Origin: Candidatus Zambryskiibacteriota bacterium | Lineage (GTDB): Bacteria > Patescibacteriota > Minisyncoccia > Phycocordibacterales > DATDWN01 | DNA length: 64,000 bases | Reading direction: 5' to 3' | Assembly: GCA_003173855.1 (NCBI GenBank) | Contig: PPGI01000008.1 | Coordinates: forward strand, 10,119-74,118 | The notes under the pieces: model-generated | What the model was told of the DNA's origin: nothing | Database searches by the model: none | The model's input: the letters and a program-made list of their open reading frames with translations, nothing else | Position numbers and translations under genes: made by a program | In this document: positions 1-64,000 of the stretch, piece after piece | How positions within the stretch are numbered: the first letter of the stretch is position 1 | Layout of the letters: each line of letters starts with the position of its first letter

Positions 1-102
1 AAGACCGCCAGTGAAATTTCAAAGGCTTCCACGTTGGGCGAAGTAACTAAGTCCAGAGAGTGGTGCGGAAAAAGTTTTGCAATTACAGTCGTGTCTGCCT
101 GA
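1..102 (+). CDS. 3' end of an upstream gene (partial); frame 1 runs from the window edge to TGA at 100-102
   Basis: Open frame from base 1 (...EWCGKSFAITVVSA*). The region is relatively GC-rich. Identity not determinable from this fragment. Confidence 0.25.
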   Translation, partial: KTASEISKASTLGEVTKSREWCGKSFAITVVSA

Positions 103-139
103 GCTGTTCTTTCACCTGGTTCTATATGGAACCCCATCC

Positions 140-172
140 ATCGCTTGCTTGGAGGAGCAAGCGATTTTTATT
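140..172 (+). terminator. Rho-independent terminator (atcgcttgc...gcaagcgat + T-run)
   Basis: Near-perfect 9-bp stem followed by TTTTTATTTG. Confidence 0.6.
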
Positions 173-201
173 TGTATGACTCGAAATCAAAAACCATTAT
201 G

Positions 202-230
202 TTGCAATATTGGCAATGATGTAATAGTAT
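202..230 (+). promoter_or_regulatory. Sigma70-like promoter TTGCAA-N17-TAGTAT upstream of rpsL
   Basis: -35 TTGCAA (202-207), 17-nt spacer, -10 TAGTAT (225-230), 9 nt before the rpsL ATG. Confidence 0.55.
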
Positions 231-239
231 ATCGAAGCA

Positions 240-650
240 ATGTCAACAATTAATCAGTTGGTACGACGAAATAGAAGCAAGGCGCGACCAAAGCCGAAAG
301 CCGTGGCCTTGACTCGCGGATTCAATAACCTGACTAACCGTCCGGTGTTTTATCCATCTCCATTTAAACGAGGAGTTTGCACAAAAGTAACTACAAAAAC
401 TCCAAAGAAACCTAACTCTGCTATTCGAAAAATTGCGCGTGTCAGATTAACAAACGGCATGGAAGTTACCGCATATATTCCTGGAATGGGCCACTCACTT
501 CAGGAACACTCTGTAGTTTTGCTTCGAGGAGGTAAAGTAAAAGATGTTGGTATTCGATACACTATTGTTCGAGGCAAACTTGATGCAACTGGAGTAGAAA
601 ATCGAAAAAAAGGTAGATCAATGTATGGTGCTAAAAGATCTAAGAAATAA
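240..650 (+). CDS. rpsL: 30S ribosomal protein S12
   Basis: 136 aa; conserved S12 motifs ([22 protein letters not shown]); in the str operon. Confidence 0.97.
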
Positions 651-652
651 TT

Positions 653-1120
653 ATGCGAAGAAAAGTTAAAAATCGAAATATTGTATCTCCTGACTTTAAA
701 TACGACTCAGCAAAAGTCTCTAAATTTATTAACTACGTAATGCAACGTGGGCAGAAAGAAACTGCAAGAAAAATTGTTTACTCTGCATTTAATGAAATAA
801 AAGAAAAAACGTCAGCAGAACCAATGGAAATTTTTGATGCTGCTCTTAAAAATACAGGACCAATGACTGAAGTCAGATCACGAAGAGTTGGTGGTGCAAA
901 CTATCAGATCCCTAGAGAGGTGAGACCTGAAAGACGATCATTTCTTTCGATGAAATGGATTATTGAAGCTGCACGAGAAGCAAAAGGAAAACCAATGGCA
1001 GAAAAGTTGGCTGACGAAATAATTCTAGCTTCAAAAAACGAAGGTAAGGCTGTTAAAAAGAGAGAGGATACTCATAAGATGGCTGAAGCCAACAAAGCCT
1101 TCGCGCACTTCGCCTGGTAG
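653..1120 (+). CDS. rpsG: 30S ribosomal protein S7
   Basis: 155 aa; S7-like sequence; directly follows rpsL. Confidence 0.95.
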   Translation: MRRKVKNRNIVSPDFKYDSAKVSKFINYVMQRGQKETARKIVYSAFNEIKEKTSAEPMEIFDAALKNTGPMTEVRSRRVGGANYQIPREVRPERRSFLSMKWIIEAAREAKGKPMAEKLADEIILASKNEGKAVKKREDTHKMAEANKAFAHFAW

Positions 1121-1135
1121 TTTTGTTTCTAAAAA

Positions 1136-1170
1136 GGCTCGACGAACATTAGTTCATCGAGCCAATTTTG
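1136..1170. terminator. Bidirectional hairpin terminator between rpsG and a convergent small gene
   Basis: ggctcgacgaac...gttcatcgagcc 12-bp stem with one mismatch, then AATTTTG. Confidence 0.5.
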
Positions 1171-1180
1171 TGGAAGACAT

Positions 1181-1402
1181 TTAGACCATCTCAAAATCTG
1201 CAGGGTCGAGAGGCTCAGTTTCTCTCCCGACATAGAGATGAGAGACTTCTCCATTCTGCAGGTCGCATTCGTTGATCTCGATTTTTTCTCCTGATTCCTT
1301 GTTTCTCACAGTTATTGGTCTCAAGAGTTCAATACGAAAGTTTGGCTTGCCCTTAACCTTCAACAGGCCGCCGGCTTTTTTTATCAAGTCAATTTCTGTC
1401 AT
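1181..1402 (-). CDS. Hypothetical 73-aa protein inserted antisense between rpsG and fusA
   Basis: ORF with a canonical SD (GGAGG, 4 nt before ATG) and its own TTGCAA-N17-TAAAAAT promoter. No recognisable family. Confidence 0.4.
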   Translation of the reverse strand: MTEIDLIKKAGGLLKVKGKPNFRIELLRPITVRNKESGEKIEINECDLQNGEVSHLYVGRETEPLDPADFEMV

Positions 1403-1507
1403 ATAACCTCCACAGTATTTTTATCATTGAAAGTACGTAATTGCAACGAAAGGGCTTTTAGTATATAGTTTGACTATTCCGTTTCGGAAATTTTTTTTAC
1501 TTAAAAT

Positions 1508-3649
1508 ATGAATCGCGACTACACATTAGAAAAAGTCAGAAATTTCGGAATTATTGCCCATATTGATGCTGGTAAAACGACGACTTCAGAACGTGTGCTT
1601 TTTTATACTGGAATGACTCACAAAATCGGAGAAGTGCACGAAGGTGAAACTGTTACTGATTGGATGGAGCAGGAGCGAGAGCGAGGCATCACCATTACGG
1701 CTGCTGCCATTACTTGTTTTTGGAATCCGACCTATATGGCAAAGGGGGCAAAGCCAGAATACCGATTTAATATTATTGATACTCCTGGACACATCGACTT
1801 TACTGCTGAAGTAAAGAGATCACTCCGAGTTCTTGACGGTGCTGTTGTAGTTTTTGATGGAGTTGCGGGAGTTGAACCACAATCAGAAACTAACTGGCGA
1901 TATGCCGATGACGGGAATGTGCCTCGAATTTGTTTTATTAACAAACTTGATCGTACAGGAGCTTCATTTGAAAGATCATATGCTTCGATTCTCGATCGTC
2001 TTACAAAAAATGCTGTCCGAGTTCAAATTCCGATTGGCCTAGAAGACAAACACGAAGGAGTGATTGATCTTTTGAAAATGAAAGCTTTTTATTTTGAGGG
2101 AAATATGGGAATGGCAATTCGCGAAGCAGAAATTCCACCAGAACTTGTTGATGATGCTAAAAAATTCCGAGGAGAATTGATTGAAAAAATTGTCGAACAA
2201 GATGACAGCTTAATGTCTGCATATCTTGAAGGCAAGGAACCAACTTTGGATGAATTAAAAACAACCCTTCGCAAGGCAACTCTTGCAGTAAAACTTGTAC
2301 CAGTTTTTGCAGGTAGTGCTTTAAAAAATAAAGGAGTTCAGCTTGTGCTCGATGGTGTTGTTGATTATCTACCTTCTCCACTTGATATTCCTCCAGTTCA
2401 CGGTATTGATCCGAAAACAGGTGAAGAAATTTTCCGTTCTGCCTCTGACACTGAGCCTTTCTCAGCTTTGGCATTCAAACTTCAGAATGATCCATTCGTC
2501 GGACAATTAACTTTCTTTAGAGTTTATTCTGGAACAATTGAAGCAGGTACTTATGTATATAACGCAACTACAAGTGAAAAAGAACGCCTTGGACGTATTG
2601 TTAGATTGCAAGCTGACAAGCGAGAAGAAGTGAAAAAAGTTTTTGCAGGAGAAATTGCTGCCGCTGTCGGATTAAAATCAGCAAAGACATCTCACACACT
2701 TTGTGATGAAAATAATCCAATTATTTTGGATCCGATTAAATTCGTTGATCCAGTTGTCTCTCTTAGAATTGAGCCAAAAACAAAAGCCGACCAGGAAAAA
2801 ATGGGTATGGCTTTGAAAAAACTTTCTGACGAAGATCCAACTTTTAAAATTTCTTCAAACTCTGACACAGGCGAGTCAATTATTTCTGGAATGGGTGAAT
2901 TACACTTGGAAATCATGGTTGATCGAATGAAGCGCGAATTCGGCGTTGAAGTAAATGTTGGCAAACCTCAAGTTGCATATCGTGAGACAATTCTTGGAAC
3001 TGCTGATGCAGAAAATAAGTACATCAAGCAAACTGGTGGAAAAGGCCAATATGGTCACGTAAAGATTACTCTTAAGCCAATGGAAAAACTGGAGGAAGGT
3101 GCAAAAATTCCTAAAAATGTTAAACGCTATGAAGATTTTGAATTCATTGATTCGATTAAAGGAGGTGTTATTCCACAAGAATTTATTCCAGCAGTTGAAA
3201 AGGGAGTTCATGAAGCAATGGATCGTGGAATTGTGGCTGGATACAAAATGGTCAATGTTTCTTGTGAACTGACTTTCGGTTCATATCATGATGTCGACTC
3301 ATCTGAAATCGCTTACAAAATTGCAGCTTCTCAGGCTTTCCAAGATGCAGCAAAGCGAGCAAAACCTGTTATTTTAGAGCCTATTATGAAAGTTGAAGCA
3401 GTTATGCCAGAGCAATTCATGGGAGATGTTACCGGTTCACTTTCAGGAAAGCGCGGACAAATCGAAGGAATGGATGAGAGGGGAATGCTTCGCGTAATTC
3501 ATGCAAAAGTTCCGCTTTCTGAAATGTTTGGATACACAACTGATATTCGATCAATGACACAAGGACGCGGTTCGGTGATGATGGAGTTTGATCATTACGA
3601 AGTGGTGCCATCTAACGTTGAGAAGCAAATTGTAGAGTCACGGAAATAA
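1508..3649 (+). CDS. fusA: Elongation factor G
   Basis: 713 aa; GTP-binding motifs AHIDAGKTT, DTPGH, NKLD; EF-G domain order. Confidence 0.97.
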   Translation: MNRDYTLEKVRNFGIIAHIDAGKTTTSERVLFYTGMTHKIGEVHEGETVTDWMEQERERGITITAAAITCFWNPTYMAKGAKPEYRFNIIDTPGHIDFTAEVKRSLRVLDGAVVVFDGVAGVEPQSETNWRYADDGNVPRICFINKLDRTGASFERSYASILDRLTKNAVRVQIPIGLEDKHEGVIDLLKMKAFYFEGNMGMAIREAEIPPELVDDAKKFRGELIEKIVEQDDSLMSAYLEGKEPTLDELKTTLRKATLAVKLVPVFAGSALKNKGVQLVLDGVVDYLPSPLDIPPVHGIDPKTGEEIFRSASDTEPFSALAFKLQNDPFVGQLTFFRVYSGTIEAGTYVYNATTSEKERLGRIVRLQADKREEVKKVFAGEIAAAVGLKSAKTSHTLCDENNPIILDPIKFVDPVVSLRIEPKTKADQEKMGMALKKLSDEDPTFKISSNSDTGESIISGMGELHLEIMVDRMKREFGVEVNVGKPQVAYRETILGTADAENKYIKQTGGKGQYGHVKITLKPMEKLEEGAKIPKNVKRYEDFEFIDSIKGGVIPQEFIPAVEKGVHEAMDRGIVAGYKMVNVSCELTFGSYHDVDSSEIAYKIAASQAFQDAAKRAKPVILEPIMKVEAVMPEQFMGDVTGSLSGKRGQIEGMDERGMLRVIHAKVPLSEMFGYTTDIRSMTQGRGSVMMEFDHYEVVPSNVEKQIVESRK

Positions 3650-3818
3650 TTTCTTACTCACTGCATTTCTCGAAGAGACCGTTTCGCTCCGCCAGCGCTA
3701 CGCTCACTAGTTCTCGGCTTTCCGACTTGTCAATGAGCCAGCAAGCTGGACGTTGACAAGACCGAGCTCTCGGCCTGCGAAGTCTCTCCTCGAAACGCAG
3801 TTCGACGAAATTATTTTC
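3642..3818 (+). repeat. GC-rich palindromic MITE-like repeat, copy A (terminal inverted repeats (TIRs) overlap the fusA stop codon)
   Basis: ~95% identical to the reverse complement of 51752..51920. The outer TIRs (gaaataatttc...gaaattattttc) bracket a GC-rich core (3667..3795) containing nested palindromes (ccgagagctcgg; cttgtcaa...ttgacaag). Confidence 0.65.
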
Positions 3819-3881
3819 TTGCTTTTTCATCTTTTAATTTGGGGAAAAGTTGGGCAAAACTTAGCTATTTGCATAAAATTT

Positions 3882-3890
3882 AAATGATAT
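3882..3890 (+). promoter_or_regulatory. Extended -10 promoter element (TGaTATAAT) 10 nt before the ATG at 3900
   Basis: TGnTATAAT match. This implies a very short or leaderless mRNA for the 410-aa ORF. Confidence 0.35.
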
Positions 3891-3899
3891 AATTTATGC

Positions 3900-5132
3900 A
3901 TGAGTACTTCTGTTGCCGAACAAGGTGTCGGTAGAAAAGATAATTATTTAGATATTTTGCATAGGCAGGCTGATGGCCCAGAGTACAAAATTCCTATTAA
4001 GAAAATTGATTTTCGTACGTTACGCAAGCCGACAGATATTGATCCTTTACCTCAAGAAAAAGAAGCCATATCTCCAGAAGAGAAATCAGGAGTAATTTTT
4101 GAAAGTACAGTTTCAAGTCAAAGTTATAAAACACCAAACAAATTAATTGAATATATAAATATTTTAATAAAAGAGAATAGACCTCTCAAAGGTCTGCGGT
4201 GGGATATAGAAGAAGCAAAGTCGCTTGATGAAATAGTCAGTCGACTAACAAAAACAAATTTATTGTCGAAAGAAGAATGTGATGAAGCTATTTCATGCTG
4301 CCAATATCCCAATAAAGAAATTAAATTACATGTTGCATATACTGATCCACATCATGAAAGCACAGATCTGACTTTAGCAAGAAAAGAATACGTTGAAGCA
4401 CTCGTTCCATATTTAAAGAAACTTGAAGAGAAAAAAATTTCTTATCGAAAATTGATGCAAGGTCTCGGTGCTCAAAAAGACATGCCTTTGCCAGGTGAAC
4501 CCAAGGAGCTTGTTAATGCACGAAATGATTATTATAAGGCTAGGAATAAAGATAAAAAATCAAGTGGCCAAATTGAAAAAATCTACGATATCATGGAAGT
4601 TTCAAATCTTCGCCAAGAGATTCTCGCTCTCCAAAGTGAAAGGACGCAAATCTTTATTGATAGAGCAAATAAAAAATGGGAAAAAATTTCAAGAATTGAT
4701 AATGTAAATGTTCTCACAGCATTACTTAGCGATCTAACTTTTTTGTCATATGTTCCTCCAAAAGATGAAAATTATGTTGGTCTTCGTCCAGAAAAAATAA
4801 ATATTCAAGAAGTTATAGAAGAAAAACCTGTTGAAACCAAATCAGAAGTAGTAGAAGAAAAACAAGAGCCAAAGGCAGATCATGCTATTCAGATTTCAAA
4901 TCTGACATTTGATGACAAACCTCTTCAAGTTATTCTAAATACAGATGCCGAACCACAAACTATTCAAGTAATATTTAATGATAATGAAATTGCTTCTGGT
5001 ACGTTGACAAGGAAGGGGCCAAGTATTAAAGTTCATTCCCGTTATAAAGCAGGATTCCTATTGGCAAAGACCATGGAAGAAAAAGCTTTTGAAAACGCGA
5101 ATTCTCTTATAATCAAGAATTTCAAAATCTAA
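3900..5132 (+). CDS. Hypothetical 410-aa cytoplasmic protein inserted between fusA and tuf
   Basis: Long ORF with no transmembrane segment or known motif; coiled-coil-like segment (EILALQSERTQIFIDRANKKWEK). Confidence 0.55.
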   Translation: MSTSVAEQGVGRKDNYLDILHRQADGPEYKIPIKKIDFRTLRKPTDIDPLPQEKEAISPEEKSGVIFESTVSSQSYKTPNKLIEYINILIKENRPLKGLRWDIEEAKSLDEIVSRLTKTNLLSKEECDEAISCCQYPNKEIKLHVAYTDPHHESTDLTLARKEYVEALVPYLKKLEEKKISYRKLMQGLGAQKDMPLPGEPKELVNARNDYYKARNKDKKSSGQIEKIYDIMEVSNLRQEILALQSERTQIFIDRANKKWEKISRIDNVNVLTALLSDLTFLSYVPPKDENYVGLRPEKINIQEVIEEKPVETKSEVVEEKQEPKADHAIQISNLTFDDKPLQVILNTDAEPQTIQVIFNDNEIASGTLTRKGPSIKVHSRYKAGFLLAKTMEEKAFENANSLIIKNFKI

Positions 5133-5428
5133 TGAATATTTTATCAAAGGATATAGTTAAAGAATGGAATATATCCAGTTTGCCGGAAGCAAAACAACAA
5201 GAAATGATTGATCGCATTGGTCGCATAATGTACCAAGCGATTTTGGTGAAATCTTTGGATATTCTTTCTCAAGATGAACAAGATGAACTCGATCAATTAC
5301 TCAATGTTGATTCAACAACTCCACAAGAAGTTTTATTGTTTTTGAAATCAAAAATTCCGACATTTGAACAGTTGGTAATAGAGGAGAGAAAAAATCTAAA
5401 AGAAGATTTGGTTATCGAAAACATCTAA
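5132..5428 (+). CDS. Hypothetical 98-aa acidic protein
   Basis: ORF overlapping the upstream stop (TAATG). No recognisable family. Confidence 0.45.
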   Translation: MNILSKDIVKEWNISSLPEAKQQEMIDRIGRIMYQAILVKSLDILSQDEQDELDQLLNVDSTTPQEVLLFLKSKIPTFEQLVIEERKNLKEDLVIENI

Positions 5429-5431
5429 GGC

Positions 5432-5460
5432 TTGACAGATATTCGCACTTTGTCTACTAT
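5432..5460 (+). promoter_or_regulatory. Promoter TTGACA-N17-TACTAT for tuf
   Basis: Exact TTGACA (5432-5437), 17-nt spacer, TACTAT (5455-5460). Confidence 0.55.
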
Positions 5461-5473
5461 TTAATTTGTCGCA

Positions 5474-5496
5474 CAGGCGATTTTTTTAATCGCCTG
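5474..5496 (+). promoter_or_regulatory. Hairpin in the tuf leader (caggcgat-TTTTTTTA-atcgcctg)
   Basis: 8-bp perfect stem. Shares the 14-mer GCGATTTTTTTAAT with the rplC leader hairpin at 8488..8509. Confidence 0.4.
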
Positions 5497-5597
5497 GAAA
5501 TTCCCAGAATTCAACGATATATAAGTTTCTCGAACGCTGAATTTTTGGAGTTTCCAAAATGGCAAAAGTTTATTATTAGCATTAATTAAAAAATATT

Positions 5598-6794
5598 ATG
5601 GCTGAGTTCGATCGTTCAAAGCCACATGTGAATGTGGGAACAATTGGTCACGTTGACCACGGTAAGACAACATTAACAGCAGCAATTTTGACTGTACTTG
5701 GACGCGCAGGCCAAGGCTTCGGCGCAAAAGTAAAAGGAGTTGATCAAATTGACTCTGCTCCTGAAGAAAAAGCACGAGGAATTACTATCGCGCTTTCTCA
5801 CAATGAGTACGAGACACCTACAAGACACTACGCTCACGTAGATGCTCCTGGACACGCTGACTATATTAAAAACATGATCACTGGTGCCGCTCAGATGGAC
5901 GGTGCAGTATTGGTAGTTGCCGCAACAGACGGTGTTATGCCTCAAACACGAGAGCACGTACTTTTGGCAAAACAAGTTGGTGTGCCAAAGATTATCGTTT
6001 TCCTAAACAAATGCGATATGGTGCCTGACAAAGAACTCATTGATTTGGTTGAGGAGGAAGTTCGAGAGCTCCTTACAAAACAAGGTTTCGATGGTGCAGG
6101 TGCTCCAGTTATTCGAGGTTCAGGTCTTAAAGCTCTTGAGTCAAAAGACAATAATGACGAATGGGCAGCAAAAATTCTAGAACTTGCAAACGCATTGGAT
6201 ACTTATTTCCCAATTCCAGAGAGAGATCTTGAAAAGCCATTCCTTATGCCAGTTGAAGACATTTTCTCAATCGAAGGACGAGGAACTGTGGTAACTGGAA
6301 GAATTGAACGAGGAATCGTAAAAGTTGGTGAAGAAGTAGAGTGTATTGGTTTGAAAGATACAGCAAAATACACTGTTACTGGTATTGAAATGTTCAACAA
6401 ATCACTTCAAGAAGGCCAGGCTGGAGACAACGCTGGAATTCTTCTTCGAGGTGCTAAAAAAGAAGACATTCATCGAGGACAAGTTTTGGCAAAGCCAAAG
6501 ACTGTAACTCCTCACACAGAATTTATGGCAGAAGTTTACATTCTAAAGAAAGAAGAAGGTGGACGACACACAGCATTCGTTACAGGTTACAAACCACAAT
6601 TCTACATTCGAACTACAGACGTAACAGGAGAAGTTTCTCTAAACGAAGGTGTTGAAATGGTTATGCCAGGAGACACAGTTACTTTCAAAGTTAAACTTGT
6701 TGCTCCAGTTGCTCTAGAAGAGAAGACTCGATTTGCGATCCGCGAGGGTGGTAAGACAGTCGGCGCAGGAGTTGTAACAAAAATCCTCGCTTAG
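5598..6794 (+). CDS. tuf: Elongation factor Tu
   Basis: 398 aa; [18 protein letters not shown] motifs. Confidence 0.98.
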
Positions 6795-6920
6795 TAAACT
6801 TCCAAATTTAGCGATCTCCTTGTTTCGAGTTTGAAAATGTTCGTCACTTTACTACTTGTAAAGCTTCTCACATTTTCAAACTCTCAACTTCGGATCTCAT
6901 CTAAATTCTGAAAGTTTAGA
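6795..6920 (+). repeat. Conserved ~125-nt structured 3'-UTR element, copy M1 (begins TAAACTTCCAAATTT at the tuf stop codon)
   Basis: Alignable to the element after rplB (11088..11210). Central hairpin ctttac-tactt-gtaaag (6847..6863) shows compensatory changes relative to ccttac/gtaagg in the other copies. Confidence 0.55.
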
Positions 6921-6922
6921 AA

Positions 6923-6947
6923 AATACCGCACTCGCGGTATTTTTTC
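6923..6947 (+). terminator. Rho-independent terminator after tuf (taccgcactcgcggta + T6)
   Basis: Perfect hairpin followed by TTTTTT. Confidence 0.7.
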
Positions 6948-7022
6948 CCTTACAGGGACTGTACACCTTTCGCACATAACAGTGCTCAAGGTCTTGCGAA
7001 GCTTCGCTTCTCACGCCTAACA

Positions 7023-7051
7023 TTGCATTCAAAATTGAAATTTTTTATAAT
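7023..7051 (+). promoter_or_regulatory. Promoter TTGCAT-N17-TATAAT driving a GC-rich non-coding unit
   Basis: Consensus -35 and -10 with a 17-nt spacer. No ORF >=60 aa in 6795..7378. Confidence 0.5.
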
Positions 7052-7057
7052 ACTAAA

Positions 7058-7338
7058 TGGAGCAGTCGACACACAACCACGCTGAAGTAAGCGAAACGGC
7101 ACTATGAAACGAGATCTCGGCCTCCGGAAGTTTCAAGCCAGCAAAGCGTGTGTGGGAGAGCAGCGAATCTGCTCGTTACATACCTCACAGTAGGCACGCA
7201 CCCCATGTGTCGGGGACTCGTTGAGAGCCGCAGTAGTGACTTCTCCATCGTCCGCATCGGTAGAAAACCAAATCGGTTTCTCCGAGGCGGTTTTCTTTTA
7301 TACTTTACCCCGTACTGAGCTTTGCTCTAGTACTGGGG
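7058..7338 (+). ncRNA. Candidate structured non-coding RNA (~280 nt, GC ~55%) between tuf and rpsJ
   Basis: GC-rich island in an AT-rich genome, with no ORF. It has its own consensus promoter and ends in a hairpin (ccccgtact...agtactgggg, 7308..7338). Identity unknown; it did not match my recall of RNase P, SRP or 6S RNAs. Confidence 0.3.
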
Positions 7339-7367
7339 TTGAACAAAATTTAAATCTCTGTTAGTAT
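7339..7367 (+). promoter_or_regulatory. Promoter TTGAAC-N17-TAGTAT for rpsJ
   Basis: TTGAAC (7339-7344), 17-nt spacer, TAGTAT (7362-7367), 11 nt before the ATG. Confidence 0.55.
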
Positions 7368-7378
7368 CGAGCTTACAA

Positions 7379-7807
7379 ATGCCAACAGCAAAAAAGGAAC
7401 CAAAAGCAAAAAAAGCAGCAGCTCCTAAAAAAACTGCAGCAAAAACTCCTGCAAAAGCTGCTGCTCCAAAGGTTACAAAAGCTAAAGCAGCTCAAGATGT
7501 TATTTCAAAGCTACGAATCCGAGTTCGAGCTTACGAATACAAAATCTTAGATCTTTCAGTAAAACAAATTATCGATACAGCACTTCGATATGATGCAAAA
7601 GTTGAAGGCCCTATTCCACTTCCAACAGAACACAAAAAATATACTGTAAACCGATCATCATTCGTTTACAAAAATGCTAGGGAACAATTTGAAATGAGAA
7701 TTCACAAGCGATTGATTGATATTTTAAATCCTACACCAAAAATCATGGAGGCTCTTACAAATATGTCTTTGCCTAGCGGAGTTAACATCGACGTAAAAAT
7801 AATTTAA
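7379..7807 (+). CDS. rpsJ: 30S ribosomal protein S10 with an ~45-aa Lys/Ala-rich N-terminal extension
   Basis: C-terminal ~100 aa match S10 (RIRVRAYEYKILD...HKRLIDIL). The N-terminus (AKKEPKAKKAAAPKKTAAKTPAKAAAPK) is histone-H1-like. Confidence 0.9.
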   Translation: MPTAKKEPKAKKAAAPKKTAAKTPAKAAAPKVTKAKAAQDVISKLRIRVRAYEYKILDLSVKQIIDTALRYDAKVEGPIPLPTEHKKYTVNRSSFVYKNAREQFEMRIHKRLIDILNPTPKIMEALTNMSLPSGVNIDVKII

Positions 7808-7810
7808 AGA

Positions 7811-7842
7811 CGAAACCACCTCACGATGAGGTGGTTTTGGTA
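7811..7842. terminator. Bidirectional terminator (accacctcacgatgaggtggt + TTTT)
   Basis: 8-bp perfect stem plus T-run, between rpsJ and a convergent membrane ORFan. Confidence 0.65.
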
Positions 7843-7843
7843 T

Positions 7844-8110
7844 TCATCGCCATGCAGACATGATGATTTTCTTTCTATGTCTGATAACGATATGGATGAG
7901 AATAAAACAGAGTGTGAGTAGTGACCAGATTGTTACACTAATGTAATCATTCAGATATACGCAAGCAGTTACTCCAGCTCCAACCATTGCTATGTAGGAC
8001 AAAAGAGTTCTTGTTGAATAATATGTACTTTTTTCCCTCCATATTCCGATAAGAGAGATGATGAAAACACAAAGCCAAAATATCCCAAAGGTTCGGAAAA
8101 GGAAAGTCAT
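7844..8110 (-). CDS. Hypothetical small membrane protein (2-3 transmembrane segments); the ORF track extends it to 8164 but the SD-supported start is at 8110
   Basis: Hydrophobic ORF. GGAGG SD 5 nt before the internal ATG (MTFLFRTF...). TTGACA-N17-TAATCT promoter upstream on the minus strand. Ends in TGA. Confidence 0.4.
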   Translation of the reverse strand: MTFLFRTFGIFWLCVFIISLIGIWREKSTYYSTRTLLSYIAMVGAGVTACVYLNDYISVTIWSLLTLCFILIHIVIRHRKKIIMSAWR

Positions 8111-8208
8111 TCTTGCCTCCGCACTTAGATTATTTCTGTTTATAATTAATGTCAATAAATACACTTGTTTTCGGTTTTTCTCTATGGTAGTTTCTTCTGG
8201 GAGGAAAA

Positions 8209-8421
8209 GTGTTTATTGCTTCAAAAAAACCTCATCGTATTGGAGACAAAGGACATGGTGCATATCCAACTTCTGATGGAAAGATTGGAAAAGCCCCATT
8301 TGTTGTTCTTCGAGAAGCTACATTTGAGGATTGGTTGAAACAAGGTCTTGAAGCGGGCTTCTCTGAACAAGAGATGATTTCTAAAAGGTTCACTTATTTT
8401 TATGAGGTAAGTGTGGACTGA
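8209..8421 (+). CDS. Hypothetical 70-aa protein (GTG start)
   Basis: GGGAGG SD 4 nt upstream; followed by a terminator hairpin at 8423..8447. No known family. Confidence 0.3.
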   Translation: MFIASKKPHRIGDKGHGAYPTSDGKIGKAPFVVLREATFEDWLKQGLEAGFSEQEMISKRFTYFYEVSVD

Positions 8422-8422
8422 G

Positions 8423-8447
8423 CCGAGCAGAAAACGCTCGGCTTTTC
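8423..8447 (+). terminator. Hairpin terminator (gccgagc-agaaaac-gctcggc + TTTTCT)
   Basis: 7-bp perfect stem plus T-rich tail. Forms the hairpin part of the hairpin-promoter module upstream of rplC. Confidence 0.55.
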
Positions 8448-8453
8448 TAAAAC

Positions 8454-8482
8454 TTGAACAAAAAATGGTTATCTGCTAGTAT
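8454..8482 (+). promoter_or_regulatory. Promoter TTGAAC-N17-TAGTAT for rplC
   Basis: TTGAAC (8454-8459), 17-nt spacer, TAGTAT (8477-8482). Confidence 0.55.
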
Positions 8483-8487
8483 GACCG

Positions 8488-8509
8488 AATCGCATTTGCG
8501 ATTTTTTTA
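8488..8509 (+). promoter_or_regulatory. Leader hairpin plus T7 (aatcgc-att-gcgatt-TTTTTTT) in the rplC 5' UTR; attenuator-like
   Basis: Intrinsic-terminator-like structure between the promoter and start codon. Shares GCGATTTTTTTAAT with the tuf leader. Confidence 0.4.
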
Positions 8510-8588
8510 ATGGTAGCTAGCGAAGGGCAATGTTGTGACGGATCTCGTCGCATTACTGTCCGCAAACCGCTACCGAGACAAAAATAAC

Positions 8589-9203
8589 ATGGGTAAATTC
8601 ATTTTGGCGACAAAACAAAACATGACACAAATCTTTGACGACAAAGGTTTAGTTCATCCTGTAACAGTTCTAAAAGCTGGCCCAATGACAGTGACACAAG
8701 TTAAAAATACAGCAAAAGACGCTTACAATGCTGTTCAATTTGGATATGGAGCTCGCCGAGAAAAAAATATCTCGAAAGCGCTGAAAGGTCATATGAAAGG
8801 TGGAAACTTTATGCATGTGAAGGAGATGAGAACAGAAGGTGAGAGTGAATTGAAGCTTGGTGATAGTGTTGATGTATCAACATTTTCAGTAGGTGACAAA
8901 GTAACTGTCTCTAGTATTTCAAAAGGAAAAGGTTTTCAAGGAGGTGTTAAGCGACATGGTTTCAAAGGGGGTCCACGATCACACGGTCAAAAACACTCTG
9001 AACGTGAACCAGGATCTCTAGGAGGAGGTGGAAGAGACGGAGGTCGAGTAGCAAAGGGTAAAAGAATGGCAGGTAGGATGGGAGGTGTAAGGATTACATC
9101 AAAGGGTCTTACAGTTGTTTCTGTAAAACCAGAAACAGGAGAAATTTTTATTCGAGGAGCTGTTCCTGGAAGACGGGGAACATTAGTTGAGATCAGAAGT
9201 TAA
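8589..9203 (+). CDS. rplC: 50S ribosomal protein L3 (the ORF track starts at GTG 8535; ATG 8589 matches the L3 N-terminus MGKFILATKQNMTQIF)
   Basis: L3-like sequence throughout; Gly-rich loop near the C-terminus. Confidence 0.9.
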   Translation: MGKFILATKQNMTQIFDDKGLVHPVTVLKAGPMTVTQVKNTAKDAYNAVQFGYGARREKNISKALKGHMKGGNFMHVKEMRTEGESELKLGDSVDVSTFSVGDKVTVSSISKGKGFQGGVKRHGFKGGPRSHGQKHSEREPGSLGGGGRDGGRVAKGKRMAGRMGGVRITSKGLTVVSVKPETGEIFIRGAVPGRRGTLVEIRS

Positions 9204-9222
9204 CAGTAAACAGTAATTAGTC

Positions 9223-9945
9223 ATGGCAGAAGCAAAGGTAAAAAAGAATACAAAAAAAGCAGAAGCTCCAAAATCAGGACTTGATGCAACTCTTTATACT
9301 CAAGCAGGAAAAGAGGCAAAGAAAATTTCTCTGCCAGAAACTGTTTTTGGACAAAGGTGGAATGCAGATTTGGTTCACCAGGTCGTTACTTCAATGAATT
9401 CAGAAGCACGAACTCCAGTAGCACATACAAAAAATCGAGGAGAAGTTTCTGGAGGAGGTAAAAAACCATGGCAACAGAAAGGAACTGGCCGTGCACGACA
9501 CGGATCTATCCGATCACCACTATGGGTAGGAGGAGGAGTAACTCATGGTCCACGAAACGACAAAGATTTTTCTCGCAAAGTAAATAAGAAAATGAAAGCA
9601 AAGGCACTCTACACCATCCTAAGTGCAAAGATGAAAAATGGTGAGATTCTCTTTGTTGATGATCTAAAAATTGCTGCTCCAAAAACAGCTGAAGCCCTAG
9701 GAATTTTGAACAGTCTTTCTAAAGTTTCAGGATTCGAATCTTTGCTAAACAAAAGAAAGAATTCTGCATTTATTGCTCTATCAGACAAAAATGTAACAGT
9801 CGAAAAAAGCTTTAGAAATTTTGGAAATTTAGAAGTAGATGAAATCAGAAATTTAAATCCGCTTCATTTGATGAAATATAAATATTTGGTTATTTCAAAT
9901 CCAGAAAAAGGTCTGCCACAGATTTCCGGAAAATTAGATAAGTAG
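9223..9945 (+). CDS. rplD: 50S ribosomal protein L4
   Basis: 240 aa; L4-like; position in the S10 operon. Confidence 0.9.
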   Translation: MAEAKVKKNTKKAEAPKSGLDATLYTQAGKEAKKISLPETVFGQRWNADLVHQVVTSMNSEARTPVAHTKNRGEVSGGGKKPWQQKGTGRARHGSIRSPLWVGGGVTHGPRNDKDFSRKVNKKMKAKALYTILSAKMKNGEILFVDDLKIAAPKTAEALGILNSLSKVSGFESLLNKRKNSAFIALSDKNVTVEKSFRNFGNLEVDEIRNLNPLHLMKYKYLVISNPEKGLPQISGKLDK

Positions 9946-9958
9946 TTGGAAAAATAAC

Positions 9959-10237
9959 ATGAAAGATTTAAACCGAGTTTTAATACGACCACGAGTTACA
10001 GAAAAGGCGACACTAGTCACTGAAAATTCAGTCTACACTTTTGTAATTGATCCAAAAGCTACTGTATATCAAGTCAAAAAAGCTTTCGTTGATCGATATA
10101 AATTTGTGCCAGTAAAAATCAATACAGTTACAATTCCAGCAAAAAAAGTTTTTGTTCGAGGAAAATCCGGAATGAAATCTGGTTACAAGAAAGCTTATGT
10201 TTATTTAAAGAAAGGAGACAAAATAGAAAATCTATAA
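9959..10237 (+). CDS. rplW: 50S ribosomal protein L23
   Basis: 92 aa; L23-like; position. Confidence 0.9.
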   Translation: MKDLNRVLIRPRVTEKATLVTENSVYTFVIDPKATVYQVKKAFVDRYKFVPVKINTVTIPAKKVFVRGKSGMKSGYKKAYVYLKKGDKIENL

Positions 10238-10250
10238 AAATATAAACAGC

Positions 10251-11090
10251 ATGAAAAGATACCGACCAACATCAAAATCACGCCGACAGATGACAACCAT
10301 TTCATTTGGTGATTTCATTACCACAAATGACCCAGTCAAGTCATTGACTCATGGCTATAAACGACAAATGGGCCGAAGTCATGGTGAAATAACTACTCGA
10401 CACAAAGGAGGCGGTCACAAGAGACTTTTCCGCGAAGTTGATTTTCTATACGACAAAATAAATATTCCTTACACAATCAAAACTGTTGAATACGACCCAA
10501 ACCGATCAGGTTTTATCGGACTTGCTCAATATGCTGATGGTGAAAAAAGATATGTTCTTGTTCCTCGAGGAATTAAAGTAGGGGAAACATTTTTAACTAG
10601 TGAAACTGCTGAACCAAAAACTGGAAATCGATTGCCTCTAAAAAACATAAATATTGGTACTTTTGTTTACAACGTAGAAATAAAACCAAATGGCGGAGCT
10701 AAACTTGCTCGATCTGCCGGAAACTATATTGAAGTTATTGCTAAAGATGGAGGAATGATTGATCTAAAAATGCCTTCAACTGAAGTTCGCAAAGTTCCAG
10801 AAACAGCTTGGGCATCTATCGGTGATGTTTCAAACAACGAAAACAGATTGGTAAATCTTGGTAAAGCTGGACGTTCACGATGGCTTGGAATCAGGCCTAC
10901 AGTTCGCGGTACAGCAATGAACCCTGTTGATCACAAATACGGTGGAGGAGAAGGCCGTCAGGGAAGAGGAACAAGACGTGCGATTTCTATTTATGGTAAG
11001 CCAACAGGTAAGGGTCAGAAGTCTAGAACTCCTAAGAAGTATTCGAATAAGTTTATTGTTTCTCGCCGACGCGTTGGCAAGCAACGCTAA
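10251..11090 (+). CDS. rplB: 50S ribosomal protein L2
   Basis: 279 aa; conserved L2 C-terminal region (GGGEGRQGRG...). Confidence 0.96.
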   Translation: MKRYRPTSKSRRQMTTISFGDFITTNDPVKSLTHGYKRQMGRSHGEITTRHKGGGHKRLFREVDFLYDKINIPYTIKTVEYDPNRSGFIGLAQYADGEKRYVLVPRGIKVGETFLTSETAEPKTGNRLPLKNINIGTFVYNVEIKPNGGAKLARSAGNYIEVIAKDGGMIDLKMPSTEVRKVPETAWASIGDVSNNENRLVNLGKAGRSRWLGIRPTVRGTAMNPVDHKYGGGEGRQGRGTRRAISIYGKPTGKGQKSRTPKKYSNKFIVSRRRVGKQR

Positions 11091-11210
11091 ACTTCCAAAT
11101 TTGGCGAACTCCTCGTTACCAAATTAAAAATACTCGTCACCTTACATTTGTAAGGCTCCTCGCATTTTTATTTCTCACGTCGGATTTCATCCAAATCTGA
11201 TAATTTTAGG
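11088..11210 (+). repeat. Conserved structured 3'-UTR element, copy M2 (TAAACTTCCAAATTT overlaps the rplB stop)
   Basis: Alignable to 6795..6920; contains hairpin ccttac-attt-gtaagg at 11140..11155. Confidence 0.55.
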
Positions 11211-11258
11211 GCGACCAAATCGGTCGCCTTTGACATTTAAAATTTTTTGTGATTAAAT
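11209..11258 (+). promoter_or_regulatory. Terminator/promoter module: hairpin GGGCGACC..GGTCGCC, then TTGACA-N17-TTAAAT
   Basis: Hairpin 11209..11228; TTGACA 11230..11235; -10 at 11253..11258; GAGGAG SD before the ATG at 11278. Confidence 0.55.
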
Positions 11259-11277
11259 ATACGCAGAGGAGTGAGAA

Positions 11278-11568
11278 ATGAATTCAACTTGTTACTTTTG
11301 CAAAAAACCTGGTCAATTTCGGAAAATGACCCTTTCTTCTCAATTAGGGAGCTGGGCCCCTGAACTGGGTCCCATTGATCACGTAGATGTTCACTCTCAT
11401 TGTTATTTTTGGCGGGCTAAACTTCCTGAAATAGGAATGGTAGTACCTGGTCTTCTGGTTTATGTCGGATTTTTTTTGAAATCAGAAACCATGGTAATAT
11501 ATACCATGTCCTTGGCTTTGCTTTTTGCGGGATGGGGTCTATACAACAGATTTCGTTTCAATTTCTAG
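11278..11568 (+). CDS. Hypothetical 96-aa protein (C-terminal hydrophobic segment) inserted between rplB and rpsS
   Basis: ORF with strong SD, own promoter and downstream terminator. No family recognised. Confidence 0.35.
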   Translation: MNSTCYFCKKPGQFRKMTLSSQLGSWAPELGPIDHVDVHSHCYFWRAKLPEIGMVVPGLLVYVGFFLKSETMVIYTMSLALLFAGWGLYNRFRFNF

Positions 11569-11574
11569 TGTGTA

Positions 11575-11624
11575 GGGCGGCAAAGTAGCCGCCCTTTGAC
11601 ATTTAAAAAATGAAGAATAGAGTT
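11575..11624 (+). promoter_or_regulatory. Terminator/promoter module: hairpin GGGCGGC..GCCGCCC, then TTGACA-N16-TAGAGT
   Basis: Hairpin 11575..11594; TTGACA 11596..11601; AAAGGAG SD before the ATG at 11660. Confidence 0.5.
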
Positions 11625-11659
11625 AATAATAGAGCCATTTTGACAGAAAGGAGTTTCTT

Positions 11660-12004
11660 ATGTGGGAAAGGCAAGCGTTTTTGGAAAAATTACTCAAGGC
11701 CTCGGAACAAGTAATAAAAATATCATCGAGGAGAGAGAAATTCACTTGGGCCGATATTTCTGCTAAGGCTGAAAGGAGTGTTGGCCTGCCTGTAGTTTGT
11801 CCGAATTCTCCACAAAAGTATCATCCAGTGGAGGAAGCTATCGAAACTCTTGCTCGTCATGGTCGTATAAAGCAAAAAATCAAAAGAGATCTATTCTGGG
11901 GTCCACTTATGACTTTGGAGGATCTTCAAAAGATCGAAGAAGCATGGCAACATGTTACAAGACCTTCAAAGATTCTTGAGGTTAAACTTCAGATTGCGTC
12001 CTGA
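11660..12004 (+). CDS. Hypothetical 114-aa protein inserted between rplB and rpsS
   Basis: ORF with strong SD; ends with tandem stops TGA-TAA. No family recognised. Confidence 0.4.
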   Translation: MWERQAFLEKLLKASEQVIKISSRREKFTWADISAKAERSVGLPVVCPNSPQKYHPVEEAIETLARHGRIKQKIKRDLFWGPLMTLEDLQKIEEAWQHVTRPSKILEVKLQIAS

Positions 12005-12012
12005 TAACTAAG

Positions 12013-12062
12013 GGCGGCGAATTGCGCCGCCCTTTGACATTTATAGGCAATTTGTATAGTAT
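12013..12062 (+). promoter_or_regulatory. Terminator/promoter module: hairpin GGGCGGCG..CGCCGCCC, then TTGACA-N17-TAGTAT
   Basis: Hairpin 12013..12033; TTGACA 12034..12039; TAGTAT 12057..12062. Confidence 0.55.
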
Positions 12063-12127
12063 AGGCCCTAAGTTAAGAGCCATTACCTCTAACTTGGTTT
12101 TGTTCGCGGTATTCAGTCAAGTCAGAT

Positions 12128-12153
12128 ACCACAAACAATGTGGTTTTTGTTTT
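12128..12153 (+). promoter_or_regulatory. Terminator-like hairpin in the rpsS leader (accaca-aacaa-tgtggt + TTTTTGTTTT)
   Basis: Perfect 6-bp stem plus T-run, 15 nt before the rpsS ATG. Possible attenuator. Confidence 0.35.
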
Positions 12154-12167
12154 GAACAAATTAAAAT

Positions 12168-12518
12168 ATGACACGTTCAAGCTATAAGGGCCCATATGTC
12201 GATCCTCGTCTATTGAAGAAGATCGAAGGAAAAAAGCATCTGGAAACAGGGGTTATTAAAACTTGGTCACGTGCATGTGTCATTTCTCCGGAAATGGTAG
12301 GCTTCACCTTCGGCGTCCACAATGGCAAGACCCATTTGGACGTTTTAGTTTCTGAAGACATGGTGGGCCATCGACTTGGCGAGTTTGCTCCGACAAAGAA
12401 ATTCATCAAACACGGAGGAAAGATGCAGAAAGAACTGGAACAAAAGAAGAAAGAGGGTGAAATTGCTGCTGCTCAAGCTGCAAAAACTGTAACAGAAGGA
12501 ACTGCAGCTAAAAAATAA
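12168..12518 (+). CDS. rpsS: 30S ribosomal protein S19 with a Lys/Glu/Ala-rich C-terminal extension
   Basis: The first ~90 aa match S19 (GPYVD...NGKTH). ~25-aa tail. Confidence 0.93.
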
Positions 12519-12529
12519 TAAGAACTACT

Positions 12530-12979
12530 ATGGCAACCGCTCAGGCAACACTAGGAAATTTTAGACAAGCACCTCGTAAAATGAGGATGGTTGCCAATAC
12601 AGTTAGAGGAAAAAAAGTTTCTGATGCTTTGGTTAATTTGGATTTCGTTGCAAAGAAGGCAGCATTTCCAATAAAAACTTTGCTTCTTTCTGCACTAGCT
12701 AATGCAAAAAATCTTGGCATTCCAACTGACAATTTGGTAGTCAAGAAAATTACAGTTGATGGCGGCAGCATTTTATACAGACGTCGACCAGCGGCCCGTG
12801 GCAGTGCTCATCCAATAAGGAAGCGAACATCAAGTGTTTTTATTGAATTAGGAGAACCAGAAACAAAAGTAAACAGTGAACAGGCAAGTGTAAAAATTCC
12901 AAAAGAAAAAACTGTAAAGACTGAAAAACACAAGGTCGAAAGAAAATCACGTTCAAAAAAGTCGACTGTTAACTCATAA
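12530..12979 (+). CDS. rplV: 50S ribosomal protein L22 with a basic C-terminal extension
   Basis: L22-like core; ~40-aa tail. Confidence 0.9.
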   Translation: MATAQATLGNFRQAPRKMRMVANTVRGKKVSDALVNLDFVAKKAAFPIKTLLLSALANAKNLGIPTDNLVVKKITVDGGSILYRRRPAARGSAHPIRKRTSSVFIELGEPETKVNSEQASVKIPKEKTVKTEKHKVERKSRSKKSTVNS

Positions 12980-12987
12980 CTATTTAT

Positions 12988-13644
12988 ATGACACACCAAG
13001 TCCACCCATATTCACATAGGTTAGGAATCATAAGAGATTGGAAATCTCGCTGGTTTGGCGTGAAAAATAAATACAAAGAATTTCTAAAAAGTGATGTGCT
13101 TTTGCGAGAATATTTAGAAAAAAAATTGCGAGGAAATTATGTTTCAAATATTGAAATGGAGAGAGGAGAAAAAATTCTTCGAATAATTATTGAAACTTCT
13201 CGACCAGGTATGATCATCGGACGATCAGGGGATGGAGCTGTAAAACTTAAAAACGATGTTCTCTCATATCTTCGAAAAAATAAACTTTCATCAGGAGGCG
13301 AAGTAAAAATTGATATCAAAGAAGTAAAATCCCCTGAATCAAATGCAATGATTGCTGCACAAATGATTGCTGATGGTTTAGAGAAAAGACTTCCATTCAG
13401 ACGCGTTGGCAAACAAATGCTGGAAAAAGTTATTGCCAATCGAGATGTTTCAGGAGTAAAAATCGAGCTTTCTGGCCGACTTGCCGGAGCTACAATGGCC
13501 CGAAAAGAAAAATTAAAGAAAGGACGAATTCCATTGCAAACTTTCCGAGCAGATGTAGATTTTGCTCGATATGAAGCTAGACTGCCATACGGCGGAATTG
13601 GAATAAAAGTTTGGATATACAAAGGAGAAATTTTTAAAAAATAA
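12988..13644 (+). CDS. rpsC: 30S ribosomal protein S3
   Basis: 218 aa with KH domain; S3-like sequence. Confidence 0.93.
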   Translation: MTHQVHPYSHRLGIIRDWKSRWFGVKNKYKEFLKSDVLLREYLEKKLRGNYVSNIEMERGEKILRIIIETSRPGMIIGRSGDGAVKLKNDVLSYLRKNKLSSGGEVKIDIKEVKSPESNAMIAAQMIADGLEKRLPFRRVGKQMLEKVIANRDVSGVKIELSGRLAGATMARKEKLKKGRIPLQTFRADVDFARYEARLPYGGIGIKVWIYKGEIFKK

Positions 13645-13645
13645 A

Positions 13646-14071
13646 ATGTTAATTCCAAAAAAAGTTAAATATAGGAAATGGCATACATTTCGAAAGAACG
13701 CGGACAAAGTCGGTGTAGCTACTCGTGGAACAACTGTTGCTTTTGGTTCACATGGATTGAAGGCACTTGCTGGAGCACGTATCATGTCAAATCAACTTGA
13801 GGCCGCACGAAAAGCCTTGTCACGAGAGGTGGGTAAAACTGGCCGAGTCTGGATTCGAGTTTTTCCTGATATGCCGCTTACTAAAAAACCTGCTGAAGTA
13901 AAGCTTGGAAAAGGTAAGGGAGATTTGTTCGGATACTGTGCGCCAGTGAAACCAGGTCGAGTTATTTTTGAAGTCGATGGGGTAAGTGATTCAGTAGCTC
14001 GAGAATCGCTTCGCAAAGCTGGAACAAAATTGCCAGTAAAAACAAAAGTGATCGCATCTCATCACCAATAA
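13646..14071 (+). CDS. rplP: 50S ribosomal protein L16
   Basis: 141 aa; L16-like. Confidence 0.93.
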   Translation: MLIPKKVKYRKWHTFRKNADKVGVATRGTTVAFGSHGLKALAGARIMSNQLEAARKALSREVGKTGRVWIRVFPDMPLTKKPAEVKLGKGKGDLFGYCAPVKPGRVIFEVDGVSDSVARESLRKAGTKLPVKTKVIASHHQ

Positions 14072-14081
14072 AAAAATAGAT

Positions 14082-14273
14082 ATGAAAAAGCAAATGAAAG
14101 AATTGAATAAGAAAAGTCCAAAGGAATTGGAAACAACGCTAAAAGAAAAGCGAGGAGCTTTGAGAAATTTTCGATTTCAAACTTCTGGAAGCAATGCAAA
14201 AAATGTGAAAGCTGGCCTTGCGCTTCGCAAAGATATCGCAAGAATTCTCACACTTCTAAATAACAAGAAATAA
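14082..14273 (+). CDS. rpmC: 50S ribosomal protein L29
   Basis: 63 aa; position and L29-like helix. Confidence 0.85.
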   Translation: MKKQMKELNKKSPKELETTLKEKRGALRNFRFQTSGSNAKNVKAGLALRKDIARILTLLNNKK

Positions 14274-14274
14274 A

Positions 14275-14535
14275 ATGGCAAAAGCTGCAGTACAAAATAA
14301 TAAAGTAGAGTCAAGAAAAAAAACAATGACTGGTGTTGTTGTTTCCGACAAAATGAAAGACACTGTTGTTGTTTTGGTTGATCGTTATGTTAAACACCCA
14401 AAGTATGGTAAATACATTGCGAAATCGAAGAAATTTAAAGCCCAAGATGCAGGAAACACAAAGAAAATAGGCGACAAAGTCATGATTGAGGAATGCGCAC
14501 CGATTTCAAAAGATAAACATTTTAAAGTAATTTAA
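14275..14535 (+). CDS. rpsQ: 30S ribosomal protein S17
   Basis: 86 aa; S17-like. Confidence 0.9.
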   Translation: MAKAAVQNNKVESRKKTMTGVVVSDKMKDTVVVLVDRYVKHPKYGKYIAKSKKFKAQDAGNTKKIGDKVMIEECAPISKDKHFKVI

Positions 14536-14540
14536 CTATC

Positions 14541-14918
14541 ATGGTACAACCACGTTCAATCGTTAAAATAGCTGACAACTCCGGAGGAAAAATCGGACGT
14601 GTGTTCAAGGTGCTTGGTTCATCAAAAAAGCGATATGCTTCGATTGGCGAGCTTGTGGTGATTTCAATACAAAAGGCAGAACCTCGAAAATCTACAAAGA
14701 AAAAAGATGTTGTTCGTGCAATTGTTGTCAGGCAGAAAGCTCCGTTTCGACGAAAAGATGGTTCATACATTCGATTTGATGAAAATGCAGTAGTTCTCGT
14801 AATGAAAGATGCAAAGAAAAAAGAACCTGTAGCTGGACGTGTTTTCGGCCCAATTCCTCGAGAAATTGGTGATGCTGGATATCAGAAGATTATTTCTCTT
14901 GCACCAGAGGTGGTTTAA
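14541..14918 (+). CDS. rplN: 50S ribosomal protein L14
   Basis: 125 aa; L14-like. Confidence 0.95.
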   Translation: MVQPRSIVKIADNSGGKIGRVFKVLGSSKKRYASIGELVVISIQKAEPRKSTKKKDVVRAIVVRQKAPFRRKDGSYIRFDENAVVLVMKDAKKKEPVAGRVFGPIPREIGDAGYQKIISLAPEVV

Positions 14919-14927
14919 AACAAAAAC

Positions 14928-15149
14928 ATGCACGTAAAAAAAGACGACAAAGTAATAGTTTTAACAGGAAAAGACAAGGGCAAAACTGGTACAGTGGTTA
15001 AAGCATTTCCAAAAATAAACAAGGTAATTGTTTCTGGCGTAAATATTTTAAAAACTCATCAAAAGCCACGACGCGGAGGAGAGAAGGGTCAAATAATTGA
15101 TAAAACAATGCCGATTCACGCTTCCAACGTAAGAAAGACTGGAAAATAA
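14928..15149 (+). CDS. rplX: 50S ribosomal protein L24
   Basis: 73 aa; KOW motif; position. Confidence 0.9.
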
Positions 15150-15150
15150 T

Positions 15151-15765
15151 ATGAAATCGATAAAAGAAAAAATAAAAGAATCCTACAAATCACTTTCCGG
15201 CGATCTAGGTTTGAAAAATGTGATGCAAGCTCCAAGAATCGAAAAAGTTGTAGTTTCAACTGGCGTTGGCTCTATTAAGGATAAGAAAAAACTTGATTTG
15301 GTTGAAGATAGACTTTCAAAAATCACTGGCCAAAAACCAGTGCGAAAAGGTGCAAAAGTTTCAATTTCTGCTTTTAAAGTTCGACAAGGAGAAACAGTTG
15401 GTATGCAAATAACTCTTCGAGGACAAAGAATGTACGATTTTCTAGATAGATTAATTAATATTGCACTTCCGCGAACAAAAGATTTTAGAGGTATTTCAGC
15501 ACGAGGCGTAGATGAAATGGGAAACTATACTGTTGGCATTAGAGAGCATACAATTTTCCCTGAAACATCAGACGAAGATCTCCGAGATGTTTTCGGGCTC
15601 TCAGTTACAGTTGTTACAAATCTTCGTGATCCAAAACAAACTCGAAAATTTTTAGAATATCTAGGCTTTCCATTTAAAAAAGTTGAAACTGGCAAAGAAG
15701 AGACGATTTCTATAATTACTGTGGCGAAGAAAGAGGATAAGAAAAAGAAAGCAAAAGTAGCGTAG
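15151..15765 (+). CDS. rplE: 50S ribosomal protein L5 (with a Lys-rich C-terminal tail)
   Basis: 204 aa; L5-like. Confidence 0.93.
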   Translation: MKSIKEKIKESYKSLSGDLGLKNVMQAPRIEKVVVSTGVGSIKDKKKLDLVEDRLSKITGQKPVRKGAKVSISAFKVRQGETVGMQITLRGQRMYDFLDRLINIALPRTKDFRGISARGVDEMGNYTVGIREHTIFPETSDEDLRDVFGLSVTVVTNLRDPKQTRKFLEYLGFPFKKVETGKEETISIITVAKKEDKKKKAKVA

Positions 15766-15825
15766 TTGATTTTTTCTATTTTTCGTATTTAATATGCTAG
15801 GAAGTTTTTTTGAAAGGAGCTAATA

Positions 15826-16245
15826 GTGATTGTATTGCTTTTGGCAGTAGCAGCATTAGTGTGGTTTCTCAGTCTTGTAACCAGAAGAAAGAGACGTCTA
15901 AAGCGCCTCAAGTTCCTAAGAAATGCCAGGTTTCAAGAGAAAATGTTTGGTGAACATTTTCTCAACATGGCACTTGAGAAACAAAAGGATATCAGGTGTT
16001 GGGTAATTTATAAGCACTATCCTTGGGGACATGGCTACAAAGTTCGTTTGGAAGATTTATGTGAACCAGACGATATACTTTCTGTAGTCGTGAACTTTTC
16101 TTTTCCAGAGAAGAAAAGAATTGCCATGGGGCTTTATTCTGACTACAGATATTTCTCAACCAGTCGAAATTCTCTCGATCGGGCAACAGAAGAGTTTGAA
16201 AGACGATTGATGCATTTGGTTTACGAAACTCAACGGGTACCTTAG
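15826..16245 (+). CDS. Hypothetical 139-aa protein (N-terminal transmembrane helix) inserted between rplE and rpsZ; GTG start
   Basis: AAGGAG SD 7 nt before the GTG; followed by the hairpin-promoter module. No family recognised. Confidence 0.45.
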   Translation: MIVLLLAVAALVWFLSLVTRRKRRLKRLKFLRNARFQEKMFGEHFLNMALEKQKDIRCWVIYKHYPWGHGYKVRLEDLCEPDDILSVVVNFSFPEKKRIAMGLYSDYRYFSTSRNSLDRATEEFERRLMHLVYETQRVP

Positions 16246-16282
16246 GTACCCGTTTGACTTAATATGGCTTCACTGCTAGTAT
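16234..16282 (+). promoter_or_regulatory. Terminator/promoter module: hairpin cgggtaccttaggtacccg, then TTGACT-N17-TAGTAT
   Basis: Hairpin 16234..16252 spans the stop codon; TTGACT 16254..16259; TAGTAT 16277..16282. Confidence 0.55.
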
Positions 16283-16288
16283 AAAGCG

Positions 16289-16310
16289 CGACTCGAAAGA
16301 GTGCTTTTTC
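16289..16310 (+). promoter_or_regulatory. Leader hairpin with GAAA tetraloop plus T5 in the rpsZ 5' UTR; attenuator-like
   Basis: gcgactc-GAAA-gagtgc followed by TTTTT, 8 nt before the ATG. Confidence 0.35.
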
Positions 16311-16317
16311 ATTAAAA

Positions 16318-16503
16318 ATGGCTAAAACATCTGTAAAAGCTAGGGCTCTAAAAAAGCCAAAATATAGTACTCGGGTAACAAACCGATGTTTTAGATGTGG
16401 TCGTGGGCGCGGATTTATGCGAGACTTCGGTCTTTGCCGAATCTGCTTCCGTGAACTAGCAAATGAGGGTAAGATTCCGGGAATTAAAAAAGCTTCGTGG
16501 TAA
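16318..16503 (+). CDS. rpsZ: 30S ribosomal protein S14, zinc-binding type Z
   Basis: 61 aa with CxxC...CxxC. Confidence 0.93.
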
Positions 16504-16553
16504 AACAAATCGTTTCGGCAAGTCTACGGAAACTACCGAGATAAAATAAAAAT

Positions 16554-16943
16554 ATGGATCCAATTGGAGATATGATCGTAGTAATGAAAAACGGAGGTGA
16601 TTCAAGAAAAGAATCTGTAATTTTTCCACATTCAAAATTAAAGTTGGCAATTCTTGAGGTTTTACAAAAAAATGGATATGTAAAATCTTTTTCAAAAAAG
16701 GGAAAGAAAATTGCAAAGTGGATTGAAGTTGAGCTTGCTTATGATAATGATGGTGCAAGTCGAATTCATGGAGTCGATCGGGTTTCAAAAACATCAAAAC
16801 GAGTTTATACAAAATCAAAAGATTTGCGTTCAGTTAAAAGTGGTTTCGGCAGCCTAATTATTTCAACTCCTAAGGGTATTATGACTGACAAAATGGCAAA
16901 AGTTGCGAATGTTGGAGGAGAAGCTTTGTTTAAAATTTGGTAA
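16554..16943 (+). CDS. rpsH: 30S ribosomal protein S8
   Basis: 129 aa; S8-like. Confidence 0.92.
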   Translation: MDPIGDMIVVMKNGGDSRKESVIFPHSKLKLAILEVLQKNGYVKSFSKKGKKIAKWIEVELAYDNDGASRIHGVDRVSKTSKRVYTKSKDLRSVKSGFGSLIISTPKGIMTDKMAKVANVGGEALFKIW

Positions 16944-16949
16944 ACGAAT

Positions 16950-17483
16950 ATGAGTAGAATTGGCAAAAAAGTAATATTGATTCCAGAGAAAACAGAAGCA
17001 AGCTTTGTTTCCGGAGTTTTTTCTGCAAAAGGCCCACTTGGAACACTAACAAAAGATTTTAAATCTGATATTGGAATTAAAATTGATGGAAAAGAAATTA
17101 CACTAGAACCAAAAAATATTACTCTAGAAAACAAAGCATTGTGGGGAACATATGCATCGCACATAAAAAATATGCTGAATGGTGTAAATACTTCATATGT
17201 TAAAAAATTAATTTTGGAAGGAATTGGATACAAATCTGAAGTGAAAGGAACAAATTTAGTTTTAGCTCTTGGCTTTTCTCATCCCGTTGTTGTTCCAATT
17301 CCAGAAGGACTTAAAGTAACTGCTGACAAAAATATTATTACCGTTACCGGAGCAAACAAAGAAATGGTCGGAGAATTTGCAGCTAATGTTCGTGCTCTTA
17401 AAAAACCAGAACCTTACAAAGGCAAAGGAATGAGGTATGAGGGCGAACATATTAAGCGTAAGCAAGGTAAGAAAACCGCCTAA
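16950..17483 (+). CDS. rplF: 50S ribosomal protein L6
   Basis: 177 aa; L6-like two-domain sequence. Confidence 0.92.
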   Translation: MSRIGKKVILIPEKTEASFVSGVFSAKGPLGTLTKDFKSDIGIKIDGKEITLEPKNITLENKALWGTYASHIKNMLNGVNTSYVKKLILEGIGYKSEVKGTNLVLALGFSHPVVVPIPEGLKVTADKNIITVTGANKEMVGEFAANVRALKKPEPYKGKGMRYEGEHIKRKQGKKTA

Positions 17484-17515
17484 CATAAAAATTATGATGT
17501 TAGGAAAATAAGAAC

Positions 17516-17866
17516 ATGAAATCATCATCACTAAAAAAAGCACAGAGAACACGACGACACGCAAGAATTCGCGCAAAGGTTTTTGGTACGGAATCTAAAC
17601 CTCGTTTGTCTGTATTTAAATCAAACACATCTATTTCCGCACAGTTGATTGATGATGTAAGCGGAAAAACATTGGCAGCTGTTCATTCACGAGAAGTTAA
17701 AGGCAAAACAATAATGGAGAAATCAGGATTGGTTGGCGAAGCTTTAGCCCAAAAAGCTAAAGCAAAGAAAATTTCTGCTGTTGTTTTTGATCGTGGAGGA
17801 TTTATTTACACAGGAAATGTTGAAGCTCTTGCAGAAGGTGCACGAAAGGGAGGACTCAAATTTTAA
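17516..17866 (+). CDS. rplR: 50S ribosomal protein L18
   Basis: 116 aa; L18-like. Confidence 0.9.
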   Translation: MKSSSLKKAQRTRRHARIRAKVFGTESKPRLSVFKSNTSISAQLIDDVSGKTLAAVHSREVKGKTIMEKSGLVGEALAQKAKAKKISAVVFDRGGFIYTGNVEALAEGARKGGLKF

Positions 17867-17871
17867 AAAAT

Positions 17872-18447
17872 ATGGAACAAGAAATATTAAATGAAGATGT
17901 AAAAGTTGAGGAAACAGGAGAAACGTCTGCTGAGGAAACTTCAGCACCTCAAACTCGAGAATTCAAGAAAAATCCTCGCAAATCCCAGCCTCGAAGAGAA
18001 GCTAGAACTCGGCCTGAATTTGATCAAAAAATCATTGATATTCGCCGTGTAACTCGAGTGGTTACTGGTGGTCGACGTTTTGCCTTCTCTGTAGCAATTG
18101 TCATTGGAGATCACAAGGGTCGAGTTGGTGTTGGTCTTGGAAAAGCAACAGACACTCCTCTTGCCATCGACAAAGCTGTGCGAGATGCAAAGAAAAATAT
18201 GATTAAAGTGAATCAAACTCAAAACGGTTCGATTCCTCACGAAGTTAGCGCAAAGTTCGGAGCGTCACGAGTTTTAATCATGCGAGCACCGGGCAAAGGA
18301 ATTCTTGCTGGTTCGTCTGTTCGAACAGTTTTGGAATTTGCCGGACTGAAAGAAGTAAGTTCAAAAATTTTCTCACGATCAAAAAATAAATTGAACAATG
18401 CTAAAGCTGCAATCCAAGCTCTAAAACAATTAACTCTAAAGAAATAA
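17872..18447 (+). CDS. rpsE: 30S ribosomal protein S5 with an acidic/basic N-terminal extension
   Basis: S5 core (VTRVVTGGRRF, GLKEVSSK); ~45-aa N-terminal extension. Confidence 0.93.
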   Translation: MEQEILNEDVKVEETGETSAEETSAPQTREFKKNPRKSQPRREARTRPEFDQKIIDIRRVTRVVTGGRRFAFSVAIVIGDHKGRVGVGLGKATDTPLAIDKAVRDAKKNMIKVNQTQNGSIPHEVSAKFGASRVLIMRAPGKGILAGSSVRTVLEFAGLKEVSSKIFSRSKNKLNNAKAAIQALKQLTLKK

Positions 18448-18448
18448 T

Positions 18449-18892
18449 ATGCAAGCACACACATTAAAAAGAGTTCACCCAAATAAAAAGCGCCGAATCG
18501 TCGGTCGTGGAGGAAAACACGCTAAAACTTCGGGTCGTGGTACTAAAGGTCAGAATGCCCGCGCAGGACACAAAAAACGTCCAGAAATAAGGGATTTTAT
18601 CAAACGATTGCCAAAGCTCCGAGGACGAGGAAAAAACATAAACACATCAATTGAAACAAAGCCACATGTTATTAATCTTTCCGCTCTGGATAAAAAATTT
18701 AAAGCAGGTGACATTGTTTCTCCACAGACACTTTTAGAAAAAGGAATGATTGGAACTGTTTCTGGTAAATTGCCAAAAGTAAAAATTCTTGGAAGTGGAA
18801 GCGTAACAAATAAATTGACTATTAAAGGTATGCGTGTTTCCGAATCTGCACGACTTGCACTTGAGAAAGCTGGTGGCACAATAGAGAAATAA
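18449..18892 (+). CDS. rplO: 50S ribosomal protein L15 (directly follows rpsE; no rpmD/L30 gene between them)
   Basis: 147 aa; L15-like Gly/Arg-rich N-terminus. Confidence 0.92.
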   Translation: MQAHTLKRVHPNKKRRIVGRGGKHAKTSGRGTKGQNARAGHKKRPEIRDFIKRLPKLRGRGKNINTSIETKPHVINLSALDKKFKAGDIVSPQTLLEKGMIGTVSGKLPKVKILGSGSVTNKLTIKGMRVSESARLALEKAGGTIEK

Positions 18893-18893
18893 T

Positions 18894-20168
18894 ATGAAAG
18901 AATTTTTTAATAAAATTGCTCTCGTTTTCCAAGATAGAATTCTTCGAAAACGAATTCTTTTTACGCTTTTTGCTCTCGTTCTTTTTCGCGCGCTAGCTTC
19001 GATTCCAGTTCCAGGAGTTGATCACGGACGTTTGGCACAGTTTTTCTCTTCAAACGAATTTTTTGGCTTACTTAACCTCTTTTCTGGCGGTGGTCTTGCC
19101 CAACTTTCGATTGTGATGCTTGGCGTTGGTCCATTTATTACAGGCTCAATTATCATGCAGCTCTCGACAATGATGTCGAAAAAACTAAAGGAAATGTACC
19201 AAGAAGAAGGTGAAGCAGGTCGCCGAAAATTTGCACAATACGGTCGAATTCTTACTATTCCGCTTGCTATGCTACAGTCATTTACATTTATAAAAATTTT
19301 GCAAACTCAGCAAGTTATTCCACAGATTTCAACGTTAGCATTTGTTACAAATATTTTGGTTATCACTGCCGGTTCAGTTCTTCTAATGTGGATCGGTGAA
19401 CTTATTTCGGAATATGGAATTGGCAACGGAGTTAGTTTAATTATTTTTGCTGGAATCGTGGCAGCTCTGCCAACAGAGATTGGCCAACTGGCATTTTCAT
19501 TTGATGCATCACAAATTCCAGTATTTCTAGCAGCTTTGGTAATTGCAGCAATTGTTATTGTGACGGTTGTTGTTATTACAGAAGCCGAGCGGCCGATTCC
19601 AATTACTTATGCAAAGCAAGTGAGAGGCAATAAGATTTACGGAGGAACATCAACTTATCTTCCATTGCGAATTAATCAAGCAGGAGTTATTCCAATCATT
19701 TTTGCTCTTTCAATTCTTTCTTTCCCACAAATGATTTTAAAATTCTTGCAAAATATTTCTTCACACCCAGCACTTCAATCTGTTTCAACAACATTACTTA
19801 ATTTTCTAGCAAATGTTTGGTTTTATGATATTGCTTATTTCTTTTTAGTTTTTGTTTTTACATATTTCTATACAGCAGTGACATTTGATCCAGATCAGAT
19901 TTCTACAAACCTTCAAAAAAATGGTGCTTTCATTCCGGGAGTTCGGCCAGGCAAATCAACCTCAGAACACATTTCGCGAATTCTAACTCGACTGACTCTT
20001 GTCGGCGCACTTTTCCTTGGTTTTATAGCAGTTTTGCCTCTGATTATGCGTAATGTCACTGGAATTACGGCTGTTTCCATTGGCGGTACGGCACTACTTA
20101 TCGTTGTTTCCGTAGTTATCGACCTAATCAAAAAGATAGACGCCCAAATTTCAATCAGGGAATACTAA
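18894..20168 (+). CDS. secY: Preprotein translocase SecY
   Basis: 424 aa with 10 transmembrane segments; SecY-like. Confidence 0.95.
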   Translation: MKEFFNKIALVFQDRILRKRILFTLFALVLFRALASIPVPGVDHGRLAQFFSSNEFFGLLNLFSGGGLAQLSIVMLGVGPFITGSIIMQLSTMMSKKLKEMYQEEGEAGRRKFAQYGRILTIPLAMLQSFTFIKILQTQQVIPQISTLAFVTNILVITAGSVLLMWIGELISEYGIGNGVSLIIFAGIVAALPTEIGQLAFSFDASQIPVFLAALVIAAIVIVTVVVITEAERPIPITYAKQVRGNKIYGGTSTYLPLRINQAGVIPIIFALSILSFPQMILKFLQNISSHPALQSVSTTLLNFLANVWFYDIAYFFLVFVFTYFYTAVTFDPDQISTNLQKNGAFIPGVRPGKSTSEHISRILTRLTLVGALFLGFIAVLPLIMRNVTGITAVSIGGTALLIVVSVVIDLIKKIDAQISIREY

Positions 20169-20300
20169 TTACAGCTCAGGTCTTTTTGTCTGATTTCTTT
20201 GTCACTCGCTCCGGTACTCCCTCACCTTACATTTGTAAGGCTCGGTTCGTTCCTCACTCGTTTCGCGAACTCAAACAAAAATCCTCTGAGTTTCATACTT
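20169..20300 (+). repeat. Structured intergenic element, copy M3 (diverged), after secY
   Basis: Hairpin ccttac-attt-gtaagg at 20225..20240 flanked by tCAC...CTC, as in M1, M2 and M4. Confidence 0.4.
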
Positions 20301-20324
20301 TATCGTTCGTGTTAATATAGAAGG

Positions 20325-20915
20325 ATGCCTCCACAAACTTTTATATTTATCGGACGATCTGGCTGCGGCAAGGGAACACAAGCAGATCTTTTAAAAAAAT
20401 TACTCAAAGAAAAAGATCCAAATGGAGAAATTTTATATGTTGAAACAGGAAACAATTTTCGTGAATTTATAAAAGGTGACAAATATTCAAACAAACTTTC
20501 AGCTGAAATTTATAAAAATGGTGATCGTCAGCCGGATTTTCTAGCAATTTGGATGTGGGCACATGTGGTACTTAATGAATTTAAAGGAACAGAACACTTA
20601 TTTTTTGATGGAACTCCTCGTTCACTTCCAGAAGCAATGGCTCTTACAACCGCACTTGAGTTTTATAATCGAAAAGGAATTGTTATCGACATAAATGTTT
20701 CTCGAGAGTGGTCAATTGAGCGAATGAAAGCTCGTGGACGTTTTGATGATTCAACGGAAGAGTTAATGATAAAAAGATTAAACTGGTTTGACAGAGACAC
20801 TTCACCGGCCGAGGCCTATTTTAGAGCAAATAATAATTATACTGTCATTGGATTGAATGGTGAACGTACTATTGATGAAATTCATAACGAGATTGTAAGT
20901 AGGTTAAAATGGTAG
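20325..20915 (+). CDS. adk: Adenylate kinase
   Basis: P-loop GRSGCGKGTQ; 196 aa. Confidence 0.9.
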   Translation: MPPQTFIFIGRSGCGKGTQADLLKKLLKEKDPNGEILYVETGNNFREFIKGDKYSNKLSAEIYKNGDRQPDFLAIWMWAHVVLNEFKGTEHLFFDGTPRSLPEAMALTTALEFYNRKGIVIDINVSREWSIERMKARGRFDDSTEELMIKRLNWFDRDTSPAEAYFRANNNYTVIGLNGERTIDEIHNEIVSRLKW

Positions 20916-20927
20916 TAGTATCACCTC

Positions 20928-21698
20928 GTGATTAACTTAAAAAGCCCAGAGGAAATAACGATTTTAAAAGAAGGCGGCAGGAGGCATGCTTATATTCTCG
21001 CGCAGTTAGGATCGAAAGTGAAACCTGGGATATCCACCCAAGATCTTGAGGATTATGCCCGGAAATTAATTCACGAGGGAGGAGACAAGGCAACACTCAT
21101 TAACTACACGCCTCGAGGGGCAAAAAGACCATACCCCGCAGCGCTTTGTGTTTCCATTAACGATGAAATTGTGCATGGAATCCCAAATGAAAATCCAAAA
21201 ATTCTAAAAGAAGGTGATGTTGTCTCAATTGATCTCTGTTTAACACACGAAGGGTTGATTACTGACGGAACTATTACAGTTGGTGTTGGGAAAATTGATT
21301 CGGAAGATAAAAAATTATTGGAAGTTTGCAAGGAAGCTCTCAATCGTGGAGTGAAAGCTGCTCGTGGCGGAGCCCACATCGGAGATATAAGTCATGCAAT
21401 CGAATCATTTGTTCGAGAACAAGGTTTTGGCATTGCAGCGGGTCTAGCAGGACACGGAGTCGGTTACAAAGTTCACGAGGAGCCATTTGTTCCAAACGAG
21501 GGGAGAGCAGGGCAAGGTGAGAAACTGGTACCAGGAATGGTTTTGGCAATTGAGCCGATGATTACTCGCGGCGGAGACAAAATTGTTCTCGCTAGTGATG
21601 GTTATACGTACAAAACTCGCGATGGTTCAAATGCAGCACACTTTGAACACACTGTAGCCATTACTGATGGTGATACTCTTGTGCTAACTAAAGAATAA
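20928..21698 (+). CDS. map: Methionine aminopeptidase type I
   Basis: 256 aa; pita-bread fold metal ligands; position after adk. Confidence 0.9.
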   Translation: MINLKSPEEITILKEGGRRHAYILAQLGSKVKPGISTQDLEDYARKLIHEGGDKATLINYTPRGAKRPYPAALCVSINDEIVHGIPNENPKILKEGDVVSIDLCLTHEGLITDGTITVGVGKIDSEDKKLLEVCKEALNRGVKAARGGAHIGDISHAIESFVREQGFGIAAGLAGHGVGYKVHEEPFVPNEGRAGQGEKLVPGMVLAIEPMITRGGDKIVLASDGYTYKTRDGSNAAHFEHTVAITDGDTLVLTKE

Positions 21699-21715
21699 GT
21701 TAAAATAAAATTCTT

Positions 21716-22321
21716 ATGGCGCACGCAAAAAAAGAAAGAACGCTAGTTATCATTAAACCTGATGGAGTTCAAAGAACTTTGATCGGCGAAATAATTTCTC
21801 GTTTTGAACGAGTAGGTTTAAAACTTGTGGCAATTAAAATGATGGTAGCCAGTGAAGATCATGTGGAAAAACACTATACTCTTGATCCAGAATGGCGACG
21901 AATTACAGGAGAAAAAACCATCGCAAGTTATATAAAAAAAGGCGAGACGCCTTGGACAACAGATCCGCTTGAAGTTACAGATCAAGTTTTGAAAACTTTA
22001 AAAAAATACATCACTTCTGGTCCAGTTGTTGTGATGGTTTGGGAAGGAGCACATGCAGTCGAGTTAGTACGAAAACTTGTTGGTGGAACAGAACCGCGAT
22101 CCTCTGATGTTGGAACTATTCGAGGAGATTACGTTTTGGATTCTTATCTAATGGCAGATAGCGATAAACGTTCAGTCAGGAATTTAATTCATGCATCGGG
22201 GACAGTTAAAGAAGCAGAAATGGAAATCAAACATTGGTTTCATTCAAATGAACTTATTGAGTATAAACTTGTTCAGGAACAAATACTATATGATGTAAAT
22301 ATGGATGGTATCTTTGAATAA
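21716..22321 (+). CDS. ndk: Nucleoside diphosphate kinase (long form with an internal insertion)
   Basis: Opens LVIIKPDGV, with an NDK-like TSGPVVVMVWEG; 201 aa versus ~140 aa typical. Confidence 0.8.
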   Translation: MAHAKKERTLVIIKPDGVQRTLIGEIISRFERVGLKLVAIKMMVASEDHVEKHYTLDPEWRRITGEKTIASYIKKGETPWTTDPLEVTDQVLKTLKKYITSGPVVVMVWEGAHAVELVRKLVGGTEPRSSDVGTIRGDYVLDSYLMADSDKRSVRNLIHASGTVKEAEMEIKHWFHSNELIEYKLVQEQILYDVNMDGIFE

Positions 22322-22382
22322 TTCATATTTAATTAAATTTTCAGAAAAAAAGCGATACAGCACAAGAAAAAAATTTAACAAG

Positions 22383-22410
22383 TTGTTAATTTTTTTAGCG
22401 GCAGTATAAT
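22383..22410 (+). promoter_or_regulatory. Promoter TTGTTA-N16-TATAAT
   Basis: Near-consensus sigma70 elements at 22383-22388 and 22405-22410. Confidence 0.5.
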
Positions 22411-22416
22411 CAAAAT

Positions 22417-22586
22417 TGGTTACGTTAGATATTTTCCGACTAAATATATTTCAGGGAGCCTCATATCTTTGCACCACGATGAGCGTTAATTCGTTCTGAC
22501 GAGTGCAATTGCGGGCACCCACCTAGTATTTAAACTAGGGAAATATCAGCGTAACCATTTAAAAATCCCACAAATGTGGGATTTTT
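22417..22586 (+). ncRNA. Candidate small RNA or structured 5' leader (~170 nt) ending in an intrinsic terminator
   Basis: Transcribed from the promoter above. Closing helix ggttacg...cgtaacc (22419-22425 with 22548-22554). Terminator aaatcccacaaatgtgggattttt at 22563..22586, which overlaps the annotated ATG at 22576. Confidence 0.3.
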
Positions 22587-22596
22587 AAATACTTTA

Positions 22597-23010
22597 ATGT
22601 ACAATTGGGCAATGTTAAGAAAGCCGCTTTTTAGATCAGCTTTTGGTCTTTTACTTGTTATTTGGGCAATATTTATTATTGGCTATGAATTTTCATTAAA
22701 TTACTTTTTTTGGTGGTACGATTGCATTTTACATTTTCTTTCTGGTGGTTGTGTAGCAATGGGAACTATTTGGCTATGGGATTATTTTTTTCCGACAAAC
22801 AATAAACACAAATTAATTCTCGTTGGATTTATCGGCACTTTAATAGTTGGCCTTATTTGGGAAATTTTTGAAATTCATTACGGTTTAACATTTTTATCTG
22901 ACGGCATTATATATATTAGAGATACCGCTTCAGATTTATTGTTAGACGTTTGCGGAGGATATTTTGCAACGCTTTATTCGTTTAAAATTTTATTTAAAAA
23001 TGTTAAGTAA
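22597..23010 (+). CDS. Small 4-transmembrane protein, VanZ-like (tentative); start uncertain (22576, 22597 or 22612)
   Basis: Hydrophobic; D-x3-HF and D-x3-G motifs reminiscent of the VanZ family. Confidence 0.4.
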   Translation: MYNWAMLRKPLFRSAFGLLLVIWAIFIIGYEFSLNYFFWWYDCILHFLSGGCVAMGTIWLWDYFFPTNNKHKLILVGFIGTLIVGLIWEIFEIHYGLTFLSDGIIYIRDTASDLLLDVCGGYFATLYSFKILFKNVK

Positions 23011-24379
23011 AGAATTACAGCTAACTTTTTTTTCTGGCGTTGGGACAGTCACAGGTGCAAATTTTTTGCTTGAGACAATTTCGACTGGAATTTTAGTGGA
23101 TTGTGGTTTAACTCAGGGAACAGAAGAAGCAACAAAATTAAATCACGAACCATTTGGTTACGATCCGAAAATTGTGGATTTTCTTTTTATTACTCATGCT
23201 CATATGGATCATATTGGCCGAGTGCCGAAACTCGTTCATGACGGATTTTCTGGAACAATTTATTCAACTCCCGAAACAAAACAAATTTCAGAACTAATGT
23301 TTGCCGATGCTCTGAAAATCATGAATTCAAAGGAAAAAGAATTTAGTGATGGTACGCGAGAAAAACCTCTGTACGATGAAAATGATGTAAATCAAACGAT
23401 GTCACTTTGGAAAACCATTCCGTATCACGAATCTACAAAACTAAATGATGAGTTTGTAGTAAATTTATTGGATGCGGGTCATATTTTAGGCTCATCAATG
23501 ATCGAGTTTACATTCAATGGCAAAAAGATAACTTTTACAGGGGATAGTGGCAATTCGCCATCACCTTTACTTCGCGACACAGAAGCTATTACAAATACTG
23601 ATTACCTCATAATGGACAGTGTTTATGGAGACAGAAATCACGAGCCAAAAAAAGAAAGAGATGCAAAATTTAGGGAAATAGTAAGACAGTCAATTCAAGC
23701 CGGGGGCGCTCTAGTTATCCCTGCATTTTCGGTTGAGAGAACTCAAGTCATTCTTTATGAATTAAATAATTTGGTTGAACATGGCCAGATTCCAAAAGTG
23801 CCAATATTTCTCGACTCTCCTTTAGGTTCAAAAGTGACAGAAATTTATCGCGAAACTTATCGTGATTTTAATAGCGAAGCTCAAGGGCAAATCAAATCTG
23901 GTGATGATTTGTTTGATTTCCCAAAACTCTCCATCACTCATTCATCTCGCGAATCAAAAGACATCGAAAATACTCCAAATCCAAAAATAATCATCGCAGG
24001 ATCAGGCATGTCATCTGGCGGGCGAGTAGTCGGGCATGAAATAGCATTCCTGCCGGATCCTCGCAGTACAATTTTAATCGCCGGATACCAAGCACCAGGA
24101 ACGCTGGGTAAGCAAATCGAAGAAAAACCAAAAGAAATTGAAATAAATGGTGAAATTATTCCAGTTCGAGCAAAAATCGAGACAATTTCAGGCTATTCTT
24201 CTCACAAAGATTCAGATAACTTAGTCAAAATGGCGTCTGATACAGCTAAAACTGTTAAGAAAGTTTTTGTCGTAATGGGAGAACCCAAATCATCACAGTA
24301 TCTAGCTCAACGACTTCGTGACGAATTAAATGTTGATGCAATTGTTCCCGAACGCGCTAAGCCATACAAACTTTCATAG
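23000..24379 (+). CDS. Metallo-beta-lactamase-fold beta-CASP ribonuclease (RNase J/CPSF-like)
   Basis: HxHxDH motif (THAHMDH); ~460 aa; beta-CASP-like C-terminal half. Confidence 0.75.
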   Translation: MLSKELQLTFFSGVGTVTGANFLLETISTGILVDCGLTQGTEEATKLNHEPFGYDPKIVDFLFITHAHMDHIGRVPKLVHDGFSGTIYSTPETKQISELMFADALKIMNSKEKEFSDGTREKPLYDENDVNQTMSLWKTIPYHESTKLNDEFVVNLLDAGHILGSSMIEFTFNGKKITFTGDSGNSPSPLLRDTEAITNTDYLIMDSVYGDRNHEPKKERDAKFREIVRQSIQAGGALVIPAFSVERTQVILYELNNLVEHGQIPKVPIFLDSPLGSKVTEIYRETYRDFNSEAQGQIKSGDDLFDFPKLSITHSSRESKDIENTPNPKIIIAGSGMSSGGRVVGHEIAFLPDPRSTILIAGYQAPGTLGKQIEEKPKEIEINGEIIPVRAKIETISGYSSHKDSDNLVKMASDTAKTVKKVFVVMGEPKSSQYLAQRLRDELNVDAIVPERAKPYKLS

Positions 24380-24435
24380 TTGGCACATCCCACTATTTAC
24401 CTTTCCGCCTAGAACATCCAACTATGAAAGTTTGT
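24366..24435 (+). terminator. Perfect 18-bp inverted repeat (acaaactttcatagttgg / ccaactatgaaagtttgt) with a 34-nt loop, spanning the RNase stop codon
   Basis: Seen directly in the sequence; followed by a T-rich tract. Confidence 0.5.
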
Positions 24436-24457
24436 TTAATTCGTTATAATTAAAATC

Positions 24458-25678
24458 ATGGAACCTGAACAACCTATTGTTTCTCCTCCAATTCCAACAA
24501 TAAAATTCCCATGGGCAATGGCCGCACTTCTGATTTTCTTTACAATTTCAGGTATATTATTTTTTCTTACTCCACACAATTCACAAAAAGAATTAGCAGT
24601 AACAGATACTTCGAGTTGGAAAACGTATAATAATAATCAATTTGGTTTTAGTTTTAAATATCCTGACGGGTATATTGTTAGTAAGGAAAACGTTGTTATG
24701 GAACATAAATTTGTGAATAATGTTGATACATATGGATATGTTGGATTAAGTTTAAACAAGTCTGAAAATGGGGAAAATTTTCTACTATCATTCTATAGAA
24801 TACGTACAGATAAATCTTTGAATGAATTATCATCGGAAGATGAACAAGATTTTAATAAAGATAAACTTTTGGTTGACTCGTTCAAAAAAATTAAAATTGA
24901 TGGAATTGATGCAGTAAGAATTTATAATGATGATCCAACTGTAGATCAAGACACAGTTTATTTTGTTAAAGATAATTATGTATATAATTTTGATTATTTT
25001 GGATCAAAAACGAATTCAAATGATTTTGACGAAATAATCTCAACTTTTAAATTCATTTCCACTTCGACTCCGGATACTTCCGGTTGGAAAACTTATAGAA
25101 ATGATGAATTTGGTTTTGAAATAAAAATTCCAAATAATTGGATAATTCAAAAACAAAATCCAGATAAGTTGGAAGGAGACTTGGTGTTTATTTCTCCAGA
25201 GACTAAAGCTTCTGAAGATCAAAATGACAAAAATTGTGAGATATCAATAATCAAAAATTGCGTAATGGAACATTACGTAGGTATAGCTGGTGAAATTATT
25301 TTTTATGGAAAAGATTCTGAAGATGGGAAGGATCAAACAAATATTGTTTCAGCAGATGGAATAAAATTTAAGGTTTATAGAGAAGATTTGGGGGATGGTA
25401 TGTATGGTCCTCCAACCTACACAATTAGAAAAGGCGAAAAACTATTCAATTTTATTGCTGTTGACGATATAAGTACAAGGATTCTCTCAACTTTTAAATT
25501 CATTTCCACGCCAAATCAAACCCCAGAGCCTACACCTTCACCCACACCAACTCCGACAGGAGATGCGACAGGACAGCATTGTGGGGGCTTTATTAAAAAC
25601 CCACCACAATGCCCAACAGGGTACCAATGTGTGCTTAATAAAATTGCTGATTTAGGTGGAACTTGCCAAAAAATATAA
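24458..25678 (+). CDS. Membrane-anchored secreted protein with internal tandem ~150-aa repeats, a Pro/Thr linker and a Cys-rich C-terminal knot
   Basis: N-terminal transmembrane segment; repeated WKTY(N/R)N(N/D)(Q/E)FGF and STFKFIST motifs; PEPTPSPTPTPTG linker; 6 Cys in the last 40 aa. Confidence 0.55.
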   Translation: MEPEQPIVSPPIPTIKFPWAMAALLIFFTISGILFFLTPHNSQKELAVTDTSSWKTYNNNQFGFSFKYPDGYIVSKENVVMEHKFVNNVDTYGYVGLSLNKSENGENFLLSFYRIRTDKSLNELSSEDEQDFNKDKLLVDSFKKIKIDGIDAVRIYNDDPTVDQDTVYFVKDNYVYNFDYFGSKTNSNDFDEIISTFKFISTSTPDTSGWKTYRNDEFGFEIKIPNNWIIQKQNPDKLEGDLVFISPETKASEDQNDKNCEISIIKNCVMEHYVGIAGEIIFYGKDSEDGKDQTNIVSADGIKFKVYREDLGDGMYGPPTYTIRKGEKLFNFIAVDDISTRILSTFKFISTPNQTPEPTPSPTPTPTGDATGQHCGGFIKNPPQCPTGYQCVLNKIADLGGTCQKI

Positions 25679-25683
25679 TAAAA

Positions 25684-25709
25684 TCCCGGAAGTTCCGGGA
25701 TTTTTACTT
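25684..25709. terminator. Bidirectional terminator (aaatcccggaagttccgggattttt)
   Basis: Perfect stem plus T-run between convergent genes. Confidence 0.65.
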
Positions 25710-26048
25710 TGCGAGGGCGACTACTTTTTTGAAAACCTCTGGATTTTCAGTAGCAAGTGTTGCTAGAATTTTTCGATCTAAACCAACATTTGATTTCTTA
25801 AGCCCTCCCATTACTTTTGAATAAGATTTATTCATTCCTTTTAATGCGTAAGAGATTTTTGTATTCCACATCATTCGGCGATCAGATTTTTTATCTCTAC
25901 GATGATTAAAAGCATATGCTCCTGCATGGAGTAGGGCATCCTTTGCTTGTCGTTCCTTTTTAGATAATCCATGTCGAAAACCCTTTGTTCGAAACAATAT
26001 TGATCGGCGTCGCTTTAGGGCGTTTACTGCTTTCTTTACTCTTGTCAT
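25704..26048 (-). CDS. rplT: 50S ribosomal protein L20
   Basis: 114 aa; L20-like. Confidence 0.93.
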   Translation of the reverse strand: MTRVKKAVNALKRRRSILFRTKGFRHGLSKKERQAKDALLHAGAYAFNHRRDKKSDRRMMWNTKISYALKGMNKSYSKVMGGLKKSNVGLDRKILATLATENPEVFKKVVALAK

Positions 26049-26049
26049 G

Positions 26050-26238
26050 TTAGTTTTTTATGTAGAAGGCTCGGTCTTTGTTTGAAATATTCCAGCTGTA
26101 GCTTCGGTTTTTAGCTAATTGAGAGCGTCTTGATTCCTTTGCATTGAAATGATTTCGGCCCGTTCGACGTGCCAAAATCTTGCCACTTTTTGTGACTTTT
26201 AGTCTTTTTGTAAATGATTTGTTTGTTTTCGTGCTCAT
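26050..26238 (-). CDS. rpmI: 50S ribosomal protein L35
   Basis: 62 aa, basic; lies between infC and rplT. Confidence 0.88.
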   Translation of the reverse strand: MSTKTNKSFTKRLKVTKSGKILARRTGRNHFNAKESRRSQLAKNRSYSWNISNKDRAFYIKN

Positions 26239-26287
26239 GTTTCCTGTTACTATCTACTGTTTACTGCTCACTTAAATTACTGTTCAC

Positions 26288-26797
26288 TTAAGCCCTTTCG
26301 ATTATTACACTTAATCCCTTCGGACTTTTCTTAGCTGGATCGGCAATTTTATAGTCCTCAGTGATTAATTTCAATACGCGTTCCATGCGTTCCCTTAGGA
26401 ACTTTTCGTCCATAAATTTGGTTCTACCTGGGAGAAAAAGGTCGATTTTAATGCGATTTCCTTCCTTTAACCATACCGACGCCTTCTTAGCCTTAAGAGA
26501 TAGATCGTGGTCTCCAGTGCCTACTTTTACCTGAATATTCTTGATTTCAACCGTGTGAGCTTTGTTTTTTGCTACCTTAAGCTTCTTTGATTCAGCGTAT
26601 TGAAATTTACCATAATCCATGATTTTTGCAACCGGAGGGTTGGCTTTAGGGCTTATTTCAATAAGATCTAAGCCTGCTTCTTTTGCTTTCTCGATAGCAT
26701 CACGAAATGAAAGTACTCCAAAGTTTTCTCCATTGGCTCCAATTACTCGGAGTTCAGGAGCAGTTATCTGGTTATTTATTCTTATATTTACTGACAA
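26288..26797 (-). CDS. infC: Translation initiation factor IF-3 (non-ATG start, TTG)
   Basis: 169 aa; IF3 N- and C-domains; the usual infC-rpmI-rplT operon. Confidence 0.92.
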   Translation of the reverse strand: MSVNIRINNQITAPELRVIGANGENFGVLSFRDAIEKAKEAGLDLIEISPKANPPVAKIMDYGKFQYAESKKLKVAKNKAHTVEIKNIQVKVGTGDHDLSLKAKKASVWLKEGNRIKIDLFLPGRTKFMDEKFLRERMERVLKLITEDYKIADPAKKSPKGLSVIIERA

Positions 26798-26950
26798 TTT
26801 CTCTTTTATTATTAATTAATATTGCCAAAACAATAACATATTTTGACTATATTACAAATTAGATTTATTCATATCCACAGCTATAAGACTTAGCCTATCA
26901 TTTATTGATATAATATCTTTAAGAAGATTTATTATTTATTTAAATTTATT

Positions 26951-28006
26951 ATGAAAAAAATTATCTCAACCCTGGTAGTTTCTCTTACGCTTTTAGCTCC
27001 GGAAATGATCCAAGCGGATATTCTTTCTACTGTTCCTCTGGCTCCTGCAGCAACTACTACTCCAGCTTCAAGCCCATTATCATGTTTTAATTTTACTAGG
27101 ACTTTGAAGTCGGGAAGTACATTATATGATGTTCGTGCCTTGCAATATGCAATGCAGAAAGAGGGTTTCAGCATTCCAGTTTCAGAATACGGCAGATTCG
27201 GAGACGCAACTCTAGCTGCGGTAAATGCATTTCAGCAAAAATATGCAAGTGATATTTTAACAAATGGACAGTCTCCAACGGGAATGGTTGGTCTGAATAC
27301 CAGAAGGAAACTAAATTCATTATATGGTTGCGATGTTGTTGTTCCAGTTGCTCCAATGACGGTTCCTACCAATGTTTCATTACAAATTAAAAATGTGACG
27401 ATCGATAGCAATGGAGTTACTGCAACATTCTGCAATCAAAGTCCAACTGCCATTCCGGTATTTCCTGCTCGTGTAAGATTAAACGGAATCATTCGTGATT
27501 TCGATATCACAGCTGCTAGGGGGCAGGGAGCATGTGATACGGTTACATTTCCTTATGCAACGTGGGGTCTAACTTTTGATCCATCTTCAACTTACGGGGT
27601 GGTTACTGCACTTGACCCAAATGGAATGTATAAAACAAGTTCTATTGTATACCCATTAAGTACAACAACAACATTGGCAATTCCTGCTATTGACGGTGCT
27701 CATCTGTCAGTTCGAGGTGTCTTTATTAAATCGAGTGGTTTGCAAGGAACTTTTTGTAACTTAGGAACTACAGACCTAGCTTCTTATCCAGTTAGGGTAG
27801 TCCTTAATGGAGTTACAAAAGATTTTGAGGTTCCTGGCGCATATATGCATGGCAAATGTTCAACCGTTACTTGGACATATGATAATTGGGGAGTTTCATC
27901 TACTACAGGTACGTATGTTTCAGCTACTGTAAATATTGATCCTAATAATATTATTAAGGAAACAAACGAGTACGATAACTCAGCTTCTATTTCTGGAACG
28001 ATATAA
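26951..28006 (+). CDS. Secreted protein with a peptidoglycan-binding (PG_binding_1-like) domain and two CARDB-like repeats
   Basis: Signal peptide; PG-binding-like helix bundle (LYDVRALQYAMQKEGF...GDATLAAVNAFQQ); two ~110-aa repeats with conserved Cys pairs. Confidence 0.6.
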   Translation: MKKIISTLVVSLTLLAPEMIQADILSTVPLAPAATTTPASSPLSCFNFTRTLKSGSTLYDVRALQYAMQKEGFSIPVSEYGRFGDATLAAVNAFQQKYASDILTNGQSPTGMVGLNTRRKLNSLYGCDVVVPVAPMTVPTNVSLQIKNVTIDSNGVTATFCNQSPTAIPVFPARVRLNGIIRDFDITAARGQGACDTVTFPYATWGLTFDPSSTYGVVTALDPNGMYKTSSIVYPLSTTTTLAIPAIDGAHLSVRGVFIKSSGLQGTFCNLGTTDLASYPVRVVLNGVTKDFEVPGAYMHGKCSTVTWTYDNWGVSSTTGTYVSATVNIDPNNIIKETNEYDNSASISGTI

Positions 28007-28031
28007 TTAAGCTTAAGCTTATGTTATTAAA

Positions 28032-28058
28032 AACAAAAACCGCCTTCGCGGTTTTTGT
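28032..28058. terminator. Bidirectional terminator (aaaaccgccttcgcggttttt); terminates ssrA on the minus strand
   Basis: Perfect hairpin flanked by A and T runs. Confidence 0.7.
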
Positions 28059-28068
28059 TTTGTATTTG

Positions 28069-28451
28069 TGGAGATGGTGGTATCGAAACCACGTCCATAT
28101 ATAGAATTGAAACGAATCTACAGTGCTTAGGATATTTAATTGTTTAAAACACAAAGCTTAGAACAGCCAAAATACTTTGTATTCGAGTTCCTATTTTTCG
28201 GAAGTTTCCGGAACAAGGAACTTCTATAACCTCAATTTATATCAATCAACTTCTCGTATGAGATATGAGAGAAGCGACCGTCCCTTAGGCTAAAGCGTAA
28301 GAGAAAGTATAGGCTCCGTAAGGAGAAACTACACCCTTAGACAAGTTTTTTACACTTAATCTTTCCAAACCGTTTTAGGAGAATTTGGTGCTCCGCATTG
28401 CACGTATCAATGTCGAATATATGTCAAAACCTGTCATCCCCGCTCTTTGTA
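28069..28451 (-). ncRNA. ssrA: tmRNA (ssrA), ~383 nt
   Basis: 5' GGGGAUG pairs with 3' CAUCUCC, including the G3:U70 pair that marks alanine charging. tRNA-like T-arm (GUGG-UUUCGAUA-CCAC); discriminator A; CCA not encoded. Internal tag reading frame GCC UAU ACU UUC UCU UAC GCU UUA GCC UAA (AYTFSYALA*) at 28285..28314. Adjacent to smpB. Confidence 0.75.
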
Positions 28452-28688
28452 CGCGACTACAGAAAGTGCCACATATAAATTATTTCTTTTATTTTTGTGT
28501 TTACTGCACTAACAATTTCGTGTCCAAAGAGCGGGGCAGGCCCCTACAATAAACCTCGTTGAACTATGACTTTTTCAGCATCGCGGAGTGCATGAAGCAC
28601 GAGCGCGAGGAAAATTTTTAGCAAAAAATTATTCCGGTGATGAAAAAGTTATGGTGAAAAAGAGATTTACTCTAGGCCGAATCAGGTT

Positions 28689-29132
28689 TTATTTGTCAGA
28701 GAACTCTCGACTGATCTCACGGTCAGTGTCACGCTTTTTGATTGTTTGTCGTTTATCAAATTTTTTCTTTCCGCGAACTGTTGCGAGACCAAGTTTCAGC
28801 TTGCGGCCTTTATTGTACACTGAAATTGGGATGATTGTCAAGCCCTTTGTACCTTCGTTTTTTGACAATTTAGTTAACTCTTCCTTTGTAAGTAATAATC
28901 TTCTGTTTCTATATGGATCGTAGTCAGCTGGAGTGTTATTTACTTGGTATGGTGGCACAAACATGCCTGTAACGTAAGCTTCATTTCCGCGGATAGTTAT
29001 GTAAGCTCCCTCAAGTGACCCTTTGCCAGATTTTAGAGATTTCACTTCAAAACCAAAAAGCTCAATACCAGCAGTATATTTATCTAGGATTTCGTAATTA
29101 AATTGCGTCTTGCGGTTTGTGACTAATGACAT
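28689..29132 (-). CDS. smpB: SsrA-binding protein SmpB
   Basis: 147 aa; SmpB-like (FNYEILDKYTAGIELFGFEVKS...). Confidence 0.92.
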   Translation of the reverse strand: MSLVTNRKTQFNYEILDKYTAGIELFGFEVKSLKSGKGSLEGAYITIRGNEAYVTGMFVPPYQVNNTPADYDPYRNRRLLLTKEELTKLSKNEGTKGLTIIPISVYNKGRKLKLGLATVRGKKKFDKRQTIKKRDTDREISREFSDK

Positions 29133-29220
29133 AAAAGAAATAGTAACATAGTTTAAATACTCTTTACTTATAAGTATAGTGGAGTATAGTTAATTTTGGA
29201 CAATCTCTCAGGGAGGTGGT

Positions 29221-29433
29221 ATGGACCGAAAGTCGATCTCGATCATGAAAGCGTGCGAGTTGGTGGGCGTTTCTCGGCGGACGATTTACAACTGGCTCTC
29301 GAGTGGCAAGATCGAGTACGTTCGGACTGCTGGGGGGTCGGTACGAATCTTCGTCGACTCGTTGTGGCGCGATCCGCATAAGGTCGATCGGCCAGCAGTT
29401 CAGACTGTCTTGCAGGCTGAAGGGCGGAGCTAG
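29221..29433 (+). CDS. Excisionase-family helix-turn-helix DNA-binding protein, GC-rich (~58% GC)
   Basis: ELVGVSRRTIYNWLSSGKIEY is an Xis/MerR-type HTH. GGGAGG SD. Local GC far above the genome background. Confidence 0.65.
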   Translation: MDRKSISIMKACELVGVSRRTIYNWLSSGKIEYVRTAGGSVRIFVDSLWRDPHKVDRPAVQTVLQAEGRS

Positions 29434-29467
29434 CCTTTCAGAACAGAACTACGATAGCACGAAAATC

Positions 29468-29491
29468 TAAGGGGCGGCTTAACCGCCCCTT
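29468..29491 (+). terminator. Terminator hairpin (ggggcggcttaaccgcccc + TTT)
   Basis: GC stem plus T tail after the xis-like gene. Confidence 0.55.
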
Positions 29492-29555
29492 TCTGTACAT
29501 CTAATTTTCACTTTTATTTTGATTAAATTCATGTATACTGTGCCTTATTAAATAT

Positions 29556-31502
29556 ATGGCATTACCTGAAAACAAAGACAAAAAGAAGATCATAATAAAG
29601 AAGTCTTCCAATGGAAACAGCAAAGGACCGAAAGAAAGTTCTATAATGAACTACATTCTATCGATCCTTCTCGTTTTTATTGTTATTTCAACTATTTATT
29701 CTTTTGTTTCAAATACTACGAGCAAGAAAACTCCAGAAATTCCACTTTCAACTCTTGCTCAAGATATAAAAGGTGGAGCTGTTAAAGAAATTACCGTAAA
29801 TGGAGATGATTTAAACGTTGAATATAAAACTGGTGACAAGAAAAATTCTAGGAAAGAAGATGCAGTGGCTCTATCACAATCTCTTGATAATTTGGGAGTG
29901 AGCAAAGAACAATTAAGCCAAATAGGCATTAATATTCAAAATCAAAATGGACTTGGTTACTGGTTGCTAAATCTTGCTCCAATTATTTTCCCAATATTAT
30001 TTATTTTGATTTTTGTTTGGTTTCTATCTCGTCAAGTTAAAGGTGCAGGAATTCAAGCATTAACTTTTGGTCAATCGAAAGCACGAATGATTGATCCAAA
30101 TGACAAAAGTCAGAGAGTAACATTTAAAGATGTCGCAGGAGCAAAAGAAGCAAAAGAAGAACTGCTTGAAATTGTTGATTTCCTCCGAAATCCGAAAAAA
30201 TTTCTTGATATTGGTGCTAGGATTCCAAAAGGAATTCTCTTAATGGGTGCACCTGGAACTGGAAAAACTTTGCTCGCACGAGCAGTAGCTGGGGAAGCGG
30301 GAGTAGCATTCTTTTCAATTTCTGGATCAGAATTCGTAGAAATGTTCGTCGGTGTCGGTGCTTCACGTGTAAGAGATTTATTTTTAATGGCCAAGAAAAA
30401 CGCACCAGCAATTATTTTCGTAGATGAGATTGATGCTGTCGGACGTGTCCGAGGAGTTGGTGCTGGTGGTGGAAACGATGAACGAGAGCAAACACTGAAT
30501 CAGATTCTAGTTGAAATGGATGGATTTGAACCAAACGAAAAAGTAATTGTCATGGCTGCAACAAACAGACCAGATGTTCTTGATCCAGCTCTGCTTCGAC
30601 CAGGACGATTTGATCGACGAGTGACTCTTGATTTGCCGGACAGGCGAGACAGAGAAGAAATTTTGCGAGTTCACAGTGGTAAAAAACCATTTGCCGAAGA
30701 TGTTAATCTAAAAGTTATCGCCGAAAGAACGCCAGGTTTTTCCGGAGCTGATCTTTATTCTTTAATGAACGAAGGAGCAATTTTAGCAGCGCGAGAAAAT
30801 AGAACAAAAATTTCTCAATTCGATTTGATTCGTTCGATTGAAAAAGTAATGCTTGGTCCTGAACGACGCAGTCATATTTTGTCGAAAAAAGAAAAAGAAA
30901 TTACTGCATATCACGAAGCAGGTCATGCGGTACTTGCTTCACTTCTCCCATATGCTGATCCAGTGCACAAAATTTCAATCATAGCTCGCGGTCGTGCTGC
31001 AGGTTATGTTTTAAAACTTCCACTTGAAGATACAAAACTCCAATCACGAAAAGAGTTTCTTGATGATATTGCAGTGTCTCTTGGAGGATATGTTACAGAA
31101 AAAATGCTTTTTGATGATTTAACTACTGGTCCATCAAATGATTTGCAAGTTTCGACTGCTCTTGCTCGGGATATGGTTACAAAATACGGAATGTCTGATT
31201 CTGTTGGTCCAATTGCTCTTGAAGGAGCAGGTGGAAAGGTTTTATTTGGAAGGGGAGTTGAAGAACAAGGTTTTTCAGAAAAAGTTGCTTCAGATATTGA
31301 TGCAGAAGTTTCGCGTATTATGAAAGAAGCACTTGAGAAAGCAAAGAAAGTCATTACTGAAAATAGAAAACTTCTTGATGCAATTGCAAAACGACTGATG
31401 GAAGTAGAAACAATTGAACGTGCAGAATTTGAAAATATTTTAATTACTCACGGAGTTAGCCCAAAACAAAAAATGGATATTGAGCATCAACCATTAGTTT
31501 GA
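29556..31502 (+). CDS. ftsH: ATP-dependent zinc metalloprotease FtsH
   Basis: N-terminal transmembrane region; AAA Walker A/B ([16 protein letters not shown]); HEAGHA zinc motif; TGA stop. Confidence 0.96.
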
Positions 31503-31545
31503 CACCAATTTTATTTCTGGTACTATTTTTTGTGGAGGTGTAAGA

Positions 31546-31758
31546 GTGAGTTCTCCTGAACGTACAATTACAAGACAAATGGCGCTGATTTTTGTCGAGC
31601 AGATGAGACACGAAGTTTCAATGCTCGGTGACACCCAGTGTGCCGTGGACATTAACAATGTTCTCGAACTGCTTCGTCGAGGAGCGTACCCTCCCGATGT
31701 CGCTCACTTTCTGGTGACAATGATGAGGAATGGAGCAAAACTTCAAACCTCAATGTAA
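31546..31758 (+). CDS. Hypothetical 70-aa protein in a GC-rich islet (GTG start)
   Basis: GGAGG SD; GC ~50%; followed by a GC hairpin terminator at 31775..31797. Confidence 0.35.
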   Translation: MSSPERTITRQMALIFVEQMRHEVSMLGDTQCAVDINNVLELLRRGAYPPDVAHFLVTMMRNGAKLQTSM

Positions 31759-31807
31759 GCAGTGTTCACGCAAAAGGCCGGCAACCCGCCGGCCTTTCCT
31801 ATACATG

Positions 31808-31881
31808 TCCGCCTGCTTGGACTCGAACCAAGGACCCCAGAGGTATAAGCTCTGTGCTCTAACCAACTGAGCTACAGGCGG
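31808..31881 (-). tRNA. tRNA with anticodon UAU (predicted Ile, AUA-reading)
   Basis: Canonical cloverleaf: acceptor CCGCCUG/CAGGCGG; D-arm GCUC-AGUUGGUUA-GAGC; anticodon stem CAGAG/CUCUG with loop CUUAUAC; T-arm CUUGG-UUCGAGU-CCAAG; discriminator A; CCA not encoded. Confidence 0.75.
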
Positions 31882-31977
31882 AAAACATATTTAAAATTAA
31901 CACATTTTGATAAATAAAAAAACTTCTATTGACAAATATAATTTAAATACTATTGTAATGGCGGAAGGAGTTTTCTG

Positions 31978-32322
31978 ATGGCTGAGAATTTACCGAAGGA
32001 TATGTCGAGAATAGTTTTGCGGATCTCGACAGAGAAGGACAATCCACAAAAGCTTCGCAATGTCGAATTTCGGATCGATCCGAAAAACGACGATGCTATT
32101 CGAATCCTTGATCGTGACTTGCACGATGTTTTCTCGGTCACAGTTCGAAAGACATGGACCAATATGCCAGAGAGGATGGTTCAAAGTTATGCGAACGAAG
32201 CGTTAATCGATGCTGTCATTCGGGCATTCTATGCTGTACTGGTTGCGGGTCCACTTACACCAGTACAAGAGAAAGCAATCCATCGTGCTGTTCCTGATCT
32301 CGTCATCACTCTACCCAAGTAG
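31978..32322 (+). CDS. Hypothetical 114-aa protein in the GC-rich islet
   Basis: TTGACA promoter and AAGGAG SD upstream; own hairpin terminator. Confidence 0.4.
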   Translation: MAENLPKDMSRIVLRISTEKDNPQKLRNVEFRIDPKNDDAIRILDRDLHDVFSVTVRKTWTNMPERMVQSYANEALIDAVIRAFYAVLVAGPLTPVQEKAIHRAVPDLVITLPK

Positions 32323-32409
32323 TCCACAAGAAAAAGTTCTCAAGACTTCTTGTGGACTTTTTCATTGACATAGAAATTTCGGGTGATATCTTTAAATCTC
32401 GGAGGTTCT

Positions 32410-32607
32410 ATGAATTCAGATGAGAACCGAACGACTACGTTTGGTCAAGTTCCAGTTGGCGGTGAGTTCTATGGTGAGGGGACAGACACCAAATTCAAAA
32501 AGGAATCCTACAACGAGTGTATTGTTGTTGAGGGTCCGGGAAAAGGACGGACGTTTCCAGTGTACGATCCTGGATGGATCGTCGAACCGGCAATTATTGA
32601 GTTGTAG
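32410..32607 (+). CDS. Hypothetical 65-aa protein (the ORF track starts at 32383; the SD-supported ATG is at 32410)
   Basis: GGAGG SD 4 nt before the ATG; terminator hairpin at 32612..32636. Confidence 0.35.
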   Translation: MNSDENRTTTFGQVPVGGEFYGEGTDTKFKKESYNECIVVEGPGKGRTFPVYDPGWIVEPAIIEL

Positions 32608-32693
32608 TTAGCTGAGGGGCCCGCATGTGCGGGCTCTTTACATAATTATGAATTTGACTATAGTAATTTTAGAAACATTAGATAGGAGGTCCG

Positions 32694-33026
32694 ATGACAC
32701 CAGGTGCAGCTCGTTTCTCGAAGAGCATCATGGCTATAAGCCAAAGCCTCAAGTCCGGAGTTCCGAGTGACGCTGAGCTCTCTCGGCTTCTCAGAGAAAC
32801 AGGAGCGGTGGTAAACGAGAAATCCAAAACCATTCTCCTCAATACTTTATTCGACATACGGGGACGTGAGAACCGTCTTGCGACAATCAACATTGTTGCA
32901 AGGTGCTTCAAGAGTCTAACCAAACCTGTTCCCGCTGAGCCTGAGAGAATGGCCGACATCGATTACGACGATTTCACAGAAATCGATCCGACTGCAGTGG
33001 AAGTTCCAACAGGCGAGTGGCGATAA
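32694..33026 (+). CDS. Hypothetical 110-aa acidic protein in the GC-rich islet
   Basis: AGGAGG SD; terminator hairpin at 33033..33057. Confidence 0.4.
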   Translation: MTPGAARFSKSIMAISQSLKSGVPSDAELSRLLRETGAVVNEKSKTILLNTLFDIRGRENRLATINIVARCFKSLTKPVPAEPERMADIDYDDFTEIDPTAVEVPTGEWR

Positions 33027-33068
33027 ACAAAAGGGAGCAGGTAATCTGCTCCCTTTGTTCTATATTTT

Positions 33069-35243
33069 TTATTCAAAATGGATTTTGTTATTTTTATTTT
33101 GCAAAGCTTCTTTTAATTTTGGATAATTTTTTAATTCTGGATCTTCATCTAGTATTCGCATAGCTTCAGTCCGACTGGCTTCAACCATTTTTATATTTTT
33201 AATTCCTTCCATAGCCAAGTCGGAGAGTCCCCATTGTTTTCTCCCATACAATTCTCCCGCTCCGCGTTGTTCTAAATCAAATTCAGCTAATTCGAATCCA
33301 TTTTTGGCGGTAGTCAGGGCTTTCAGGCGATCGCGAGTTTTTTGGCCTTGGCTTTCGGCAAATACGTAACAATATGCTTGATGATTTGATCTGATAACTC
33401 GTCCGCGAAGCTGATGAAGTTGAGACAATCCAAATCGTTCAGCCCCCTCGATAATAATCATTGTTGCGTTAGGAACATTGACTCCGACTTCAACAACAGA
33501 TGTTGCTACGAGAATTTTTGTTTCTCCATGTGAAAATTTATCCATCACTTTTTCTTTTTCCTGCGGAGTCATTTTGGAATGCAAAATATCTATAGTGAAT
33601 TCAGAAAAAACTTCCTTTTTAAGTCGTTCTGCTTCGAGAGTTACAGATTTTGCAATAACTGCTAATTCTTTTGTTGGGTCAGGTTCATCAATTCTCGGAC
33701 AAATAACATAAAGTTGTCTTCCGGTTCGCAATTCTTTTTTAATTTCCTCGTAGGTTTGTGCTCGAGCTTGCGGCAAAATTATTTTTGTAATAATCGGTTT
33801 TCGTCCATGTGGCATCTGATCAAGTAAAGTGAGATCAAGATCGCCATAAATTGTAAGCGAAAGCGTTCGAGGAATAGGAGTGGCTGTCATCGAAAGTAAA
33901 TGAGGAGTCAATTCGTTTTTAGTAAGTAATTTTTGTCTCTGTAGAGTTCCAAAACGATGTTGTTCATCAATCACTACATAAGCCAAATGTTTAAAAGCTA
34001 CAGTTTTTTGAATAAGTGTATGAGTACCAATTAGTATTGGCACTTCACCATTTGAAACCCAATTCAATAATTGTGCGCGAGAAATTTTTGTTGGTTTGGT
34101 TGCATCAGTTTTTGATGGAAAAATTTTACATTCACTTCCGGTAATTAGTCCAATTTTTATTGGTAGGTGATTAAAATAGGAAATAAAGTTTTCATAATGC
34201 TGCTTTGCAAGAATTTCTGTTGGGCACATGTATGCAGTCTGGAGATTTCCATAATCTTTTCCATCAGGTCGTGCCATAGTTACAGCATAAATTGTAGTTG
34301 CCGCTACGGCAGTTTTTCCTGAACCGACATCTCCTTCCAATAGGCGAGACATTGGATAACCTCGGCGAAAATCTGAAACGATTGCTTCTATTGCTTTTTT
34401 TTGCGAATCTGTAGCTTTAAATGGAAATCTTTTAATAAAATCAGAGATATCTTTTGTACTTGTTTTAATATTGAATGCACTTTTATCTTGCCAAGTTATT
34501 TTGTTTTTCTGCTTTTCAAGCTGAATAAAAAATATTTCTTGGAAAGCAAATCGTTTTCTTGCTGAAAGTGCATCGCGATCATTTTTTGGTGTATGGATCC
34601 AAATTAAAGCTGTTCGAATATTTGGCAGAGAATATTTTTTTAAAATTTCTTCTGGAATAGGATCAACTATATTTTCAATTATACCCATGCGAAAAATATC
34701 TTGGATTTTATGAAATATCCAATTTGAAGTAATGCCTTTGGTTTCTGCGTACACTGGATAGAGAATATGATCATCTGATCCCTTTCCAAACAGTTCTCCA
34801 GTATCAGGAATTTGATCAATGGCTTCAATTTTCGGATTGCTCATGTAAAGTTCACCTTTGCGCTCTGTGACTTTTCCTTCGGCTCTCACTAATTGTCCTT
34901 CTCGAATCATTTTGGCAATGTATGGTTGATTGAACCAGACGAGTTTGATTTTGCCGGTCTCGTCCGAAATAAATCCATCAGACATTGGTATTTTTTTTAC
35001 CCAAGCTTTCGAAGTTTTAAGTCCAGAAACTTTTCCAAAAATAGTTACTTGATCTCCTTTAACTAATCCTTCGATCCGCTTTACTTGATTAGGATCTCCG
35101 TATCGAAAAGGGAAGTAGTAGAGCAAATCCTCAATTGTCACTAAACCAAGTTTTCCTAGTGCTTTTTTTTGAAATTCACTGAGTCGGAATGTTTCAGAAA
35201 GTTTAGAGTCTAACTGCATGTCGCTAGTGTAGCATGTGTTCAT
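33069..35243 (-). CDS. recG: ATP-dependent DNA helicase RecG
   Basis: 724 aa; wedge domain plus helicase motifs (GDVGSGKT, DEQHRFG). Confidence 0.93.
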   Translation of the reverse strand: MNTCYTSDMQLDSKLSETFRLSEFQKKALGKLGLVTIEDLLYYFPFRYGDPNQVKRIEGLVKGDQVTIFGKVSGLKTSKAWVKKIPMSDGFISDETGKIKLVWFNQPYIAKMIREGQLVRAEGKVTERKGELYMSNPKIEAIDQIPDTGELFGKGSDDHILYPVYAETKGITSNWIFHKIQDIFRMGIIENIVDPIPEEILKKYSLPNIRTALIWIHTPKNDRDALSARKRFAFQEIFFIQLEKQKNKITWQDKSAFNIKTSTKDISDFIKRFPFKATDSQKKAIEAIVSDFRRGYPMSRLLEGDVGSGKTAVAATTIYAVTMARPDGKDYGNLQTAYMCPTEILAKQHYENFISYFNHLPIKIGLITGSECKIFPSKTDATKPTKISRAQLLNWVSNGEVPILIGTHTLIQKTVAFKHLAYVVIDEQHRFGTLQRQKLLTKNELTPHLLSMTATPIPRTLSLTIYGDLDLTLLDQMPHGRKPIITKIILPQARAQTYEEIKKELRTGRQLYVICPRIDEPDPTKELAVIAKSVTLEAERLKKEVFSEFTIDILHSKMTPQEKEKVMDKFSHGETKILVATSVVEVGVNVPNATMIIIEGAERFGLSQLHQLRGRVIRSNHQAYCYVFAESQGQKTRDRLKALTTAKNGFELAEFDLEQRGAGELYGRKQWGLSDLAMEGIKNIKMVEASRTEAMRILDEDPELKNYPKLKEALQNKNNKIHFE

Positions 35244-35313
35244 TTTTTGCTATAGGTCGCGAACGTTTTTGTCTTAATGTGAAAGGGCAAGTCCGTAGAC
35301 CTGCCCTCTAGAC

Positions 35314-36306
35314 TTACTTTGTTGCGTGCACCTTCGGTCGGTTGGTGAAAGATGGATCGGCATCGATCGCGTTGCCCGACGGATTGTACACCGTTGGGCA
35401 ACTGTAGTTCGTGATTTTGTTCGTGATCATCTTGTCGTTGTTGCCTTGATCGGAGATTGCCGCAACATACGAGGTGTTGTAGCAATAGTCGTTTGTGATG
35501 GTGTTGTTCACGACTTTGTTGTTCGTCTGGTCGTCTGGAGCACTGATGCAGTCAGCAGCCACATTGGACAGATACGCTCCCACATCATTGTTTTTGAGCG
35601 TGTTCTGAACAATCTGAACCCCAGATACGAGAGCGCTTCCATAACAAGCTCCTCCAACTACCAGAATTCCGCCTGAAGCGGAACCATCACCGGGAAATCC
35701 GATGTAGGAATTTCCGCTTACAGTGTTTCTCATGACGGACGCTGATGCGGCGAAACCAACTTGGATGCCGTTCTGGGCAATGTAGTTTACATGCCCCTGA
35801 CCGATGACGTTGTTGTCGCTTACCGTTACCTGGGAAGCTGGACCGTTCACCACGACCCCGCCTTTTTGGTAATTGTAAATCGTGTTTCCGGAAACTTTTC
35901 CAGTCACGGCGCTCGTGTCCGAGAAACCACGGTAGTAGATGCCCACACCATGCTGGGTACCATTCAATGGCACTTCGCCGATGTCATGAATCGAGCTCGT
36001 CAAAACGTCAACCGAGACGATTCCAGCGTCGCCGTTCACTAGCACACCGAAATAGTTCGATCCGAAGATGTTTGCCGATTTCACCGTGCCGCCGACGCCT
36101 GCTGCGTCGTAGTAGATCGCCACGTTGCAGCCGGTCGAGTCGACATTTCCCGACACCGTGCCGACAGGATTGATAAGAGCCGCGGTCATGTTGATCGAGT
36201 CTCTGAAGAAACCAGTTGGCATGCAAGTTGCCGCCTTGATCGAAACCTCCTTGATGGAAGTTCCCATGAGAACAATTGCCAGTGCGAACACAAACCTTTT
36301 CATCAC
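35314..36306 (-). CDS. Secreted right-handed parallel beta-helix (pectate-lyase-fold) protein, GC-rich (~55%)
   Basis: Signal peptide; repetitive G/N/V/T-rich ~22-aa turns typical of beta-helix; GAGGAG SD; GC far above background. Confidence 0.55.
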   Translation of the reverse strand: MMKRFVFALAIVLMGTSIKEVSIKAATCMPTGFFRDSINMTAALINPVGTVSGNVDSTGCNVAIYYDAAGVGGTVKSANIFGSNYFGVLVNGDAGIVSVDVLTSSIHDIGEVPLNGTQHGVGIYYRGFSDTSAVTGKVSGNTIYNYQKGGVVVNGPASQVTVSDNNVIGQGHVNYIAQNGIQVGFAASASVMRNTVSGNSYIGFPGDGSASGGILVVGGACYGSALVSGVQIVQNTLKNNDVGAYLSNVAADCISAPDDQTNNKVVNNTITNDYCYNTSYVAAISDQGNNDKMITNKITNYSCPTVYNPSGNAIDADPSFTNRPKVHATK

Positions 36307-36377
36307 TCACTCCTCATTCAAATAGTACGGGTTTCCACCAGGAAACTCCGTAGCTAAATTTACATGTTATTTTACTC

Positions 36378-36707
36378 TTGTCAATGTGTAGAACTTGTGT
36401 TAAAAATATGATTATGAAATGGATAAAAAATAATTGGATCAAGCTCCTAGCAGTTCTAAGTTTGGCTGGAGCAATATGGGGCAATTTCCCATATGTTTAT
36501 TATCAACTAATGAATTGGATAGTTGTCGGTGCAGCAATTGTTACAGCAATGCAAGCATCACGCAAAAATAATATTGCAGTAATGTGGTTCTTTCTTTTTG
36601 TAGCAGTTATATTTAATCCTGTTGCTCCACTTTATTTAGATCAGAATGTTTGGAGAACAGTCGATATGGTTACAGGTTTAGTTTTTCTTCTCGCTTTGTT
36701 TGTCTAA
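36378..36707 (+). CDS. Small membrane protein (3 transmembrane segments), hypothetical
   Basis: Hydrophobic ORF followed by the bidirectional terminator at 36721..36746. Confidence 0.4.
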   Translation: MSMCRTCVKNMIMKWIKNNWIKLLAVLSLAGAIWGNFPYVYYQLMNWIVVGAAIVTAMQASRKNNIAVMWFFLFVAVIFNPVAPLYLDQNVWRTVDMVTGLVFLLALFV

Positions 36708-36756
36708 TTAAATGCAAAAAATCCCGGATCTCTCCGGGATTTTTTGTTTAACTTAA

Positions 36757-38143
36757 TTAATATTGAGAACTCCACTGTGCGGTTAGATTTCCAATACCAT
36801 TGTCGGCTACAACTTTAATTGAGATTATATCTCCTGCACTAAATGCAACATTGTGTGTTACATCTGAACAAGAACTTGCTCCGCTAGTGATTGTACACGT
36901 TACAGGCTGACTTACGCCATTTTTATCAACAGTGAACACGATATTTTTACCAGAGCCGCCGACATTAGAACTCAATCTCACAAAGAAGTTCTTTATTGTT
37001 CCTGCAACTGGCATTGCTACTTGCTCTGAGCTTTCAGTTGTTGAATTACTTCCAACAAATGTGCCCATGTATGTTGTAGCATTAGCTTGAACGCTTGCAC
37101 CACTGCCTCCACCTATAAATGAGATTCCGTTAGTTCCATTTATACCTGGGTTACCTTGTATTCCTTGGATACCCTGTATACCTTGAGAACCAGTGTCACC
37201 CTTATCTCCCTTTACACCCTGAATACCTTGGATGCCCTGTATTCCTTGATCTCCTTTATCACCCTTTGGACCAATAAGTGATGTTAACCATTGAGTTACA
37301 GTGCCACCAAAACTATTATCAACAGCAACTTGGTAAGCACTTTTTCCATCAACACCAGTGTCTCCTTTGTCTCCTTTATCACCCTTATCACCTTGAATTC
37401 CTTGTATTCCTTGATCTCCTTTGTCTCCTTTTAAGCCTTGTGGACCTTGAGAACCAGTATCACCTTTATCTCCCTTTGGACCTTGTGGACCAGTATCGCC
37501 GGTATCTCCCTTCAAACCTTGTGGGCCTGGTACACCTTGAATACCTTGTTCTCCTTTTTCACCTTGTTGACCAGTTTCTCCTTGGATTCCTTGCTCACCT
37601 TGAGCACCAGTCTCTCCTTTTTCACCCTGAACTCCTTGAATACCCTGATCTCCTTTGTCACCTTTATCTCCCTTTGGACCTTGGATTCCTTGTTGACCTT
37701 GTGGACCAGCAGGACCTATTGGACCTACATCACCTTGAGCACCTATAGGACCAGCAGCTCCCGTATCTCCTTTAGGACCTTGATCTCCGGTATCACCCTT
37801 GTCTCCTTTTTCTCCATTAGTTCCGTTTGTTCCAGGATCCCCCTTTGGACCTTGTGGACCAACTGAACCTTGTATACCTTGTGGACCTTGAGCACCAGTC
37901 TCTCCTTTAGGACCCGCAGGGCCTGTGTCACCAGTATCACCCTTTGGACCGGTTGCTCCATCAGCACCATTTTGACCAGCAGGACCGATTGGACCTTGGA
38001 TTCCTTGAATTCCTTGTGGGCCAGCAGGACCTTGAATATTTCCTACATCTTGGAAGTGAGTTAAATCAGTACATACATATAAATGTCCACCAATTAAATA
38101 TCCATCACCAATATTACATGATGAAGGTAGAAGGGAGTATCAT
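36757..38143 (-). pseudogene. Collagen-like (GxY)n protein, C-terminal segment: ~110 GxY triplets, a phage tail-fibre/BclA-like SAYQVAVDNSFGGTVTQWLTSL motif, and a C-terminal globular domain. The frame is open from 38143 with no ATG; it continues the 38094..38627 ORF after a frameshift
   Basis: In-frame GxY repeats traced by eye from 38041 to ~37100. The ORF-track entry 36757..37515 merely starts at an internal TTG. Confidence 0.6.
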
Positions 38144-38627
38144 CAAATGATCCGAGAATTTTTACACTTGTTCCAGCTTCTCCTTTTTCTCCTTGTGGAC
38201 CTTGTGGACCAGCAGGGCCTTGAGCACCTGTTGCACCAGGAGCACCATCAGCACCAGCCGGACCGGTTGAGCCTGTATCTCCTTTATCTCCTTTTGAACC
38301 TTGTATTCCTTGAGCACCTATTGAACCAGCAGGACCTGTGGCACCAGTATTACCAGTGTCACCCTTGTCTCCTTTTTCTCCTTGTGGACCGATAGGACCG
38401 ATTGGACCTTGTGGGCCGATAGGACCAGGAACTCCTTGAATTCCTTGTGGACCTTGTGGACCTGCAGGACCTTGTGGACCAACTGTTGAACCGACACTAA
38501 TAAAAGTATTTCCTGAACCAGTACACTGTGAGGCAGAACTTACAACCGTCACTTTTCCGTTCGGACTTGAAACACAAAGATTAATTGTTGTAGCAGATGC
38601 ATTTGCAAGTGGAATTAATGCAAACAA
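38094..38627 (-). CDS. Collagen-like protein, N-terminal segment (signal peptide + N-domain + ~40 GxY triplets), ending prematurely after a frame change
   Basis: [12 protein letters not shown] signal-like; [16 protein letters not shown]... repeats. The ORF ends in the non-collagen tail ...[24 protein letters not shown], while the GxY frame resumes downstream in another frame. Confidence 0.6.
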
Positions 38628-38938
38628 ACTTATTCCAGCAATCGTTGTGACAACCCTATAAGAAATTTTTTCATTGAAAATCTGTTTATAAAATTAATAA
38701 GCTACTAATAAATGAAATGCATCTCAGTGCATACTACATTATAAGAGGGTAGTGTCAAACCTATCGGAAATTCAAAAAAAATTGTAGAAAATCTATTTTA
38801 TCCACACATAATCCCCAAAAAATCGAGAATTTTCGTCAAATTCAGAAAAAATTTGAAAATTTTGTGATTTGCAAAAAATTTTGGATGTTATACTGACAAA
38901 GATTATAAATTAAATAGTAAATTAAAAAATAATTTTTT

Positions 38939-41113
38939 ATGATAAAAAATTTTCTGAGAATAATGTTTTCAGTAGGATTGTTCGGATTTGCAACGGTCGC
39001 ATTTGCTGGAACTGGAATTGGAACAACAGTTACGCTTCCTTCGACAGTTACAGTAGGTGATACTGGAGTTGCAGCAAGTATTCAGTTTGTTAATACATCG
39101 ACAGCACCAGATAATGTAAATACAATTTCTATTTCAAATATTACGTTGTCTACAACAGCAGGTAACACGGGTGTTTTTTCAATCAGTGCATCAGGTAGTC
39201 AGCATGCAGGTACTTCTTGTGGAGCAGCAAGCTTTACAATTACACCAGGTGCTCCTGGAACATGGACAGTTACACCAAATACTACTCTTCAACCTGTCGG
39301 CATAACTGGAACATGTCAGATTGATTTTACAGTTAATATTCTTTCATACCCTTCTACTGACGATAACGGAGCATTTGCTGGAACACAAGCATTCCTTAAG
39401 GTAAATGGAGATGCAGTTAATACTTTTACTGGGACACCAGGAAATGCTGCAGGAACAGGACAAACAACAGTTAGCAAAGCCTCACCTTCAATTGCAACAG
39501 TTCCATCAGCTGGTGGACCGGTTGGAACAGTATTAAATGATACTGCTACACTTTCTGGAGGAGCATCTCCTACAGGAAATGTGACATTCAAACTTTTTGC
39601 TCCATCTGATGCAAGTTGCTCTGCTTCAGCACTTTACACTGACACTGATGGATCAGCACCTTATGGAACAAGTCCTGGATTTACAAGTCTTGTAGCAGGT
39701 ACATATCATTGGACAGCAGATTATGCTGGAGATGCAAACAATAATGCAACTTCAAGTCCATGTTCAGCAGAAACAGTTACAGTTACAAAACGTTCTTCCT
39801 CTGTTACAACTACAATTCACGATGTTGGACATAATGCAACAACATCTGTTGCAGTCGGAACAGGAGTTCACGATAACGCAGTTGTTTCTGGGTCTGGACC
39901 AACACCAACAGGGACAATCTCATTTAGCATTTACCCAAGCTCAAGTTGTGCAGTCGCTTCAACAAGTTCACAAACTGTTGTATTAGTAGGTGGAGTTGCA
40001 GAAACAGGAACAACAACAGTAACTTCAACAGGTCTAGCTTACAAAGCATTCTATGCGGGTGATTCAAATTACAGTTCTTCAGTAGGAGATTGCGAAACTT
40101 TGCAAGCTGTAAAATTAACTCCAAATGTTTCGACGGATGTTCATAACTCACTTCATCAAATCGTAACAACAGTTCCAGCAGGTTCAATAGTTCACGACAG
40201 TGCAACTGTAACAGGTTCTGGAGGAACTCCTACTGGAACAGTTAATTTTACAGTCTTTCCAAATGGAGTTTGTACAAATGACACAGGAAGTCCAGCAGGT
40301 AGTCACGCATTAAATGGAAGTGGTATTGCTGATGGATCAAATCCAGAAGGGCCATTATCACCTGGATCGTATTCATTCATGGCAAATTACCTTGGTGATG
40401 ATACTTATCTACCTAAAACAGGATCTTGCGAGCCTTTAACTGTTGGCAAACAAAGTCCATCAATTTCGACAACATTATCGACTACAACATCAGTAACTAC
40501 AGGAACAGCAGTTCACGATAGTGCAGCACTTTCTGGTGCAACATCTGATGCTGGTGGAACAGTAACTTATAATGTTTATTCTGGTTCAGTTTGTTCTGGC
40601 TCACCAGTATTTACGAGCGGACCTCATACAGTATCACTCGGAGTTGTTCCAAATTCTAATAATTTCACATCACTTTCTGCCGGAACATACAATTGGCAAG
40701 CTATTTATTCTGGCGACGCAAACAATAACGCTACATCAAGCCCATGTCAGACCGAAATACTAGTTGTTACAGCTCCACCAGCAGGTCAGTGGTGTTCACA
40801 CGGATATTGGAAGCAATCACAACACTTTGATAGCTGGGTAGGATACTTGCCATCACAGTTATTCTCATCAGTATTTGAAAATGCATTTCCAGGAAAAACT
40901 CTACTTCAAGTATTGCAACAAGGTGGCGGAGGATTGAACGCACTTGGTCGTGATACAGTTGGAGAGCTTCTAAACACTGCAGCAGGATTGAATACAGGAT
41001 TTACTACAAGTCAGATAATTGCAAACTTTAGTGCAGTATTCCCAGGCTCAAACAGCCAATACGATACATTGCATGCAACGTTTGTAGCTCCTGAAAACTG
41101 TCCTCTTAACTAA
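38939..41113 (+). CDS. Large secreted protein (724 aa) of ~7 tandem Ig-like/'big' domains, Thr/Ser/Gly-rich
   Basis: Signal peptide; each ~100-aa repeat ends Y-x-(A)-x-Y-x-GD-x-N-x(2-3)-S-x-C-x-(T/E)-x-(T/L)-V; unique C-terminal domain. Confidence 0.65.
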   Translation: MIKNFLRIMFSVGLFGFATVAFAGTGIGTTVTLPSTVTVGDTGVAASIQFVNTSTAPDNVNTISISNITLSTTAGNTGVFSISASGSQHAGTSCGAASFTITPGAPGTWTVTPNTTLQPVGITGTCQIDFTVNILSYPSTDDNGAFAGTQAFLKVNGDAVNTFTGTPGNAAGTGQTTVSKASPSIATVPSAGGPVGTVLNDTATLSGGASPTGNVTFKLFAPSDASCSASALYTDTDGSAPYGTSPGFTSLVAGTYHWTADYAGDANNNATSSPCSAETVTVTKRSSSVTTTIHDVGHNATTSVAVGTGVHDNAVVSGSGPTPTGTISFSIYPSSSCAVASTSSQTVVLVGGVAETGTTTVTSTGLAYKAFYAGDSNYSSSVGDCETLQAVKLTPNVSTDVHNSLHQIVTTVPAGSIVHDSATVTGSGGTPTGTVNFTVFPNGVCTNDTGSPAGSHALNGSGIADGSNPEGPLSPGSYSFMANYLGDDTYLPKTGSCEPLTVGKQSPSISTTLSTTTSVTTGTAVHDSAALSGATSDAGGTVTYNVYSGSVCSGSPVFTSGPHTVSLGVVPNSNNFTSLSAGTYNWQAIYSGDANNNATSSPCQTEILVVTAPPAGQWCSHGYWKQSQHFDSWVGYLPSQLFSSVFENAFPGKTLLQVLQQGGGGLNALGRDTVGELLNTAAGLNTGFTTSQIIANFSAVFPGSNSQYDTLHATFVAPENCPLN

Positions 41114-41264
41114 TATTTGGACCAAAAAACTTATCAGTATACCTGATAGGTTTTTTGTTTGAATAAAAAGGTCGAATTATTAATAAGTTTTCATTTTTCA
41201 CTTTGAGTTCATTGTTTTCTATTAGAATGGTCCTCGTTCGTGTTTATAAGTTAATTAAATATAA

Positions 41265-41972
41265 ATGCAAAAATTTTTATCAAAATTAGCAATAACAGGG
41301 TTAATATTGGGCTCGATGGTTGGAATTGCTCAAGCAGCAACAAGTCCGGCTACAGCAAATGAATGTAAAAACGGCGGATGGAAAACTTTCACTGCTCCTG
41401 CATTCAAAAATCAAGGACAATGTGTAAGTTATGTTGAACACTTAAAGAAAAATCCACCACAAACTAACAATCTAACATGTTTTTCAGGTCCAACAGATCT
41501 TTCAATTTACGGAGGAACATGTTCGATAACTAATGGTGTGGCAACATTAAACAATTCTGATAGCAATCCAAATGGCGATTATTCGGGAGTTTATTATCCA
41601 ACAAATGCGTCTTCTGGACAGTTATTGAGTAGTATTACATCACTTGGATACACCTATTCAGGAACAGTCTCCCCAACGCCAGGAGATTTAAGCCTCAACA
41701 TTCCAGTTGATACAGATATCAATGGAACAACAGACGCTTATGCCTTTGTCGATGCATTCTATTGTCCGGGAACAGCTGGAACAGTGGATGTAATCCACGA
41801 TCCTGTCTGTGGAATCTGGGTAAATAGCATTGAATATCCAAATTGGGCAGCACTAATTGCAGCTAATCCAACATGGAAGGTCTCATCTGACGTGCCATTT
41901 ATCGTTGCAGAGAGAACGCCAAGTGAACCATCTGCAGTTTGGACAGTATCAAACGTTCAATTAGGACAATAG
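41265..41972 (+). CDS. Secreted hypothetical protein (235 aa, Cys-containing)
   Basis: Signal peptide AQA|A; no known motif. Confidence 0.45.
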   Translation: MQKFLSKLAITGLILGSMVGIAQAATSPATANECKNGGWKTFTAPAFKNQGQCVSYVEHLKKNPPQTNNLTCFSGPTDLSIYGGTCSITNGVATLNNSDSNPNGDYSGVYYPTNASSGQLLSSITSLGYTYSGTVSPTPGDLSLNIPVDTDINGTTDAYAFVDAFYCPGTAGTVDVIHDPVCGIWVNSIEYPNWAALIAANPTWKVSSDVPFIVAERTPSEPSAVWTVSNVQLGQ

Positions 41973-41990
41973 TTTAAACTAACAAATAAA

Positions 41991-42020
41991 AATAAAAATC
42001 CGCTTCAGCGGATTTTTATT
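41991..42020. terminator. Bidirectional terminator (aaaatccgcttcagcggatttt)
   Basis: Perfect hairpin with flanking A and T runs. Confidence 0.65.
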
Positions 42021-43455
42021 TTTTCACAACATGAAATCCAGGAGAAGGCTTAAAAACAGCCATTAGAACTCCCACGCCTTCCATAAAACTAAAGGCCGGT
42101 AAGAAAATAATTTGTGCCAAGTACCATTTTATTCTAGTAAAAATATTTGTAACACCATATTCATCTAGATTTGCTTTAAGTCCAATCAGATAAAGTGTAC
42201 CAAATGTTGCAAATGAAAAATTAGCTAAAAATCTAATTACAGGATTAATTTCTACTCCATAAAATAGATGCACCACTGTATACATAATTGCAAATGGAGC
42301 AACTGTCCATAAAAGGGTATTAATTCCCAAAGAAATGCGCCACTTAATATCTACTGGAGCGTGAATAGCTACTTTGGCTAAACCTTGATACCATCGACGT
42401 CTTTGTTTAACGAAATCTTCAACAGATTGTGTTGATTGTTCTTCAAGATAACCTTCTACCCATCGACATCGATGACCTCTTTCCATCGCCATAAGCGCCC
42501 AAAAAGCATCTTCAGTAATAGAACCTTTTGGGCCAAGATCAAACCCGATAGCTTTTTCAATATCATTTCGTACGACAATATATGAACCATGTAACCCGAA
42601 AATTGTAATTCCAATTCTGTGTTGAAGATGAAAACGTGCGAAATCATCACCAGTTCGGACATTGTCAGCAAGAGTTAAAAATGGATGTTTTTGCCATTTT
42701 CTGTGATAAAGTATTGCTCCTTGACCAATTCTTAATTCACCGGATTTTTCTTCTTCTGAAATCATAGCTGCTATTCCTTTTATTCCGGATGGTGTTGGTT
42801 GAGTTTCTTCATCTAAGTGCACGATCCAAGCATCATCAGGTAGTGTTGAATTTAAAGTTGCATAGTGAAGAGCTCGAGCTTTGTACAATGTATTGTTTGA
42901 AGTTCTGTAATCAGATGGGACAGTAATGTATCGGATATCATAATTTGGTGGTAAAAATTTTATGTTTTTTGTATCAGTAACAACTTCGATTACATATTTA
43001 AAAAGAGGAAGTTTAGTCATTTCCTTTTGACAACGTCTAACTGTTTCTTCTAGAGCTTCTATATTAGTACCTCTAGATACTATTCAAAAGGAAACCAGAT
43101 TATTAATTGGTTTAACACTATCTAGTTTTTCTGGATGGCGATACCGAAGCATTCCCATTAATCCAAAAGTTCCTGGAATGACTGCAGTAATCCAAACTAT
43201 GCTTAACCAGGCCCAAATTTTTTCGAAAATTGTTATAGCTTCTCGACTATTTGGCCAAATCCACATTTGAAGAAGATATAGGGCAATTGTTATTGAAATC
43301 ATCCAAAAAACCACTAATACCCGGTGTCCTGTAAGTAGACTAAAAGCCCAGTCTCTAACCGGTTCCTTTTTATGAACAGTTTTTGGTTTAACTCTAGGAT
43401 TTATAATCTCAGCCATTTTCCTAGGCGAGACAATTCGTATTGCTATTTCTGCCAT
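42016..43455 (-). pseudogene. Family-2 glycosyltransferase (processive type, QxxRW motif) interrupted by a single in-frame TGA at 43084..43086
   Basis: ORF 43084..43455 encodes 2 transmembrane helices. The 63 nt after its TGA are in frame and read IVSRGTNIEALEETV (start of the GT-A domain), continuing into ORF 42016..43020 (HLDEET, EDAFW, QRRRW, C-terminal transmembrane segments). Confidence 0.6.
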
Positions 43456-43585
43456 ATAAAAAACTCCCTATAGGAGCTCGATTCACACTAGCACATAATT
43501 ATTATTTGTCAATAGATAAATATGCTTAATTGATTTTTCAGAGGTTTAGATGTATATATAGGTAAATAATTTAAAAAATAAAAAA

Positions 43586-44851
43586 ATGATAAATAAAAAG
43601 ATCGGAATAGCAGTTGTTTTAGGGATTTTATTATTAGTTGGTGCAGGTCAAGTCTTAGCAAAACAAAAGGATGACACGATTCCCGGACAATATATTGTTG
43701 TTCTGAAGGATTCAGTAGCCGATTCAGATGTTGACTCTGTTGTTTCTGATTTGGTCTCAAAACACAATGCAGGGGAGTTATATTCATATCATAAAGCTGT
43801 TAAAGGATTTACGGCAACAATTTCTGATTCTGAAGTAGACAAAATTAAAAAAGATCCGCGAGTGGATTTCGTTAGCGAAGACAGAGTTGTTTCAATTGAT
43901 AAAGTTAATGTCGAAAAAATTGGACAAGTAACTGCCCAATCGGAAACTATTCCAACAGGAGTTTCTCGAGTGGCAGCAACAAATACAGTTAACAAAGGAC
44001 AAGGAGTAAATATTGCTGTAATCGATACCGGAATTTATTCAGCACACCCAGATCTTCAAGGTGCAATTCTAAATAGTGGAACAAGCTGTATTAGAAGAAC
44101 TTCATCTCAAGATGATAATGGTCATGGAACACACGTTTCTGGAACAATAGCAGCACGAAATAACGGCATTGGTGTTGTTGGAGTCGCTCCAAGTGCAAAA
44201 CTTGTGCCTGTAAAAGTTCTTGATCGAAATGGGTCTGGAACATGGTCATCAGTTATTTGCGGAATTGATTGGGTAACAAATCACGCAGCTCAATACAATA
44301 TTAAAGTTGCAAACATGAGTTTGGGTGGAGGTGGTACATCGGATAACAATTGTGGAAATACAAACAACGATGCTCTTCACAAAGCAATCTGCCGTTCACG
44401 AGATGCAGGTGTGACATACGTTGTAGCTGCAGGAAATTCGGCAGCTGATGCTGCAAATTCCGTACCTAGCGCTTATGATGATGCGGTGATTACAGTTTCG
44501 GCACTAGCTGATTCTGATGGTAATGCGGGAGGAGTAGGAGCAGCAACTTCATACGGAAATGATGATACATTTGCTTCGTTTTCTAACTTTGGATCAGTTG
44601 TTGATCTTGGTGCGCCAGGAGTTGATATTCTTTCAACCTGGAAAGGTGGTGGATACGCAATTCTTTCTGGAACTTCAATGGCTACGCCACATGTTACTGG
44701 AGCAGCAGCACTTTATCTTGATGCTCACCCAGGATCTACTTGGACACAAGTTCGAGATGGTTTAATGACTATTGGTGAGGAGAAAGGTTTTGGGCACACA
44801 GATCCTTCAGGTTTGCATCCAGAGATAGTTCTAAATGTAAATAGTTTGTAA
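43586..44851 (+). CDS. Secreted subtilisin-like serine protease (S8) with an I9-like propeptide
   Basis: Catalytic triad motifs AVIDTG, HGTHVSG, GTSMATPHV; signal peptide. Confidence 0.9.
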   Translation: MINKKIGIAVVLGILLLVGAGQVLAKQKDDTIPGQYIVVLKDSVADSDVDSVVSDLVSKHNAGELYSYHKAVKGFTATISDSEVDKIKKDPRVDFVSEDRVVSIDKVNVEKIGQVTAQSETIPTGVSRVAATNTVNKGQGVNIAVIDTGIYSAHPDLQGAILNSGTSCIRRTSSQDDNGHGTHVSGTIAARNNGIGVVGVAPSAKLVPVKVLDRNGSGTWSSVICGIDWVTNHAAQYNIKVANMSLGGGGTSDNNCGNTNNDALHKAICRSRDAGVTYVVAAGNSAADAANSVPSAYDDAVITVSALADSDGNAGGVGAATSYGNDDTFASFSNFGSVVDLGAPGVDILSTWKGGGYAILSGTSMATPHVTGAAALYLDAHPGSTWTQVRDGLMTIGEEKGFGHTDPSGLHPEIVLNVNSL

Positions 44852-44858
44852 AATAAAA

Positions 44859-44885
44859 ACTCCCGCTTTGGCGGGAGTTTTTATT
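44859..44885. terminator. Bidirectional terminator (aaactcccgctttggcgggagttt)
   Basis: Perfect hairpin. Confidence 0.65.
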
Positions 44886-44893
44886 TAGGAAAT

Positions 44894-45823
44894 TTACTGT
44901 GACTGGGTCACAAACGAATTTTGACTTGATGTCGCAGTGTTTCCACTAAAGTCAGTTGATCCAACTACGAAATAATATGTGGTCGACGTTGATAATCCTG
45001 AAAGCAACACTGAATGGTTCGTTACTCCGCCTACAATTGAAGTCATTGTTGCAGTCGAGAAATTTATTGGAGTTGTTGAACTAAACCAAACAGAACTTGT
45101 TGAGTTTTCGTCTGTATTCCATTTAATTGTTGAAGTTGTGACTGTAGTTGAAGCGGAAATGTTTGAAATTATAGGAGCAGTTGTATCAGAGGTTGGAGGT
45201 GTAGTTGTTCCGAACATTGGATGCTTGTTCAGTATTCCTGGAGGAAGTGTTTGACATGGTGGCACAATAGGCATTTCGTTACCTTCATGTTTTAACCATC
45301 CAGGTGCGATTAAGTGTCCAGGAGGAATTTTAGCGCAAAGTCTTTTATGTTCACCATGGTCCTCATCTCTTTCAGTGCTAGTTGCCTCAATATCCAAACC
45401 AAGATTATCTTTTTCTTCGTTCAATTTTCTAAGTGTTTGTGGGCCAACAAAGCCAAGAGCTTCGATGCCGTGCTTCTTCTGGAACTTTTTAACTGCTTCT
45501 GATGTCATTTGTCCAAAAAATCCTGTGATTAGACCTTGAGGATAAACAGTTGGATCTGCTGCAAGAATCGCTTGTAGTGCTTTCACGTCATCACCGCTCA
45601 TTCCTTGGCGCAAACTCCTAATTAGAGACAAAGTTCCAGATATGTTTTGAACAGTAGTTTGAACCTGTTGCTGGGCTGAATGCAGGGCTTCGATCTGCGC
45701 TTGCAGAGTCTGGATTTGAGTTAATAATGCTTGGATTTGAGTACTAGTGCTTGTATCGGCAATAGCCAGTGTTGGTCCAACAACCAACGAAAAAACTACG
45801 AATATTCTTGTTATTGTTTTCAT
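44894..45823 (-). CDS. Secreted protein: coiled-coil, peptidoglycan-binding (PG_binding_1-like) domain, and a C-terminal FN3-like Thr/Ser-rich domain
   Basis: Signal peptide; DDVKALQAILAADPTVYPQGLITGFFGQMTSEAVKKFQ. Confidence 0.55.
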   Translation of the reverse strand: MKTITRIFVVFSLVVGPTLAIADTSTSTQIQALLTQIQTLQAQIEALHSAQQQVQTTVQNISGTLSLIRSLRQGMSGDDVKALQAILAADPTVYPQGLITGFFGQMTSEAVKKFQKKHGIEALGFVGPQTLRKLNEEKDNLGLDIEATSTERDEDHGEHKRLCAKIPPGHLIAPGWLKHEGNEMPIVPPCQTLPPGILNKHPMFGTTTPPTSDTTAPIISNISASTTVTTSTIKWNTDENSTSSVWFSSTTPINFSTATMTSIVGGVTNHSVLLSGLSTSTTYYFVVGSTDFSGNTATSSQNSFVTQSQ

Positions 45824-45933
45824 TTAAAATTGAATTATTAATAATCCTACTTACTAAGACGGTAAATAACCGATCTTAATTACATTTTAGCAATAATAAA
45901 CAAAAAAGCCCGGGAGTTTTCCCGAGCTTTTCA

Positions 45934-46398
45934 CTATCGTATTACACAGAGGGGAGTAGGAGATCCGAGAGCTGTTTCTTGTGATTTAGGAGCACAAACC
46001 ATTATCTGATTACTTGTAGTTGAGGAGATTGTATAACCTGTGTTTGCAGTTGTTCCGCCATCAGGGTCCATTGGAATTCCAGCGGCAATATATGTTGTTG
46101 CAAGGCAGCTGAGGTCAGAAAATGTAGGACCAACAGTTGTTCCGATCGTTGTACTTGCTGAAGAAGCTTTAAAATATACACCATTGCATGTCCAAATCCC
46201 TTTATTATCAGCAATATTCTGGCCAATAGCATTTAGAATTGTATTAATATTGCTTAATCTCTGCGTATTACGAGCTTGAGCAAATTGTCTTGAAGGATTG
46301 ATGGCAATGATAACTATTGTTGCCAAGATTGCGATGATTCCAATAACGACAAGGATTTCGATCAATGTAAAACCACTATTTTGGTTTACTTTTTTCAT
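45934..46398 (-). CDS. Type IV pilin (major pilin candidate)
   Basis: Prepilin N-terminus MKKVNQNSG|FTLIEILVVIGIIAILA with Glu5; C-terminal Cys pair. Confidence 0.85.
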   Translation of the reverse strand: MKKVNQNSGFTLIEILVVIGIIAILATIVIIAINPSRQFAQARNTQRLSNINTILNAIGQNIADNKGIWTCNGVYFKASSASTTIGTTVGPTFSDLSCLATTYIAAGIPMDPDGGTTANTGYTISSTTSNQIMVCAPKSQETALGSPTPLCVIR

Positions 46399-46478
46399 AA
46401 AATTTTTTATTACTAATAACTGTAGTATCAGTGCAAAATATCACAAATAATTTTTCTTGCAAAATAGACAGCTCTCGA

Positions 46479-46877
46479 TTAATAGGTTGCTATTTCTTCC
46501 CAAGAAACGATGCTCAAATCATTTGGGTGAACACTAATTTTAAGATTAGTGTAAAAATTAAAAACATTTGATTGAACATAAAAAATTCTTGGATCTCCTG
46601 AAGATTGAATTGGCCCAAGCTTGCAGGTATTTCCTGAACTAATAGTTATTGTCGTTGTGCTTAAGTTAACTGTGTTATTTGCGATAAGTAAAAGTCCTTC
46701 TCGGGCACAAGCTTCTGCATTTGTCACACTTCGTTCTTTAAATTCTGAATCAAGAATTGCATAACGTTCAAAAAAATTACTGACTGAAAGCGTTACAGCA
46801 ATGAGTAAAAGAATAGCAGAAACCAAAATGACAGATATGAGAGCAATAAAACCTGATTTTTTGTTTTTCTTTTTCAT
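46479..46877 (-). CDS. Minor pilin / pseudopilin-like protein
   Basis: N-terminal KKSGFIALISVILVSAILLLIAV hydrophobic helix; adjacent to other pilins. Confidence 0.6.
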   Translation of the reverse strand: MKKKNKKSGFIALISVILVSAILLLIAVTLSVSNFFERYAILDSEFKERSVTNAEACAREGLLLIANNTVNLSTTTITISSGNTCKLGPIQSSGDPRIFYVQSNVFNFYTNLKISVHPNDLSIVSWEEIATY

Positions 46878-47345
46878 TTAGTTGCGCATATATCTCGTCA
46901 CAGTAATTACATTGCCATTTACAGTAACGTTCGCAGTAATTCCAGCAGGGGAAGCAGAGCTTATGAAATTGAGGCAAGAGACAGTTACATTTGCCGTTGA
47001 AATTGGATAATATGAAACGCCATCATCTTCGATTTCTATATAATTTATTCCGCTAACTTGATGCAATCGAACACTGACTGGGTTAGGCAAGTCCGTTCGA
47101 TAAGTTGTTAAATTTTGGTTACAAGCAGTTCCGGAAATGACTGGAGAAGTAACTGGATCAAGACTGCTTAAACTCCAAGCAATTTTGTGCAAAATAAAAT
47201 TTCCTTCTTCTTCTGTGCGCAATTTTGAATCCAAATTATCTCCACTTTTAATTATTTGGAAAGCAGCAGTAAATCCGCTCGTTAATAAGATAGTAAAAAG
47301 TGCAATATAAACGATCATTTCGATTAATGTGAATCCTCTGTTCAT
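46878..47345 (-). CDS. Minor type IV pilin
   Basis: MNRG|FTLIEMIVYIALFTIL prepilin motif. Confidence 0.8.
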   Translation of the reverse strand: MNRGFTLIEMIVYIALFTILLTSGFTAAFQIIKSGDNLDSKLRTEEEGNFILHKIAWSLSSLDPVTSPVISGTACNQNLTTYRTDLPNPVSVRLHQVSGINYIEIEDDGVSYYPISTANVTVSCLNFISSASPAGITANVTVNGNVITVTRYMRN

Positions 47346-47346
47346 A

Positions 47347-48822
47347 TTATGGACTATAAATTATTTGAAGATTTGGAGTTGATTGGCCAGTCGAATAAAT
47401 AAAATCTGGATCATAATCAATTCCACGATTAACAACATTACCGAAATTGTAAGTTTGGACAACACTAATGTTTGTAGGATCGGAAATATCCAAAATTTGA
47501 AATTCCTTTGTCACTTTTGGTGTAGCGATGAAAGCAAATCTGCCAGCAACGCGGATTGCCTGGACTCCCGTACCAACATCTTTTGACCCAAGAAGCGTTA
47601 ATCCGGCTGACGGATTCGAAATATCATAAACATACAATTCAGATCCTCCTGGAGTAGATTGTCGACCAAAATATAATTTATTTCCTGAAGCAAACACACT
47701 TAAACCATTTTGAATTCCAGGCAAATCTTGATTTGCTGCAGTCACTTCTAATATGCTCAATGGGTTTGTGACATCAAAAACGCGCAATTCTTTATCATCC
47801 TCGTCGGTAGCCATGTAAGCGTAGCGTTTTATAACGCCATTGATTAATTGATCTTGGATAACCATGTCATTTACAGAGTCGCCAAGATCTAATCCTTTAC
47901 ATCCCACACTGCCAATTGAATATTCAGTTGGATTAGCTGGGTTTGAAACATCAAAAATATGAAATTCCGGGCCTGCGGTAAATAGAGTAGTTAGGTAAAG
48001 AGTGTTTTTATAAAAATAAACCAGATTTCCTTGTGGTTCTGAACCAGTAACACAAGCAGATAATCCGCGAAATACTGCTGTCGGTTTTAAAATATTTGTA
48101 ACATCGATTGATGCAAGTTGCTGCGTTGATGAATTAATGGCAGCAAATGCATAATTTTTATTTAAAGACGGATATCGAACTGCGTCAATTGAATTTATTT
48201 CGTGTCCAGCATCAAAACCATTTGTAAAACTCACTAACAAACCAGAATTTTGCCCCAGAAATGCACCATCTGTGTCAGCTATTGCCAGGAATGGAGATTT
48301 ATCAACTCCCAAATAAACAATTTTATTTAATTCATCTAGTGCAAGTGGCTTGCCAGGACTTGTTGTATCTGATGCAAATCGAGTAGGATTATTCCAGTTC
48401 GATGTTGGTGGGTCAGTTATGCAATCTCCGCCAAGAGCAAGAGCAGTTTGACCATCAACTAAGTAAGTATTGAATTCAATTTTTTGCGGACGAAGTGGGC
48501 CTAGTGACCAAGTTGTTGTAACTTTCGCTTGTTTTTTACATTGTGTTAAATCAGAAACTGAGAGAGTTTTTAAATAGGTGATTGGTCCGGAAATTTCCTG
48601 AGTAGTACTAGATTCGACAGACAGGAAATTTTGTTTTGCTAAAGCAAATGTGCCCTCAAGAACCTTTTCCGTTTTGTACATTGCCTCATGGTTTGTTTGC
48701 GTGTCGACCGAAACTGATTGATTGCTAAAAATTATTAAAATGACTGCAGAAAGTGTCATAATAAGCACAGTAAAAGCAATCAAGATCTCAATTGTGCTGC
48801 TGCCTCCGTTAAATTTGTTTTT
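47347..48822 (-). CDS. Large pilin-like protein: prepilin-type N-terminal helix fused to an LVIVD-repeat beta-propeller (tip adhesin candidate). The ORF track extends it to 48879, overlapping the upstream gene
   Basis: GGSSTIEILIAFTVL N-terminus; repeated (F/L)D(V/I)(S/T)NP and LVIVD-like motifs (FDVSNPANP, FDVTNPLSI, YDISNPSAG, LDISDPTNI). Confidence 0.6.
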   Translation of the reverse strand, partial: KNKFNGGSSTIEILIAFTVLIMTLSAVILIIFSNQSVSVDTQTNHEAMYKTEKVLEGTFALAKQNFLSVESSTTQEISGPITYLKTLSVSDLTQCKKQAKVTTTWSLGPLRPQKIEFNTYLVDGQTALALGGDCITDPPTSNWNNPTRFASDTTSPGKPLALDELNKIVYLGVDKSPFLAIADTDGAFLGQNSGLLVSFTNGFDAGHEINSIDAVRYPSLNKNYAFAAINSSTQQLASIDVTNILKPTAVFRGLSACVTGSEPQGNLVYFYKNTLYLTTLFTAGPEFHIFDVSNPANPTEYSIGSVGCKGLDLGDSVNDMVIQDQLINGVIKRYAYMATDEDDKELRVFDVTNPLSILEVTAANQDLPGIQNGLSVFASGNKLYFGRQSTPGGSELYVYDISNPSAGLTLLGSKDVGTGVQAIRVAGRFAFIATPKVTKEFQILDISDPTNISVVQTYNFGNVVNRGIDYDPDFIYSTGQSTPNLQIIYSP

Positions 48823-48826
48823 CATA

Positions 48827-49375
48827 TTACCAGTCAATTTGACCTGCATGGTTAAGAGAAATAAGTGACGTTCTGCCATCTTTAGTTATCGCAATTTGCA
48901 CTGTTTGAGTATCTCCAGAAAGTTGCAGAAAAACTACTCCTCCAAGGGAGCACGGAAAAATATTTGGTGTGGAACTTACTGTGACACCCGCATTGCCAGC
49001 AATCTGCTCGTTATTTGGACTGGGACTGTAAGTTAAACCTCGAAACAACACATAGGTTGGGCTTTTTGGATTTGAATTGTCGTAACAGAGCCCACTGGGA
49101 GACTGGAAATAATTATTCATCGATCTTTCGCGTGCACGGCTCAAAGCGCTGACAAGAATTGATCTTTCCGATCTAAAAATTGTTCGTTTGTAGGAATCAG
49201 TCGTCACTAAAATGCCAAAACTCATGATAAGAAATACGATTCCGATAGTAATCATTGTTTCAAGCAAAGTAAACCCGGACACCAAATTTGGCATTTTTGA
49301 ATCTTTGTTGCGAATACGCAACGATGCCAAACTTGGTGTACGGGTAAACCCAGAATTGTTTTTTCTTAAACTCAT
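48827..49375 (-). CDS. Minor type IV pilin with an unusually long leader, or starting at the internal ATG at 49294
   Basis: MPNLVSG|FTLLETMITIGIVFLI prepilin motif at residue 28 of the ORF. Confidence 0.7.
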   Translation of the reverse strand: MSLRKNNSGFTRTPSLASLRIRNKDSKMPNLVSGFTLLETMITIGIVFLIMSFGILVTTDSYKRTIFRSERSILVSALSRARERSMNNYFQSPSGLCYDNSNPKSPTYVLFRGLTYSPSPNNEQIAGNAGVTVSSTPNIFPCSLGGVVFLQLSGDTQTVQIAITKDGRTSLISLNHAGQIDW

Positions 49376-50478
49376 TATTTTGGAGTCAAATGCTGAGTAA
49401 TGCTGTAAATTGGAGTAATAATTGATATTGCAATAAATCCAACAAGCAATCCCATAAAAATCATCAGTGCCGGTTCAATAGTATTTCCTAAATTTTTTGT
49501 AAAATCTTCAATTTCAGCTTCATAAAGTTCAGAGAGATATGCGAGTGAATTAGAAAGATTTCCGCTTCTCTCACCAACATTAATTATGTGAACCATCATA
49601 TCAGGGAAGAGACCAATTTGAGATTTAAGGTAAGTAGACATTCTTTCACCGTTAGAAACAATGATCGAAGCATTTTTTAATTCCTTTTTATAAACTAAAT
49701 TTGTATGAGTTTTTTCAGCAATTGGTAGAGCATCGCTGATAGTTACTCCGCTTTTTAATAATAAACTTAATGTTCGAGTTATATTTGTTAGATTGTAGTC
49801 GCGAATAATCTGACCTATCAGGGGAATTTTTAAAATTAATTTATCAAAATAATAGTGAACATTTTTATTTTTCTTTATTGTAACAACAATAGCTAATAAA
49901 AATATAATTAGAGCGGCGAGCAGAATAAAAATATATTTCTTTAAAAAATTGCTTATCGACATAACAATAAGAGTTGATAGAGGCAATTGGGCGTGGATGC
50001 TTTCAAAAATAGGCGTGATCTTTGGAAACAAATAAAGCATTAAAAATGCCGTGATGGCGAGTGTTGCCGCAATAACGATCGAGGGATAAATAAATGCTCC
50101 AATGATTTTTTTCTTAAGTGCTTGTTTTTTCTTTAATTCCTCTGCAAGATATTCCAAGTTTTCAGAAAGTATTCCTGTTGTTTCTCCAAAGCCGATAATA
50201 TTTATTGAAAAATCTCCAAATACTCTTCTGTACTTTAATAAGCTTGTAGCCAAAAATTGTCCATTGGAAACATCGTAAATGACAGAATCAAGAATTTTCC
50301 TGTGATTTTTCTTTTTAGTTTGTTCGCGGATTAAATGCAAGCTCTCCAACACTGGAACGCCGGCTTTAATAAGAAATGATAGACGTTTTATGAGAAAAAT
50401 TTGCTCACGAAGCGGCATTTTTCTCACAGACAAATCTTTTAGAGATGAAAGCTTTGATTTTTTCTTTTCCTCCGACAT
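49375..50478 (-). CDS. pilC: Type IV pilus inner-membrane platform protein PilC (GspF family)
   Basis: 367 aa; two T2SS_F repeats; 3 transmembrane segments. Confidence 0.88.
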   Translation of the reverse strand: MSEEKKKSKLSSLKDLSVRKMPLREQIFLIKRLSFLIKAGVPVLESLHLIREQTKKKNHRKILDSVIYDVSNGQFLATSLLKYRRVFGDFSINIIGFGETTGILSENLEYLAEELKKKQALKKKIIGAFIYPSIVIAATLAITAFLMLYLFPKITPIFESIHAQLPLSTLIVMSISNFLKKYIFILLAALIIFLLAIVVTIKKNKNVHYYFDKLILKIPLIGQIIRDYNLTNITRTLSLLLKSGVTISDALPIAEKTHTNLVYKKELKNASIIVSNGERMSTYLKSQIGLFPDMMVHIINVGERSGNLSNSLAYLSELYEAEIEDFTKNLGNTIEPALMIFMGLLVGFIAISIITPIYSITQHLTPK

Positions 50479-50479
50479 T

Positions 50480-51703
50480 TTATTCGTTAATTACTCGGAG
50501 AACTTCTTCGAGAGTTGTTTGTCCGGACAAAGCTTTGCCTAAGCCATCTTCAAGCATCGTGGTCATTCCTTGTTTCGTTGCCAAGTTTTTTATTTCAGCG
50601 GCTGATGCTTTGCGTAAGATGGCTTCACGTATCACATCATTTGCTACAAGCACTTCGTTAATGCAAATTCTTCCTGAGTATCCGCTTTTGTTGCACTTAT
50701 CACAGCCCTTTCCTTTGTATAAAGTTTCGTCATTATATTTTTTCCCAAGCTGATAAAGAGTTTCTTTCATCGATTTTGTAATTTCGATTTTTTCTTTGCA
50801 GTGAGTGCAAATTTTTCGAACTAGTCTTTGGCCAATTGCAATTGAAACAGTCGAAGCGACTAAATATTCTTCTATGCCCATATCGAGCAAACGGGGAAGA
50901 GTTGTAGCGGCATCATTTGTGTGCAAAGTTGAGAGCAAAAGATGGCCTGTTAGAGCGGTATTTACGGCAATGCCTGCTGTTTCAGAGTCGCGAATTTCAC
51001 CAACCATAATAATATTTGGATCTTGTCGCAGAATTGAACGCAAGCCATTGGCAAATGACAGTCCAGTTTTGGCATTCACTTGGATTTGCTCGATATCAGA
51101 AACTGCATATTCGATAGGATCTTCGATAGTAATAATGGAAACTTCAGGAGAATTAAGCATCTTGATCAAAGTGTAAAGCGTAGTTGTCTTTCCAGAGCCA
51201 GTCGGACCTGTTGCAAGAATCATTCCGCTTGATTTTTTCATTGCTTCTAGAATTTTTTTGCGATCATTTTCTGAAAAACCGAGCATCTCGAGCGTATATT
51301 GTTCCGCTTTGTCAGACAAAAGCCTCAAAACTGCATTTTCACCATGGTAAGTTGGCACAATTGAAACACGAAGATCAACAAATGTTTTTCCATCTGGAAA
51401 AGTATGTCGGAATCTTCCATCTTGAGTAGCTTGATGCTCGTCCGTTCGAAGTTTTGAGAGAACTTTTATGCGAGAAATTATTTCGTTATGAATTGTTTTT
51501 GGAAAAGAAAATGCTTCTTGGAGTACTCCATCGATTCTAAATCGAACTCGAATGTCGTCTAGTCTTGGATCAATGTGAATGTCAGAAACATGAGTCTCGT
51601 GTGCTTTCTCAACTAAATAGTCAACCAGATTGATTATTGAAACATCTTTACCACGTGTAATTTCTTTTTCTAATTTGTCCCATTTTTCCTTAGTAGTTGT
51701 CAT
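50480..51703 (-). CDS. Type IV pilus assembly ATPase, short GspE/PilB family with a tetracysteine motif
   Basis: Walker A GPTGSGKTT, Asp box, His box; CxxC...CxxC. Confidence 0.85.
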   Translation of the reverse strand: MTTTKEKWDKLEKEITRGKDVSIINLVDYLVEKAHETHVSDIHIDPRLDDIRVRFRIDGVLQEAFSFPKTIHNEIISRIKVLSKLRTDEHQATQDGRFRHTFPDGKTFVDLRVSIVPTYHGENAVLRLLSDKAEQYTLEMLGFSENDRKKILEAMKKSSGMILATGPTGSGKTTTLYTLIKMLNSPEVSIITIEDPIEYAVSDIEQIQVNAKTGLSFANGLRSILRQDPNIIMVGEIRDSETAGIAVNTALTGHLLLSTLHTNDAATTLPRLLDMGIEEYLVASTVSIAIGQRLVRKICTHCKEKIEITKSMKETLYQLGKKYNDETLYKGKGCDKCNKSGYSGRICINEVLVANDVIREAILRKASAAEIKNLATKQGMTTMLEDGLGKALSGQTTLEEVLRVINE

Positions 51704-51751
51704 ACTATTATTGGGCGTACTTTACTATACGGTTTTTAAAATAACAAGCTT

Positions 51752-51920
51752 AAATTTCTCTGGTTAGTATGTTTTGAAAAGAGACTTCGCAGGCCGAGAG
51801 CTCGGTCTTGTCAACGTCCAGCTTCGCTGGTTCATTGACAAGTCGGAGAGCCGAGAACTAGTGAGCGTAGCGCTGGCGGAGCGAAACGGTCTCTTGAAAA
51901 ATATACTAACCAGAGAAATT
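51752..51920 (-). repeat. GC-rich palindromic MITE-like repeat, copy B (the right TIR overlaps the stop codon of the SDR gene)
   Basis: Reverse complement ~95% identical to 3642..3818. ~19-bp TIRs (aaatttctctggttagtat / atactaaccagagaaatt). GC-rich core 51781..51895. Confidence 0.65.
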
Positions 51921-52653
51921 ATAAATTCTGTCCTTGGTCAATTGGATAAACGTAGCCGGAAGCCATTGTGATTTCTGACAAATACAAAGCAAGTTTTGCA
52001 AATTGTTCAACCGCTTCTTCATCGCTAATTCGGTATTTAAGAGGGGATTCATCGCGGATTGCCTGCCATTCAATCTTCGAAATATCTTCTGGACGAAGAA
52101 TTGGACCGGGAGCGATGGCGTTTACGAAAATTCCTTTACCTGCGAGTTCTGTGGCCAGAGCTTTGGTCATATTTGCGATCGCAGCTTTGGTTACAACGTA
52201 AGGAAGATAGCCAGAATAAATTTTACCAAGAGATGTTCTGTCAGCCACATTTATAATATGTCCGCCATTTGGCATTATTTTTGATCCAATTTGTGATGGC
52301 CAGAATGTTCCAAAAATATGTGCATCTAAATTTCTCTGCCAATCTTTCTCGCTAATGTTTTCAAATTTAACAGGAGTAAAAACTGAAGCAAGATTAATTA
52401 AAATATCAATTTTTCCAAATTTCTTTTTTATTTCACTAACAGTCTTTTCAACACTCTCGCGATTTGAGACATCGCATTGTATTGCAAGACCCTGAACTTT
52501 ATATTTTTTTGCATTTTTTACAATTTTTTCTGATTCGTGAGCAGAACTTCTATAACTTGTGACAATATTTACTCCATTTTGTGCAAGAACTTCAGCAATT
52601 CTCTGGCCAATTCGCTTTCCACCAGTAATCCAAGCAGTTTTTCCTTTGAGCAT
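51919..52653 (-). CDS. Short-chain dehydrogenase/reductase (SDR) family oxidoreductase
   Basis: TGGKRIG Rossmann motif; catalytic YxxxK (YVVTK). Confidence 0.8.
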   Translation of the reverse strand: MLKGKTAWITGGKRIGQRIAEVLAQNGVNIVTSYRSSAHESEKIVKNAKKYKVQGLAIQCDVSNRESVEKTVSEIKKKFGKIDILINLASVFTPVKFENISEKDWQRNLDAHIFGTFWPSQIGSKIMPNGGHIINVADRTSLGKIYSGYLPYVVTKAAIANMTKALATELAGKGIFVNAIAPGPILRPEDISKIEWQAIRDESPLKYRISDEEAVEQFAKLALYLSEITMASGYVYPIDQGQNL

Positions 52654-52737
52654 CTATCCATATTATCTCTAATATTATTCTTTGTCGAAAATATTGATTT
52701 TTGTTTTTAAATTTGTAATATCGAGATAGGAGGCTAT

Positions 52738-52983
52738 ATGCCTGATGAAAATATTCACAAACGTTTCCTGCTTGTCTATACTTTCGGCAATCGTGAAAGG
52801 ACGGATGAAATAGACAATGCCACTCTTGAAGAAGCGAAACACAAAGCAGTTCGAATCTTGAATAATAAACATGCGGAATTGGCCGCTCATGCAACAGAGG
52901 GTACTGTTGTAGAAGTCAAAGGAGAACTATTTCAAAGAATCCAGTGTTTCAACAGTAAGGATTTTTTCCACCCACCTTTTTGA
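52738..52983 (+). CDS. Hypothetical 81-aa protein
   Basis: TAGGAGG SD; tandem TGA-TAA stops. No known family. Confidence 0.35.
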   Translation: MPDENIHKRFLLVYTFGNRERTDEIDNATLEEAKHKAVRILNNKHAELAAHATEGTVVEVKGELFQRIQCFNSKDFFHPPF

Positions 52984-53009
52984 TAAGGCACCCATTAGGC
53001 GCCTTTCGT

Positions 53010-53576
53010 TTATCTAGATTCGCCTTCGAAATTAGGCATTACGATGCTCCACTGCATAGTTTGGGTGTTTAGTTTCAAATAAGCACTTTTACCAACTGAT
53101 GGTCTAGCAGTCATTGGTTCATCTGGTTTTCGAACAGCATAATTTACGACAATTACATTTTTTTGTATTGGATTTGGACTCAAGTTTATTGTTTGTGGAG
53201 CAATCCTGTCACCTAAAAAATATCCGTCGGAACCGATGTAACCATCAGGTGTATTTAATGCAGCGACAGCATAGTAAAATGTTCCTGAACCACCGCGATT
53301 TTGAGTAAGAAGAAAAACTACATCTTCTCTTCCATCGTTATTTAAATCTGTTTTAAAATCATTTCCAAAATAAGTCGTTACAATTTTTGTAGATGAACCA
53401 GGAGCTGCTTCACTTTCTGCATTTCCATTAATAAGTTTTACATTTACTCCATCAATTGAGTACTCAGCATTTTTATAATCAGTTATTTTTTCATAATTTA
53501 TTTGTCCACTAAATTTCGAAAGAAAATAACCTCCTATTAAAAACAAAACAATAGCTACAATAATTTTTTTATACAT
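53010..53576 (-). CDS. Membrane-anchored/secreted hypothetical protein (188 aa)
   Basis: N-terminal transmembrane segment; DLNNDGREDVV (FG-GAP/VCBS-like Asp-rich loop). Confidence 0.45.
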   Translation of the reverse strand: MYKKIIVAIVLFLIGGYFLSKFSGQINYEKITDYKNAEYSIDGVNVKLINGNAESEAAPGSSTKIVTTYFGNDFKTDLNNDGREDVVFLLTQNRGGSGTFYYAVAALNTPDGYIGSDGYFLGDRIAPQTINLSPNPIQKNVIVVNYAVRKPDEPMTARPSVGKSAYLKLNTQTMQWSIVMPNFEGESR

Positions 53577-53603
53577 ATATTTATTCTACTATAGTTTTGT
53601 AAG

Positions 53604-53635
53604 TTAAAGGGCAGTGGCCTAAGCCATTGCCCTTT
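53604..53635. terminator. Terminator hairpin (aagggcagtggcctaagccattgcccttt)
   Basis: 10-bp stem plus T tail. Confidence 0.55.
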
Positions 53636-53897
53636 GTCTTACTCTGTTACCACCACGACTTGAAATTTCTGCGAGCTTCTCTGGAGTTAGCCTGGCAAAA
53701 CCTCGCCGCTTTGGATGAAGGATATCTTCGTCTTCTATTACGAGATATCTCATAGCAGCACGAAGTGATGACAAGAGGATACGGCGCTTACCCATGACTT
53801 TCACAGTTTCGAAACGTCGTGCTTTCATCAAAATATAAACACCTGTTGTGCTTATTCCCATTTTTCGGGCCGTTTCTGATTGAGTACAAGATCTCAT
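53619..53897 (-). CDS. Helix-turn-helix DNA-binding protein (92 aa), relatively GC-rich
   Basis: SETARKMGISTTGVYILMKARRFETVK is an HTH. Its start overlaps the stop of the upstream AlpA-like ORF (ATGA). Confidence 0.5.
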   Translation of the reverse strand: MRSCTQSETARKMGISTTGVYILMKARRFETVKVMGKRRILLSSLRAAMRYLVIEDEDILHPKRRGFARLTPEKLAEISSRGGNRVRQRAMA

Positions 53898-54049
53898 CCA
53901 ATCTTTTTTATCTGGAAAATTTTGTATTGATTTGAAAGGTCTTCACGCTTTAGATTGCCCTTCCGTATCCATCTCCAAACAGTTGCTTCGCTGACACCTA
54001 TGTACTTCGCAAAGTTTGTTACACGTTCTGAAAATAAAGGTTCATCCAT
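53894..54049 (-). CDS. AlpA/excisionase-family HTH protein, 51 aa (below the ORF-track length cut-off)
   Basis: Read by hand: MDEPLFSERVTNFAKYIGVSEATVWRWIRKGNLKREDLSNQYKIFQIKKIG*. VSEATVWRWIRKG is an AlpA-type HTH. Sits immediately 3' of tRNA-Ser. Confidence 0.55.
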   Translation of the reverse strand: MDEPLFSERVTNFAKYIGVSEATVWRWIRKGNLKREDLSNQYKIFQIKKIG

Positions 54050-54103
54050 ATGAAATCCTTTCCGAAAGTACTGTATACCTGACTTTTTATTTGGTCAAAA
54101 TTG

Positions 54104-54192
54104 CGGAGACGGATGGATTCGAACCATCGGTGCCTTTTAAGGGGCACACCTCTTTAGCAAAGAGGCACGTTAGACCACTCCGACACGTCTCC
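54104..54192 (-). tRNA. tRNA-Ser (anticodon GCU), type II with a long variable arm
   Basis: Acceptor GGAGACG/CGUCUCC; anticodon stem CCUCU/AGAGG with loop UUGCUAA; 20-nt variable arm; T-arm GAUGG-UUCGAAU-CCAUC; discriminator G. Confidence 0.8.
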
Positions 54193-54243
54193 AATTGTTT
54201 GTTAGATTAACATAATTTTGATGCGGGGTATACTTAATATATT

Positions 54244-54594
54244 ATGAAGATTAAATATCACATCTACGGAGCTTTGTTGGGAATAGTTGTCGGATTTATT
54301 AGTGTCCACACTTTATTTATCGGTTCGGCATGGGCAATTGTTTTCTGGGGAATTGTTGGATTGGTTCTTGGATGGTTTACGGAAAAAGAAAATGTGAGAA
54401 TAATCGGAGTGCATTATGGTTTTATGCTTGTACTCTCGTTTCTTCTTTTTGGATTTCATGGAAAAAGCGAAGTTTTTTTGAAATTTTTACTTGCTTCAAT
54501 CGGTGCAAGTATAATTGGTGGGCTTTGTGGATGGTTAAATATCTATGTTGGTAATTGGTTAAAAAATAAATTATGGAGAAAAAATATTATTTAA
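54244..54594 (+). CDS. Membrane protein (4 transmembrane segments), hypothetical
   Basis: Hydrophobic ORF. Confidence 0.45.
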   Translation: MKIKYHIYGALLGIVVGFISVHTLFIGSAWAIVFWGIVGLVLGWFTEKENVRIIGVHYGFMLVLSFLLFGFHGKSEVFLKFLLASIGASIIGGLCGWLNIYVGNWLKNKLWRKNII

Positions 54595-54878
54595 TAAAAC
54601 TTATCGGTCCGCGACAAAATTTTGCTCTGACTATTACTGATTCAGAGAAAAATTTGATGATGGAGCATGGAAAATATTGGCAGGATATTATAAAAGCAGG
54701 ACATGTTGTTATTTTCGGTCCAGTCTTTGATGCAAATGATCAATGGGGAATAGTGATTGTTGAAACAGAAGATGGAAGCAAACCAAAAGAGTGGATTGAA
54801 GGCGATCCGACAATAAAATCAAATACAGGATTTAGCTACACTATTTCTCAAATTAAGGCAGGATTTGTCAGAAAGTAG
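54573..54878 (+). CDS. YciI-like small protein
   Basis: 101 aa; H..Y......AG.VV.FGP motif pattern typical of the YciI family. Confidence 0.5.
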   Translation: MEKKYYLIKLIGPRQNFALTITDSEKNLMMEHGKYWQDIIKAGHVVIFGPVFDANDQWGIVIVETEDGSKPKEWIEGDPTIKSNTGFSYTISQIKAGFVRK

Positions 54879-54919
54879 AGTGTTTTTCGTCTGTGATATA
54901 ATACAAAGAATAAAAAAGT

Positions 54920-55477
54920 ATGAGCGGAAAAATTAAAGACAAAGTTGGCTTAGTTATTGGAATTCTAATATTAATTGTTATTGGTGCAGCAATTTATTTT
55001 ACTCCTGTAAAAAAGCCTGGAACTTCGACACCTACACCAACTCCTTCAACTCCAACGCCGACACCAAATTTAACTGGTATTTATTATAAAAATGATAAAT
55101 ATGGATTTGCCATATCTCTTCCAGATTCTTGGAAAGGATACACAATAATTGATGATGAATGGGATGGTGATACAATCGATGCCCAAGGCCAAGTTCATAC
55201 AGGAACAATTCACGGTCCACTAATTTCAGTTCGTCATCCAGATTGGGATTACAAGGCACCACGACAAGATATTCCGATAATGGTTTTTACAATCAAGCAG
55301 TGGAACGATATGCAAGCGGATAAATTCCACATTGGTGCAGCACCTATTAACCCAAGCGAACTTGGACGAAATAAAAATTATGTTTTTGCCGTACCAGCTC
55401 GATATAACTATGCGTATCTCACTGGATACGAAGAGGTTGATCAGATTCTCAAAGGTGACAACTTTGTTGCGTTTTAA
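54920..55477 (+). CDS. Membrane-anchored secreted protein with a Pro/Thr linker (TPTPTPSTPTPTP)
   Basis: N-terminal transmembrane segment, PT linker, globular domain. Confidence 0.45.
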   Translation: MSGKIKDKVGLVIGILILIVIGAAIYFTPVKKPGTSTPTPTPSTPTPTPNLTGIYYKNDKYGFAISLPDSWKGYTIIDDEWDGDTIDAQGQVHTGTIHGPLISVRHPDWDYKAPRQDIPIMVFTIKQWNDMQADKFHIGAAPINPSELGRNKNYVFAVPARYNYAYLTGYEEVDQILKGDNFVAF

Positions 55478-55530
55478 AATTTGACCTTGTAATTTTTTCT
55501 GATAGAGTCTGATTTCAGAAAGGAGGATGC

Positions 55531-55839
55531 ATGGATTTTGTACTTTGGCTTGTTCACTTAACCGTAATTACACTTATAGTCTTCCTGATTTTGGTTTTGA
55601 TGAGAATCAAATATCCAAACTTTAAGCGATTTAAAGTGCCAGTGTTTGAAATTGGAATGGTTGATTCCTTCCTAATCATTACTAAATGGCACCTCCATTT
55701 CTTCAAAGCAACCATTATTGTAACAGCGATATTATTCCCGTTAATTTCTATATGGAAAGTAAGGAATGTGGTACTTTGTTCGAAGTACGTTATTGGATGG
55801 ATTTTGGTGTTCGTGTTTGTGGTCATGTGCCTCTCATAA
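55531..55839 (+). CDS. Small membrane protein (102 aa), hypothetical
   Basis: AAAGGAGG SD; 3 transmembrane segments. Confidence 0.4.
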   Translation: MDFVLWLVHLTVITLIVFLILVLMRIKYPNFKRFKVPVFEIGMVDSFLIITKWHLHFFKATIIVTAILFPLISIWKVRNVVLCSKYVIGWILVFVFVVMCLS

Positions 55840-55859
55840 AAATATGCGGGGCACTTTTT

Positions 55860-56504
55860 CTAATGAGCGATTGTAAATGCAAAAACATCTCTAGCTCCTG
55901 TGTTCAATAAAGTTTTTCTTGCTTCAGAAAATGTGCTCCCCGTTGTTACAACGTCATCTATTAAAATAATATATTTTCCAGAAACTTGAGGGTTAGCTTC
56001 AAAACAGTTATGTAAATTCTTTTTTCTTTCTTCGCGAGATTCACTGTGACTTTGCCGTGGCGTTTCTTTTATTTTTTGAAACCACTGTGGAGCGTAGGTC
56101 AAAATATGTGGCAAATCACAGTTTAGGATTTCTTTAGCAATTAATTCACTTTGATTGTAACCTCGTTCACGTCTGCGCTCAGTTGTAATTGGAATTGGAA
56201 TCAAAAGAAATTGAGCATCAGATTCAAACATCAATAAATCTCCGATCAGAGCAACGATTTCTTCATAAAGTAACTGTCCAATGTGTTCAAGAAGCTTGGT
56301 GTTTCTTTGGTATTTTAATTCCCAGACTAGAGCTTTAACTCGCGAATCTTTGTATTGAAATAGTGGATGGATCCAGCGCATATCCTTGACTTCATTTGCT
56401 TTTGGCAATAAATCTATTGTCTTTTCGTCTAAATTATTGACAATAGCGAAATTTCGGCGAGGAGGAATGAGAAAATCCAAGATTTTTGTAAGAATTTCCC
56501 TCAT
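55860..56504 (-). CDS. comFC: ComF-family phosphoribosyltransferase (competence protein ComFC)
   Basis: C-terminal PRTase motif ILIDDVVTTGSTF; ~214 aa. Confidence 0.75.
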   Translation of the reverse strand: MREILTKILDFLIPPRRNFAIVNNLDEKTIDLLPKANEVKDMRWIHPLFQYKDSRVKALVWELKYQRNTKLLEHIGQLLYEEIVALIGDLLMFESDAQFLLIPIPITTERRRERGYNQSELIAKEILNCDLPHILTYAPQWFQKIKETPRQSHSESREERKKNLHNCFEANPQVSGKYIILIDDVVTTGSTFSEARKTLLNTGARDVFAFTIAH

Positions 56505-56568
56505 ATGTAGTTACTCTTACTTTAATCATGCTATAATATTTTACAAGTAAGAGCCGGAAGAATTTTTT

Positions 56569-57693
56569 ATGCCACCTTTTCTTTCCAATCTGTTCAAAAA
56601 AAGAGCCAAAAGCGTAATTGGAGTAGATATTGGCTCTTCCTCTATAAAAATTGTTCAACTGACTAAAAAAAGCGGTCATCCCGTACTCGAAACATACGGG
56701 GAACTTTCGCTTGGCCCTTATGCTGGTAAAGAAGTCGGGGAAGCGACTAATTTGCCAATTGAAAAAATTATTGCGGCGGTAACCGATATGCTTCGGGAGA
56801 AAGAAGTCAATATTACAACTAGAGTTGCAGGTCTTTCGATCCCATTTGCATCAAGCTTAATGGCTGTAATTGAATTGCCGGCATTGTCAGCTAAAGAAAT
56901 TTCCGATATGGTGCCGATCGAATCAAGAAAATATATTCCCGTTCCAATTTCAGAAGTGACACTGGATTGGTATCCGATTCCAAAAGATAAGTCTCCTGAT
57001 TCAGAAGCTGTGCCGATTCCTGACCCAAACTTTCCTCCGCCTGCGCCAAAACAGGAAGTGCTGATAGTTGCTTTGCACAATGATACGATCAATCAGTACA
57101 AAGATATTGTTACAAAAAGCGGACTGGAAGCTAGCTTTTTTGAAATCGAAATTTTCAGCACTATGCGATCAATTCTTGATCAAGATGTAACGCCAGTGCT
57201 TTTGATCGACATGGGAGCAACATCAACCAAGCTTTACATAGTTGAGCGGGCCATCCTGCGTAGTTCGCATATGATCAATCGCGGTTCGCAGAAAATTACA
57301 GACGAACTTTCTAAATCACTCGGCATTTCCATAACTGATGCAGAATATTTGAAACGAGAAAAAGGATTGATGGGTGAAATAAACGGAATTCCTGTACGAA
57401 ATGTAATGACAATCACATTAAATTATATTTTCTCGGAAGCCAACCAAGTTTTGCTTGCATATCAGAAAAAATACAACAAAAACGTTTCGAAAGTGCTTTT
57501 GGTTGGCGGCGGTAGTGCGCTAAAGGGAATAGTTGACGTTGCAAAGTCTATTTTTAATGTAGAAGTTCTTGCGGGAGACCCATTTGGTAAGGTTGTTGCA
57601 CCGGCTTTTTTAGAAAAAGTTCTGCGCGATACTGGACCTGAATTTGCTGTAGCAGTAGGCGTCGCCTTAAGAGTATTACAGGAGAAGGGATAG
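56569..57693 (+). CDS. pilM: Type IV pilus assembly protein PilM (actin-like ATPase fold)
   Basis: SVIGVDIGSSSIKIVQL N-terminus; FtsA/PilM-like. Confidence 0.8.
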   Translation: MPPFLSNLFKKRAKSVIGVDIGSSSIKIVQLTKKSGHPVLETYGELSLGPYAGKEVGEATNLPIEKIIAAVTDMLREKEVNITTRVAGLSIPFASSLMAVIELPALSAKEISDMVPIESRKYIPVPISEVTLDWYPIPKDKSPDSEAVPIPDPNFPPPAPKQEVLIVALHNDTINQYKDIVTKSGLEASFFEIEIFSTMRSILDQDVTPVLLIDMGATSTKLYIVERAILRSSHMINRGSQKITDELSKSLGISITDAEYLKREKGLMGEINGIPVRNVMTITLNYIFSEANQVLLAYQKKYNKNVSKVLLVGGGSALKGIVDVAKSIFNVEVLAGDPFGKVVAPAFLEKVLRDTGPEFAVAVGVALRVLQEKG

Positions 57694-57799
57694 AACTTCG
57701 AAAACTTGCGCATTTCGTTGTTGCAGTTCAATTTTGCTGTTCACCTTACTACAAGTAAGGCTCACTCACAAAATTTCCTGCGCCTAGAACTGCATCCAG
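57694..57799 (+). repeat. Structured intergenic element, copy M4: central hairpin ccttac-tacaa-gtaagg inside nested long-range helices
   Basis: Outer perfect 12-bp inverted repeat acttcgaaaact / agttttcgaagt (57695-57706 with 57787-57798). Inner tgcagttc/gaactgca and gcgca/tgcgc pairings. Central hairpin 57744..57760 matches the M1-M3 family. Confidence 0.55.
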
Positions 57800-57837
57800 T
57801 TTTCGAAGTTCGAGATTGTTATGTTTGACGGAATTTT

Positions 57838-58098
57838 TTGGAATGGTACTATCAAGTCCGGAGGCATTCTATGGAGACCAATGAAATTAAGACTCCAGTA
57901 CCAGAGGAAACAATCTGGGAAGCCACAGATCTCTGCGAAATTGGTGGGCGACAACAGGAGCCGTCAGTGAAAAAAGAAGTTACCGATTATGATGAAACCC
58001 CTCCCTCAAGATGGGTTGGGATCGTTCTCGGAACGACTATCATTTCTTTTATCGTCTTAGGCACACGCTACGCATTTTTTAAAGGTTGGATCAGCTGA
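57838..58098 (+). CDS. Hypothetical 86-aa protein with a C-terminal transmembrane segment
   Basis: ORF followed by the terminator at 58113..58141; TGA stop. Confidence 0.35.
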   Translation: MEWYYQVRRHSMETNEIKTPVPEETIWEATDLCEIGGRQQEPSVKKEVTDYDETPPSRWVGIVLGTTIISFIVLGTRYAFFKGWIS

Positions 58099-58202
58099 CT
58101 GACTCTGCAAGAAAAAGGCCAATTTCTTGCGGGGTCTTTTTCTTTATTTTTTCCCCAACTTGCGCTGTTTTTTTAAATATAGCTGTAATATAATTAAATG
58201 GA

Positions 58203-58808
58203 ATGGAACCCAAATTCAATACATCGTTCATTCCTAAAAAACCGATTGTCGAAACTCCAGCAGTATCTGGAAAGCGTTCCGGATCTTTCAATATTCTCTC
58301 TGCTCTATCCACCCTTATTTTTATTGTTACAATCCTAGCCGCAGGAGGGCTTTTTGTATATAAAAATGTTTTAAACGGACAAATTGCTAAAGCTGAACAA
58401 GAGGTAAATGATGCAAGAGAAGCATTTCAAACTCAAAAAATCCAAGATTTACTTGATGCCAATGCCCGTATTGTTGCCACGAAAAATCTAATGAATAGCC
58501 ACGTTGCTGTTTCAGAGCTTGTGGCATTACTGCAAAATTTAACACTAAAAACTGTTAAATATACGAAACTGACATACAACAGTGAAAAAGGTGCGCCAAC
58601 CTTAAACATTGATGCCGAAGCTCGAAGTTATAATGCTCTAGCTGATCTATCTGATCAATTTTTGAAAAATGATTTTGTAAAAGGTCAAATTTTTTCTAAT
58701 TTCAATTTAGTAGACAATGGAAATGTCAAAGTAAATATTTTTGCCACACTTGACCCAAGCCTAACGTCGTATAAAAGAGCTTTGGATGTAAAAGGAGCCA
58801 CACAATAA
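58203..58808 (+). CDS. pilN: PilN-like bitopic pilus assembly protein
   Basis: Single transmembrane segment after ~35 aa, then coiled-coil and periplasmic domain; follows pilM. Confidence 0.5.
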   Translation: MEPKFNTSFIPKKPIVETPAVSGKRSGSFNILSALSTLIFIVTILAAGGLFVYKNVLNGQIAKAEQEVNDAREAFQTQKIQDLLDANARIVATKNLMNSHVAVSELVALLQNLTLKTVKYTKLTYNSEKGAPTLNIDAEARSYNALADLSDQFLKNDFVKGQIFSNFNLVDNGNVKVNIFATLDPSLTSYKRALDVKGATQ

Positions 58809-58809
58809 C

Positions 58810-59379
58810 ATGAAATCATTTCTTCCATTCGCCATGATTGCAATCTGTGTAGGTAGCTACTATATGTATATTTCACCTATGTGGTCTGATGTCGATAGTT
58901 TGATTGCCAAAAAGGCTGAATACGAAAATGTTCTTCTCAAAACGAAGGAAATTGCCCAAGAACGTGATGCGGCAATTGCTTCCTACAACAGCATTCCCCA
59001 AGAGGACCTGGATAAACTCAATAAGATTGTTCCAGAAACTTTTAATGAAGCTTTTGTAGCAAACACAATTAGTTCGCTTGCTGCAAAATATGGCATGTCT
59101 CTTTCTGAATTTAGTGCGAATCTACCTGTAACACAAGAAAGAACAGACGAAAATAGCACTGATACAACTAATGATAATAAATTGTACAAAACTGAAACTA
59201 TAAAATTAAAGCTGAAGGGACAATTTGGCCAATTTACAAATTTCCTAAATGATCTTGAGTCCAGCTTGCATCTAATGGACATCAAAAACATTGTAATTTC
59301 AGCAAATTCCGGTGGAAAAAATCCTAGTGATTTAAATATGGAATATGATTTAGATATAAATACATATTCTTTGAAATAA
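58810..59379 (+). CDS. pilO: PilO-like bitopic pilus assembly protein
   Basis: N-terminal transmembrane segment, coiled-coil, C-terminal domain; gene order pilM-N-O. Confidence 0.5.
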   Translation: MKSFLPFAMIAICVGSYYMYISPMWSDVDSLIAKKAEYENVLLKTKEIAQERDAAIASYNSIPQEDLDKLNKIVPETFNEAFVANTISSLAAKYGMSLSEFSANLPVTQERTDENSTDTTNDNKLYKTETIKLKLKGQFGQFTNFLNDLESSLHLMDIKNIVISANSGGKNPSDLNMEYDLDINTYSLK

Positions 59380-59380
59380 T

Positions 59381-59731
59381 ATGTCAAATTCATCTAAAAT
59401 TTTAATCGGAGTTCTCTTAATCGCAATCATTGGCGCCGCAGCATACTATTTCTTTTCTGGAAGCAATCAGTCAGATGCAAGTTCTACTCAAAGTGAAGTG
59501 GTTGGACAAGATATTTTGGTATTGGCGGAAAAATTGCAAACGCTTTCAATCGATCAAAGTGTTTTTACCGGCGCTGTCTTCGAGAGTCTAAGTGATCGCG
59601 ATGCGATTATCCAACCAGAAGCACAAGGAAGATTCAATCCATTTTCTAATATTGGTTCTGAGGCAGTTGGAGTTATTCCTCGACTGCCATACAAAACTTC
59701 AGCAAACGCTACGAGCACAACAACTCCGTAA
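59381..59731 (+). CDS. Small membrane-anchored protein (PilP-like position), hypothetical
   Basis: N-terminal transmembrane segment; Ser/Thr-rich tail. Confidence 0.35.
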   Translation: MSNSSKILIGVLLIAIIGAAAYYFFSGSNQSDASSTQSEVVGQDILVLAEKLQTLSIDQSVFTGAVFESLSDRDAIIQPEAQGRFNPFSNIGSEAVGVIPRLPYKTSANATSTTTP

Positions 59732-59742
59732 GCTAAAATAAT

Positions 59743-61470
59743 ATGGATATTCTTGAAGCACTTGTACAAAAGGGCATACTGCCAAAACAAGAGGTAAAAA
59801 CTGTTACTGATGAAGCCGTTTCCTCGGGCCTTACATTGGAAGAAGTTTTAATTAAACGCGGAGTTTCCCCGTACGATATTTTGGCGGCCAAAGGAGAATT
59901 TTTTGATGTGCCTGTTAGAAACTTGGGTGAGGGAGTAGATATTCCGCGTAAAACTCTCGAATATATTCCAGAAGATTCAGCAACACATTACAGAGTAGTT
60001 CCGCTCGGTGTTAATGACGGAGTGCTAGAAGTTGGTATGACTGATCCGGATGATATCGAGGCAAGAGATGCACTCAATTTTATTTCAACAAAAATTGGAA
60101 TGCCTTTTAAGATTTTTTTGATTACTGAAGCTGATTTTAATAAAGTTCTAGCTCTTTACAAAGGACTAACTGGAGAAATTTCAAAATCACTTTCAGAAAT
60201 TGAACTTGAACTTAAAAATGAAATTACAGGTGATGAGGATAAAGACAAAGTTGATGACGATACTGCTCTTGGCCAAGGAAAAAATATTAAAGAAGATGCG
60301 CCTGTTACAAAAATCGTGGCCACAATTCTTCGTTATGCTACAGACGGCAACGCTTCTGATATTCACATTGAACCGCGACGAGACAATGTTCGAGTGAGAT
60401 TTCGTGTTGACGGCATTATGAATACTTCTCTTACTCTTCCATCAAAGGTACACTCGGCAGTGATCGCTCGTATAAAAATTCTCTGCAACATGAGGCTTGA
60501 TGAAAAAAGAAAACCTCAAGACGGCCGTTTTACAGCTCGAATTGAAGGCCGCAAAATTGATTTTCGTGTTTCAACATTTCCAACTTTTTTTGGTGAGAAA
60601 GTGGTGATGAGGCTTCTTGATCAGCAAAAAGGTGTTAAAAAATTGGATCAACTTGGACTTTCAGCTTCAAATCTTGAAACAATAAGAAAAGCAATAAATA
60701 AATCATACGGATTAATTTTAATTTCCGGTCCTACTGGATCAGGAAAAACTACTACGCTGTATTCAATGCTCAATGAAATGGATTTAGAACACCAGAATGT
60801 GCTTTCTCTTGAAGACCCAATTGAATACAACATTGATGGAATGTCGCAGTCTCAAGTTCAAGGGGATATCGGTTACACCTTTGCTTCAGGTTTGCGTACA
60901 ACACTTCGACAAGATCCTGACGTCATCATGGTGGGTGAGATTCGAGATAAGGAAACTGCGGAGCTGGCTATTCAAGCGGCCCTTACTGGCCATTTGGTGC
61001 TTTCAACAATTCACACGAACGGTGCTATCGGAGTTATTCCGCGATTAATTGATATGGGTATTGATCCATATTTAATTGCCCCAACACTTATTTTAGCAAT
61101 CGCTCAGCGTTTGACTCTAAGCCTTTGTGAGGGTGCCGGAACAGAAATGCCAATTGAAGGAAGCTTAAAATTGATGATTGATAAGCAATTTAGCGATTTA
61201 CCGCAAAAATATTTAAGCGAATTGGATTTTACAAAAGTTGTTTATAAGGCTAGCGGGACAAGTGATTGTCCGAGCGGCACTCGAGGAAGAATTGCCGTTA
61301 TGGAAGTGATGGAAATGGATAAGGATGTCGAAAATATAATATTAAAAAATCCAACAGAGCCTGAACTGACAAAATTGATGAGAACTAAGGGCATGCTCAT
61401 GATGAAAGAGGATGCCATTATAAAAGCCATGCATAGGCTGATTCCGTTCGAAGAGGTTAATATGTTATAA
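59743..61470 (+). CDS. pilB: Type IV pilus assembly ATPase PilB (full-length GspE family with an N-terminal T2SSE_N domain)
   Basis: 575 aa; Walker A GPTGSGKTT; Asp and His boxes. Confidence 0.9.
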   Translation: MDILEALVQKGILPKQEVKTVTDEAVSSGLTLEEVLIKRGVSPYDILAAKGEFFDVPVRNLGEGVDIPRKTLEYIPEDSATHYRVVPLGVNDGVLEVGMTDPDDIEARDALNFISTKIGMPFKIFLITEADFNKVLALYKGLTGEISKSLSEIELELKNEITGDEDKDKVDDDTALGQGKNIKEDAPVTKIVATILRYATDGNASDIHIEPRRDNVRVRFRVDGIMNTSLTLPSKVHSAVIARIKILCNMRLDEKRKPQDGRFTARIEGRKIDFRVSTFPTFFGEKVVMRLLDQQKGVKKLDQLGLSASNLETIRKAINKSYGLILISGPTGSGKTTTLYSMLNEMDLEHQNVLSLEDPIEYNIDGMSQSQVQGDIGYTFASGLRTTLRQDPDVIMVGEIRDKETAELAIQAALTGHLVLSTIHTNGAIGVIPRLIDMGIDPYLIAPTLILAIAQRLTLSLCEGAGTEMPIEGSLKLMIDKQFSDLPQKYLSELDFTKVVYKASGTSDCPSGTRGRIAVMEVMEMDKDVENIILKNPTEPELTKLMRTKGMLMMKEDAIIKAMHRLIPFEEVNML

Positions 61471-61482
61471 TTTTAAATTAAT

Positions 61483-61869
61483 ATGACTGATAATCCACTG
61501 AAAATACTTTTGATTGATGATGACCGATTTCTTCTTGATATGTATTCGTTAAAATTTAAGAAATCAAATCTTGATGTCGACACTTCTTCTACAGCTCAGG
61601 CAGCACTTGGTAAAATTAAAGATGATGACAAATACGATATAATTCTTCTTGATATCATTATGCCTGGAATGGATGGCTTAGAGTTTCTAAAAAATTTAAG
61701 AGAACAAAAATTGGCAATGAAAGCTACAATTATAATGCTTACAAACCAAGCAGATGATTTTGAAAAAGCCAAAGCTTTTGATGTTGATGGCTATATTATA
61801 AAAGCAACGACAATTCCATCCGAAGTTGTTGAGCAAGTTCTTGCAATTTACAAAAATAAAAAAAGATAA
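61483..61869 (+). CDS. Stand-alone response-regulator receiver domain (CheY/PilH-like)
   Basis: DD...D phospho-acceptor pocket (LLIDDD, ILLDIIMPGMDG), K near the C-terminus. Confidence 0.8.
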   Translation: MTDNPLKILLIDDDRFLLDMYSLKFKKSNLDVDTSSTAQAALGKIKDDDKYDIILLDIIMPGMDGLEFLKNLREQKLAMKATIIMLTNQADDFEKAKAFDVDGYIIKATTIPSEVVEQVLAIYKNKKR

Positions 61870-62933
61870 TGGCAGATTACAAGAAAATATTTGAAGATTT
61901 GATTGCAACAGTCTTGCGTGAAGATGCATCAGACCTTCACCTGGGGGAGGGACGACAACCAATACTTCGTGTCTCAAGTTTTCTCATTCCTTTAACAAAC
62001 CATCCAGCGCTTTCACGTACAGACTTAAAAGCAATGCTTGATGAATTGTTGGATCCTTCAAAAAAAGAAATTTTTTTAGAAAAAAAAGAAGTTGATTTTG
62101 CTTATAGCCACAATAACATGGAACGTTTTCGATGCAACGCTTTTTTCCAATCTGGAAAAATCGGCATTGCAATGAGATACATTCCTAAAAAAATAAAAAC
62201 TTTTGAGGAATTAAATCTTCCGCCAATTTTAAATACGTTCGTTAATAAACAGCAAGGGTTTTTCCTGGTTGTAGGTCCGACAGGACAGGGAAAATCGACA
62301 ACGCTAGCAGCTATGATTGATCGAATCAATGAACAGCGGCTAGAACATATTATTACTATAGAAGACCCGATTGAATATATTTTTGAATCGAAAAAATCAA
62401 TCATTGATCAACGTGAAGTGCTTCAAGATACTCCAGATTTCCATTCCGGACTTCAGGGAATGTTCCGGCAAGACGTTGATGTAATGATGATTGGTGAAAT
62501 GAGAAGTCCAGAAGATATTTCAACTGCCGTCACTGCGGCAGAAACCGGTCACTTAGTTTTTTCTACCTTGCATACTAACACTGCATCTCAAACTATTGAT
62601 CGTATTATTGACTCGTTTCAGGCTGGCCAACAAGAACAAATTAGTTTGCAGCTTTCAGCGAGTTTAATCGGCATTCTTTCACAGCGATTGATTCCGAGAA
62701 TTTCTGGAGGACTTATTCCAGCATGTGAACTGCTAATCAATACAACGGCAGTGGCAAATCTTATTCGAGACAAGCGAACACATGAGATCAATTCAATTAT
62801 TGAAACAAGTGCTGAAGCAGGCATGATTGACCTCAATCGATGTTTAACTGATCTCGTAAGAGCAGGTGAAATTACAATAGAGAATGCATATTTGTATTCT
62901 CAAAATCCAAAAGGATTAGAAAGAACACTTTAA
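61869..62933 (+). CDS. pilT: Twitching-motility retraction ATPase PilT
   Basis: 354 aa; Walker A GPTGQGKST; PilT-like AIRNLIRE-type motif (AVANLIRD). Confidence 0.88.
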   Translation: MADYKKIFEDLIATVLREDASDLHLGEGRQPILRVSSFLIPLTNHPALSRTDLKAMLDELLDPSKKEIFLEKKEVDFAYSHNNMERFRCNAFFQSGKIGIAMRYIPKKIKTFEELNLPPILNTFVNKQQGFFLVVGPTGQGKSTTLAAMIDRINEQRLEHIITIEDPIEYIFESKKSIIDQREVLQDTPDFHSGLQGMFRQDVDVMMIGEMRSPEDISTAVTAAETGHLVFSTLHTNTASQTIDRIIDSFQAGQQEQISLQLSASLIGILSQRLIPRISGGLIPACELLINTTAVANLIRDKRTHEINSIIETSAEAGMIDLNRCLTDLVRAGEITIENAYLYSQNPKGLERTL

Positions 62934-62937
62934 AATT

Positions 62938-64000
62938 ATGATTTTCATTTATAAAGCAATCAATCCGAACGGTACGATAACTGAAGGTACAGTTGAGGCC
63001 ATTAATTCTGATGTTGCAATCAGCACACTTCAGAAAAAAGGTCTAACTATTTCACAAATCAAGGAAAAAGACGAAAAAAAATATCAGTTTAATTTTTCCT
63101 TTTTCAACAAAGTAACAAATAAAGATATTGTTTTAATTTCTCGCCAAATGTCTACTCTTTTCGAAGCGCAAGTTTCAGCACTTCGAGTCTTTAACTTAAT
63201 TGCAGCCCAAGTTGATAAGCCAATTCTAAAAAAGTACATAACGGAAGTATCAGACGATATTCAAGGCGGAAGTTCGATTTCAAACGCACTTGCCAAGCAT
63301 CCAGACGCTTTTTCGGATTTTTATGTGAGTATGGTCAAATCTGGGGAGGAATCCGGCAAACTTGATCAAACTTTTACATATTTGGCAGATTATCTTGATA
63401 GAACATACGAAGTTATTACAAAAGCCCGAAATGCCTTAATTTATCCATCATTTGTTATTGTCACTTTTTTGGGAGTGATGATTTTAATGTTTACAGTTAT
63501 TATTCCAAAAATTGCTGTAATGATTACTGATTCTGGTCAAGAAGTTCCTATTTATACAAAAATTGTTTTAGTTTTAAGCAGTTTTTTGGTTCATCAGGGT
63601 CTTTGGATTGCCGTGGGAGCAATATTTTTTGGATATAGTGTTCTGAAATACAGACATACTGAAGCTGGTGCAAAAAGAATTGATCAAATAATTTTAGATA
63701 TTCCTTACATCGGCGATTTGTATAAAAAATTATATTTGTCGCGTATTGCTGATAACCTAAACACGATGATTGTGAGTGGAATTCCCATTTTGCGAGCTCT
63801 TGAAATTACGTCGTCGGTTGTTGATAACTTAGTTTATAAAGAAGTAATCGAGAAAGCTCTAACAGATGTCAAAGGTGGTGCTCCGCTATCTTCTTCATTT
63901 GGACAATTTAAAGAAATTCCAAGCATTATGGTTCAAATGATAAAAGTGGGTGAGGAAACTGGACAATTGGGGAGTATTTTAAAAACTATGGCAAAATTTT
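62938..64000 (+). CDS. pilC: Second PilC/GspF-family platform protein (3'-partial, runs off the window)
   Basis: ATG at 62938. T2SS_F repeats and transmembrane segments read by hand; no stop before the window end. Confidence 0.75.
   Translation, partial: MIFIYKAINPNGTITEGTVEAINSDVAISTLQKKGLTISQIKEKDEKKYQFNFSFFNKVTNKDIVLISRQMSTLFEAQVSALRVFNLIAAQVDKPILKKYITEVSDDIQGGSSISNALAKHPDAFSDFYVSMVKSGEESGKLDQTFTYLADYLDRTYEVITKARNALIYPSFVIVTFLGVMILMFTVIIPKIAVMITDSGQEVPIYTKIVLVLSSFLVHQGLWIAVGAIFFGYSVLKYRHTEAGAKRIDQIILDIPYIGDLYKKLYLSRIADNLNTMIVSGIPILRALEITSSVVDNLVYKEVIEKALTDVKGGAPLSSSFGQFKEIPSIMVQMIKVGEETGQLGSILKTMAKF

Follow-up and report, generated by a model that had tools for sequence, protein, structure and literature searches.

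The junctions at which the ribosomal gene array of this bacterium is interrupted are probably tolerated slots between transcription units, occupied by accessory genes restricted to the clade, which are inherited, evolve rapidly, and at times give way to others. In bacteria, this block of ribosomal-protein genes is normally continuous. The host is a small-genome groundwater bacterium of the Parcubacteria/Paceibacteria group, and in the window (the whole stretch of 64,000 nucleotides that was analyzed) its rpsL–secY array holds eight open reading frames (ORFs) and one GC-rich non-coding unit at six junctions. All of the ORFs listed in the original prediction were found where it had placed them, and the non-coding unit that it described between tuf and rpsJ was borne out as well.

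Conservation of motifs and leaders across approximately 20 species-level relatives supports an array built as separate promoter-headed units. The str-S10-spc genes would here be divided into a series of seven or more short units rather than three long operons, namely rpsL-rpsG, fusA, B410-C98, tuf, rpsJ, rplC-rplB, rpsS-rplE, and rpsN onward. A separate sigma-70-type promoter (TTGNNN-N17-TAGTAT or a sequence close to it) would precede each unit, and most units would also carry a short leader bearing a hairpin and U-run. Promoters and terminators were assigned from consensus matches and phylogenetic footprints, from which we infer separate transcription of the units; to this extent, the earlier claim of at least seven transcription units in place of the classical three stands. 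Small insertions into the same gene cluster in Gammaproteobacteria and Bacilli have been viewed as the first step of operon disconnection (PMC8046335).

The motif TTGNNN-N17-TA[GCA]TAT occurs seven times in the 64 kb, always on the plus strand and directly upstream of rpsL, tuf, rpsJ, rplC, rpsS, rpsN, or map. The total for the relaxed promoter motif is close to a back-of-envelope chance estimate and is non-random in placement only, and a promoter scan of positions 1-20000 as a whole gave a count not above shuffled expectation (36 versus 44). The exact sequence TTGACA-N17-TAGTAT, originally claimed before every downstream ribosomal gene, is present only before rpsS (12034-12062), with variants elsewhere. 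These promoter-like sites, all on the plus strand, are TTGCAA-N17-TAGTAT at 202-230 upstream of rpsL (240-650) and rpsG (653-1120), TTGCAA-N17-TATAGT at 1441-1469 for fusA (conserved in relatives), TTGACA-N17-TACTAT at 5432-5460 for tuf, TTGAAC-N17-TAGTAT both at 7339-7367 for rpsJ (11 nt 5′ of its ATG) and at 8454-8482 for rplC, and TTGACT-N17-TAGTAT at 16254-16282 for rpsN.

A hairpin with a T-run lies in the fusA leader (1477-1497) and in the conserved leaders of tuf (~137 nt; hairpin at 5468-5487) and rplC (106 nt; hairpin at 8487-8510), and the 105-nt rpsS leader ends in a terminator-like hairpin, ACCAC...GTGGTTTTT (12128-12150). Of 23 relatives, 18 have the rpsS promoter without a single mismatch, and the split of the array is therefore probably ancestral; the hairpin and U-run of the rpsS leader are invariant in 15 of 15, and the rpsN promoter is conserved in ~11 of 18. 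Apart from upstream leader DNA and a ~120-nt hairpin repeat, the non-coding DNA of the gaps is not conserved. Not every insert has a terminator of its own, as had been proposed: none stands between C98 and the tuf promoter or between rplE and H139. Read-through across the gaps is possible, especially at these two places. The hairpin between the stop codons of rpsG and A73 (1136-1163) is terminator-like, with a T-run, on the minus strand only, and is followed on the plus strand by AATTTT.

The closest relatives found are Zambryskibacteria-like MAGs (L2 at most 84% identical), with one genome sampled per species. When junction spacing was compared among the 23 closest loci, the same six junctions were open and the control junctions rplC-rplD, rpsS-rplV, and rpsN-rpsH were tight. 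The gap is at least 1.7 kb at fusA-tuf (12 of 12), 141-3080 nt at rplB-rpsS, and longer than 150 nt at rplE-rpsN in 16 of 19 loci and at tuf-rpsJ in 14 of 21, such that the break points appear to be old and common to the clade. Five or six of the inserts (A73, B410, C98, E70, and H139, and probably G114) have homologs that occupy the same junctions elsewhere, contrary to the outcome that the original prediction had named as refuting it, and the label "ORFan" was mostly wrong. Because most inserts recur at the same gaps in related species, they can be regarded as residents rather than random ORFs, and those of the window look inherited rather than recently captured. Singletons account for 292 of the 495 gap ORFs. 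Pfam matches among 68 ORFs picked from 106 in the gaps of close relatives include HicA/HicB, RVT_1, Cas1, pilin N_methyl, and a response regulator, and reading by eye revealed L10- and L7/L12-like proteins between rplB and rpsS in more distant relatives.

On the fusA side, A73 (1181-1402, minus strand) encodes an acidic protein of 73 aa (pI 5.1), has a GGAGG Shine-Dalgarno site, and is transcribed in the direction away from fusA. The palindromic TTGCAA of the fusA site is placed as the -35 element of a candidate minus-strand A73 promoter (TTGCAA-N17-TAAAAA). Homologs in loci L083 and L084 adjoin fusA in the same divergent orientation, in L084 between rpsG and fusA, and the family lies beside fusA in three genomes with promoters back to back. 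B410 (3900-5132, plus strand; 410 aa) has no Shine-Dalgarno site, and a TATAAT at 3888-3893 suggests a near-leaderless start. Its homologs (381-1047 aa, up to ~1800 aa in an iterated search) are located at fusA-tuf in 18 relatives. C98 (5132-5428, plus strand), an acidic, five-helix protein of 98 aa, is translationally coupled to B410 by an ATGA overlap, and in 28 related loci it directly precedes tuf. A GC-rich repeat (3660-3800, plus strand; 56.7% GC) begins just 3′ of the fusA stop codon; a second copy, 94-97% identical, lies on the other strand at 51771-51900, also just downstream of a gene.

The tuf-rpsJ gap (6795-7378) contains no credible ORF. Its non-coding unit (7023-7300, plus strand) begins with a promoter-like site, TTGCAT-N17-TATAAT (7023-7051), and ends in a long hairpin with a U-run (about 7245-7300); the GC content is 53.5% in the body (7058-7250) and likewise over 7058-7300, compared to 38.1% for the window overall. 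The unit has no match in Rfam, and only its terminator, not its body, is conserved in L001. A ~120-nt hairpin repeat abutting stop codons is present in two copies in the array gaps. One copy, a ~125-nt imperfect palindrome (6795-6921, plus strand), starts right after the tuf stop codon and is followed by a terminator-like hairpin and T-run (about 6923-6947); the other, a palindrome of ~120 nt (11088-11207, plus strand), begins inside the TAA stop codon of rplB.

Between rpsJ and rplC, D88 (7844-8110, minus strand; 88 aa) is a predicted membrane protein with three hydrophobic segments and a GGAGG Shine-Dalgarno site, contained in a mechanical ORF of 106 aa that extends to 8164. It has an upstream site on its own strand (TTGACA-N17-TAATCT), shares a hairpin (7813-7838) with the rpsJ 3′ end, and shows only marginal homology to relatives. 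E70 (8209-8421, plus strand; 70 aa) has a GTG start, a GGGAGG Shine-Dalgarno site, and a terminator at 8423-8447. Its family resides at rpsJ-rplC in four relatives (L001, L008, L012, and L015) and at tuf-rpsJ in L011, and E70 matches a profile built without it (E=1.3e-5; HHalign 95%).

Between rplB and rpsS, F96 (11278-11568, plus strand; 96 aa) has an AGGAG Shine-Dalgarno site, a CxxC...HxHC pattern, and a hydrophobic C-terminal half; it has no homolog in any search and is the least certain gene of the eight. G114 (11660-12004, plus strand; 114 aa, basic, pI 9.5, helical) also has an AGGAG site and is a probable divergent member of a small family found at this junction in eight relatives, for which it is the top non-member match (E=2.3e-3; HHalign 75%, P=2.4e-5). 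A module of a hairpin plus TTGACA stands upstream of F96 (11207-11242) and again upstream of G114 (11573-11608; TTGACA-N16-TAGAGT), and a third copy (12010-12167), likewise on the plus strand, holds the rpsS promoter and leader. This arrangement is most simply explained if the conserved promoter region of rpsS was duplicated. H139 (15826-16245, plus strand; 139 aa), between rplE and rpsN, has a GTG start, an AGGAG Shine-Dalgarno site, and a promoter-like site upstream (TTGATT-N18-TAATAT), and combines a predicted N-terminal membrane helix with a basic stretch and a small domain. Homologs lie 3′ of rplE in L039 and L082. A hairpin, GGGTACC...GGTACCC, spans its stop codon before the rpsN promoter (together 16233-16282, plus strand).

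That the small ORFs are partly or entirely spurious, and the gaps non-coding spacers with fortuitous frames or MAG assembly artefacts, is very improbable. By length alone, B410 (P<0.001) and H139 (P=0.001) are the only ORFs clearly above chance, with marginal values for G114 (0.05), the 106-aa frame containing D88 (0.065), and A73 (0.10). Coding scores fall below the host norm for A73, D88, F96, G114, and H139, and are negative for D88 and F96, which lack clear homologs and retrieved nothing from the protein library, themselves included; these two may not be genes. However, all six small ORFs (A73, D88, E70, F96, G114, and H139) have GGAGG or AGGAG 4-6 nt before the start, ideally spaced and with duplex energies of -7.2 to -10.5 kcal/mol, for which chance is <1e-5 by a rough estimate (12% background). 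Only four of 34 other window genes reach -7 kcal/mol, ribosomal genes are near 0, and the site is also present in homologs from other genomes. Homologs of A73 and H139 retain 40-50% amino-acid identity with saturated dS (dN 0.45-0.54), and dN/dS, where it could be calculated, was 0.07-0.22 in the families of A73, C98, and H139, with synonymous sites saturated. The profile matches of E70 and G114, the presence of A73, E70, G114, H139, and C98 as called proteins in public sets, and the same gap architecture in dozens of independent assemblies also argue for genes. B410 and C98 have host-like coding statistics.

None of the eight ORFs had a significant match in Pfam, NCBIfam, PHROGs, or PADLOC, as originally noted for known families, with the qualification that C98 resembles DUF5663 (PF18908) below threshold (13.5 bits; its homologs 21-23.7; cut-off 23.7). 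The idea of one family of small ribosome-associated proteins gave way to at least seven unrelated families. A broader version, in which the inserts encode partners or regulators of the translation apparatus that are specific to the lineage and kept beside their functional partners, seems rather unlikely. The fixed positions of A73 beside fusA, of C98/DUF5663 directly 5′ of tuf, and of the G114 and H139 families at their junctions could be read this way, as could the basic character of G114 and the purifying selection on insert families. In the same direction, absence of uL30 is a known feature of CPR ribosomes, and uL1 or bL9 is missing from some of them (PMC9297842). Yet four of the eight proteins are acidic or neutral (A73, C98, B410, and E70), membrane helices are predicted in D88, F96, and H139, and A73 and D88 are encoded on the strand opposite to the array. 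Most inserts are insulated by their own promoters and flanking hairpins, the small ones use Shine-Dalgarno-led translation unlike ribosomal genes, and the inserts diverge 3-5 times faster than their neighbours. They are patchy among close relatives, with unrelated cargo in the same slot, and the structure models show no similarity to any ribosomal protein or factor.

Recent capture of mobile cassettes (integron-like, or derived from phages or plasmids) that target the junctions is less probable still. It would accommodate the three hairpin-plus-TTGACA modules bounding F96 and G114, a mobile-looking palindromic repeat in two gaps, the low coding scores of A73, D88, F96, G114, and H139, the non-host-like Shine-Dalgarno use of all six small ORFs, and the fact that E70 has only weak matches outside the clade, all within arrays of tiny ORFs with a ParB_N gene among them. 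The earlier suggestion of repeated capture is half borne out, in that it fits the unrelated genes in sister gaps (HicAB, reverse transcriptase, Cas1, pilins, and one TnpB-like protein read by eye). Against it, no attC-like recombination sites or direct repeats were seen bounding the inserts, the repeated module is most simply a duplicated promoter region, and B410 and C98 resemble host genes in coding statistics and in lacking a Shine-Dalgarno site. Moreover, for five or six of the eight, other species carry a diverged homolog (21-75% identity) at the matching junction, which makes these inserts old residents.

Under the tolerated-slot reading, a slot gene would come with a promoter and a strong Shine-Dalgarno site of its own and, in most cases, a hairpin beside it. 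Once landed, it would be inherited in place, given that rearrangement of the ribosomal genes on either side is extremely rare. Such genes would diverge quickly (approximately 40-60% amino-acid identity versus 70-92% for neighbouring ribosomal proteins) and might sometimes be swapped for different genes, for example those of toxin-antitoxin pairs or retroelements. The positional conservation of five or six families across species could equally mean that these families are functionally linked to the translation genes beside them. On the present reading, the slots would be "safe" ones, and the encoded proteins would be accessories and not components of the translation machinery.

The canonical str-S10-spc gene order from rpsL to secY is kept in the window, but the operon-internal abutment of the classical operons is not, and the gaps hold ORFs and promoter-like sites. 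The array (240-20168) runs on the plus strand in the order rpsL, rpsG, fusA, tuf, rpsJ, rplC, rplD, rplW, rplB, then rpsS, rplV, rpsC, rplP, rpmC, rpsQ, rplN, rplX, rplE, and finally rpsN, rpsH, rplF, rplR, rpsE, rplO, secY. Gene names were assigned from translations read by eye and from tblastn matches to relatives (65-92% identity), with a Pfam scan for rpsJ only. L30 is absent between rpsE and rplO, as is usual in CPR bacteria. A Lys/Ala-rich extension of ~40 aa is present at the N-terminus of S10 (region 7379-7500), and others lie at the N-terminus of L4 (9223-9290) and at the C-termini of S19 (12440-12518) and L22 (12850-12979); those of S10 and L4 are alike even in DNA (repeat family D6). 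Elsewhere in the window, a long 9-nt-periodic repeat run on the minus strand (~37140-38472) can be read as collagen-like Gly-X-Y, a region that the mechanical ORF list divides between minus-strand ORFs 36757-37515 and 38094-38627. A tRNA-Ile with anticodon TAT (UAU) is found at 31807-31881 on the minus strand; this species is uncommon in bacteria, where AUA is usually read by a modified CAU tRNA.

Inserts had been predicted at six ribosomal junctions, and this holds with small corrections; the listed ORFs were all found. Each is named here by a letter and its length in amino acids. The rpsG|fusA gap (388 nt) holds A73 on the minus strand (1181-1402), and the fusA|tuf gap (1949 nt) holds B410 (3900-5132) and C98 (5132-5428), both on the plus strand. 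No credible ORF was seen in the tuf|rpsJ gap (585 nt). Between rpsJ and rplC (782 nt) are D88 on the minus strand (7844-8110) and E70 on the plus strand (8209-8421). The remaining ORFs are all on the plus strand, with F96 (11278-11568) and G114 (11660-12004) at rplB|rpsS (1078 nt) and H139 (15826-16245) at rplE|rpsN (553 nt).

A genome scan with the rplB product (L2) as query yielded 80 loci from Zambryskibacteria, Paceibacterota and Parcubacteria MAGs, with a best L2 identity of 84%, and all window proteins were mapped onto these loci for a comparison of junctions. In the 23 closest loci, the same six junctions are expanded as in the window. The fusA|tuf gap measures 1.7-4.2 kb in 12 of 12 close loci, rplB|rpsS 141-3080 nt and rpsJ|rplC 142-1641 nt, while rplE|rpsN exceeds 150 nt in 16 of 19 and tuf|rpsJ does so in 14 of 21. 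The control junctions rplC|rplD, rpsS|rplV and rpsN|rpsH are tight in the close loci. The only junctions regularly open in more distant relatives are fusA|tuf and rplB|rpsS, the latter carrying a conserved set of four families in loci L027-L073: a membrane protein of 231 aa, a protein of ~190 aa, and two that look like L10 and L7/L12 on reading by eye. Because the same set is present there in these distant relatives, the break of the S10 operon at rplB|rpsS appears widespread in the order. The earlier interpretation is partly supported: on sequence evidence, the predicted division of the array into separate units and the consistent placement of the inserts are both real.

The inserted genes had been described as ORFans, a status that mostly does not stand, given positional homologs for A73, B410, C98, E70, H139 and probably G114. 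Homologs of B410 occur in 18 loci, invariably at fusA|tuf wherever the fetched locus includes fusA, and those of C98 in 28 loci, invariably directly upstream of tuf. Two public proteins match A73: P0009 (41-43%) is encoded antisense between rpsG and fusA on L084, a contig of the same MAG as L007, and P0008 (49%) is divergent from fusA on L083. For H139, the homolog P0007 follows rplN-rplX-rplE on L082, and an iterated search added another at rplE|rpsN in L039. When a profile was built from ORFs of relatives alone (five, with four from rpsJ|rplC and one from tuf|rpsJ), E70 was its sole other match among 6675 background ORFs (E=1.3e-5; HHalign 95%). G114 was the top non-member matched by a profile of eight rplB|rpsS ORFs (E=2.3e-3; HHalign 75%, P=2.4e-5), and its alignment with them shows a shared EF(L/F) helix at the N-terminal end and a shared L..L..IE.AWE motif at the C-terminal end; membership in this family is probable. 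Compared by HHalign with 122 gap ORFs, D88 had as its top three matches ORFs that all lie on the minus strand at rpsJ|rplC (P=4e-4 to 0.026), but two of the three are hydrophobic as well, and composition may drive the match. No homolog of F96 was found by jackhmmer, by HHalign against the 122 gap ORFs, in a library of 1.84 billion proteins or in a metagenome scan. A peptide-pattern scan of genome contigs gave no match to B410; such scans miss divergent families of this kind, since tblastn on the L2-fetched loci was what recovered its homologs. Outside the clade, E70 has matches (E ~3e-4 to 7e-4) only in L085-L089, which are tight arrays of 40-130-aa ORFs, with a ParB_N gene within those of L085-L088. 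Tightly packed tiny ORFs of this sort are a layout typical of phage or plasmid early regions.

These junction genes diverge much faster than their neighbours. Between L084 and the window, rpsG, fusA and tuf are 86-92% identical, as against 41%, 59% and 26% for A73, C98 and B410. With the exception of C98, the families have 3-9 known members each and are patchy even in the 23 closest loci.

Length alone is decisive for only B410 and H139 as genes. Under a Markov model with three-periodicity, trained on 56 genes from the window, coding scores are host-like for B410, E70 and C98, near zero for A73, ambiguous for D88, and negative for G114, H139 and F96, for which they are nevertheless the best of the six frames. 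Stronger evidence than either measure comes from Shine-Dalgarno (SD) sites, public protein sets and selection. All six small ORFs (A73, D88, E70, F96, G114 and H139) have GGAGG, AGGAG or GGGAGG 4-6 nt 5' of the start, with duplex energies of -7.2 to -10.5 kcal/mol, whereas the ribosomal genes of the window have essentially no SD. Among 34 non-ribosomal window genes (starts 240-62933), the median anti-SD duplex energy is ~0, and 4 of the 34 reach -7, compared with 5% of random 20-mers. The gene starts of the window point to an SD-poor genome; the 16S gene, whose 3' end would carry an anti-SD sequence, lies outside the window. Homologs of the small junction ORFs in other genomes likewise have strong, well-spaced SD sites.

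When 1.84 billion representative proteins were searched without an index, A73, E70, G114 and H139 were themselves recovered at 99-100% identity, along with true homologs of A73, E70 and H139, and a protein search with C98 as single query gave 46 homologs. D88 and F96 found no match in the 1.84 billion, themselves included, and are the least certain of the eight as genes. Where dN/dS could be computed (the A73, C98 and H139 families), it is 0.07-0.22; synonymous sites are saturated in the A73 and H139 families, whose amino acid identity is 42-51%, apart from the most distant H139 homolog, in L039, at 21-23%. Identity within the C98 family is 59-74%. None of the eight ORFs has a significant match in Pfam, NCBIfam, PHROGs or PADLOC. 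At a permissive threshold, C98 aligns with DUF5663 (PF18908) over positions 8-82 (13.5 bits, E=0.11), two proteins homologous to it, P0026 and P0037, reach 21.2 and 23.7 bits across all 84 positions of the model (cut-off 23.7), and many homologs carry a precomputed PF18908 tag. DUF5663 is a family without known function, and membership of C98 would say nothing on mechanism.

Each downstream ribosomal gene had been predicted to restart from a TTGACA-N17-TAGTAT promoter. The exact form occurs once in the region, at 12034 before rpsS, and variants are found elsewhere. The relaxed motif TTGNNN-N17-TA[GCA]TAT has seven occurrences in the 64-kb window, all on the plus strand, at 202, 5432, 7339, 8454, 12034, 16254 and 20893, directly upstream of rpsL, tuf, rpsJ, rplC, rpsS, rpsN and map. 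This count is close to a rough chance estimate of about 5, and what is non-random is the placement. These promoters are supported by phylogenetic footprinting across relatives. Of 23 close relatives, 18 have the rpsS promoter without a single mismatch, and it is nearly the sole such site per 20-kb locus. Upstream of rpsN, TTGAC(T/A)-N17-TAGTAT is present in ~11 of 18 relatives; rplC has TTGAAT-N17-TAGTAT ~106 nt upstream in ~8 of 22, and tuf has TTGACT-N17-TA(C/A)TAT ~140 nt upstream in ~10 of 19. A promoter-like site TTGCAA-N17-TATAGT precedes fusA in 5 of 9 loci, the window included.

By BLASTN, the conserved non-coding DNA in the gaps consists of these promoter-plus-leader segments and of a ~120-nt hairpin repeat. 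The leaders of fusA (1470-1507), tuf (5461-5597), rplC (8483-8588) and rpsS (12063-12167) share one feature, a short hairpin with a T-run on its 3' side, and these hairpins are candidate attenuator-like elements. That of rpsS, ACCAC...GTGGTTTTT (the same element as ACCAC...GUGGUUUUU), is identical in each of the 15 relatives compared, and the leader also has conserved boxes ACGCCAC and GGUAU...GUACC. RNAalifold supported only the invariant terminator stem of the rpsS leader, with no covariation support for a larger fold. Rfam searches of 1-17000 and 6780-7400, at gathering and permissive thresholds, returned nothing credible for the leaders, the repeats or a GC-rich unit after tuf.

Signals were also predicted for the inserts, each of which was said to have its own promoter and terminator. 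The claim is roughly true: most inserts are flanked by hairpins (1136-1163, 7813-7838, 8423-8447, 11209-11229, 11575-11595, 12013-12032 and 16233-16249), but there is none between C98 and the tuf promoter or between rplE and H139. Promoter-like sites are TTGACA-N17-TAATCT for D88, TTGATT-N18-TAATAT for H139 and, for B410, a TATAAT 6 nt before the ATG. F96 and G114 are preceded by copies of a hairpin-plus-TTGACATTTA module (repeat family D14), the third copy of which is the rpsS promoter region. The minus-strand site of A73, TTGCAA-N17-TAAAAA, has for its -35 the palindromic TTGCAA that is also the -35 box of fusA. These predicted back-to-back promoters with a common -35 (region 1403-1507) are found in the window and in L083, and the two are adjacent in L084. 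Because the hexamer is common to both, polymerase bound in one direction would exclude the other.

Two of the gaps are enlarged in part by the ~120-nt repeat, an imperfect palindrome with consensus ...AACTTCCAAATTTGGCGAACTCCT...CTCGTCACCTTA...TAAGGCTCCTCGCA...CGTCGGATTTCATCCAAATT...GAAAGTT, one copy of which follows the stop of tuf (6795-6921) and the other of which (11088-11207) has its first bases inside the stop codon of rplB. Relatives (L001-L022) have ten further copies, at differing junctions; eight begin 3-13 nt past the end of the upstream ribosomal gene, and two lie in inverted orientation immediately 5' of tuf or rpsN. A core-pattern scan located the repeat in 32 metagenome contigs (L090-L121). 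Only two of the 32 contigs have it near these ribosomal genes; about two-thirds of the copies begin at the TAA/TAG stop of an ORF on the same strand or no more than 5 nt from it. The repeat is dispersed and not specific to ribosomal genes. RNAalifold gave 27 base pairs, 15 with compensatory changes, and no Rfam family corresponds. Its dispersed copies, terminal inverted repeats and absence of coding capacity are those of a MITE, and ends resembling TA-AACTTCC...GGAAGTT-TA, with TA...TA flanks in most aligned copies (judged by eye), suggest a MITE-like element with TA duplication; no partner transposase was identified. Overall, the repeat looks like either a MITE abutting stop codons or a 3'-end RNA element. 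Like REP/BIME, ERIC, Correia and other MITE-like repeats, it is dispersed, palindromic, gene-oriented and abuts stops, but it is much longer than REP; work by Liang, Rudd and Deutscher in 2015 is said to have placed REPs within 15 nt of stop codons.

A second repeat, of 124 nt and GC-rich (~57%), is present after fusA (3673-3796) and on the other strand at 51771-51895. The copies are 94-97% identical, and each lies 10-25 nt past the stop codon of a gene and in its orientation, the genes being fusA and, on the minus strand, 51919-52653. The relatives' loci contain no copy. The tuf|rpsJ gap holds the GC-rich unit (7023-7300), with a promoter-like site and a strong terminator-like hairpin; the segment 7058-7300 is 53.5% GC versus 38.1% for the window. 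The hairpin is conserved in L001 and the body is not. Folding z-scores for the unit are only -1.9 and -2.3, and a reading of 7058-7300 as a decayed gene found no support, six-frame comparison with all ORFs of 84 loci giving no meaningful match. The ~100-nt non-coding segment past the tuf terminator (6923-7050) resembles sequence just downstream of secY in two relatives (L005 15193-15268 and L011 19735-19836; E=4e-6 and 2.5e-5).

The inserts could be cassettes captured repeatedly at these sites, an explanation that suits the history of the slots in relatives better than it suits the window's own residents. Among gap ORFs from all loci, 292 of 495 are singletons by BLASTP. A Pfam scan of 68 ORFs picked from 106 gap ORFs of close relatives matched HicA (2), HicB-like, RVT_1 (2), Cas1, pilin N_methyl (2), a response regulator and YdjM, and MazF/PemK-like, RelE-like and TnpB-like proteins were read by eye in relatives' gaps. 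The slots therefore house genes passed on by descent and, in addition, admit cargo of a selfish or mobile kind. As in integron cassette arrays, the window has short promoter-proximal ORFs of no assigned function in series, bounded by repeated hairpin modules. Unlike integron cassettes, each ORF has its own promoter-like signal, and homologs in different species occupy the same chromosomal junction. No attC sites bounding the inserts were seen, the hairpin-plus-TTGACA module being the sole repeated boundary, and none of the eight proteins matched a recombinase in Pfam, NCBIfam or PADLOC. The same databases gave no type II toxin-antitoxin match for the inserted ORFs, even though HicA/HicB is present in the same gaps of relatives.

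It had also been suggested that the inserts might form one family of ribosome-associated proteins, which is not supported. A73, B410, C98 and E70 have pI values of 4.4-6.7, D88, F96 and H139 have hydrophobic helices, and G114 is the sole basic and soluble protein of the eight; predicted charge and hydrophobicity thus argue against ribosomal-protein character for seven. As a set, the proteins are neither small, strongly basic and soluble nor broadly and stably conserved, as new ribosomal proteins would be. The C98 model is a five-helix protein (pLDDT 85) with no PDB neighbour (best Foldseek E 1.7). A looser tie to translation is conceivable, if improbable: the junction proteins might be a clade-specific accessory layer, acting as novel regulators of EF-G, EF-Tu or the reduced CPR ribosome, or as their partners. 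Promoter competition and a distinct mode of initiation would couple their expression to the state of the ribosome and factor genes on either side. This tie is derived from the -35 common to A73 and fusA, from SD-dependent initiation where the core genes have none, and from positions: B410 and the DUF5663-like C98 lie ahead of tuf, and what were once the S10 and spc operons contain the G114 and H139 families. The mechanism that we propose is instead one of organisation, in which the array would consist of separately promoted units with tolerated slots, whatever each protein does.

This organisation can be set against known cases. Among Gammaproteobacteria and Bacilli, 163 alterations of this cluster have been reconstructed, and disconnection typically begins with the insertion of a few genes between operons (Brandis 2021; PMC8046335). 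There, too, a few unrelated genes separate translation blocks while ribosomal gene order is kept, and the insertions are inherited and sometimes lost, with transposable elements implicated (PMC8046335). Those insertions fall for the most part between classical operons, number one or two per lineage and involve known genes such as tusDCB, bfd-bfr and nrdHEF, whereas in the window the array is broken at six places simultaneously, five of which fall within the classical str, S10 and spc operons; the breaks are clade-fixed, each with a conserved new promoter, and the cargo consists of small genes that are unannotated, fast-evolving and SD-led. The window fits the disconnection process but goes further. 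Like the classical operons, it keeps the rpsL-secY order and has a promoter and a structured leader with a terminator-like hairpin before blocks. It differs in that at least seven promoter-headed blocks are predicted rather than three operons, and in that leaders precede rplC, rpsS and rpsN, all three of them operon-internal in the classical arrangement. The str, S10 and spc operons of E. coli and B. subtilis have autogenous leaders, as with L4 acting on the S10 leader attenuator. The window leaders match no Rfam ribosomal-protein leader. Targeted literature searching found no account of this array fragmentation in CPR.

The ribosomal-protein array is a standard example of gene order frozen by selection and a backbone of MAG phylogenomics and binning. 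Here, it appears that an entire clade has split this array at six set positions, has given each fragment a conserved promoter and leader, and has kept fast-evolving genes in the breaks. The junction ORFs are candidate CPR-specific proteins for roles in translation, including a tuf-linked DUF5663 subfamily, and they serve as a warning for synteny-based methods and for annotation, since two of the eight lack even a self-match in the protein library. The contrast between SD-led junction genes and SD-less core genes bears on initiation in Parcubacteria and is worth following because an anti-SD motif is detectable in only 48% of them (Tsurumaki et al. 2022; PMC9297842). If the proposed organisation is true, co-transcription of these genes would be dispensable in at least this reduced-genome lineage, and the fragmented array would be a clean natural system for asking what holds operons together.

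Follow-up and report, generated by a model that had tools for sequence, protein, structure and literature searches.

Two apparent modes of translation start in a Zambryskibacteria-like Paceibacterium

Results

Small genes without family and core genes differ in their Shine-Dalgarno sequences

The genes of the 64-kb window analysed here, a stretch of 64,000 nucleotides from a Zambryskibacteria-like Paceibacterium (CPR), fall into two classes according to their translation start, and this Shine-Dalgarno (SD) dichotomy is confirmed as real and statistically strong. A canonical SD was defined as GGAGG or AGGAG with a spacer of 4–8 nt and a duplex energy of −8 kcal/mol or lower, energies being computed against CACCUCCUUU. 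Fifteen ORFs in the window carry such an SD. It was found at 14 of the 26 ORFs without a family but at only one of 60 family-supported genes, an excisionase-like HTH gene (Fisher p = 2.7e-8). The SD-led starts have energies of −8.1 to −14.1 kcal/mol, the native genes a median of −0.5. Energies of −8 or lower occur at 1.8% of all positions and at 2.0% of all ATG, GTG and TTG triplets, and the SD frequency of the housekeeping genes equals this background of about 2%. For the operon region alone the numbers are five of eight ORFs without a family and none of 25 family-supported genes (p = 2.4e-4).

All start sites listed in the preliminary description are present, each with a strong SD at 4–8 nt, and a further one was found at 57871 (GGAGG). 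Its statement that native genes lack SDs holds, and the enrichment among ORFans, which it proposed to test with anti-SD pairing energies, is borne out by the window counts above. Not all ORFans are SD-led, however: those at 3900, 5132, 41265, 46479, 48827, 53010, 54244, 54920, 58203 and 59381 are SD-less. The region 35314–36306 is a single gene with 2306 homologues and not an ORFan.

Could the pattern be an artefact of ORFs picked for their SD-like motifs, or of mis-called native starts? Two starts (32410 and 57871) lie within longer ORFs and owe their selection to their SD, and a greedy ORF map initially placed 29221 and 52738 on the wrong strand. On the other hand, when the start could be placed freely among the first 30 codons, only 4.5% of the conserved ORFs of the 80 related loci gave −8 or lower; this is the multiple-testing level, so that mis-called starts, the refutation foreseen in the preliminary description, do not explain the pattern. 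In an ascertainment-free scan of every SD+start site outside known reading frames, 20 of the 114 sites were followed by an ORF with 60 or more codons, compared to 5.5% of the non-SD starts (p = 5.6e-6); long ORFs are thus 3.7 times as frequent behind SD+start sites. The promoter and hairpin architecture described below is independent of the SD, NCBI gene calls agree with the SD-led ORFs, and homologues are known for two of the SD-led families. Together with the 14/26 versus 1/60 counts, these tests effectively refute an artefact, which we consider hardly credible. The SD-led ORFs are real genes, as seen from the excess of long ORFs, the NCBI annotation and the predicted fold of the 15826 family (AF2 model, pLDDT 87.6).

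Native genes initiate without SD

The native str/S10/spc array (240–20168, forward strand; genes identified with Pfam) runs from rpsL to secY, lacks L30 and is SD-less at every gene. Its energies range from +2 to about −5 (rplC, GTG at 8535, −5.0) except at rplX, where a mis-spaced purine run 12 nt before the start gives −6.6 on a 20-nt window; none reaches −8. At upstream positions −10 to −2 of native genes, A makes up 56–70% and G at most 10%, except for 14% at −10, and stop-to-start spacings are mostly 1–19 nt. This A-rich, G-poor context close behind the preceding stop suggests coupling or re-initiation for operon-internal genes. The native rpsS gene has its own promoter (TTGACA-17-TAGTAT, 12034–12062) and an SD-less leader (up to 12167, forward strand) with a hairpin and T-run at 12128–12144; this leader is conserved in the related loci L001, L003, L004, L006 and L016.

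Among the native first genes, the −10 box ends 5–12 nt upstream of the start in seven of 33 (p = 2.4e-5), a leaderless-type placement found at none of the 15 SD-led ORFs. A sizeable share of these first genes might be expressed from leaderless or near-leaderless mRNAs. The sole apparent SD among native genes, at the TTG 22964 of a beta-CASP RNase gene, was rejected as an artefact of taking the longest ORF: translation really starts at the ATG at 23000, and the sequence before this codon is A/T-rich.

Six SD-led cassettes are inserted in the ribosomal-protein operon

Six of the SD-led ORFs are located in the operon, each with a hairpin directly 3′ of it. Cassette 1 (1181–1411, reverse strand) lies between rpsG and fusA and consists of a 73-aa ORF (1181–1402) behind the SD GGAGG (1407–1411; −10.5 kcal/mol). 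A 12-bp terminator hairpin follows at 1136–1163, and the putative −35 box TTGCAA (1441–1446) is palindromic and common to the divergent fusA promoter. This exact ORF is annotated by NCBI and forms a singleton cluster; no match was found in Pfam, PHROG, PADLOC and NCBIfam. The gap between rpsJ and rplC holds cassette 2 (7844–8120, reverse strand) with an 88-aa membrane ORF (7844–8110), the SD GGAGG (8116–8120; −9.5) and a TTGACA-17-TAATCT promoter match whose −10 box ends 16 nt before the start. Its hairpin (7811–7836) doubles as the end hairpin of rpsJ. Cassette 3 (8199–8447, forward strand), for which the sequence was read directly, comprises the SD GGGAGG (8199–8204; −10.2), a 70-aa ORF with a GTG start (8209–8421) and a hairpin (8424–8447).

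Cassette 4 (11209–11594, forward strand) has the SD GAGGAG (11266–11271; −9.1) and a Cys-rich membrane ORF of 96 aa (11278–11568); it is flanked by a hairpin (11209–11228) with a −35 box TTGACA (11230–11235) and by the hairpin at 11575–11594. The latter also bounds cassette 5 (11575–12032, forward strand), where the promoter (TTGACA-16-TAGAGT, 11596–11623) and the SD AAAGGAG (11647–11653; −8.5) precede a 114-aa ORF (11660–12004) and a hairpin (12012–12032). No family match was found for cassettes 2, 3 and 4, and ORF 11660 of cassette 5 matched only itself among 5.8e9 proteins. Cassette 6 (15768–16248, forward strand) contains a promoter-like TTGATT-18-TAATAT, the SD AAAGGAG (15813–15819) and a single-pass membrane ORF of 139 aa with a GTG start (15826–16245). 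Its hairpin (16232–16248) is followed by the rpsN promoter (16254–16282). Three homologues with 47–52% identity were found among 1.84e9 representatives; one of them, the orthologue in L086 (46–52% identity), occupies the corresponding rplE-rpsN gap of its genome and has its own promoter and SD.

Further SD-led genes are located in GC-rich islets and elsewhere

The strongest SD, GGGAGGTGG (−14.1), precedes the 70-aa excisionase-type HTH ORF at 29221–29433 (unit 29210–29433, forward strand) beside smpB and the tmRNA gene. This ORF matches Pfam HTH_17 (E = 1.7e-9) as well as PHROG excisionase families and has a GC content of 0.57 (GC3 0.72). An islet with a GC content of 0.46–0.50 around tRNA-Ile(UAU) (31526–33026, forward strand) contains four SD-led ORFs: 31546–31758 (GGAGGTG, −13.1), 31978–32322 (AAGGAG, −8.9), 32410–32607 (GGAGG, −10.7) and 32694–33026 (AGGAGG, −11.4). 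Each has a TTGACA/TTTACA-16-TAnnnT promoter match with a score of 10/12 and none has a Pfam match; 31978, 32410 and 32694 are NCBI-annotated singletons.

The gene at 35314–36315 (reverse strand) encodes a 329-aa beta-helix protein with a signal-peptide-like N-terminus; its start at 36303/36306 is preceded by GAGGAG (36310–36315; −8.7). With a GC content of 0.52 (GC3 0.62) it stands apart from the native genes, which average 37% GC. The family is mainly found on soil contigs with 50–70% GC, with an SD at 47 of 64 homologue loci, and in the SD-poor Parcubacteria loci L082 and L084 the beta-helix homologue alone is SD-led.

An islet beside tRNA-Ser contains an 81-aa ORF (52738–52983; unit 52728–52983, forward strand) with the SD AGGAGG (−10.2). 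It belongs to no Pfam, PADLOC or NCBIfam family, the lone NCBIfam match (E = 0.007) being far below cut-off and regarded as noise. HTH_17 matches were obtained there for 53619–53897 and 53894–54049 (53619–54049, reverse strand). The remaining SD-led ORFs encode a polytopic membrane protein of 102 aa (55531–55839; unit 55520–55839, forward strand; AAGGAGG, −11.9; promoter match TTGACC-16-TAGAGT), which has no Pfam or PADLOC family, and a 75-aa protein between pilM and the pilus genes that follow it (57871–58098; unit 57860–58098, forward strand; GGAGG, −9.5; promoter match TTGACG-16-TACTAT), with the identical start in the NCBI annotation.

SD-led units share an architecture and occupy hotspots

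Promoter matches of at least 9/12 with a −10 ending 14–38 nt upstream were found for nine of the 15 SD-led ORFs, compared to a background of 2.2% (p = 6e-12); these calls rest on similarity to a consensus, the genome is AT-rich, and the total promoter count does not exceed that in shuffled sequence. SD-led ORFs are shorter than native ones (median 88 versus 193 aa) and have a higher GC3 (0.436 versus 0.255, p = 3.4e-7). The preliminary description allowed for a base composition equilibrated to the host; that of the operon cassettes is not equilibrated (GC3 0.24–0.49 versus 0.255 ± 0.048 for native genes).

The hairpin motif GGGCGRC...GYCGCCC TTTGACA occurs in three copies in the window. In L001, L002, L003, L005 and L006 the same motif is found beside cassettes or ahead of the rpsS promoter, with compensatory changes in the stem. 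This junction of hairpin and −35 box is specific to the sub-clade and is reused by the operon cassettes. Across the clade the median gap length is 809 nt for rplB-rpsS, with a maximum of 5.6 kb, and 708 nt for rplE-rpsN; the rpsJ-rplC and fusA-tuf gaps are likewise variable. The operon cassettes are located at clade-wide hotspots of variable inserts, and other SD-led units adjoin tRNA or tmRNA genes.

In the 80 related loci, an SD is present at 0.9% of the first starts of conserved ORFs. The six closest relatives have SDs at 14 of 47 rare ORFs versus none of 92 conserved ones, and gap ORFs are SD-led in 25 of 152 cases in the window and L001–L006 and in 66 of 1160 in the other loci. None of the operon cassettes was detected by tblastn in the 80 loci, including relatives with 85–91% uS19 identity. 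All three members of a Zn-ribbon-like cassette family (27–44% identity) are preceded by an SD, although they lie in different gaps, and the L016 and L037 cassettes (58% identity) are both SD-led. Since orthologous cassettes at 27–58% identity all keep the SD, it looks selected and maintained inside this SD-poor lineage.

Discussion

The reading we favour, and hold to be probable, is that of an SD-poor Paceibacteria (CPR) lineage with two translation-initiation regimes, in which the SDs of the accessory units are functional and these units are of mixed origin. Core genes initiate without SD. The second class consists of small accessory genes with fast turnover, each an autonomous mini-unit that combines a sigma-70-type promoter, a ~10–30-nt leader with a canonical SD, an ORF of 65–140 codons and a GC hairpin. 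Such units sit at transcription-unit boundaries of the operon (rpsG|fusA, rpsJ|rplC, rplB|rpsS, rplE|rpsN) and in islets beside tRNA and tmRNA genes.

A different origin or expression regime for the small genes, as first suggested, is supported by translation signal, promoter architecture, size, GC3 and conservation. A rival reading takes all SD-led ORFs as recently captured from SD-using bacteria, for instance via a competence pilus, with the SDs as non-functional leftovers that the host ribosome ignores or cannot pair with and with a turnover that outruns SD decay. The raised GC3, the excisionase-like gene and the beta-helix gene of mostly high-GC, SD-using contigs in the islets, the lack of operon cassettes shared with the closest relatives, the published failure to detect the anti-SD motif in roughly half of the Parcubacteria and the lack of avoidance of SD-like motifs in coding sequences agree with it. 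But cassette orthologues in SD-poor genomes keep a well-spaced SD, the operon cassettes reuse the sub-clade-specific junction, and G-rich motifs are expected to erode fast at a genome GC3 of 0.25. Moreover, well-sampled donors should yield matches, yet 11660 has no relatives among 5.8e9 proteins and 15826 only three. We regard this reading as unlikely for the SD-led ORFs as a whole. There is good support for SD-using donors as the source of the GC-rich islets; a donor-relic SD is not supported in the case of the operon cassettes.

That the units stem from phages, plasmids or integrative elements of CPR, whose strong SDs out-compete the SD-less host mRNAs, and that the window shows integrated remnants and cargo, seems quite unlikely. 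It would suit the excisionase-type HTH genes at 29221 and 53619–54049 adjoining tmRNA and tRNA-Ser, the islet beside tRNA-Ile, the nearby collagen-repeat and beta-helix proteins, which are types common in phage tail fibres, and the occurrence of one Zn-ribbon cassette family in different gaps of different genomes. Against it, the window contains no integrase, terminase or capsid gene and no att-like direct repeats, only the excisionase-like ORF matched PHROG among the SD-led ORFs tested, and the operon cassettes are single genes between host-type hairpins. A search of viral contigs gave no relatives for 15826, 31978 and 32694 and, for the family of the beta-helix gene, a single weak one, so that the phage origin proposed earlier is not supported for these three ORFs.

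On the favoured reading, the GC-rich islet units would have arrived recently from SD-using genomes or mobile elements, and the operon cassettes would be long-term residents of the clade's cassette pool. Raised GC3 and the lack of cassettes common to close relatives are also compatible with foreign DNA in rapid flux. The SDs of the accessory units are most likely functional, and we infer an intact host anti-SD that is in use, the 30S subunit still pairing its 16S tail with them. With neither an upstream cistron nor a leaderless 5′ end, a young or imported stand-alone gene may have no other cheap means of recruiting ribosomes than SD pairing. Zambryski- and Nomurabacteria-type lineages belong to the uL1-lacking group. 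Tsurumaki et al. (2022, PMC9297842) detected the CCTCCT anti-SD motif in no more than 48% of Parcubacteria, and there is overlap between the uL1-lacking group and the lineages that lack the motif. Inside 1120 conserved coding sequences of the clade, SD-like pentamers show no depletion (GGAGG 1.03, AGGAG 1.02) and thus give no independent sign of an active anti-SD. If the anti-SD were absent from the lineage, the proposed mechanism would fail. As the signals stand, one tiny CPR/Paceibacteria genome appears to use two modes of translation start.

Organism and Gene Content of the Window

Matches to Pfam families revealed a str/S10/spc array that comprises rpsL (240), rpsG (653), fusA (1508), tuf (5598), rpsJ (7379), rplC (8535), rplD, rplW, rplB (10251), rpsS (12168), rplV, rpsC, rplP, rpmC, rpsQ, rplN, rplX, rplE (15151), rpsN (16318), rpsH, rplF, rplR, rpsE, rplO and secY (18894). 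Beyond secY, adk, map, ndk, a beta-CASP RNase gene, rplT/rpmI/infC, smpB, ftsH, recG, genes for collagen-repeat proteins and type IV pilus genes were found with the same libraries. The RNA genes identified with Rfam and ARAGORN are a tmRNA, tRNA-Ile(UAU) and tRNA-Ser. The gene for uL30 is missing between those for uS5 and uL15 (rpsE extends to 18447 and rplO begins at 18449), and the closest uS19 loci in a species-level genome collection belong to Zambryskibacteria, Nomurabacteria and other Paceibacteria MAGs (85-91% identity); the organism is thus a CPR bacterium. Its native genes, that is, the housekeeping-type genes with a protein-family match, have a mean GC content of 37%.

The tRNA-Ile located at 31807-31881 has the anticodon UAU, an uncommon bacterial route to reading AUA, since most bacteria employ a lysidine-modified CAU tRNA. 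The fusA-tuf interval (3900-5428) contains two ORFs of 410 and 98 amino acids with neither a Pfam match nor a Shine-Dalgarno (SD) sequence, both conserved in two of the closest relatives, L001 and L003 (32-60% identity); it is a clade-specific, native-type insertion within the str operon. The N-terminus of uS10 is extended by about 45 residues, many of them Lys, Ala or Pro (7379-7510), and uS19 has a C-terminal extension (12420-12518), in agreement with the CPR-specific r-protein extensions reported by Tsurumaki et al. 2022 (PMC9297842).

SD Sequences Separate Two Classes of Genes

To quantify SD usage, the duplex energy (dG) between the 16 nt upstream of each start codon and CACCUCCUUU was calculated, and sites with a dG of −8 kcal/mol or lower were counted as SD. 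Native genes have a median dG of −0.5 kcal/mol, and the background rate of sites passing the threshold is 1.8-2.0%. Fifteen ORFs of 65-329 codons, here named by their start coordinate, are led by a canonical SD: GGAGG, AGGAG or GAGGAG, in some cases extended to GGAGGTG and complementary to the 16S 3′ sequence CACCUCCU. Their dG values range from −8.1 to −14.1 kcal/mol and their spacers from 4 to 8 nt, the canonical distance being about 4-9 nt to ATG, GTG or TTG. A preliminary description had listed such sites from the sequence alone, and its entries all fall within these energies and spacings, with GGAGG or AGGAG cores; the start sites that it gave for 8110 on the minus strand and for 29221 and 52738 on the plus strand are correct. 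One further site, 57871, was absent from that list.

With curated starts, an SD is present in 14 of 26 ORFs without a family and in one of 60 family-supported genes (Fisher p = 2.7e-8), so that the earlier statement that native genes lack an SD while small inserted genes carry one holds for the window. The single family-supported gene with an SD encodes the excisionase-type HTH protein 29221; the remaining family-supported genes have none (0/59), and among conserved ORFs of relatives the proportion is 0.9%. About 12 family-less ORFs, several of them within pilus operons, also start without an SD. The apparent SD of the beta-CASP RNase gene, a candidate for a native SD gene, precedes a spurious TTG located upstream of the true start, the ATG at 23000, which lies in an A/T-rich context; the candidate was rejected.

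The preliminary description had named mis-called start codons as a possible artefact. If any start within the first 30 codons is allowed, an SD is obtained for just 4.5% of 1031 conserved ORFs from 80 related loci, which shows that mis-called starts do not conceal SDs. A scan that makes no use of annotation gave a concordant picture: ORFs of 60 codons or more begin at 20 of 114 SD-plus-start sites outside known frames and at 5.5% of other starts (p = 5.6e-6). In the six closest relatives, L001-L006, an SD is found on 14 of 47 rare ORFs vs. none of 92 conserved ORFs. The dichotomy is real, strong and common to the closest relatives.

SD-Led ORFs Share an Architecture Rather Than a Family

Not all of the SD-led ORFs are ORFans. 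Thirteen have no family-library match and no known relative, for most of them as judged by the family libraries; 15826, 29221 and the gene at 35314-36303 have homologues or a family. A search of 5.8 billion proteins returned ORF 11660 itself and nothing else. For ORF 15826, three homologues (47-52% identity) were found and a fold was confidently predicted (pLDDT 87.6), for which the fold search returned no PDB match below E = 0.09. ORF 29221 encodes an excisionase-like HTH protein (HTH_17) with a GC3 of 0.72, and the gene at 35314-36303 is one of 2306 members of a beta-helix family. When the SD-led ORFs were compared with PHROG, PADLOC, NCBIfam and Pfam, the excisionase-like HTH alone gave a match, and scans of viral contigs revealed no relatives of 15826, 31978 and 32694. 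An "AWEY"-motif paralogue family comprising 11660 and cassettes of L003 and L006 is not claimed, as an iterative HMM recovered its own seeds only and pairwise E values are 0.02-0.07.

The common denominator of the set is its architecture. Nine of the 15 SD-led ORFs are preceded by a sigma-70 match scoring 9/12 or more, in most cases of the form TTGACA-16/17-TAnnnT, whose −10 box ends 14-38 nt ahead of the start (p = 6e-12 against a background of 2.2%), and none of the 15 shows the leaderless-type geometry in which the −10 box ends 5-12 nt upstream. These promoter calls are consensus matches whose total count is not above that in shuffled sequence; the significance lies in their position relative to the starts. 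Directly 3′ of each of the six SD-led units within the str/S10/spc array (1402, 8110, 8209, 11278, 11660 and 15826; here called operon cassettes) a GC hairpin is located. The SD-led ORFs have a median length of 88 amino acids and a GC3 of 0.436, vs. 0.255 ± 0.048 in native genes (p = 3.4e-7). Promoter arrangement, length, GC3 and SD differ from those of native genes, and the suggestion that the small inserted genes have a different origin or expression regime is correct. A palindromic TTGCAA hexamer at 1441-1446 has a −10-like box at a distance of 17 nt on either strand and could serve as a shared −35 box for divergent promoters of fusA and ORF 1402.

Operon Junctions Are Hotspots of Variable Cassettes

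In 80 related loci the rplB-rpsS gap has a median length of 809 nt and reaches 5.6 kb, and the rplE-rpsN gap has a median of 708 nt; the rpsJ-rplC and fusA-tuf gaps are likewise variable and tuf-rpsJ is usually tight. The content of the expanded junctions varies across these loci, and none of the six operon cassettes of the window was detectable in any of them. SD-led ORFs account for 25 of 152 gap ORFs in the window and L001-L006, compared to 66 of 1160 elsewhere. Within the rplB-rpsS gap of the window, a GGGCGRC-loop-GYCGCCC hairpin fused to TTTGACATTTA is present in three copies, which bracket two cassettes and precede the rpsS promoter. The same hairpin occurs before rpsS or around cassettes in five of the six closest relatives (L001, L002, L003, L005 and L006) with compensatory changes in the stem, and in L006 four or five units stand in line within one gap. 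Searches of the operon gaps with Rfam at relaxed thresholds gave no credible family.

Several other elements were observed in intergenic stretches. An element of about 110 nt directly follows the tuf and rplB stop codons (6795-6905 and 11088-11200; 81% identical over 58 nt) and forms a long imperfect hairpin with arms at 6822-6852 and 6858-6888. It is also found at several operon junctions of sister genomes (three copies in L002; L003, 8887-9008; L006, about 2871-2914) and may function as a clade-specific terminator or in processing, or else represent a MITE-like repeat. Between tuf and rpsJ, about 230 nt of GC-rich sequence without a convincing ORF (~7040-7300) are flanked by a promoter-like TTGAAA...TATAAT on one side and by a hairpin plus T-run on the other. 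This sequence folds better than 100 of 100 shuffled sequences (z = −2.6), has no Rfam match even at E ≤ 1, and is a candidate for a small RNA or a decayed cassette. The interval 22380-22600 has a promoter-like TTGTTA-16-TATAAT and, downstream of it, a non-coding stretch of about 150 nt closed by a strong terminator (AAAATCCCACAAATGTGGGATTTTT). Shortly after this terminator comes a small membrane ORF overlapping the start of the beta-CASP RNase gene. The non-coding stretch, for which no Rfam family was found, might act as a leader or riboswitch or encode a small RNA.

Native Genes Start in an A-Rich Context

Upstream of native genes, positions −10 to −2 consist of 56-70% A and at most 10% G, except for 14% G at −10. 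Operon-internal native genes mostly start 1-19 nt past the previous stop codon. Among native genes that are first in their unit, a −10-like box ends 5-12 nt before the ATG in 7 of 33 (background 2.7%, p = 2.4e-5), a placement that suggests leaderless transcripts for part of the native genes. In each of the leaders of fusA, rplC, rpsS and rpsN (1477-1497, 8487-8509, 12128-12150 and 16285-16305), a short hairpin and a subsequent run of 5-8 T lie close before the SD-less start codon, and the rpsS leader is conserved in five relatives. These hairpin leaders may be attenuators or autoregulatory r-protein leaders.

Islets Next to tRNA and tmRNA Genes

The GC-rich islets include SD-led genes near tRNA and tmRNA genes together with the beta-helix gene at 35314-36303. 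They resemble tRNA/tmRNA islets in that SD-led, GC-richer ORFs and excisionase-like HTH_17 genes lie beside tRNA-Ile, tRNA-Ser and smpB/tmRNA, and differ from them in their very small size (one to four genes) and in that neither an integrase nor flanking direct repeats were found. No direct repeats of at least 14 nt were found at tRNA-Ser, and the tmRNA/tRNA-Ile region yielded only short imperfect AT-rich matches (82-89% identical over 15-20 nt), which are not att-like. Two ORFs with collagen triple-helix repeats, whose predicted starts are uncertain, are encoded on the minus strand at 36757-38627. This region reaches 47% GC and has a strong negative GC skew (37001-38000). With the adjoining beta-helix gene, which is SD-led, and a DUF6804 gene, the two ORFs may constitute an islet of surface proteins or one derived from a mobile element.

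Donor Relic or Maintained Signal

The preliminary description had called the SD-led genes consistent with horizontal acquisition, the donors being SD-using genomes or phages. The GC-rich islets are best read as imports: 29221 has a GC3 of 0.72, and the beta-helix gene has a GC content of 52% and relatives mainly on soil contigs of 50-70% GC, where 47 of 64 copies and 22% of the neighbouring genes have an SD. For the operon cassettes, in which the SD is kept in diverged orthologues, a donor origin of the SD is the weaker reading. The orthologue of 15826 in L086 (52% identity in the representative search, 46% in the alignment) occupies the same rplE-rpsN gap, has its own promoter-like element and carries CAGGAGA 6 nt before the ATG. 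A family of Zn-ribbon-like cassettes with 27-44% identity is represented in L001 and L006 by members between tuf and rpsJ and in L003 by a member between rplB and rpsS, and each of the three carries an SD. The same holds for both of a pair of orthologues in L016 and L037 (58% identity). In two homologue-bearing loci with SD-poor Parcubacteria contexts (L082 and L084), the beta-helix gene alone has an SD and its neighbours have none (0 of 4-8).

Taken together, the comparisons of 15826 with L086, of the Zn-ribbon-like family, of the L016/L037 pair and of the beta-helix copies indicate that the SD is conserved together with its gene and appears to be under selection, because a G-rich pentamer should not outlast such divergence at a GC3 of 0.25. 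Selection on the SD implies its use by the resident ribosome, which would, on this indirect support, read the cassette SDs. For the operon cassettes, an SD-dependent regime kept within an otherwise SD-independent CPR lineage would therefore be a better explanation than a donor relic.

The small, mostly ORFan genes in tandem, the repeated imperfect palindrome between them and the rapid turnover of content between relatives recall chromosomal integron arrays. The hairpin stems are, however, short (7-10 bp) and lack RYYYAAC/GTTRRRY cores, and each unit has its own promoter, the hairpin doubling as a terminator fused to the next −35 box. No integrase or recombinase domain was found in the window ORFs scanned, and attI is absent. 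With GGGCGRC...GYCGCCC hairpins in place of R″/R′ cores and neither IntI nor attI, the attC model was rejected, and the likeness to integron arrays is superficial only.

Relation to Known Modes of Initiation and to the Anti-SD

The Bacteroidia are a well-studied case of initiation without an SD, which they keep on essentially a single gene. In Flavobacterium johnsoniae and other Bacteroidia the anti-SD is retained and sequestered by bS21, bS18 and bS6, start sites are A-rich and Kozak-like, with core mRNAs using upstream adenines, and the single strong-SD gene of F. johnsoniae, rpsU, employs its SD as an autoregulatory switch (PMC7797042, PMC9976891, PMC13000453, PMC13000457). By analogy, this SD-blind translation is the closest paradigm for the genome studied here, in which core genes are nearly all SD-free with A-rich and G-poor upstream regions, and a minority has a strong, well-spaced SD. 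The differences are that the organism belongs to the CPR, that about 15 of about 85 ORFs in 64 kb are SD-led instead of one gene, and that this class consists of small, stand-alone accessory genes with fast turnover, some clearly imported, and not of an autoregulated ribosomal gene. Leaderless mRNAs are a second point of comparison for the native genes. Initiation on such mRNAs is known from Actinobacteria, Deinococcus and archaea; the likeness consists in the −10-like box 5-12 nt from the ATG, read from the sequence and confined to part of the native genes (7/33).

A 16S gene or its 3′-end motif was found neither in the window nor in the 80 related genome loci scanned, and rpsU, rpsR and rpsF are not in the window. 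We take Zambryskibacteria-type lineages to be members of the uL1-lacking group. Tsurumaki et al. 2022 (RNA 28:1041, PMC9297842) report detection of the CCTCCT motif in just 48% of the 16S genes of Parcubacteria, with an overlap between the motif-less lineages and the uL1-lacking group. That study covers the same broad lineage, and absence of the motif fits the SD-free core genes of the window and the 80 loci; it deals with rRNA only and describes neither SD usage of mRNAs nor a class of SD-led genes. If the anti-SD were truly lost, a conserved class of SD-led genes would be unexpected. A set of 1120 conserved coding sequences, taken from the window and L001-L080, shows no avoidance of SD-like pentamers (GGAGG 1.03, AGGAG 1.02), which is weak evidence either way, as the synonymous-shuffle null is crude, ignores codon-pair bias and has no positive control. 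In the same set CCTCC, the anti-SD sequence itself, has a ratio of 0.61 and is among the five most depleted of 1024 pentamers, codon-pair effects not excluded; since its complement GGAGG is not depleted, the bias is strand-specific.

The most far-reaching reading would be a two-tier translation in this CPR lineage, with fast-changing stand-alone cassettes at transcription-unit boundaries within the r-protein operon read only via SD/anti-SD pairing and all core mRNAs bypassing the anti-SD; in a stranger variant the canonical anti-SD is lost and GGAGG is still selected. We consider this improbable. By analogy with bS21-deficient Flavobacterium ribosomes, the ribosomes reading an SD would perhaps be a sub-population with an exposed 16S tail. 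Selection for GGAGG after loss of the anti-SD would mean that SD recognition can proceed by a route independent of the 16S tail.

Our literature search found no description of SD usage classes in CPR. These bacteria have reduced ribosomes and the anti-SD has been reported missing in many of their lineages; a split comparable to that seen here was not found described. In such genomes, a gene caller built on one type of ribosome binding site will assign wrong starts to one of the two classes. Across the clade, ORFan cassettes have hotspots at particular junctions of what is the most conserved operon of bacteria. The split within one genome, between an SD-free core and SD-led accessory genes with their own promoters, offers a testable handle on the choice of start sites in CPR, and it bears on the retention and possible purpose of the anti-SD and on how new or imported genes gain expression in an SD-less host.

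Follow-up and report, generated by a model that had tools for sequence, protein, structure and literature searches.

Two Palindromic Elements at Gene 3′ Ends

The 64-kb stretch of DNA analyzed here (hereinafter the window) carries two related palindromic elements. The first, copy A, occupies positions 3642–3818 of the plus strand, flanked by fusA (1508–3649) and a 410-aa ORF (3900–5132); the second, copy B, lies on the minus strand at 51749–51923, between an SDR-family gene (51919–52653, minus strand) and a gene coding for a T2SSE/PilB-like ATPase (50480–51703, minus strand). An earlier note on this DNA had placed two such copies here in opposite orientations, and a BLAST comparison within the window bears this out (E = 1.6e-53, 97.4% identity over 116 nt). 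The identity of about 95% that it gave for the element as a whole applies, however, only to a core of 115/116 nt (A, 3673–3787; B, 51780–51895), whereas the AT-rich arms (~28 nt) enclosing this core differ between A and B, being alignable only at their outermost ATAATTTCT / GAAATT and at a handful of positions of compensatory change; each pair of arms is self-complementary and spans the upstream stop codon. A third copy was not found in the window by blastn, nhmmer or the covariance model, and the related motifs previously suspected at 7085–7150 gained no support from these profiles (nhmmer E = 0.29; no covariance-model match at E ≤ 1).

Copy A, on the plus strand throughout, opens with the 5′ arm GGAAATAATTTCTTACTCACTGCATTTCTCG (3642–3672), inside which lie the TAA of fusA (3647–3649), itself part of GGAAATAATTTC, and the 5′-terminal motif of the family, AATTTCTTACTC (3648–3659). 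The arm leads into the 115-nt GC-rich core (3673–3787), which aligns with the rest of the family and includes the near-invariant P2 hairpin loop CCAGCG (3692–3697), seen in the family alignments, and the P4/P4b apical hairpin CTTGTCAATGAGCCAGCAAGCTGGACGTTGACAAG (3726–3760). The 3′ arm CCTCGAAACGCAGTTCGACGAAATTATTTTC (3788–3818) closes the element with the 3′-terminal motif of the family, TTCGACGAAATT (3801–3812), and then a T-rich tract. In copy B, read on the minus strand in the orientation of the element, the 5′ arm (51896–51923) includes the stop codon of the SDR gene (TAA, 51919–51921), the 116-nt core (51780–51895) was delimited by comparison with copy A, and the 3′ arm (51749–51779) by sequence and inverted-repeat analysis; its inverted arms are 96% complementary over 23 nt.

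The contrast in composition remarked on earlier (about 60% G+C in an approximately 35% G+C genome) is recovered as 57% in the core versus 38% in the window. Likewise, the palindromic structure is real: both copies fold far more stably than shuffled sequences, with z-scores from −4.9 to −8.3, copy A reaching −63 kcal/mol in the sense (z −4.9) and −81 kcal/mol in the antisense direction (z −6.4). In both copies the upstream gene is co-oriented and its stop codon is covered by the 5′ arm, much as the earlier note had it, and in both cases the encoded protein keeps its natural C-terminus: the fusA product ends in ...ESRK*, the same as its relatives, and the Pfam domain of the SDR protein is complete, extending to position 234 of a 236-position profile.

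A Dispersed Family in Related Genomes

Searches with nhmmer and a covariance model recovered 16 full-length core matches (90–131 bits) plus two deletion derivatives, with copies A and B scoring 96 bits (E = 1e-27) and 99 bits (E = 1e-28), respectively. In all, we count 17 copies (two in the window and 15 further ones) at 14 independent sites in at least seven genomes, including that of the window, with L029, which is truncated at its own contig end, left out of the count of sites. The other hosts are at least six related MAGs labelled as Parcubacteria, Zambryskibacteria or ‘Saccharibacteria’. The window genome itself is placed by its EF-G hits as a MAG of the Patescibacteria/Paceibacteria. These matches show the family to exist in several genomes.

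Rfam 15 gave no match to the window copies or to 11 member loci, whether the gathering threshold was applied or E values up to 10 were allowed. Nothing related was detected by blastn in phage and plasmid collections, or in viral contigs with three core k-mers; a single match of the family pattern on a viral contig, scoring 10.6 bits within a 1689-aa ORF, was dismissed as due to chance. An exact 21-mer from the window core had no matches in GTDB genomes and four in JGI metagenomes, all of them chance occurrences in high-GC coding sequence reading DKTELSA; hence, the subfamily represented in the window is rare. In the literature consulted, no description of repeats or non-coding RNAs of CPR/Patescibacteria was found.

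A Branched Core Inside a Copy-Specific Stem

Across the family the element spans about 150–180 nt and forms a single rod-like hairpin, in which every member combines a long copy-specific closing stem with a conserved branched core. The stem is AT-rich, 14–34 bp long and different in sequence from copy to copy, with the outermost motifs often being kept (5′ AATYTCTTWCTC..., 3′ ...YTCRACGARATT) under the general termini pattern AATYTC/GARATT. The terminal inverted repeats that the copies were thought to share are present in the sense that each copy has inverted arms, but these arms are mostly copy-specific, with only the short outer motifs recurring, in about nine of the 17 copies. The arms also hold a conserved asymmetric internal loop (TTWCTCG versus CTCRAC).

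The 5′ portion of the core is a small hairpin with the loop CCAGCG, exact in 12 of the 16 aligned members and with one substitution in each of the other four. An 8-bp helix, which varies freely by compensatory change, adjoins a single-stranded bulge that is conserved and reads GAACCNUGCU in the majority of members. The apical hairpin has the form UGUCAAUGAR-CC...GG-ACGUUGACA, the apex pattern of the family being UGUCAAUGAR...GGACGUUGACA. Its blocks TGTCAATGA and GGACGTTGACA are invariant in 14 members, a count made in members that were recovered via that same pattern, and two other members have a variant apex. Three further readings of these motifs failed: a K-turn in the apical hairpin was rejected upon inspection of the alignment, a start codon in a CCAUGC bulge would be available in only nine of 16 members, those with the AUG, and a pseudoknot between loop and bulge shows no covariation.

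The fold is backed by extensive covariation, with 93.1% of the cells being paired and changes on both sides seen in 24 of 35 pairs; none of 500 shuffles scored as high, and sliding the partners by 1–3 columns left only 32–49% paired. In the arms, 407 of 467 aligned positions are Watson–Crick pairs despite the divergence in sequence between copies. The same holds between orthologs: the copies in the HIT–recJ gap of the L010 and L021 loci are about 80% identical in the core, with fully paired arms and one visible compensatory change (A–T to G–C), the respective RecJ proteins sharing 74% amino-acid identity. As read from these alignments, compensatory substitutions maintain the fold, even between orthologous copies. 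Such change in the arms around a conserved, covarying branched core implies selection on the folded nucleic acid, rather than only on ends bound by a transposase. Moreover, the unpaired motifs CCAGCG, GAACCNUGCU and CUGCGGAUG are conserved beyond what a simple stabilizer hairpin would need, a point against so plain a role, which hints that they might recognize a specific ligand.

The elements are non-coding, in that no frame is open across the members and the apex differs in length by non-multiples of three. A 65-aa ORF running antisense through copy B gave no candidates in a protein search and, since a 1-nt indel shifts the frame between copies A and B, is not a gene.

Placement Between Housekeeping Genes

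The claim that the repeat sits at gene 3′ ends extends to the family, in that the element starts between −8 and +22 nt relative to the end of a co-oriented ORF, counted from its stop codon, at 11 of the 14 sites. In seven copies it finishes 8–17 nt ahead of the next start codon, and the sampled copies are strictly intergenic, filling the gap from the stop codon to near the next start. Their neighbors are unrelated housekeeping genes, namely those for EF-G, SDR, UDG, AlaRS, YceG, RpiB, transketolase, a DsbA-like protein and RecJ. One orthologous pair (L021:4347-4508 and L010:3884-3997) is antisense to both neighbors. The 5′ flanks vary by copy (AAT, TAT, GCA, CAA, AGA, TTA, GAT). U-tracts 3′ of the 3′ arm are inconsistent among the members, making a general role as terminators doubtful.

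Gain, Loss and the Question of Mobility

The copy downstream of fusA is absent in four sequenced relatives, where the gap measures 34–105 nt as against 250 nt in the window; in two further gene tables the gap is 67–72 nt. Three of these four relatives (L005, L010 and L012) have an ordinary terminator after fusA, which the element at this site probably replaces. Two other sites, HIT/recJ and RNaseH/ComEC, are occupied in L010 and L021, but both are empty on the P0004 contig and the latter also in L012. One derivative (L010:3884-3997) has lost P3–P4, another (L010:6083-6164) is reduced to the arms, and L035 is a mosaic whose arms and P2 resemble L015, with its P3–P4 resembling L032 and L038. These genome comparisons show the gain or loss of copies at specific positions between genes, as well as their decay by internal deletion and the swapping of modules.

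The earlier note had likened the repeat to a MITE and pointed to two expected signs of this, target-site duplications at the flanks and an autonomous transposase partner with the same ends. Neither was found. No duplication of 2–10 bp flanks any of the 17 copies; when direct repeats are sought no farther than 8 nt from the ends, the best ones have a mean length of 4.8 nt versus 4.1 ± 1.1 nt at random positions, they have no common offset, and the longest of them are self-complementary arm sequence. A duplication of TA or TAA would fit copy A (TA/ATTTC...GAAAT/TA), but removal of the element at these junctions would destroy the conserved fusA stop codon, and neither copy B nor any of the 15 further copies conforms to it. 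Transposase domains are absent from the window and from the surroundings of every copy, distant pairs of terminal motifs that might mark a longer partner are absent from 39 loci and the window, and the approximately 350 kb of window plus loci contain neither a transposase nor a longer partner that shares these ends. Given these two negatives, it is presence and absence at particular sites that carries the term ‘mobile’. By definition, the copies of a MITE have terminal inverted repeats of at least 10–15 bp in common (PMC11602168). The repeats studied here are small, non-coding, palindromic, multi-copy and variably present at specific sites, and so would qualify as MITEs in a loose sense only.

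We also considered whether a mobile core lands in the loops of unrelated, pre-existing hairpins. This was rejected, as the arms are of equal length with outer motifs common across genomes, compensatory changes fall at homologous positions, and the variable part lies inside conserved termini; empty hairpins of the closing-stem kind were not found in the window.

Comparison with Known Repeats

ERIC elements (or IRUs) are 127-nt imperfect palindromes that are intergenic and transcribed, often within operons or at 3′ ends; their sequence is conserved across species, their positions differ and their copy number varies. To our knowledge, no transposase has been associated with them. The present family is likewise a non-coding, intergenic, imperfect palindrome on the order of 100–200 nt, variable in copy number and without a transposase, but it is unrelated in sequence, belongs to Patescibacteria and combines hypervariable closing stems with a core that is branched and GC-rich against an AT-rich genomic background. 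The Correia elements or NEMIS, which are co-transcribed MITEs of Neisseria, are similar as inverted-repeat elements of 100–160 nt with internal-deletion variants, and our family is probably co-transcribed as well. They have well-conserved 26-bp terminal inverted repeats and a TA target duplication, in contrast to the copy-specific arms and lack of target duplication seen here.

The REP/BIME/REPIN elements, linked to RAYTs, share with our family the occurrence as extragenic palindromes at 3′ ends, the lack of target duplication, compensatory change and mosaic organization; their hairpins near stop codons reportedly interfere with terminating ribosomes, as described by Liang and Deutscher. However, REP units measure 20–40 nt and have conserved ends with a variable spacer, whereas here the center is conserved and the stems vary, and no RAYT gene was seen in the window or the member loci. 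Finally, the pneumococcal BOX, RUP and SPRITE repeats and the Rickettsia palindromic elements are also small, dispersed, modular or palindromic repeats of compact AT-rich genomes, with several families per genome. In the window, too, there is a second, unrelated repeat family with the same behavior (6793–6915, 11086–11204 and 57694–57803). The sequences are unrelated, and the Rickettsia elements also insert in-frame into genes, as against the strictly intergenic sampled copies of our family.

Proposed Nature of the Family and Its Alternatives

The reading that we consider somewhat more probable than not is that these elements make up a repeat family of Patescibacteria (Paceibacteria/Parcubacteria, near Zambryskibacteria) that has not been catalogued before and whose members are dispersed over intergenic sites, non-coding, palindromic and structured. 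Briefly, we envisage the following. The elements would be non-autonomous mobile DNA that spreads, or has spread in the past, in a way that does not duplicate the target. Recent copying, or gene conversion limited to the core, would best explain why the two window cores are nearly identical and their arms dissimilar. Judging from their positions, the copies that persist are probably co-transcribed with the flanking housekeeping genes. With the stem starting at, or directly beside, the stop codon of the upstream gene and finishing just short of the following ribosome-binding site, their transcript would include an intercistronic hairpin of great stability, which might act as a 3′-end barrier or, its long perfect duplex being RNase III-like, as a processing site. 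There are precedents, in that RNase III cuts Correia elements at the inverted repeats and the presence of ERIC elements changes the levels of mRNAs (reviewed in PMC10969869). The second reading offered by the earlier note, a REP/BIME-like RNA structure at 3′ ends, is fully viable. Weighing against the reading that we favor are the presence of only two copies in 64 kb, the absence of target-site duplications and of a transposase or autonomous partner from the sequences searched, and the divergent signals as to strand set out below.

Possible, if distinctly less probable, is that the element is a genuine structured non-coding RNA or cis-acting RNA module with a sequence-specific function, its flanking stem being cut by RNase III, as around rRNAs, to release a stable RNA of about 110 nt, which would work in trans or have a protein as its partner; the copies would then be gene copies rather than transposon copies. 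The level of covariation is typical of functional RNAs, the unpaired motifs are near-invariant even as the stems vary, and the arms keep strict pairing while varying freely in sequence. Between orthologs, the element is no less conserved than the adjoining protein gene, and the 6:1 co-orientation with flanking co-directional genes, with no space for a promoter of its own, fits a dependence on host transcription. The RNA reading would also account for the U·G pair kept in the apical hairpin in 14 of 14 sequences which, like the co-orientation, favors the sense strand. Other measures of strandedness speak differently: the consensus folds are nearly equal (−27.4 sense versus −26.8 antisense), the antisense strand gives the better fold in 13 of 15 individual copies, and the G·U mismatches in the arms, 17 on the antisense against 6 on the sense, favor antisense. 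Setting aside the conserved U·G, G·U and A·C are about equal on both strands (13 versus 26), which would be unusual for an RNA under selection on one strand. Moreover, the orthologous pair antisense to both neighbors, the locations that differ among related genomes, the gain, loss, truncation and recombination of copies in the manner of selfish repeats, and the lack of an Rfam relative all weigh against it. A more elaborate form, which we offer tentatively and hold to be more doubtful still, is that the three-helix GC-rich core of about 110 nt represents a new, Paceibacteria-specific class of structured RNA, a portable intercistronic module or mobile small-RNA gene that borrows host promoters and is released from the transcripts of housekeeping genes by RNase III, with CCAGCG and GAACCNUGCU binding a dedicated protein or RNA partner.

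An action at the level of DNA appears rather unlikely. On this view, a structure-specific recombinase or HUH transposase would act on the folded single strand, or on a cruciform, and the RNA hairpin would be a by-product, along the lines of REP/REPIN with RAYT, palindromic elements derived from IS200/IS605, or integron attC sites. The lack of target-site duplication is as expected for HUH or single-stranded DNA elements, neither strand preferentially tolerates wobble, and the asymmetric internal loop of the arms recalls the extrahelical features of such substrates. Further, the flanks tend to extend the stem with copy-specific complementary bases (GCA and TGC on the two sides in L035, ACAA and TTGT in L015), which suggests insertion at the center of short palindromes; at the fusA site, the relative L008 has GGAAATAA abutting AATTATTTTT where the window has GGAAATAA, the element and AAATTATTTTC. 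Each of the specific models meets objections, however. No RAYT, TnpA, Y1-transposase or integrase gene was seen in the loci or near any copy, and for REP/REPIN the conserved unit is the wrong one, a 115-nt branched core with variable outer stems. The IS200/IS605 derivation would need a conserved 4–5-nt target on the 5′ side, which is lacking, and subterminal hairpins, as against a palindrome comprising the whole element. For attC, the termini are AATYTC/GARATT, there are no GTTRRRY core sites and no cassette array, and core housekeeping genes such as fusA adjoin the copies.

That the elements are merely unusually long intrinsic terminators, similar by chance, is very improbable, notwithstanding that both window copies lie between co-directional genes devoid of another terminator hairpin, that a T-rich tract follows copy A, and that three of four relatives have a terminator at that position. 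In this genome the ordinary terminator is a short hairpin with a GC clamp, set between runs of A and T; a terminator scan was negative at copies A and B, whose stem base is AT-rich, many members end 8–17 nt from the next start without a U-tract, some are upstream of or antisense to genes, and the conserved 115-nt branched core would be left unexplained. Least credible of all, to the point of being negligible, is a segmental duplication or assembly artefact, which the presence of only two copies in the window might suggest and the former of which the earlier note had named as its own potential undoing: the similarity ends precisely at the core boundaries, the genes on either side are unrelated rather than duplicated, and homologs occur in independent assemblies from other studies.

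Implications for Patescibacterial Genomes

The family of structured repeats that we favor indicates that the tiny and tightly packed genomes of the CPR/Patescibacteria accommodate at least one family of structured repeats of about 170 nt, apparently kept in place by selection, which fits exactly into the gap that separates the stop codon of a core gene, fusA being an example, from the ribosome-binding site that follows. The analysis also yields a concrete covariance model and a collection of loci for others to use, and both the typing of strains and the detection of recombination in MAGs could employ the family as a marker. If the elements shape the processing or termination of operon mRNAs, they would be part of regulation in organisms with few known regulators. 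If, on the other hand, they move with neither a target duplication nor a visible transposase, this would point to an unrecognized route of mobilization in CPR bacteria.

The two copies in the window

Reading both sites and aligning them confirms the two related elements that the earlier note had reported: copy A at 3642-3818 (+), between fusA (1508-3649) and a 410-aa ORF (3900-5132), and copy B at 51749-51923 (-), flanked by a short-chain dehydrogenase gene (51919-52653, -) and a gene for what domain assignment makes a PilB/T2SSE-type ATPase (50480-51703, -). The ~95% identity and GC-richness ascribed to the whole elements hold for a core of 115 nt in A (3673-3787, +) and 116 nt in B (51780-51895, -), to which the likeness is restricted (97.4% identity, BLAST E = 1.6e-53) and which has 57% G+C versus 38% for the window; they do not hold for the arms of ~28 nt on each side, which are AT-rich and unalignable between the copies except for the outermost ATAATTTCT / GAAATT, yet self-complementary within each copy. 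Cores 97% identical within such dissimilar arms suggest either a recent copying event or a gene conversion confined to the core. As the note had also observed, in both copies the upstream gene is co-oriented and its stop codon lies within the 5' arm (TAA at 3647-3649 in A and 51919-51921 in B), and the fusA and short-chain dehydrogenase proteins keep their natural C-termini at these stops. On either strand, the folding of both copies beats shuffled controls by far (z -4.9 to -8.3). A third copy in the window was detected by neither blastn, nhmmer nor the covariance model, and the likeness of the related motifs proposed at 7085-7150 lacks significance (nhmmer E = 0.29; no covariance-model match).

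A family with a common branched fold

An nhmmer profile built from the two window cores recovered a ~70% identical core with its own perfect 22-bp arms in Parcubacteria bacterium C7867-006 (locus L010:288-404). From these three sequences we derived the pattern TGTCAATGA-N(3-20)-GGACGTTGACA, which matched 26 loci in a scan of GTDB genomes. Confirmation by nhmmer, and then by a covariance model from 14 members, left 16 full-length cores (90-131 bits) and two deletion derivatives, namely L010:3884-3997, without helices P3-P4 (20.7 bits), and L010:6083-6164, consisting of arms only. Every true member belongs to a Parcubacteria, Zambryskibacteria or 'Saccharibacteria'-labelled MAG, and several genomes carry 2-4 copies within a few kb (loci L010, L018, L021, L028, and L032 with L035). 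Other pattern matches (Rhizomicrobium, Planctomycetota and others) were rejected as chance, their agreement being confined to the pattern itself. The element has no Rfam family match at any threshold; no phage, plasmid or viral relatives were found, nor did the literature searched yield a description of such repeats or structured RNAs in CPR bacteria.

All members have one architecture: a long closing stem (14-34 bp), whose sequence is particular to each copy; a closing segment, AGAnAC/GUnCU; P2, a small hairpin in which the stem covaries and the loop, CCAGCG, is near-invariant; P3, a helix whose distal 8 bp vary freely by compensation (for example GGCCUCUA/UAGAGGCC, GACCUGAA/UUCAGGUC, GGUUGAAA/UUUCAACC); a 3' bulge that is conserved, mostly as GAACCNUGCU; and an apical hairpin, UGUCAAUGAR-CC...GG-ACGUUGACA, whose tip covaries and differs in length between members. 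In the model-guided alignment, standard pairs fill 93.1% of cells, and in 24 of the 35 pairs both partners have changed. Neither value was attained in 500 column shuffles, and shifting the partners by 1-3 columns lowers the pairing to 32-49%. Across the family, 407 of 467 aligned arm positions are Watson-Crick paired, though the copies differ in sequence. Roughly half of the copies, copy A among them, have the outer motifs 5' AATYTCTTWCTC and 3' YTCRACGARATT, which enclose a conserved asymmetric internal loop; because these features recur, the arms are homologous across genomes rather than target-derived. No open reading frame runs across the members.

Placement, turnover and the fusA site

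At 11 of 14 independent sites a co-oriented ORF lies upstream and the element starts -8 to +22 nt (mostly ≤6 nt) relative to that ORF's stop codon, and seven copies end 8-17 nt ahead of the next start codon. It therefore fills the intergenic gap, leaving room only for the ribosome-binding site. The neighbors are unrelated housekeeping genes.

Orthologous copies occupy two sites, HIT|recJ and RNase H|comEC, in L010 and L021, whose RecJ proteins share 74% amino-acid identity. Their cores are ~80% identical, while the arms differ almost entirely yet remain fully paired, and compensatory substitutions are visible where alignment is possible; hence, selection keeps the fold at fixed loci. In a further relative, the P0004 contig, neither site holds a copy, and L012 lacks the one at RNase H|comEC. 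The copy at L035 is a mosaic of L015-type arms and P2 joined to L032/L038-type P3-P4, so that modules are exchanged between copies. The window pair, with near-identical cores and dissimilar arms, is consistent with this turnover across the family.

The window EF-G shares 93-94% identity with proteins labelled Minisyncoccia, Parcubacteria, Paceibacterota and Zambryskibacteria, which assigns the window to a CPR/Patescibacteria MAG; a protein with 100% identity is recorded on an 87-kb NCBI contig. In syntenic relatives the order fusA, X, DUF5663 protein, tuf is maintained. The spacer 3' of fusA measures 34-105 nt in them versus 250 nt in the window; at that position L005, L010 and L012 carry a short terminator of the ordinary kind, L008 lacks any hairpin, and the window spacer holds the element and no other terminator. 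The element, which by this comparison would be an insertion, thus occupies the position of the terminator in most sequenced relatives. The L008 junction, GGAAATAA|AATTATTTTTATTG, is plausibly an 'empty site', in one case only; against the window's GGAAATAA-element-AAATTATTTTCTTG, it suggests insertion at the center of a short AT palindrome containing the stop codon. Between S7 (rpsG) and EF-G (fusA), a gap of merely 387 nt in the window, L008:5331-9739 and L005:327-841 hold toxin-antitoxin genes (ParE/YafQ, PhdYeFM, HicA) and a Cas2-like gene; the conserved str operon is evidently an insertion hotspot in these genomes.

Other features of the window

A second, unrelated family of ~115-120-nt palindromic intergenic repeats, AT-richer (TAAACTTCCAAATTT...AAATTCTGAAAGTTTA), has copies at 6793-6915 (+), 11086-11204 (+) and 57694-57803 (+), and in relatives, at differing loci, at L008:16254-16369 and L005:5232-5346 (-). 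These too abut stop codons: one directly follows the tuf TAG, another supplies from its own TAA (11088-11090) the stop codon of an L2-like ORF, and the third follows the TAG of a PilM-like ORF. Another stop-covering hairpin, without sequence relation to the element, is the perfect 18-bp inverted repeat at 24366-24435 (34-nt spacer), whose left arm holds the TAG (24377-24379) of a 471-aa ORF (22964-24379). The GC-rich, ORF-free ~380 nt between tuf and the S10 gene (6950-7330) have no Rfam match and no significant relation to the element by nhmmer or covariance model; L005 has small ORFs at the equivalent position. Within the ribosomal-protein gene cluster, a terminator-plus-promoter cassette, TAGGGCG(N)...CGCCCTTTGACATTTAAAA, is repeated at 11207-11242, 11573-11608 and 12025-12054, its GC hairpin leading straight into a TTGACA -35 box. 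A tmRNA gene (28066-28441, -; Rfam, 106.7 bits) has directly upstream a 19-nt inverted repeat (28438-28536; 89% complementary, 61-nt spacer). Extensive 9-nt-periodic repeats at ~37100-38500 (-) encode collagen-like Gly-X-Y tracts, with high local G+C and strongly negative GC skew. A small HTH_17 (excisionase-like) ORF adjoins a tRNA gene (53619-53897, -; 54104-54192, -) some 2 kb away from copy B and may be an integrative-element remnant.

Interpretation

We somewhat favor the view that these elements are a new family of structured palindromic repeats dispersed through intergenic regions, putatively mobilized without leaving a target duplication and comparable in behavior to ERIC, Correia/NEMIS, REP/BIME and BOX. 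No target-site duplication flanks the copies, neither the window nor the neighborhood of any copy holds a transposase or recombinase gene, and a longer element with the same ends was not found in the window and the 39 loci. Since two traits that define a MITE, the target duplication and the transposase partner, were thus looked for without success, the MITE label of the earlier note is justified only loosely. Its observation of the element is real and largely confirmed, its interpretation partly supported. Neither attC core sites nor a conserved 5' target tetranucleotide were found, and the genome's usual terminator type was ruled out by comparison with this genome's terminators. The placement makes co-transcription with the flanking genes very probable; the element would then form a very stable intercistronic or 3'-end hairpin, whose long duplex would suit RNase III, a role with precedents among such repeats (reviewed in PMC10969869).

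The main rival, that the core is a functional RNA which cleavage of the flanking stem frees from host transcripts, we regard as unlikely. As to strand, gene co-orientation favors the sense strand: between co-directional genes, six copies are in the same and one in the opposite orientation, a suggestive, not significant, bias. The consensus folds are equivalent (sense -27.4 versus antisense -26.8 kcal/mol). Antisense folds better in 13 of 15 single copies, and arm transition mismatches favor antisense G.U by 17 to 6, the copies not being independent; in the core, one sense-strand U.G pair is conserved in 14/14 sequences and other cases split 7 to 9. Such near-symmetry would itself fit selection for Watson-Crick complementarity in the DNA. 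That the element is a DNA substrate for structure-specific recombination seems quite improbable. The repeat-family, functional-RNA and DNA-substrate readings are not mutually exclusive. The elements belong to an already known kind, that of small dispersed palindromes, and occur here in a phylum that has been little studied. Their branched core is unusually well conserved, which would allow for an RNA function of a more novel sort.
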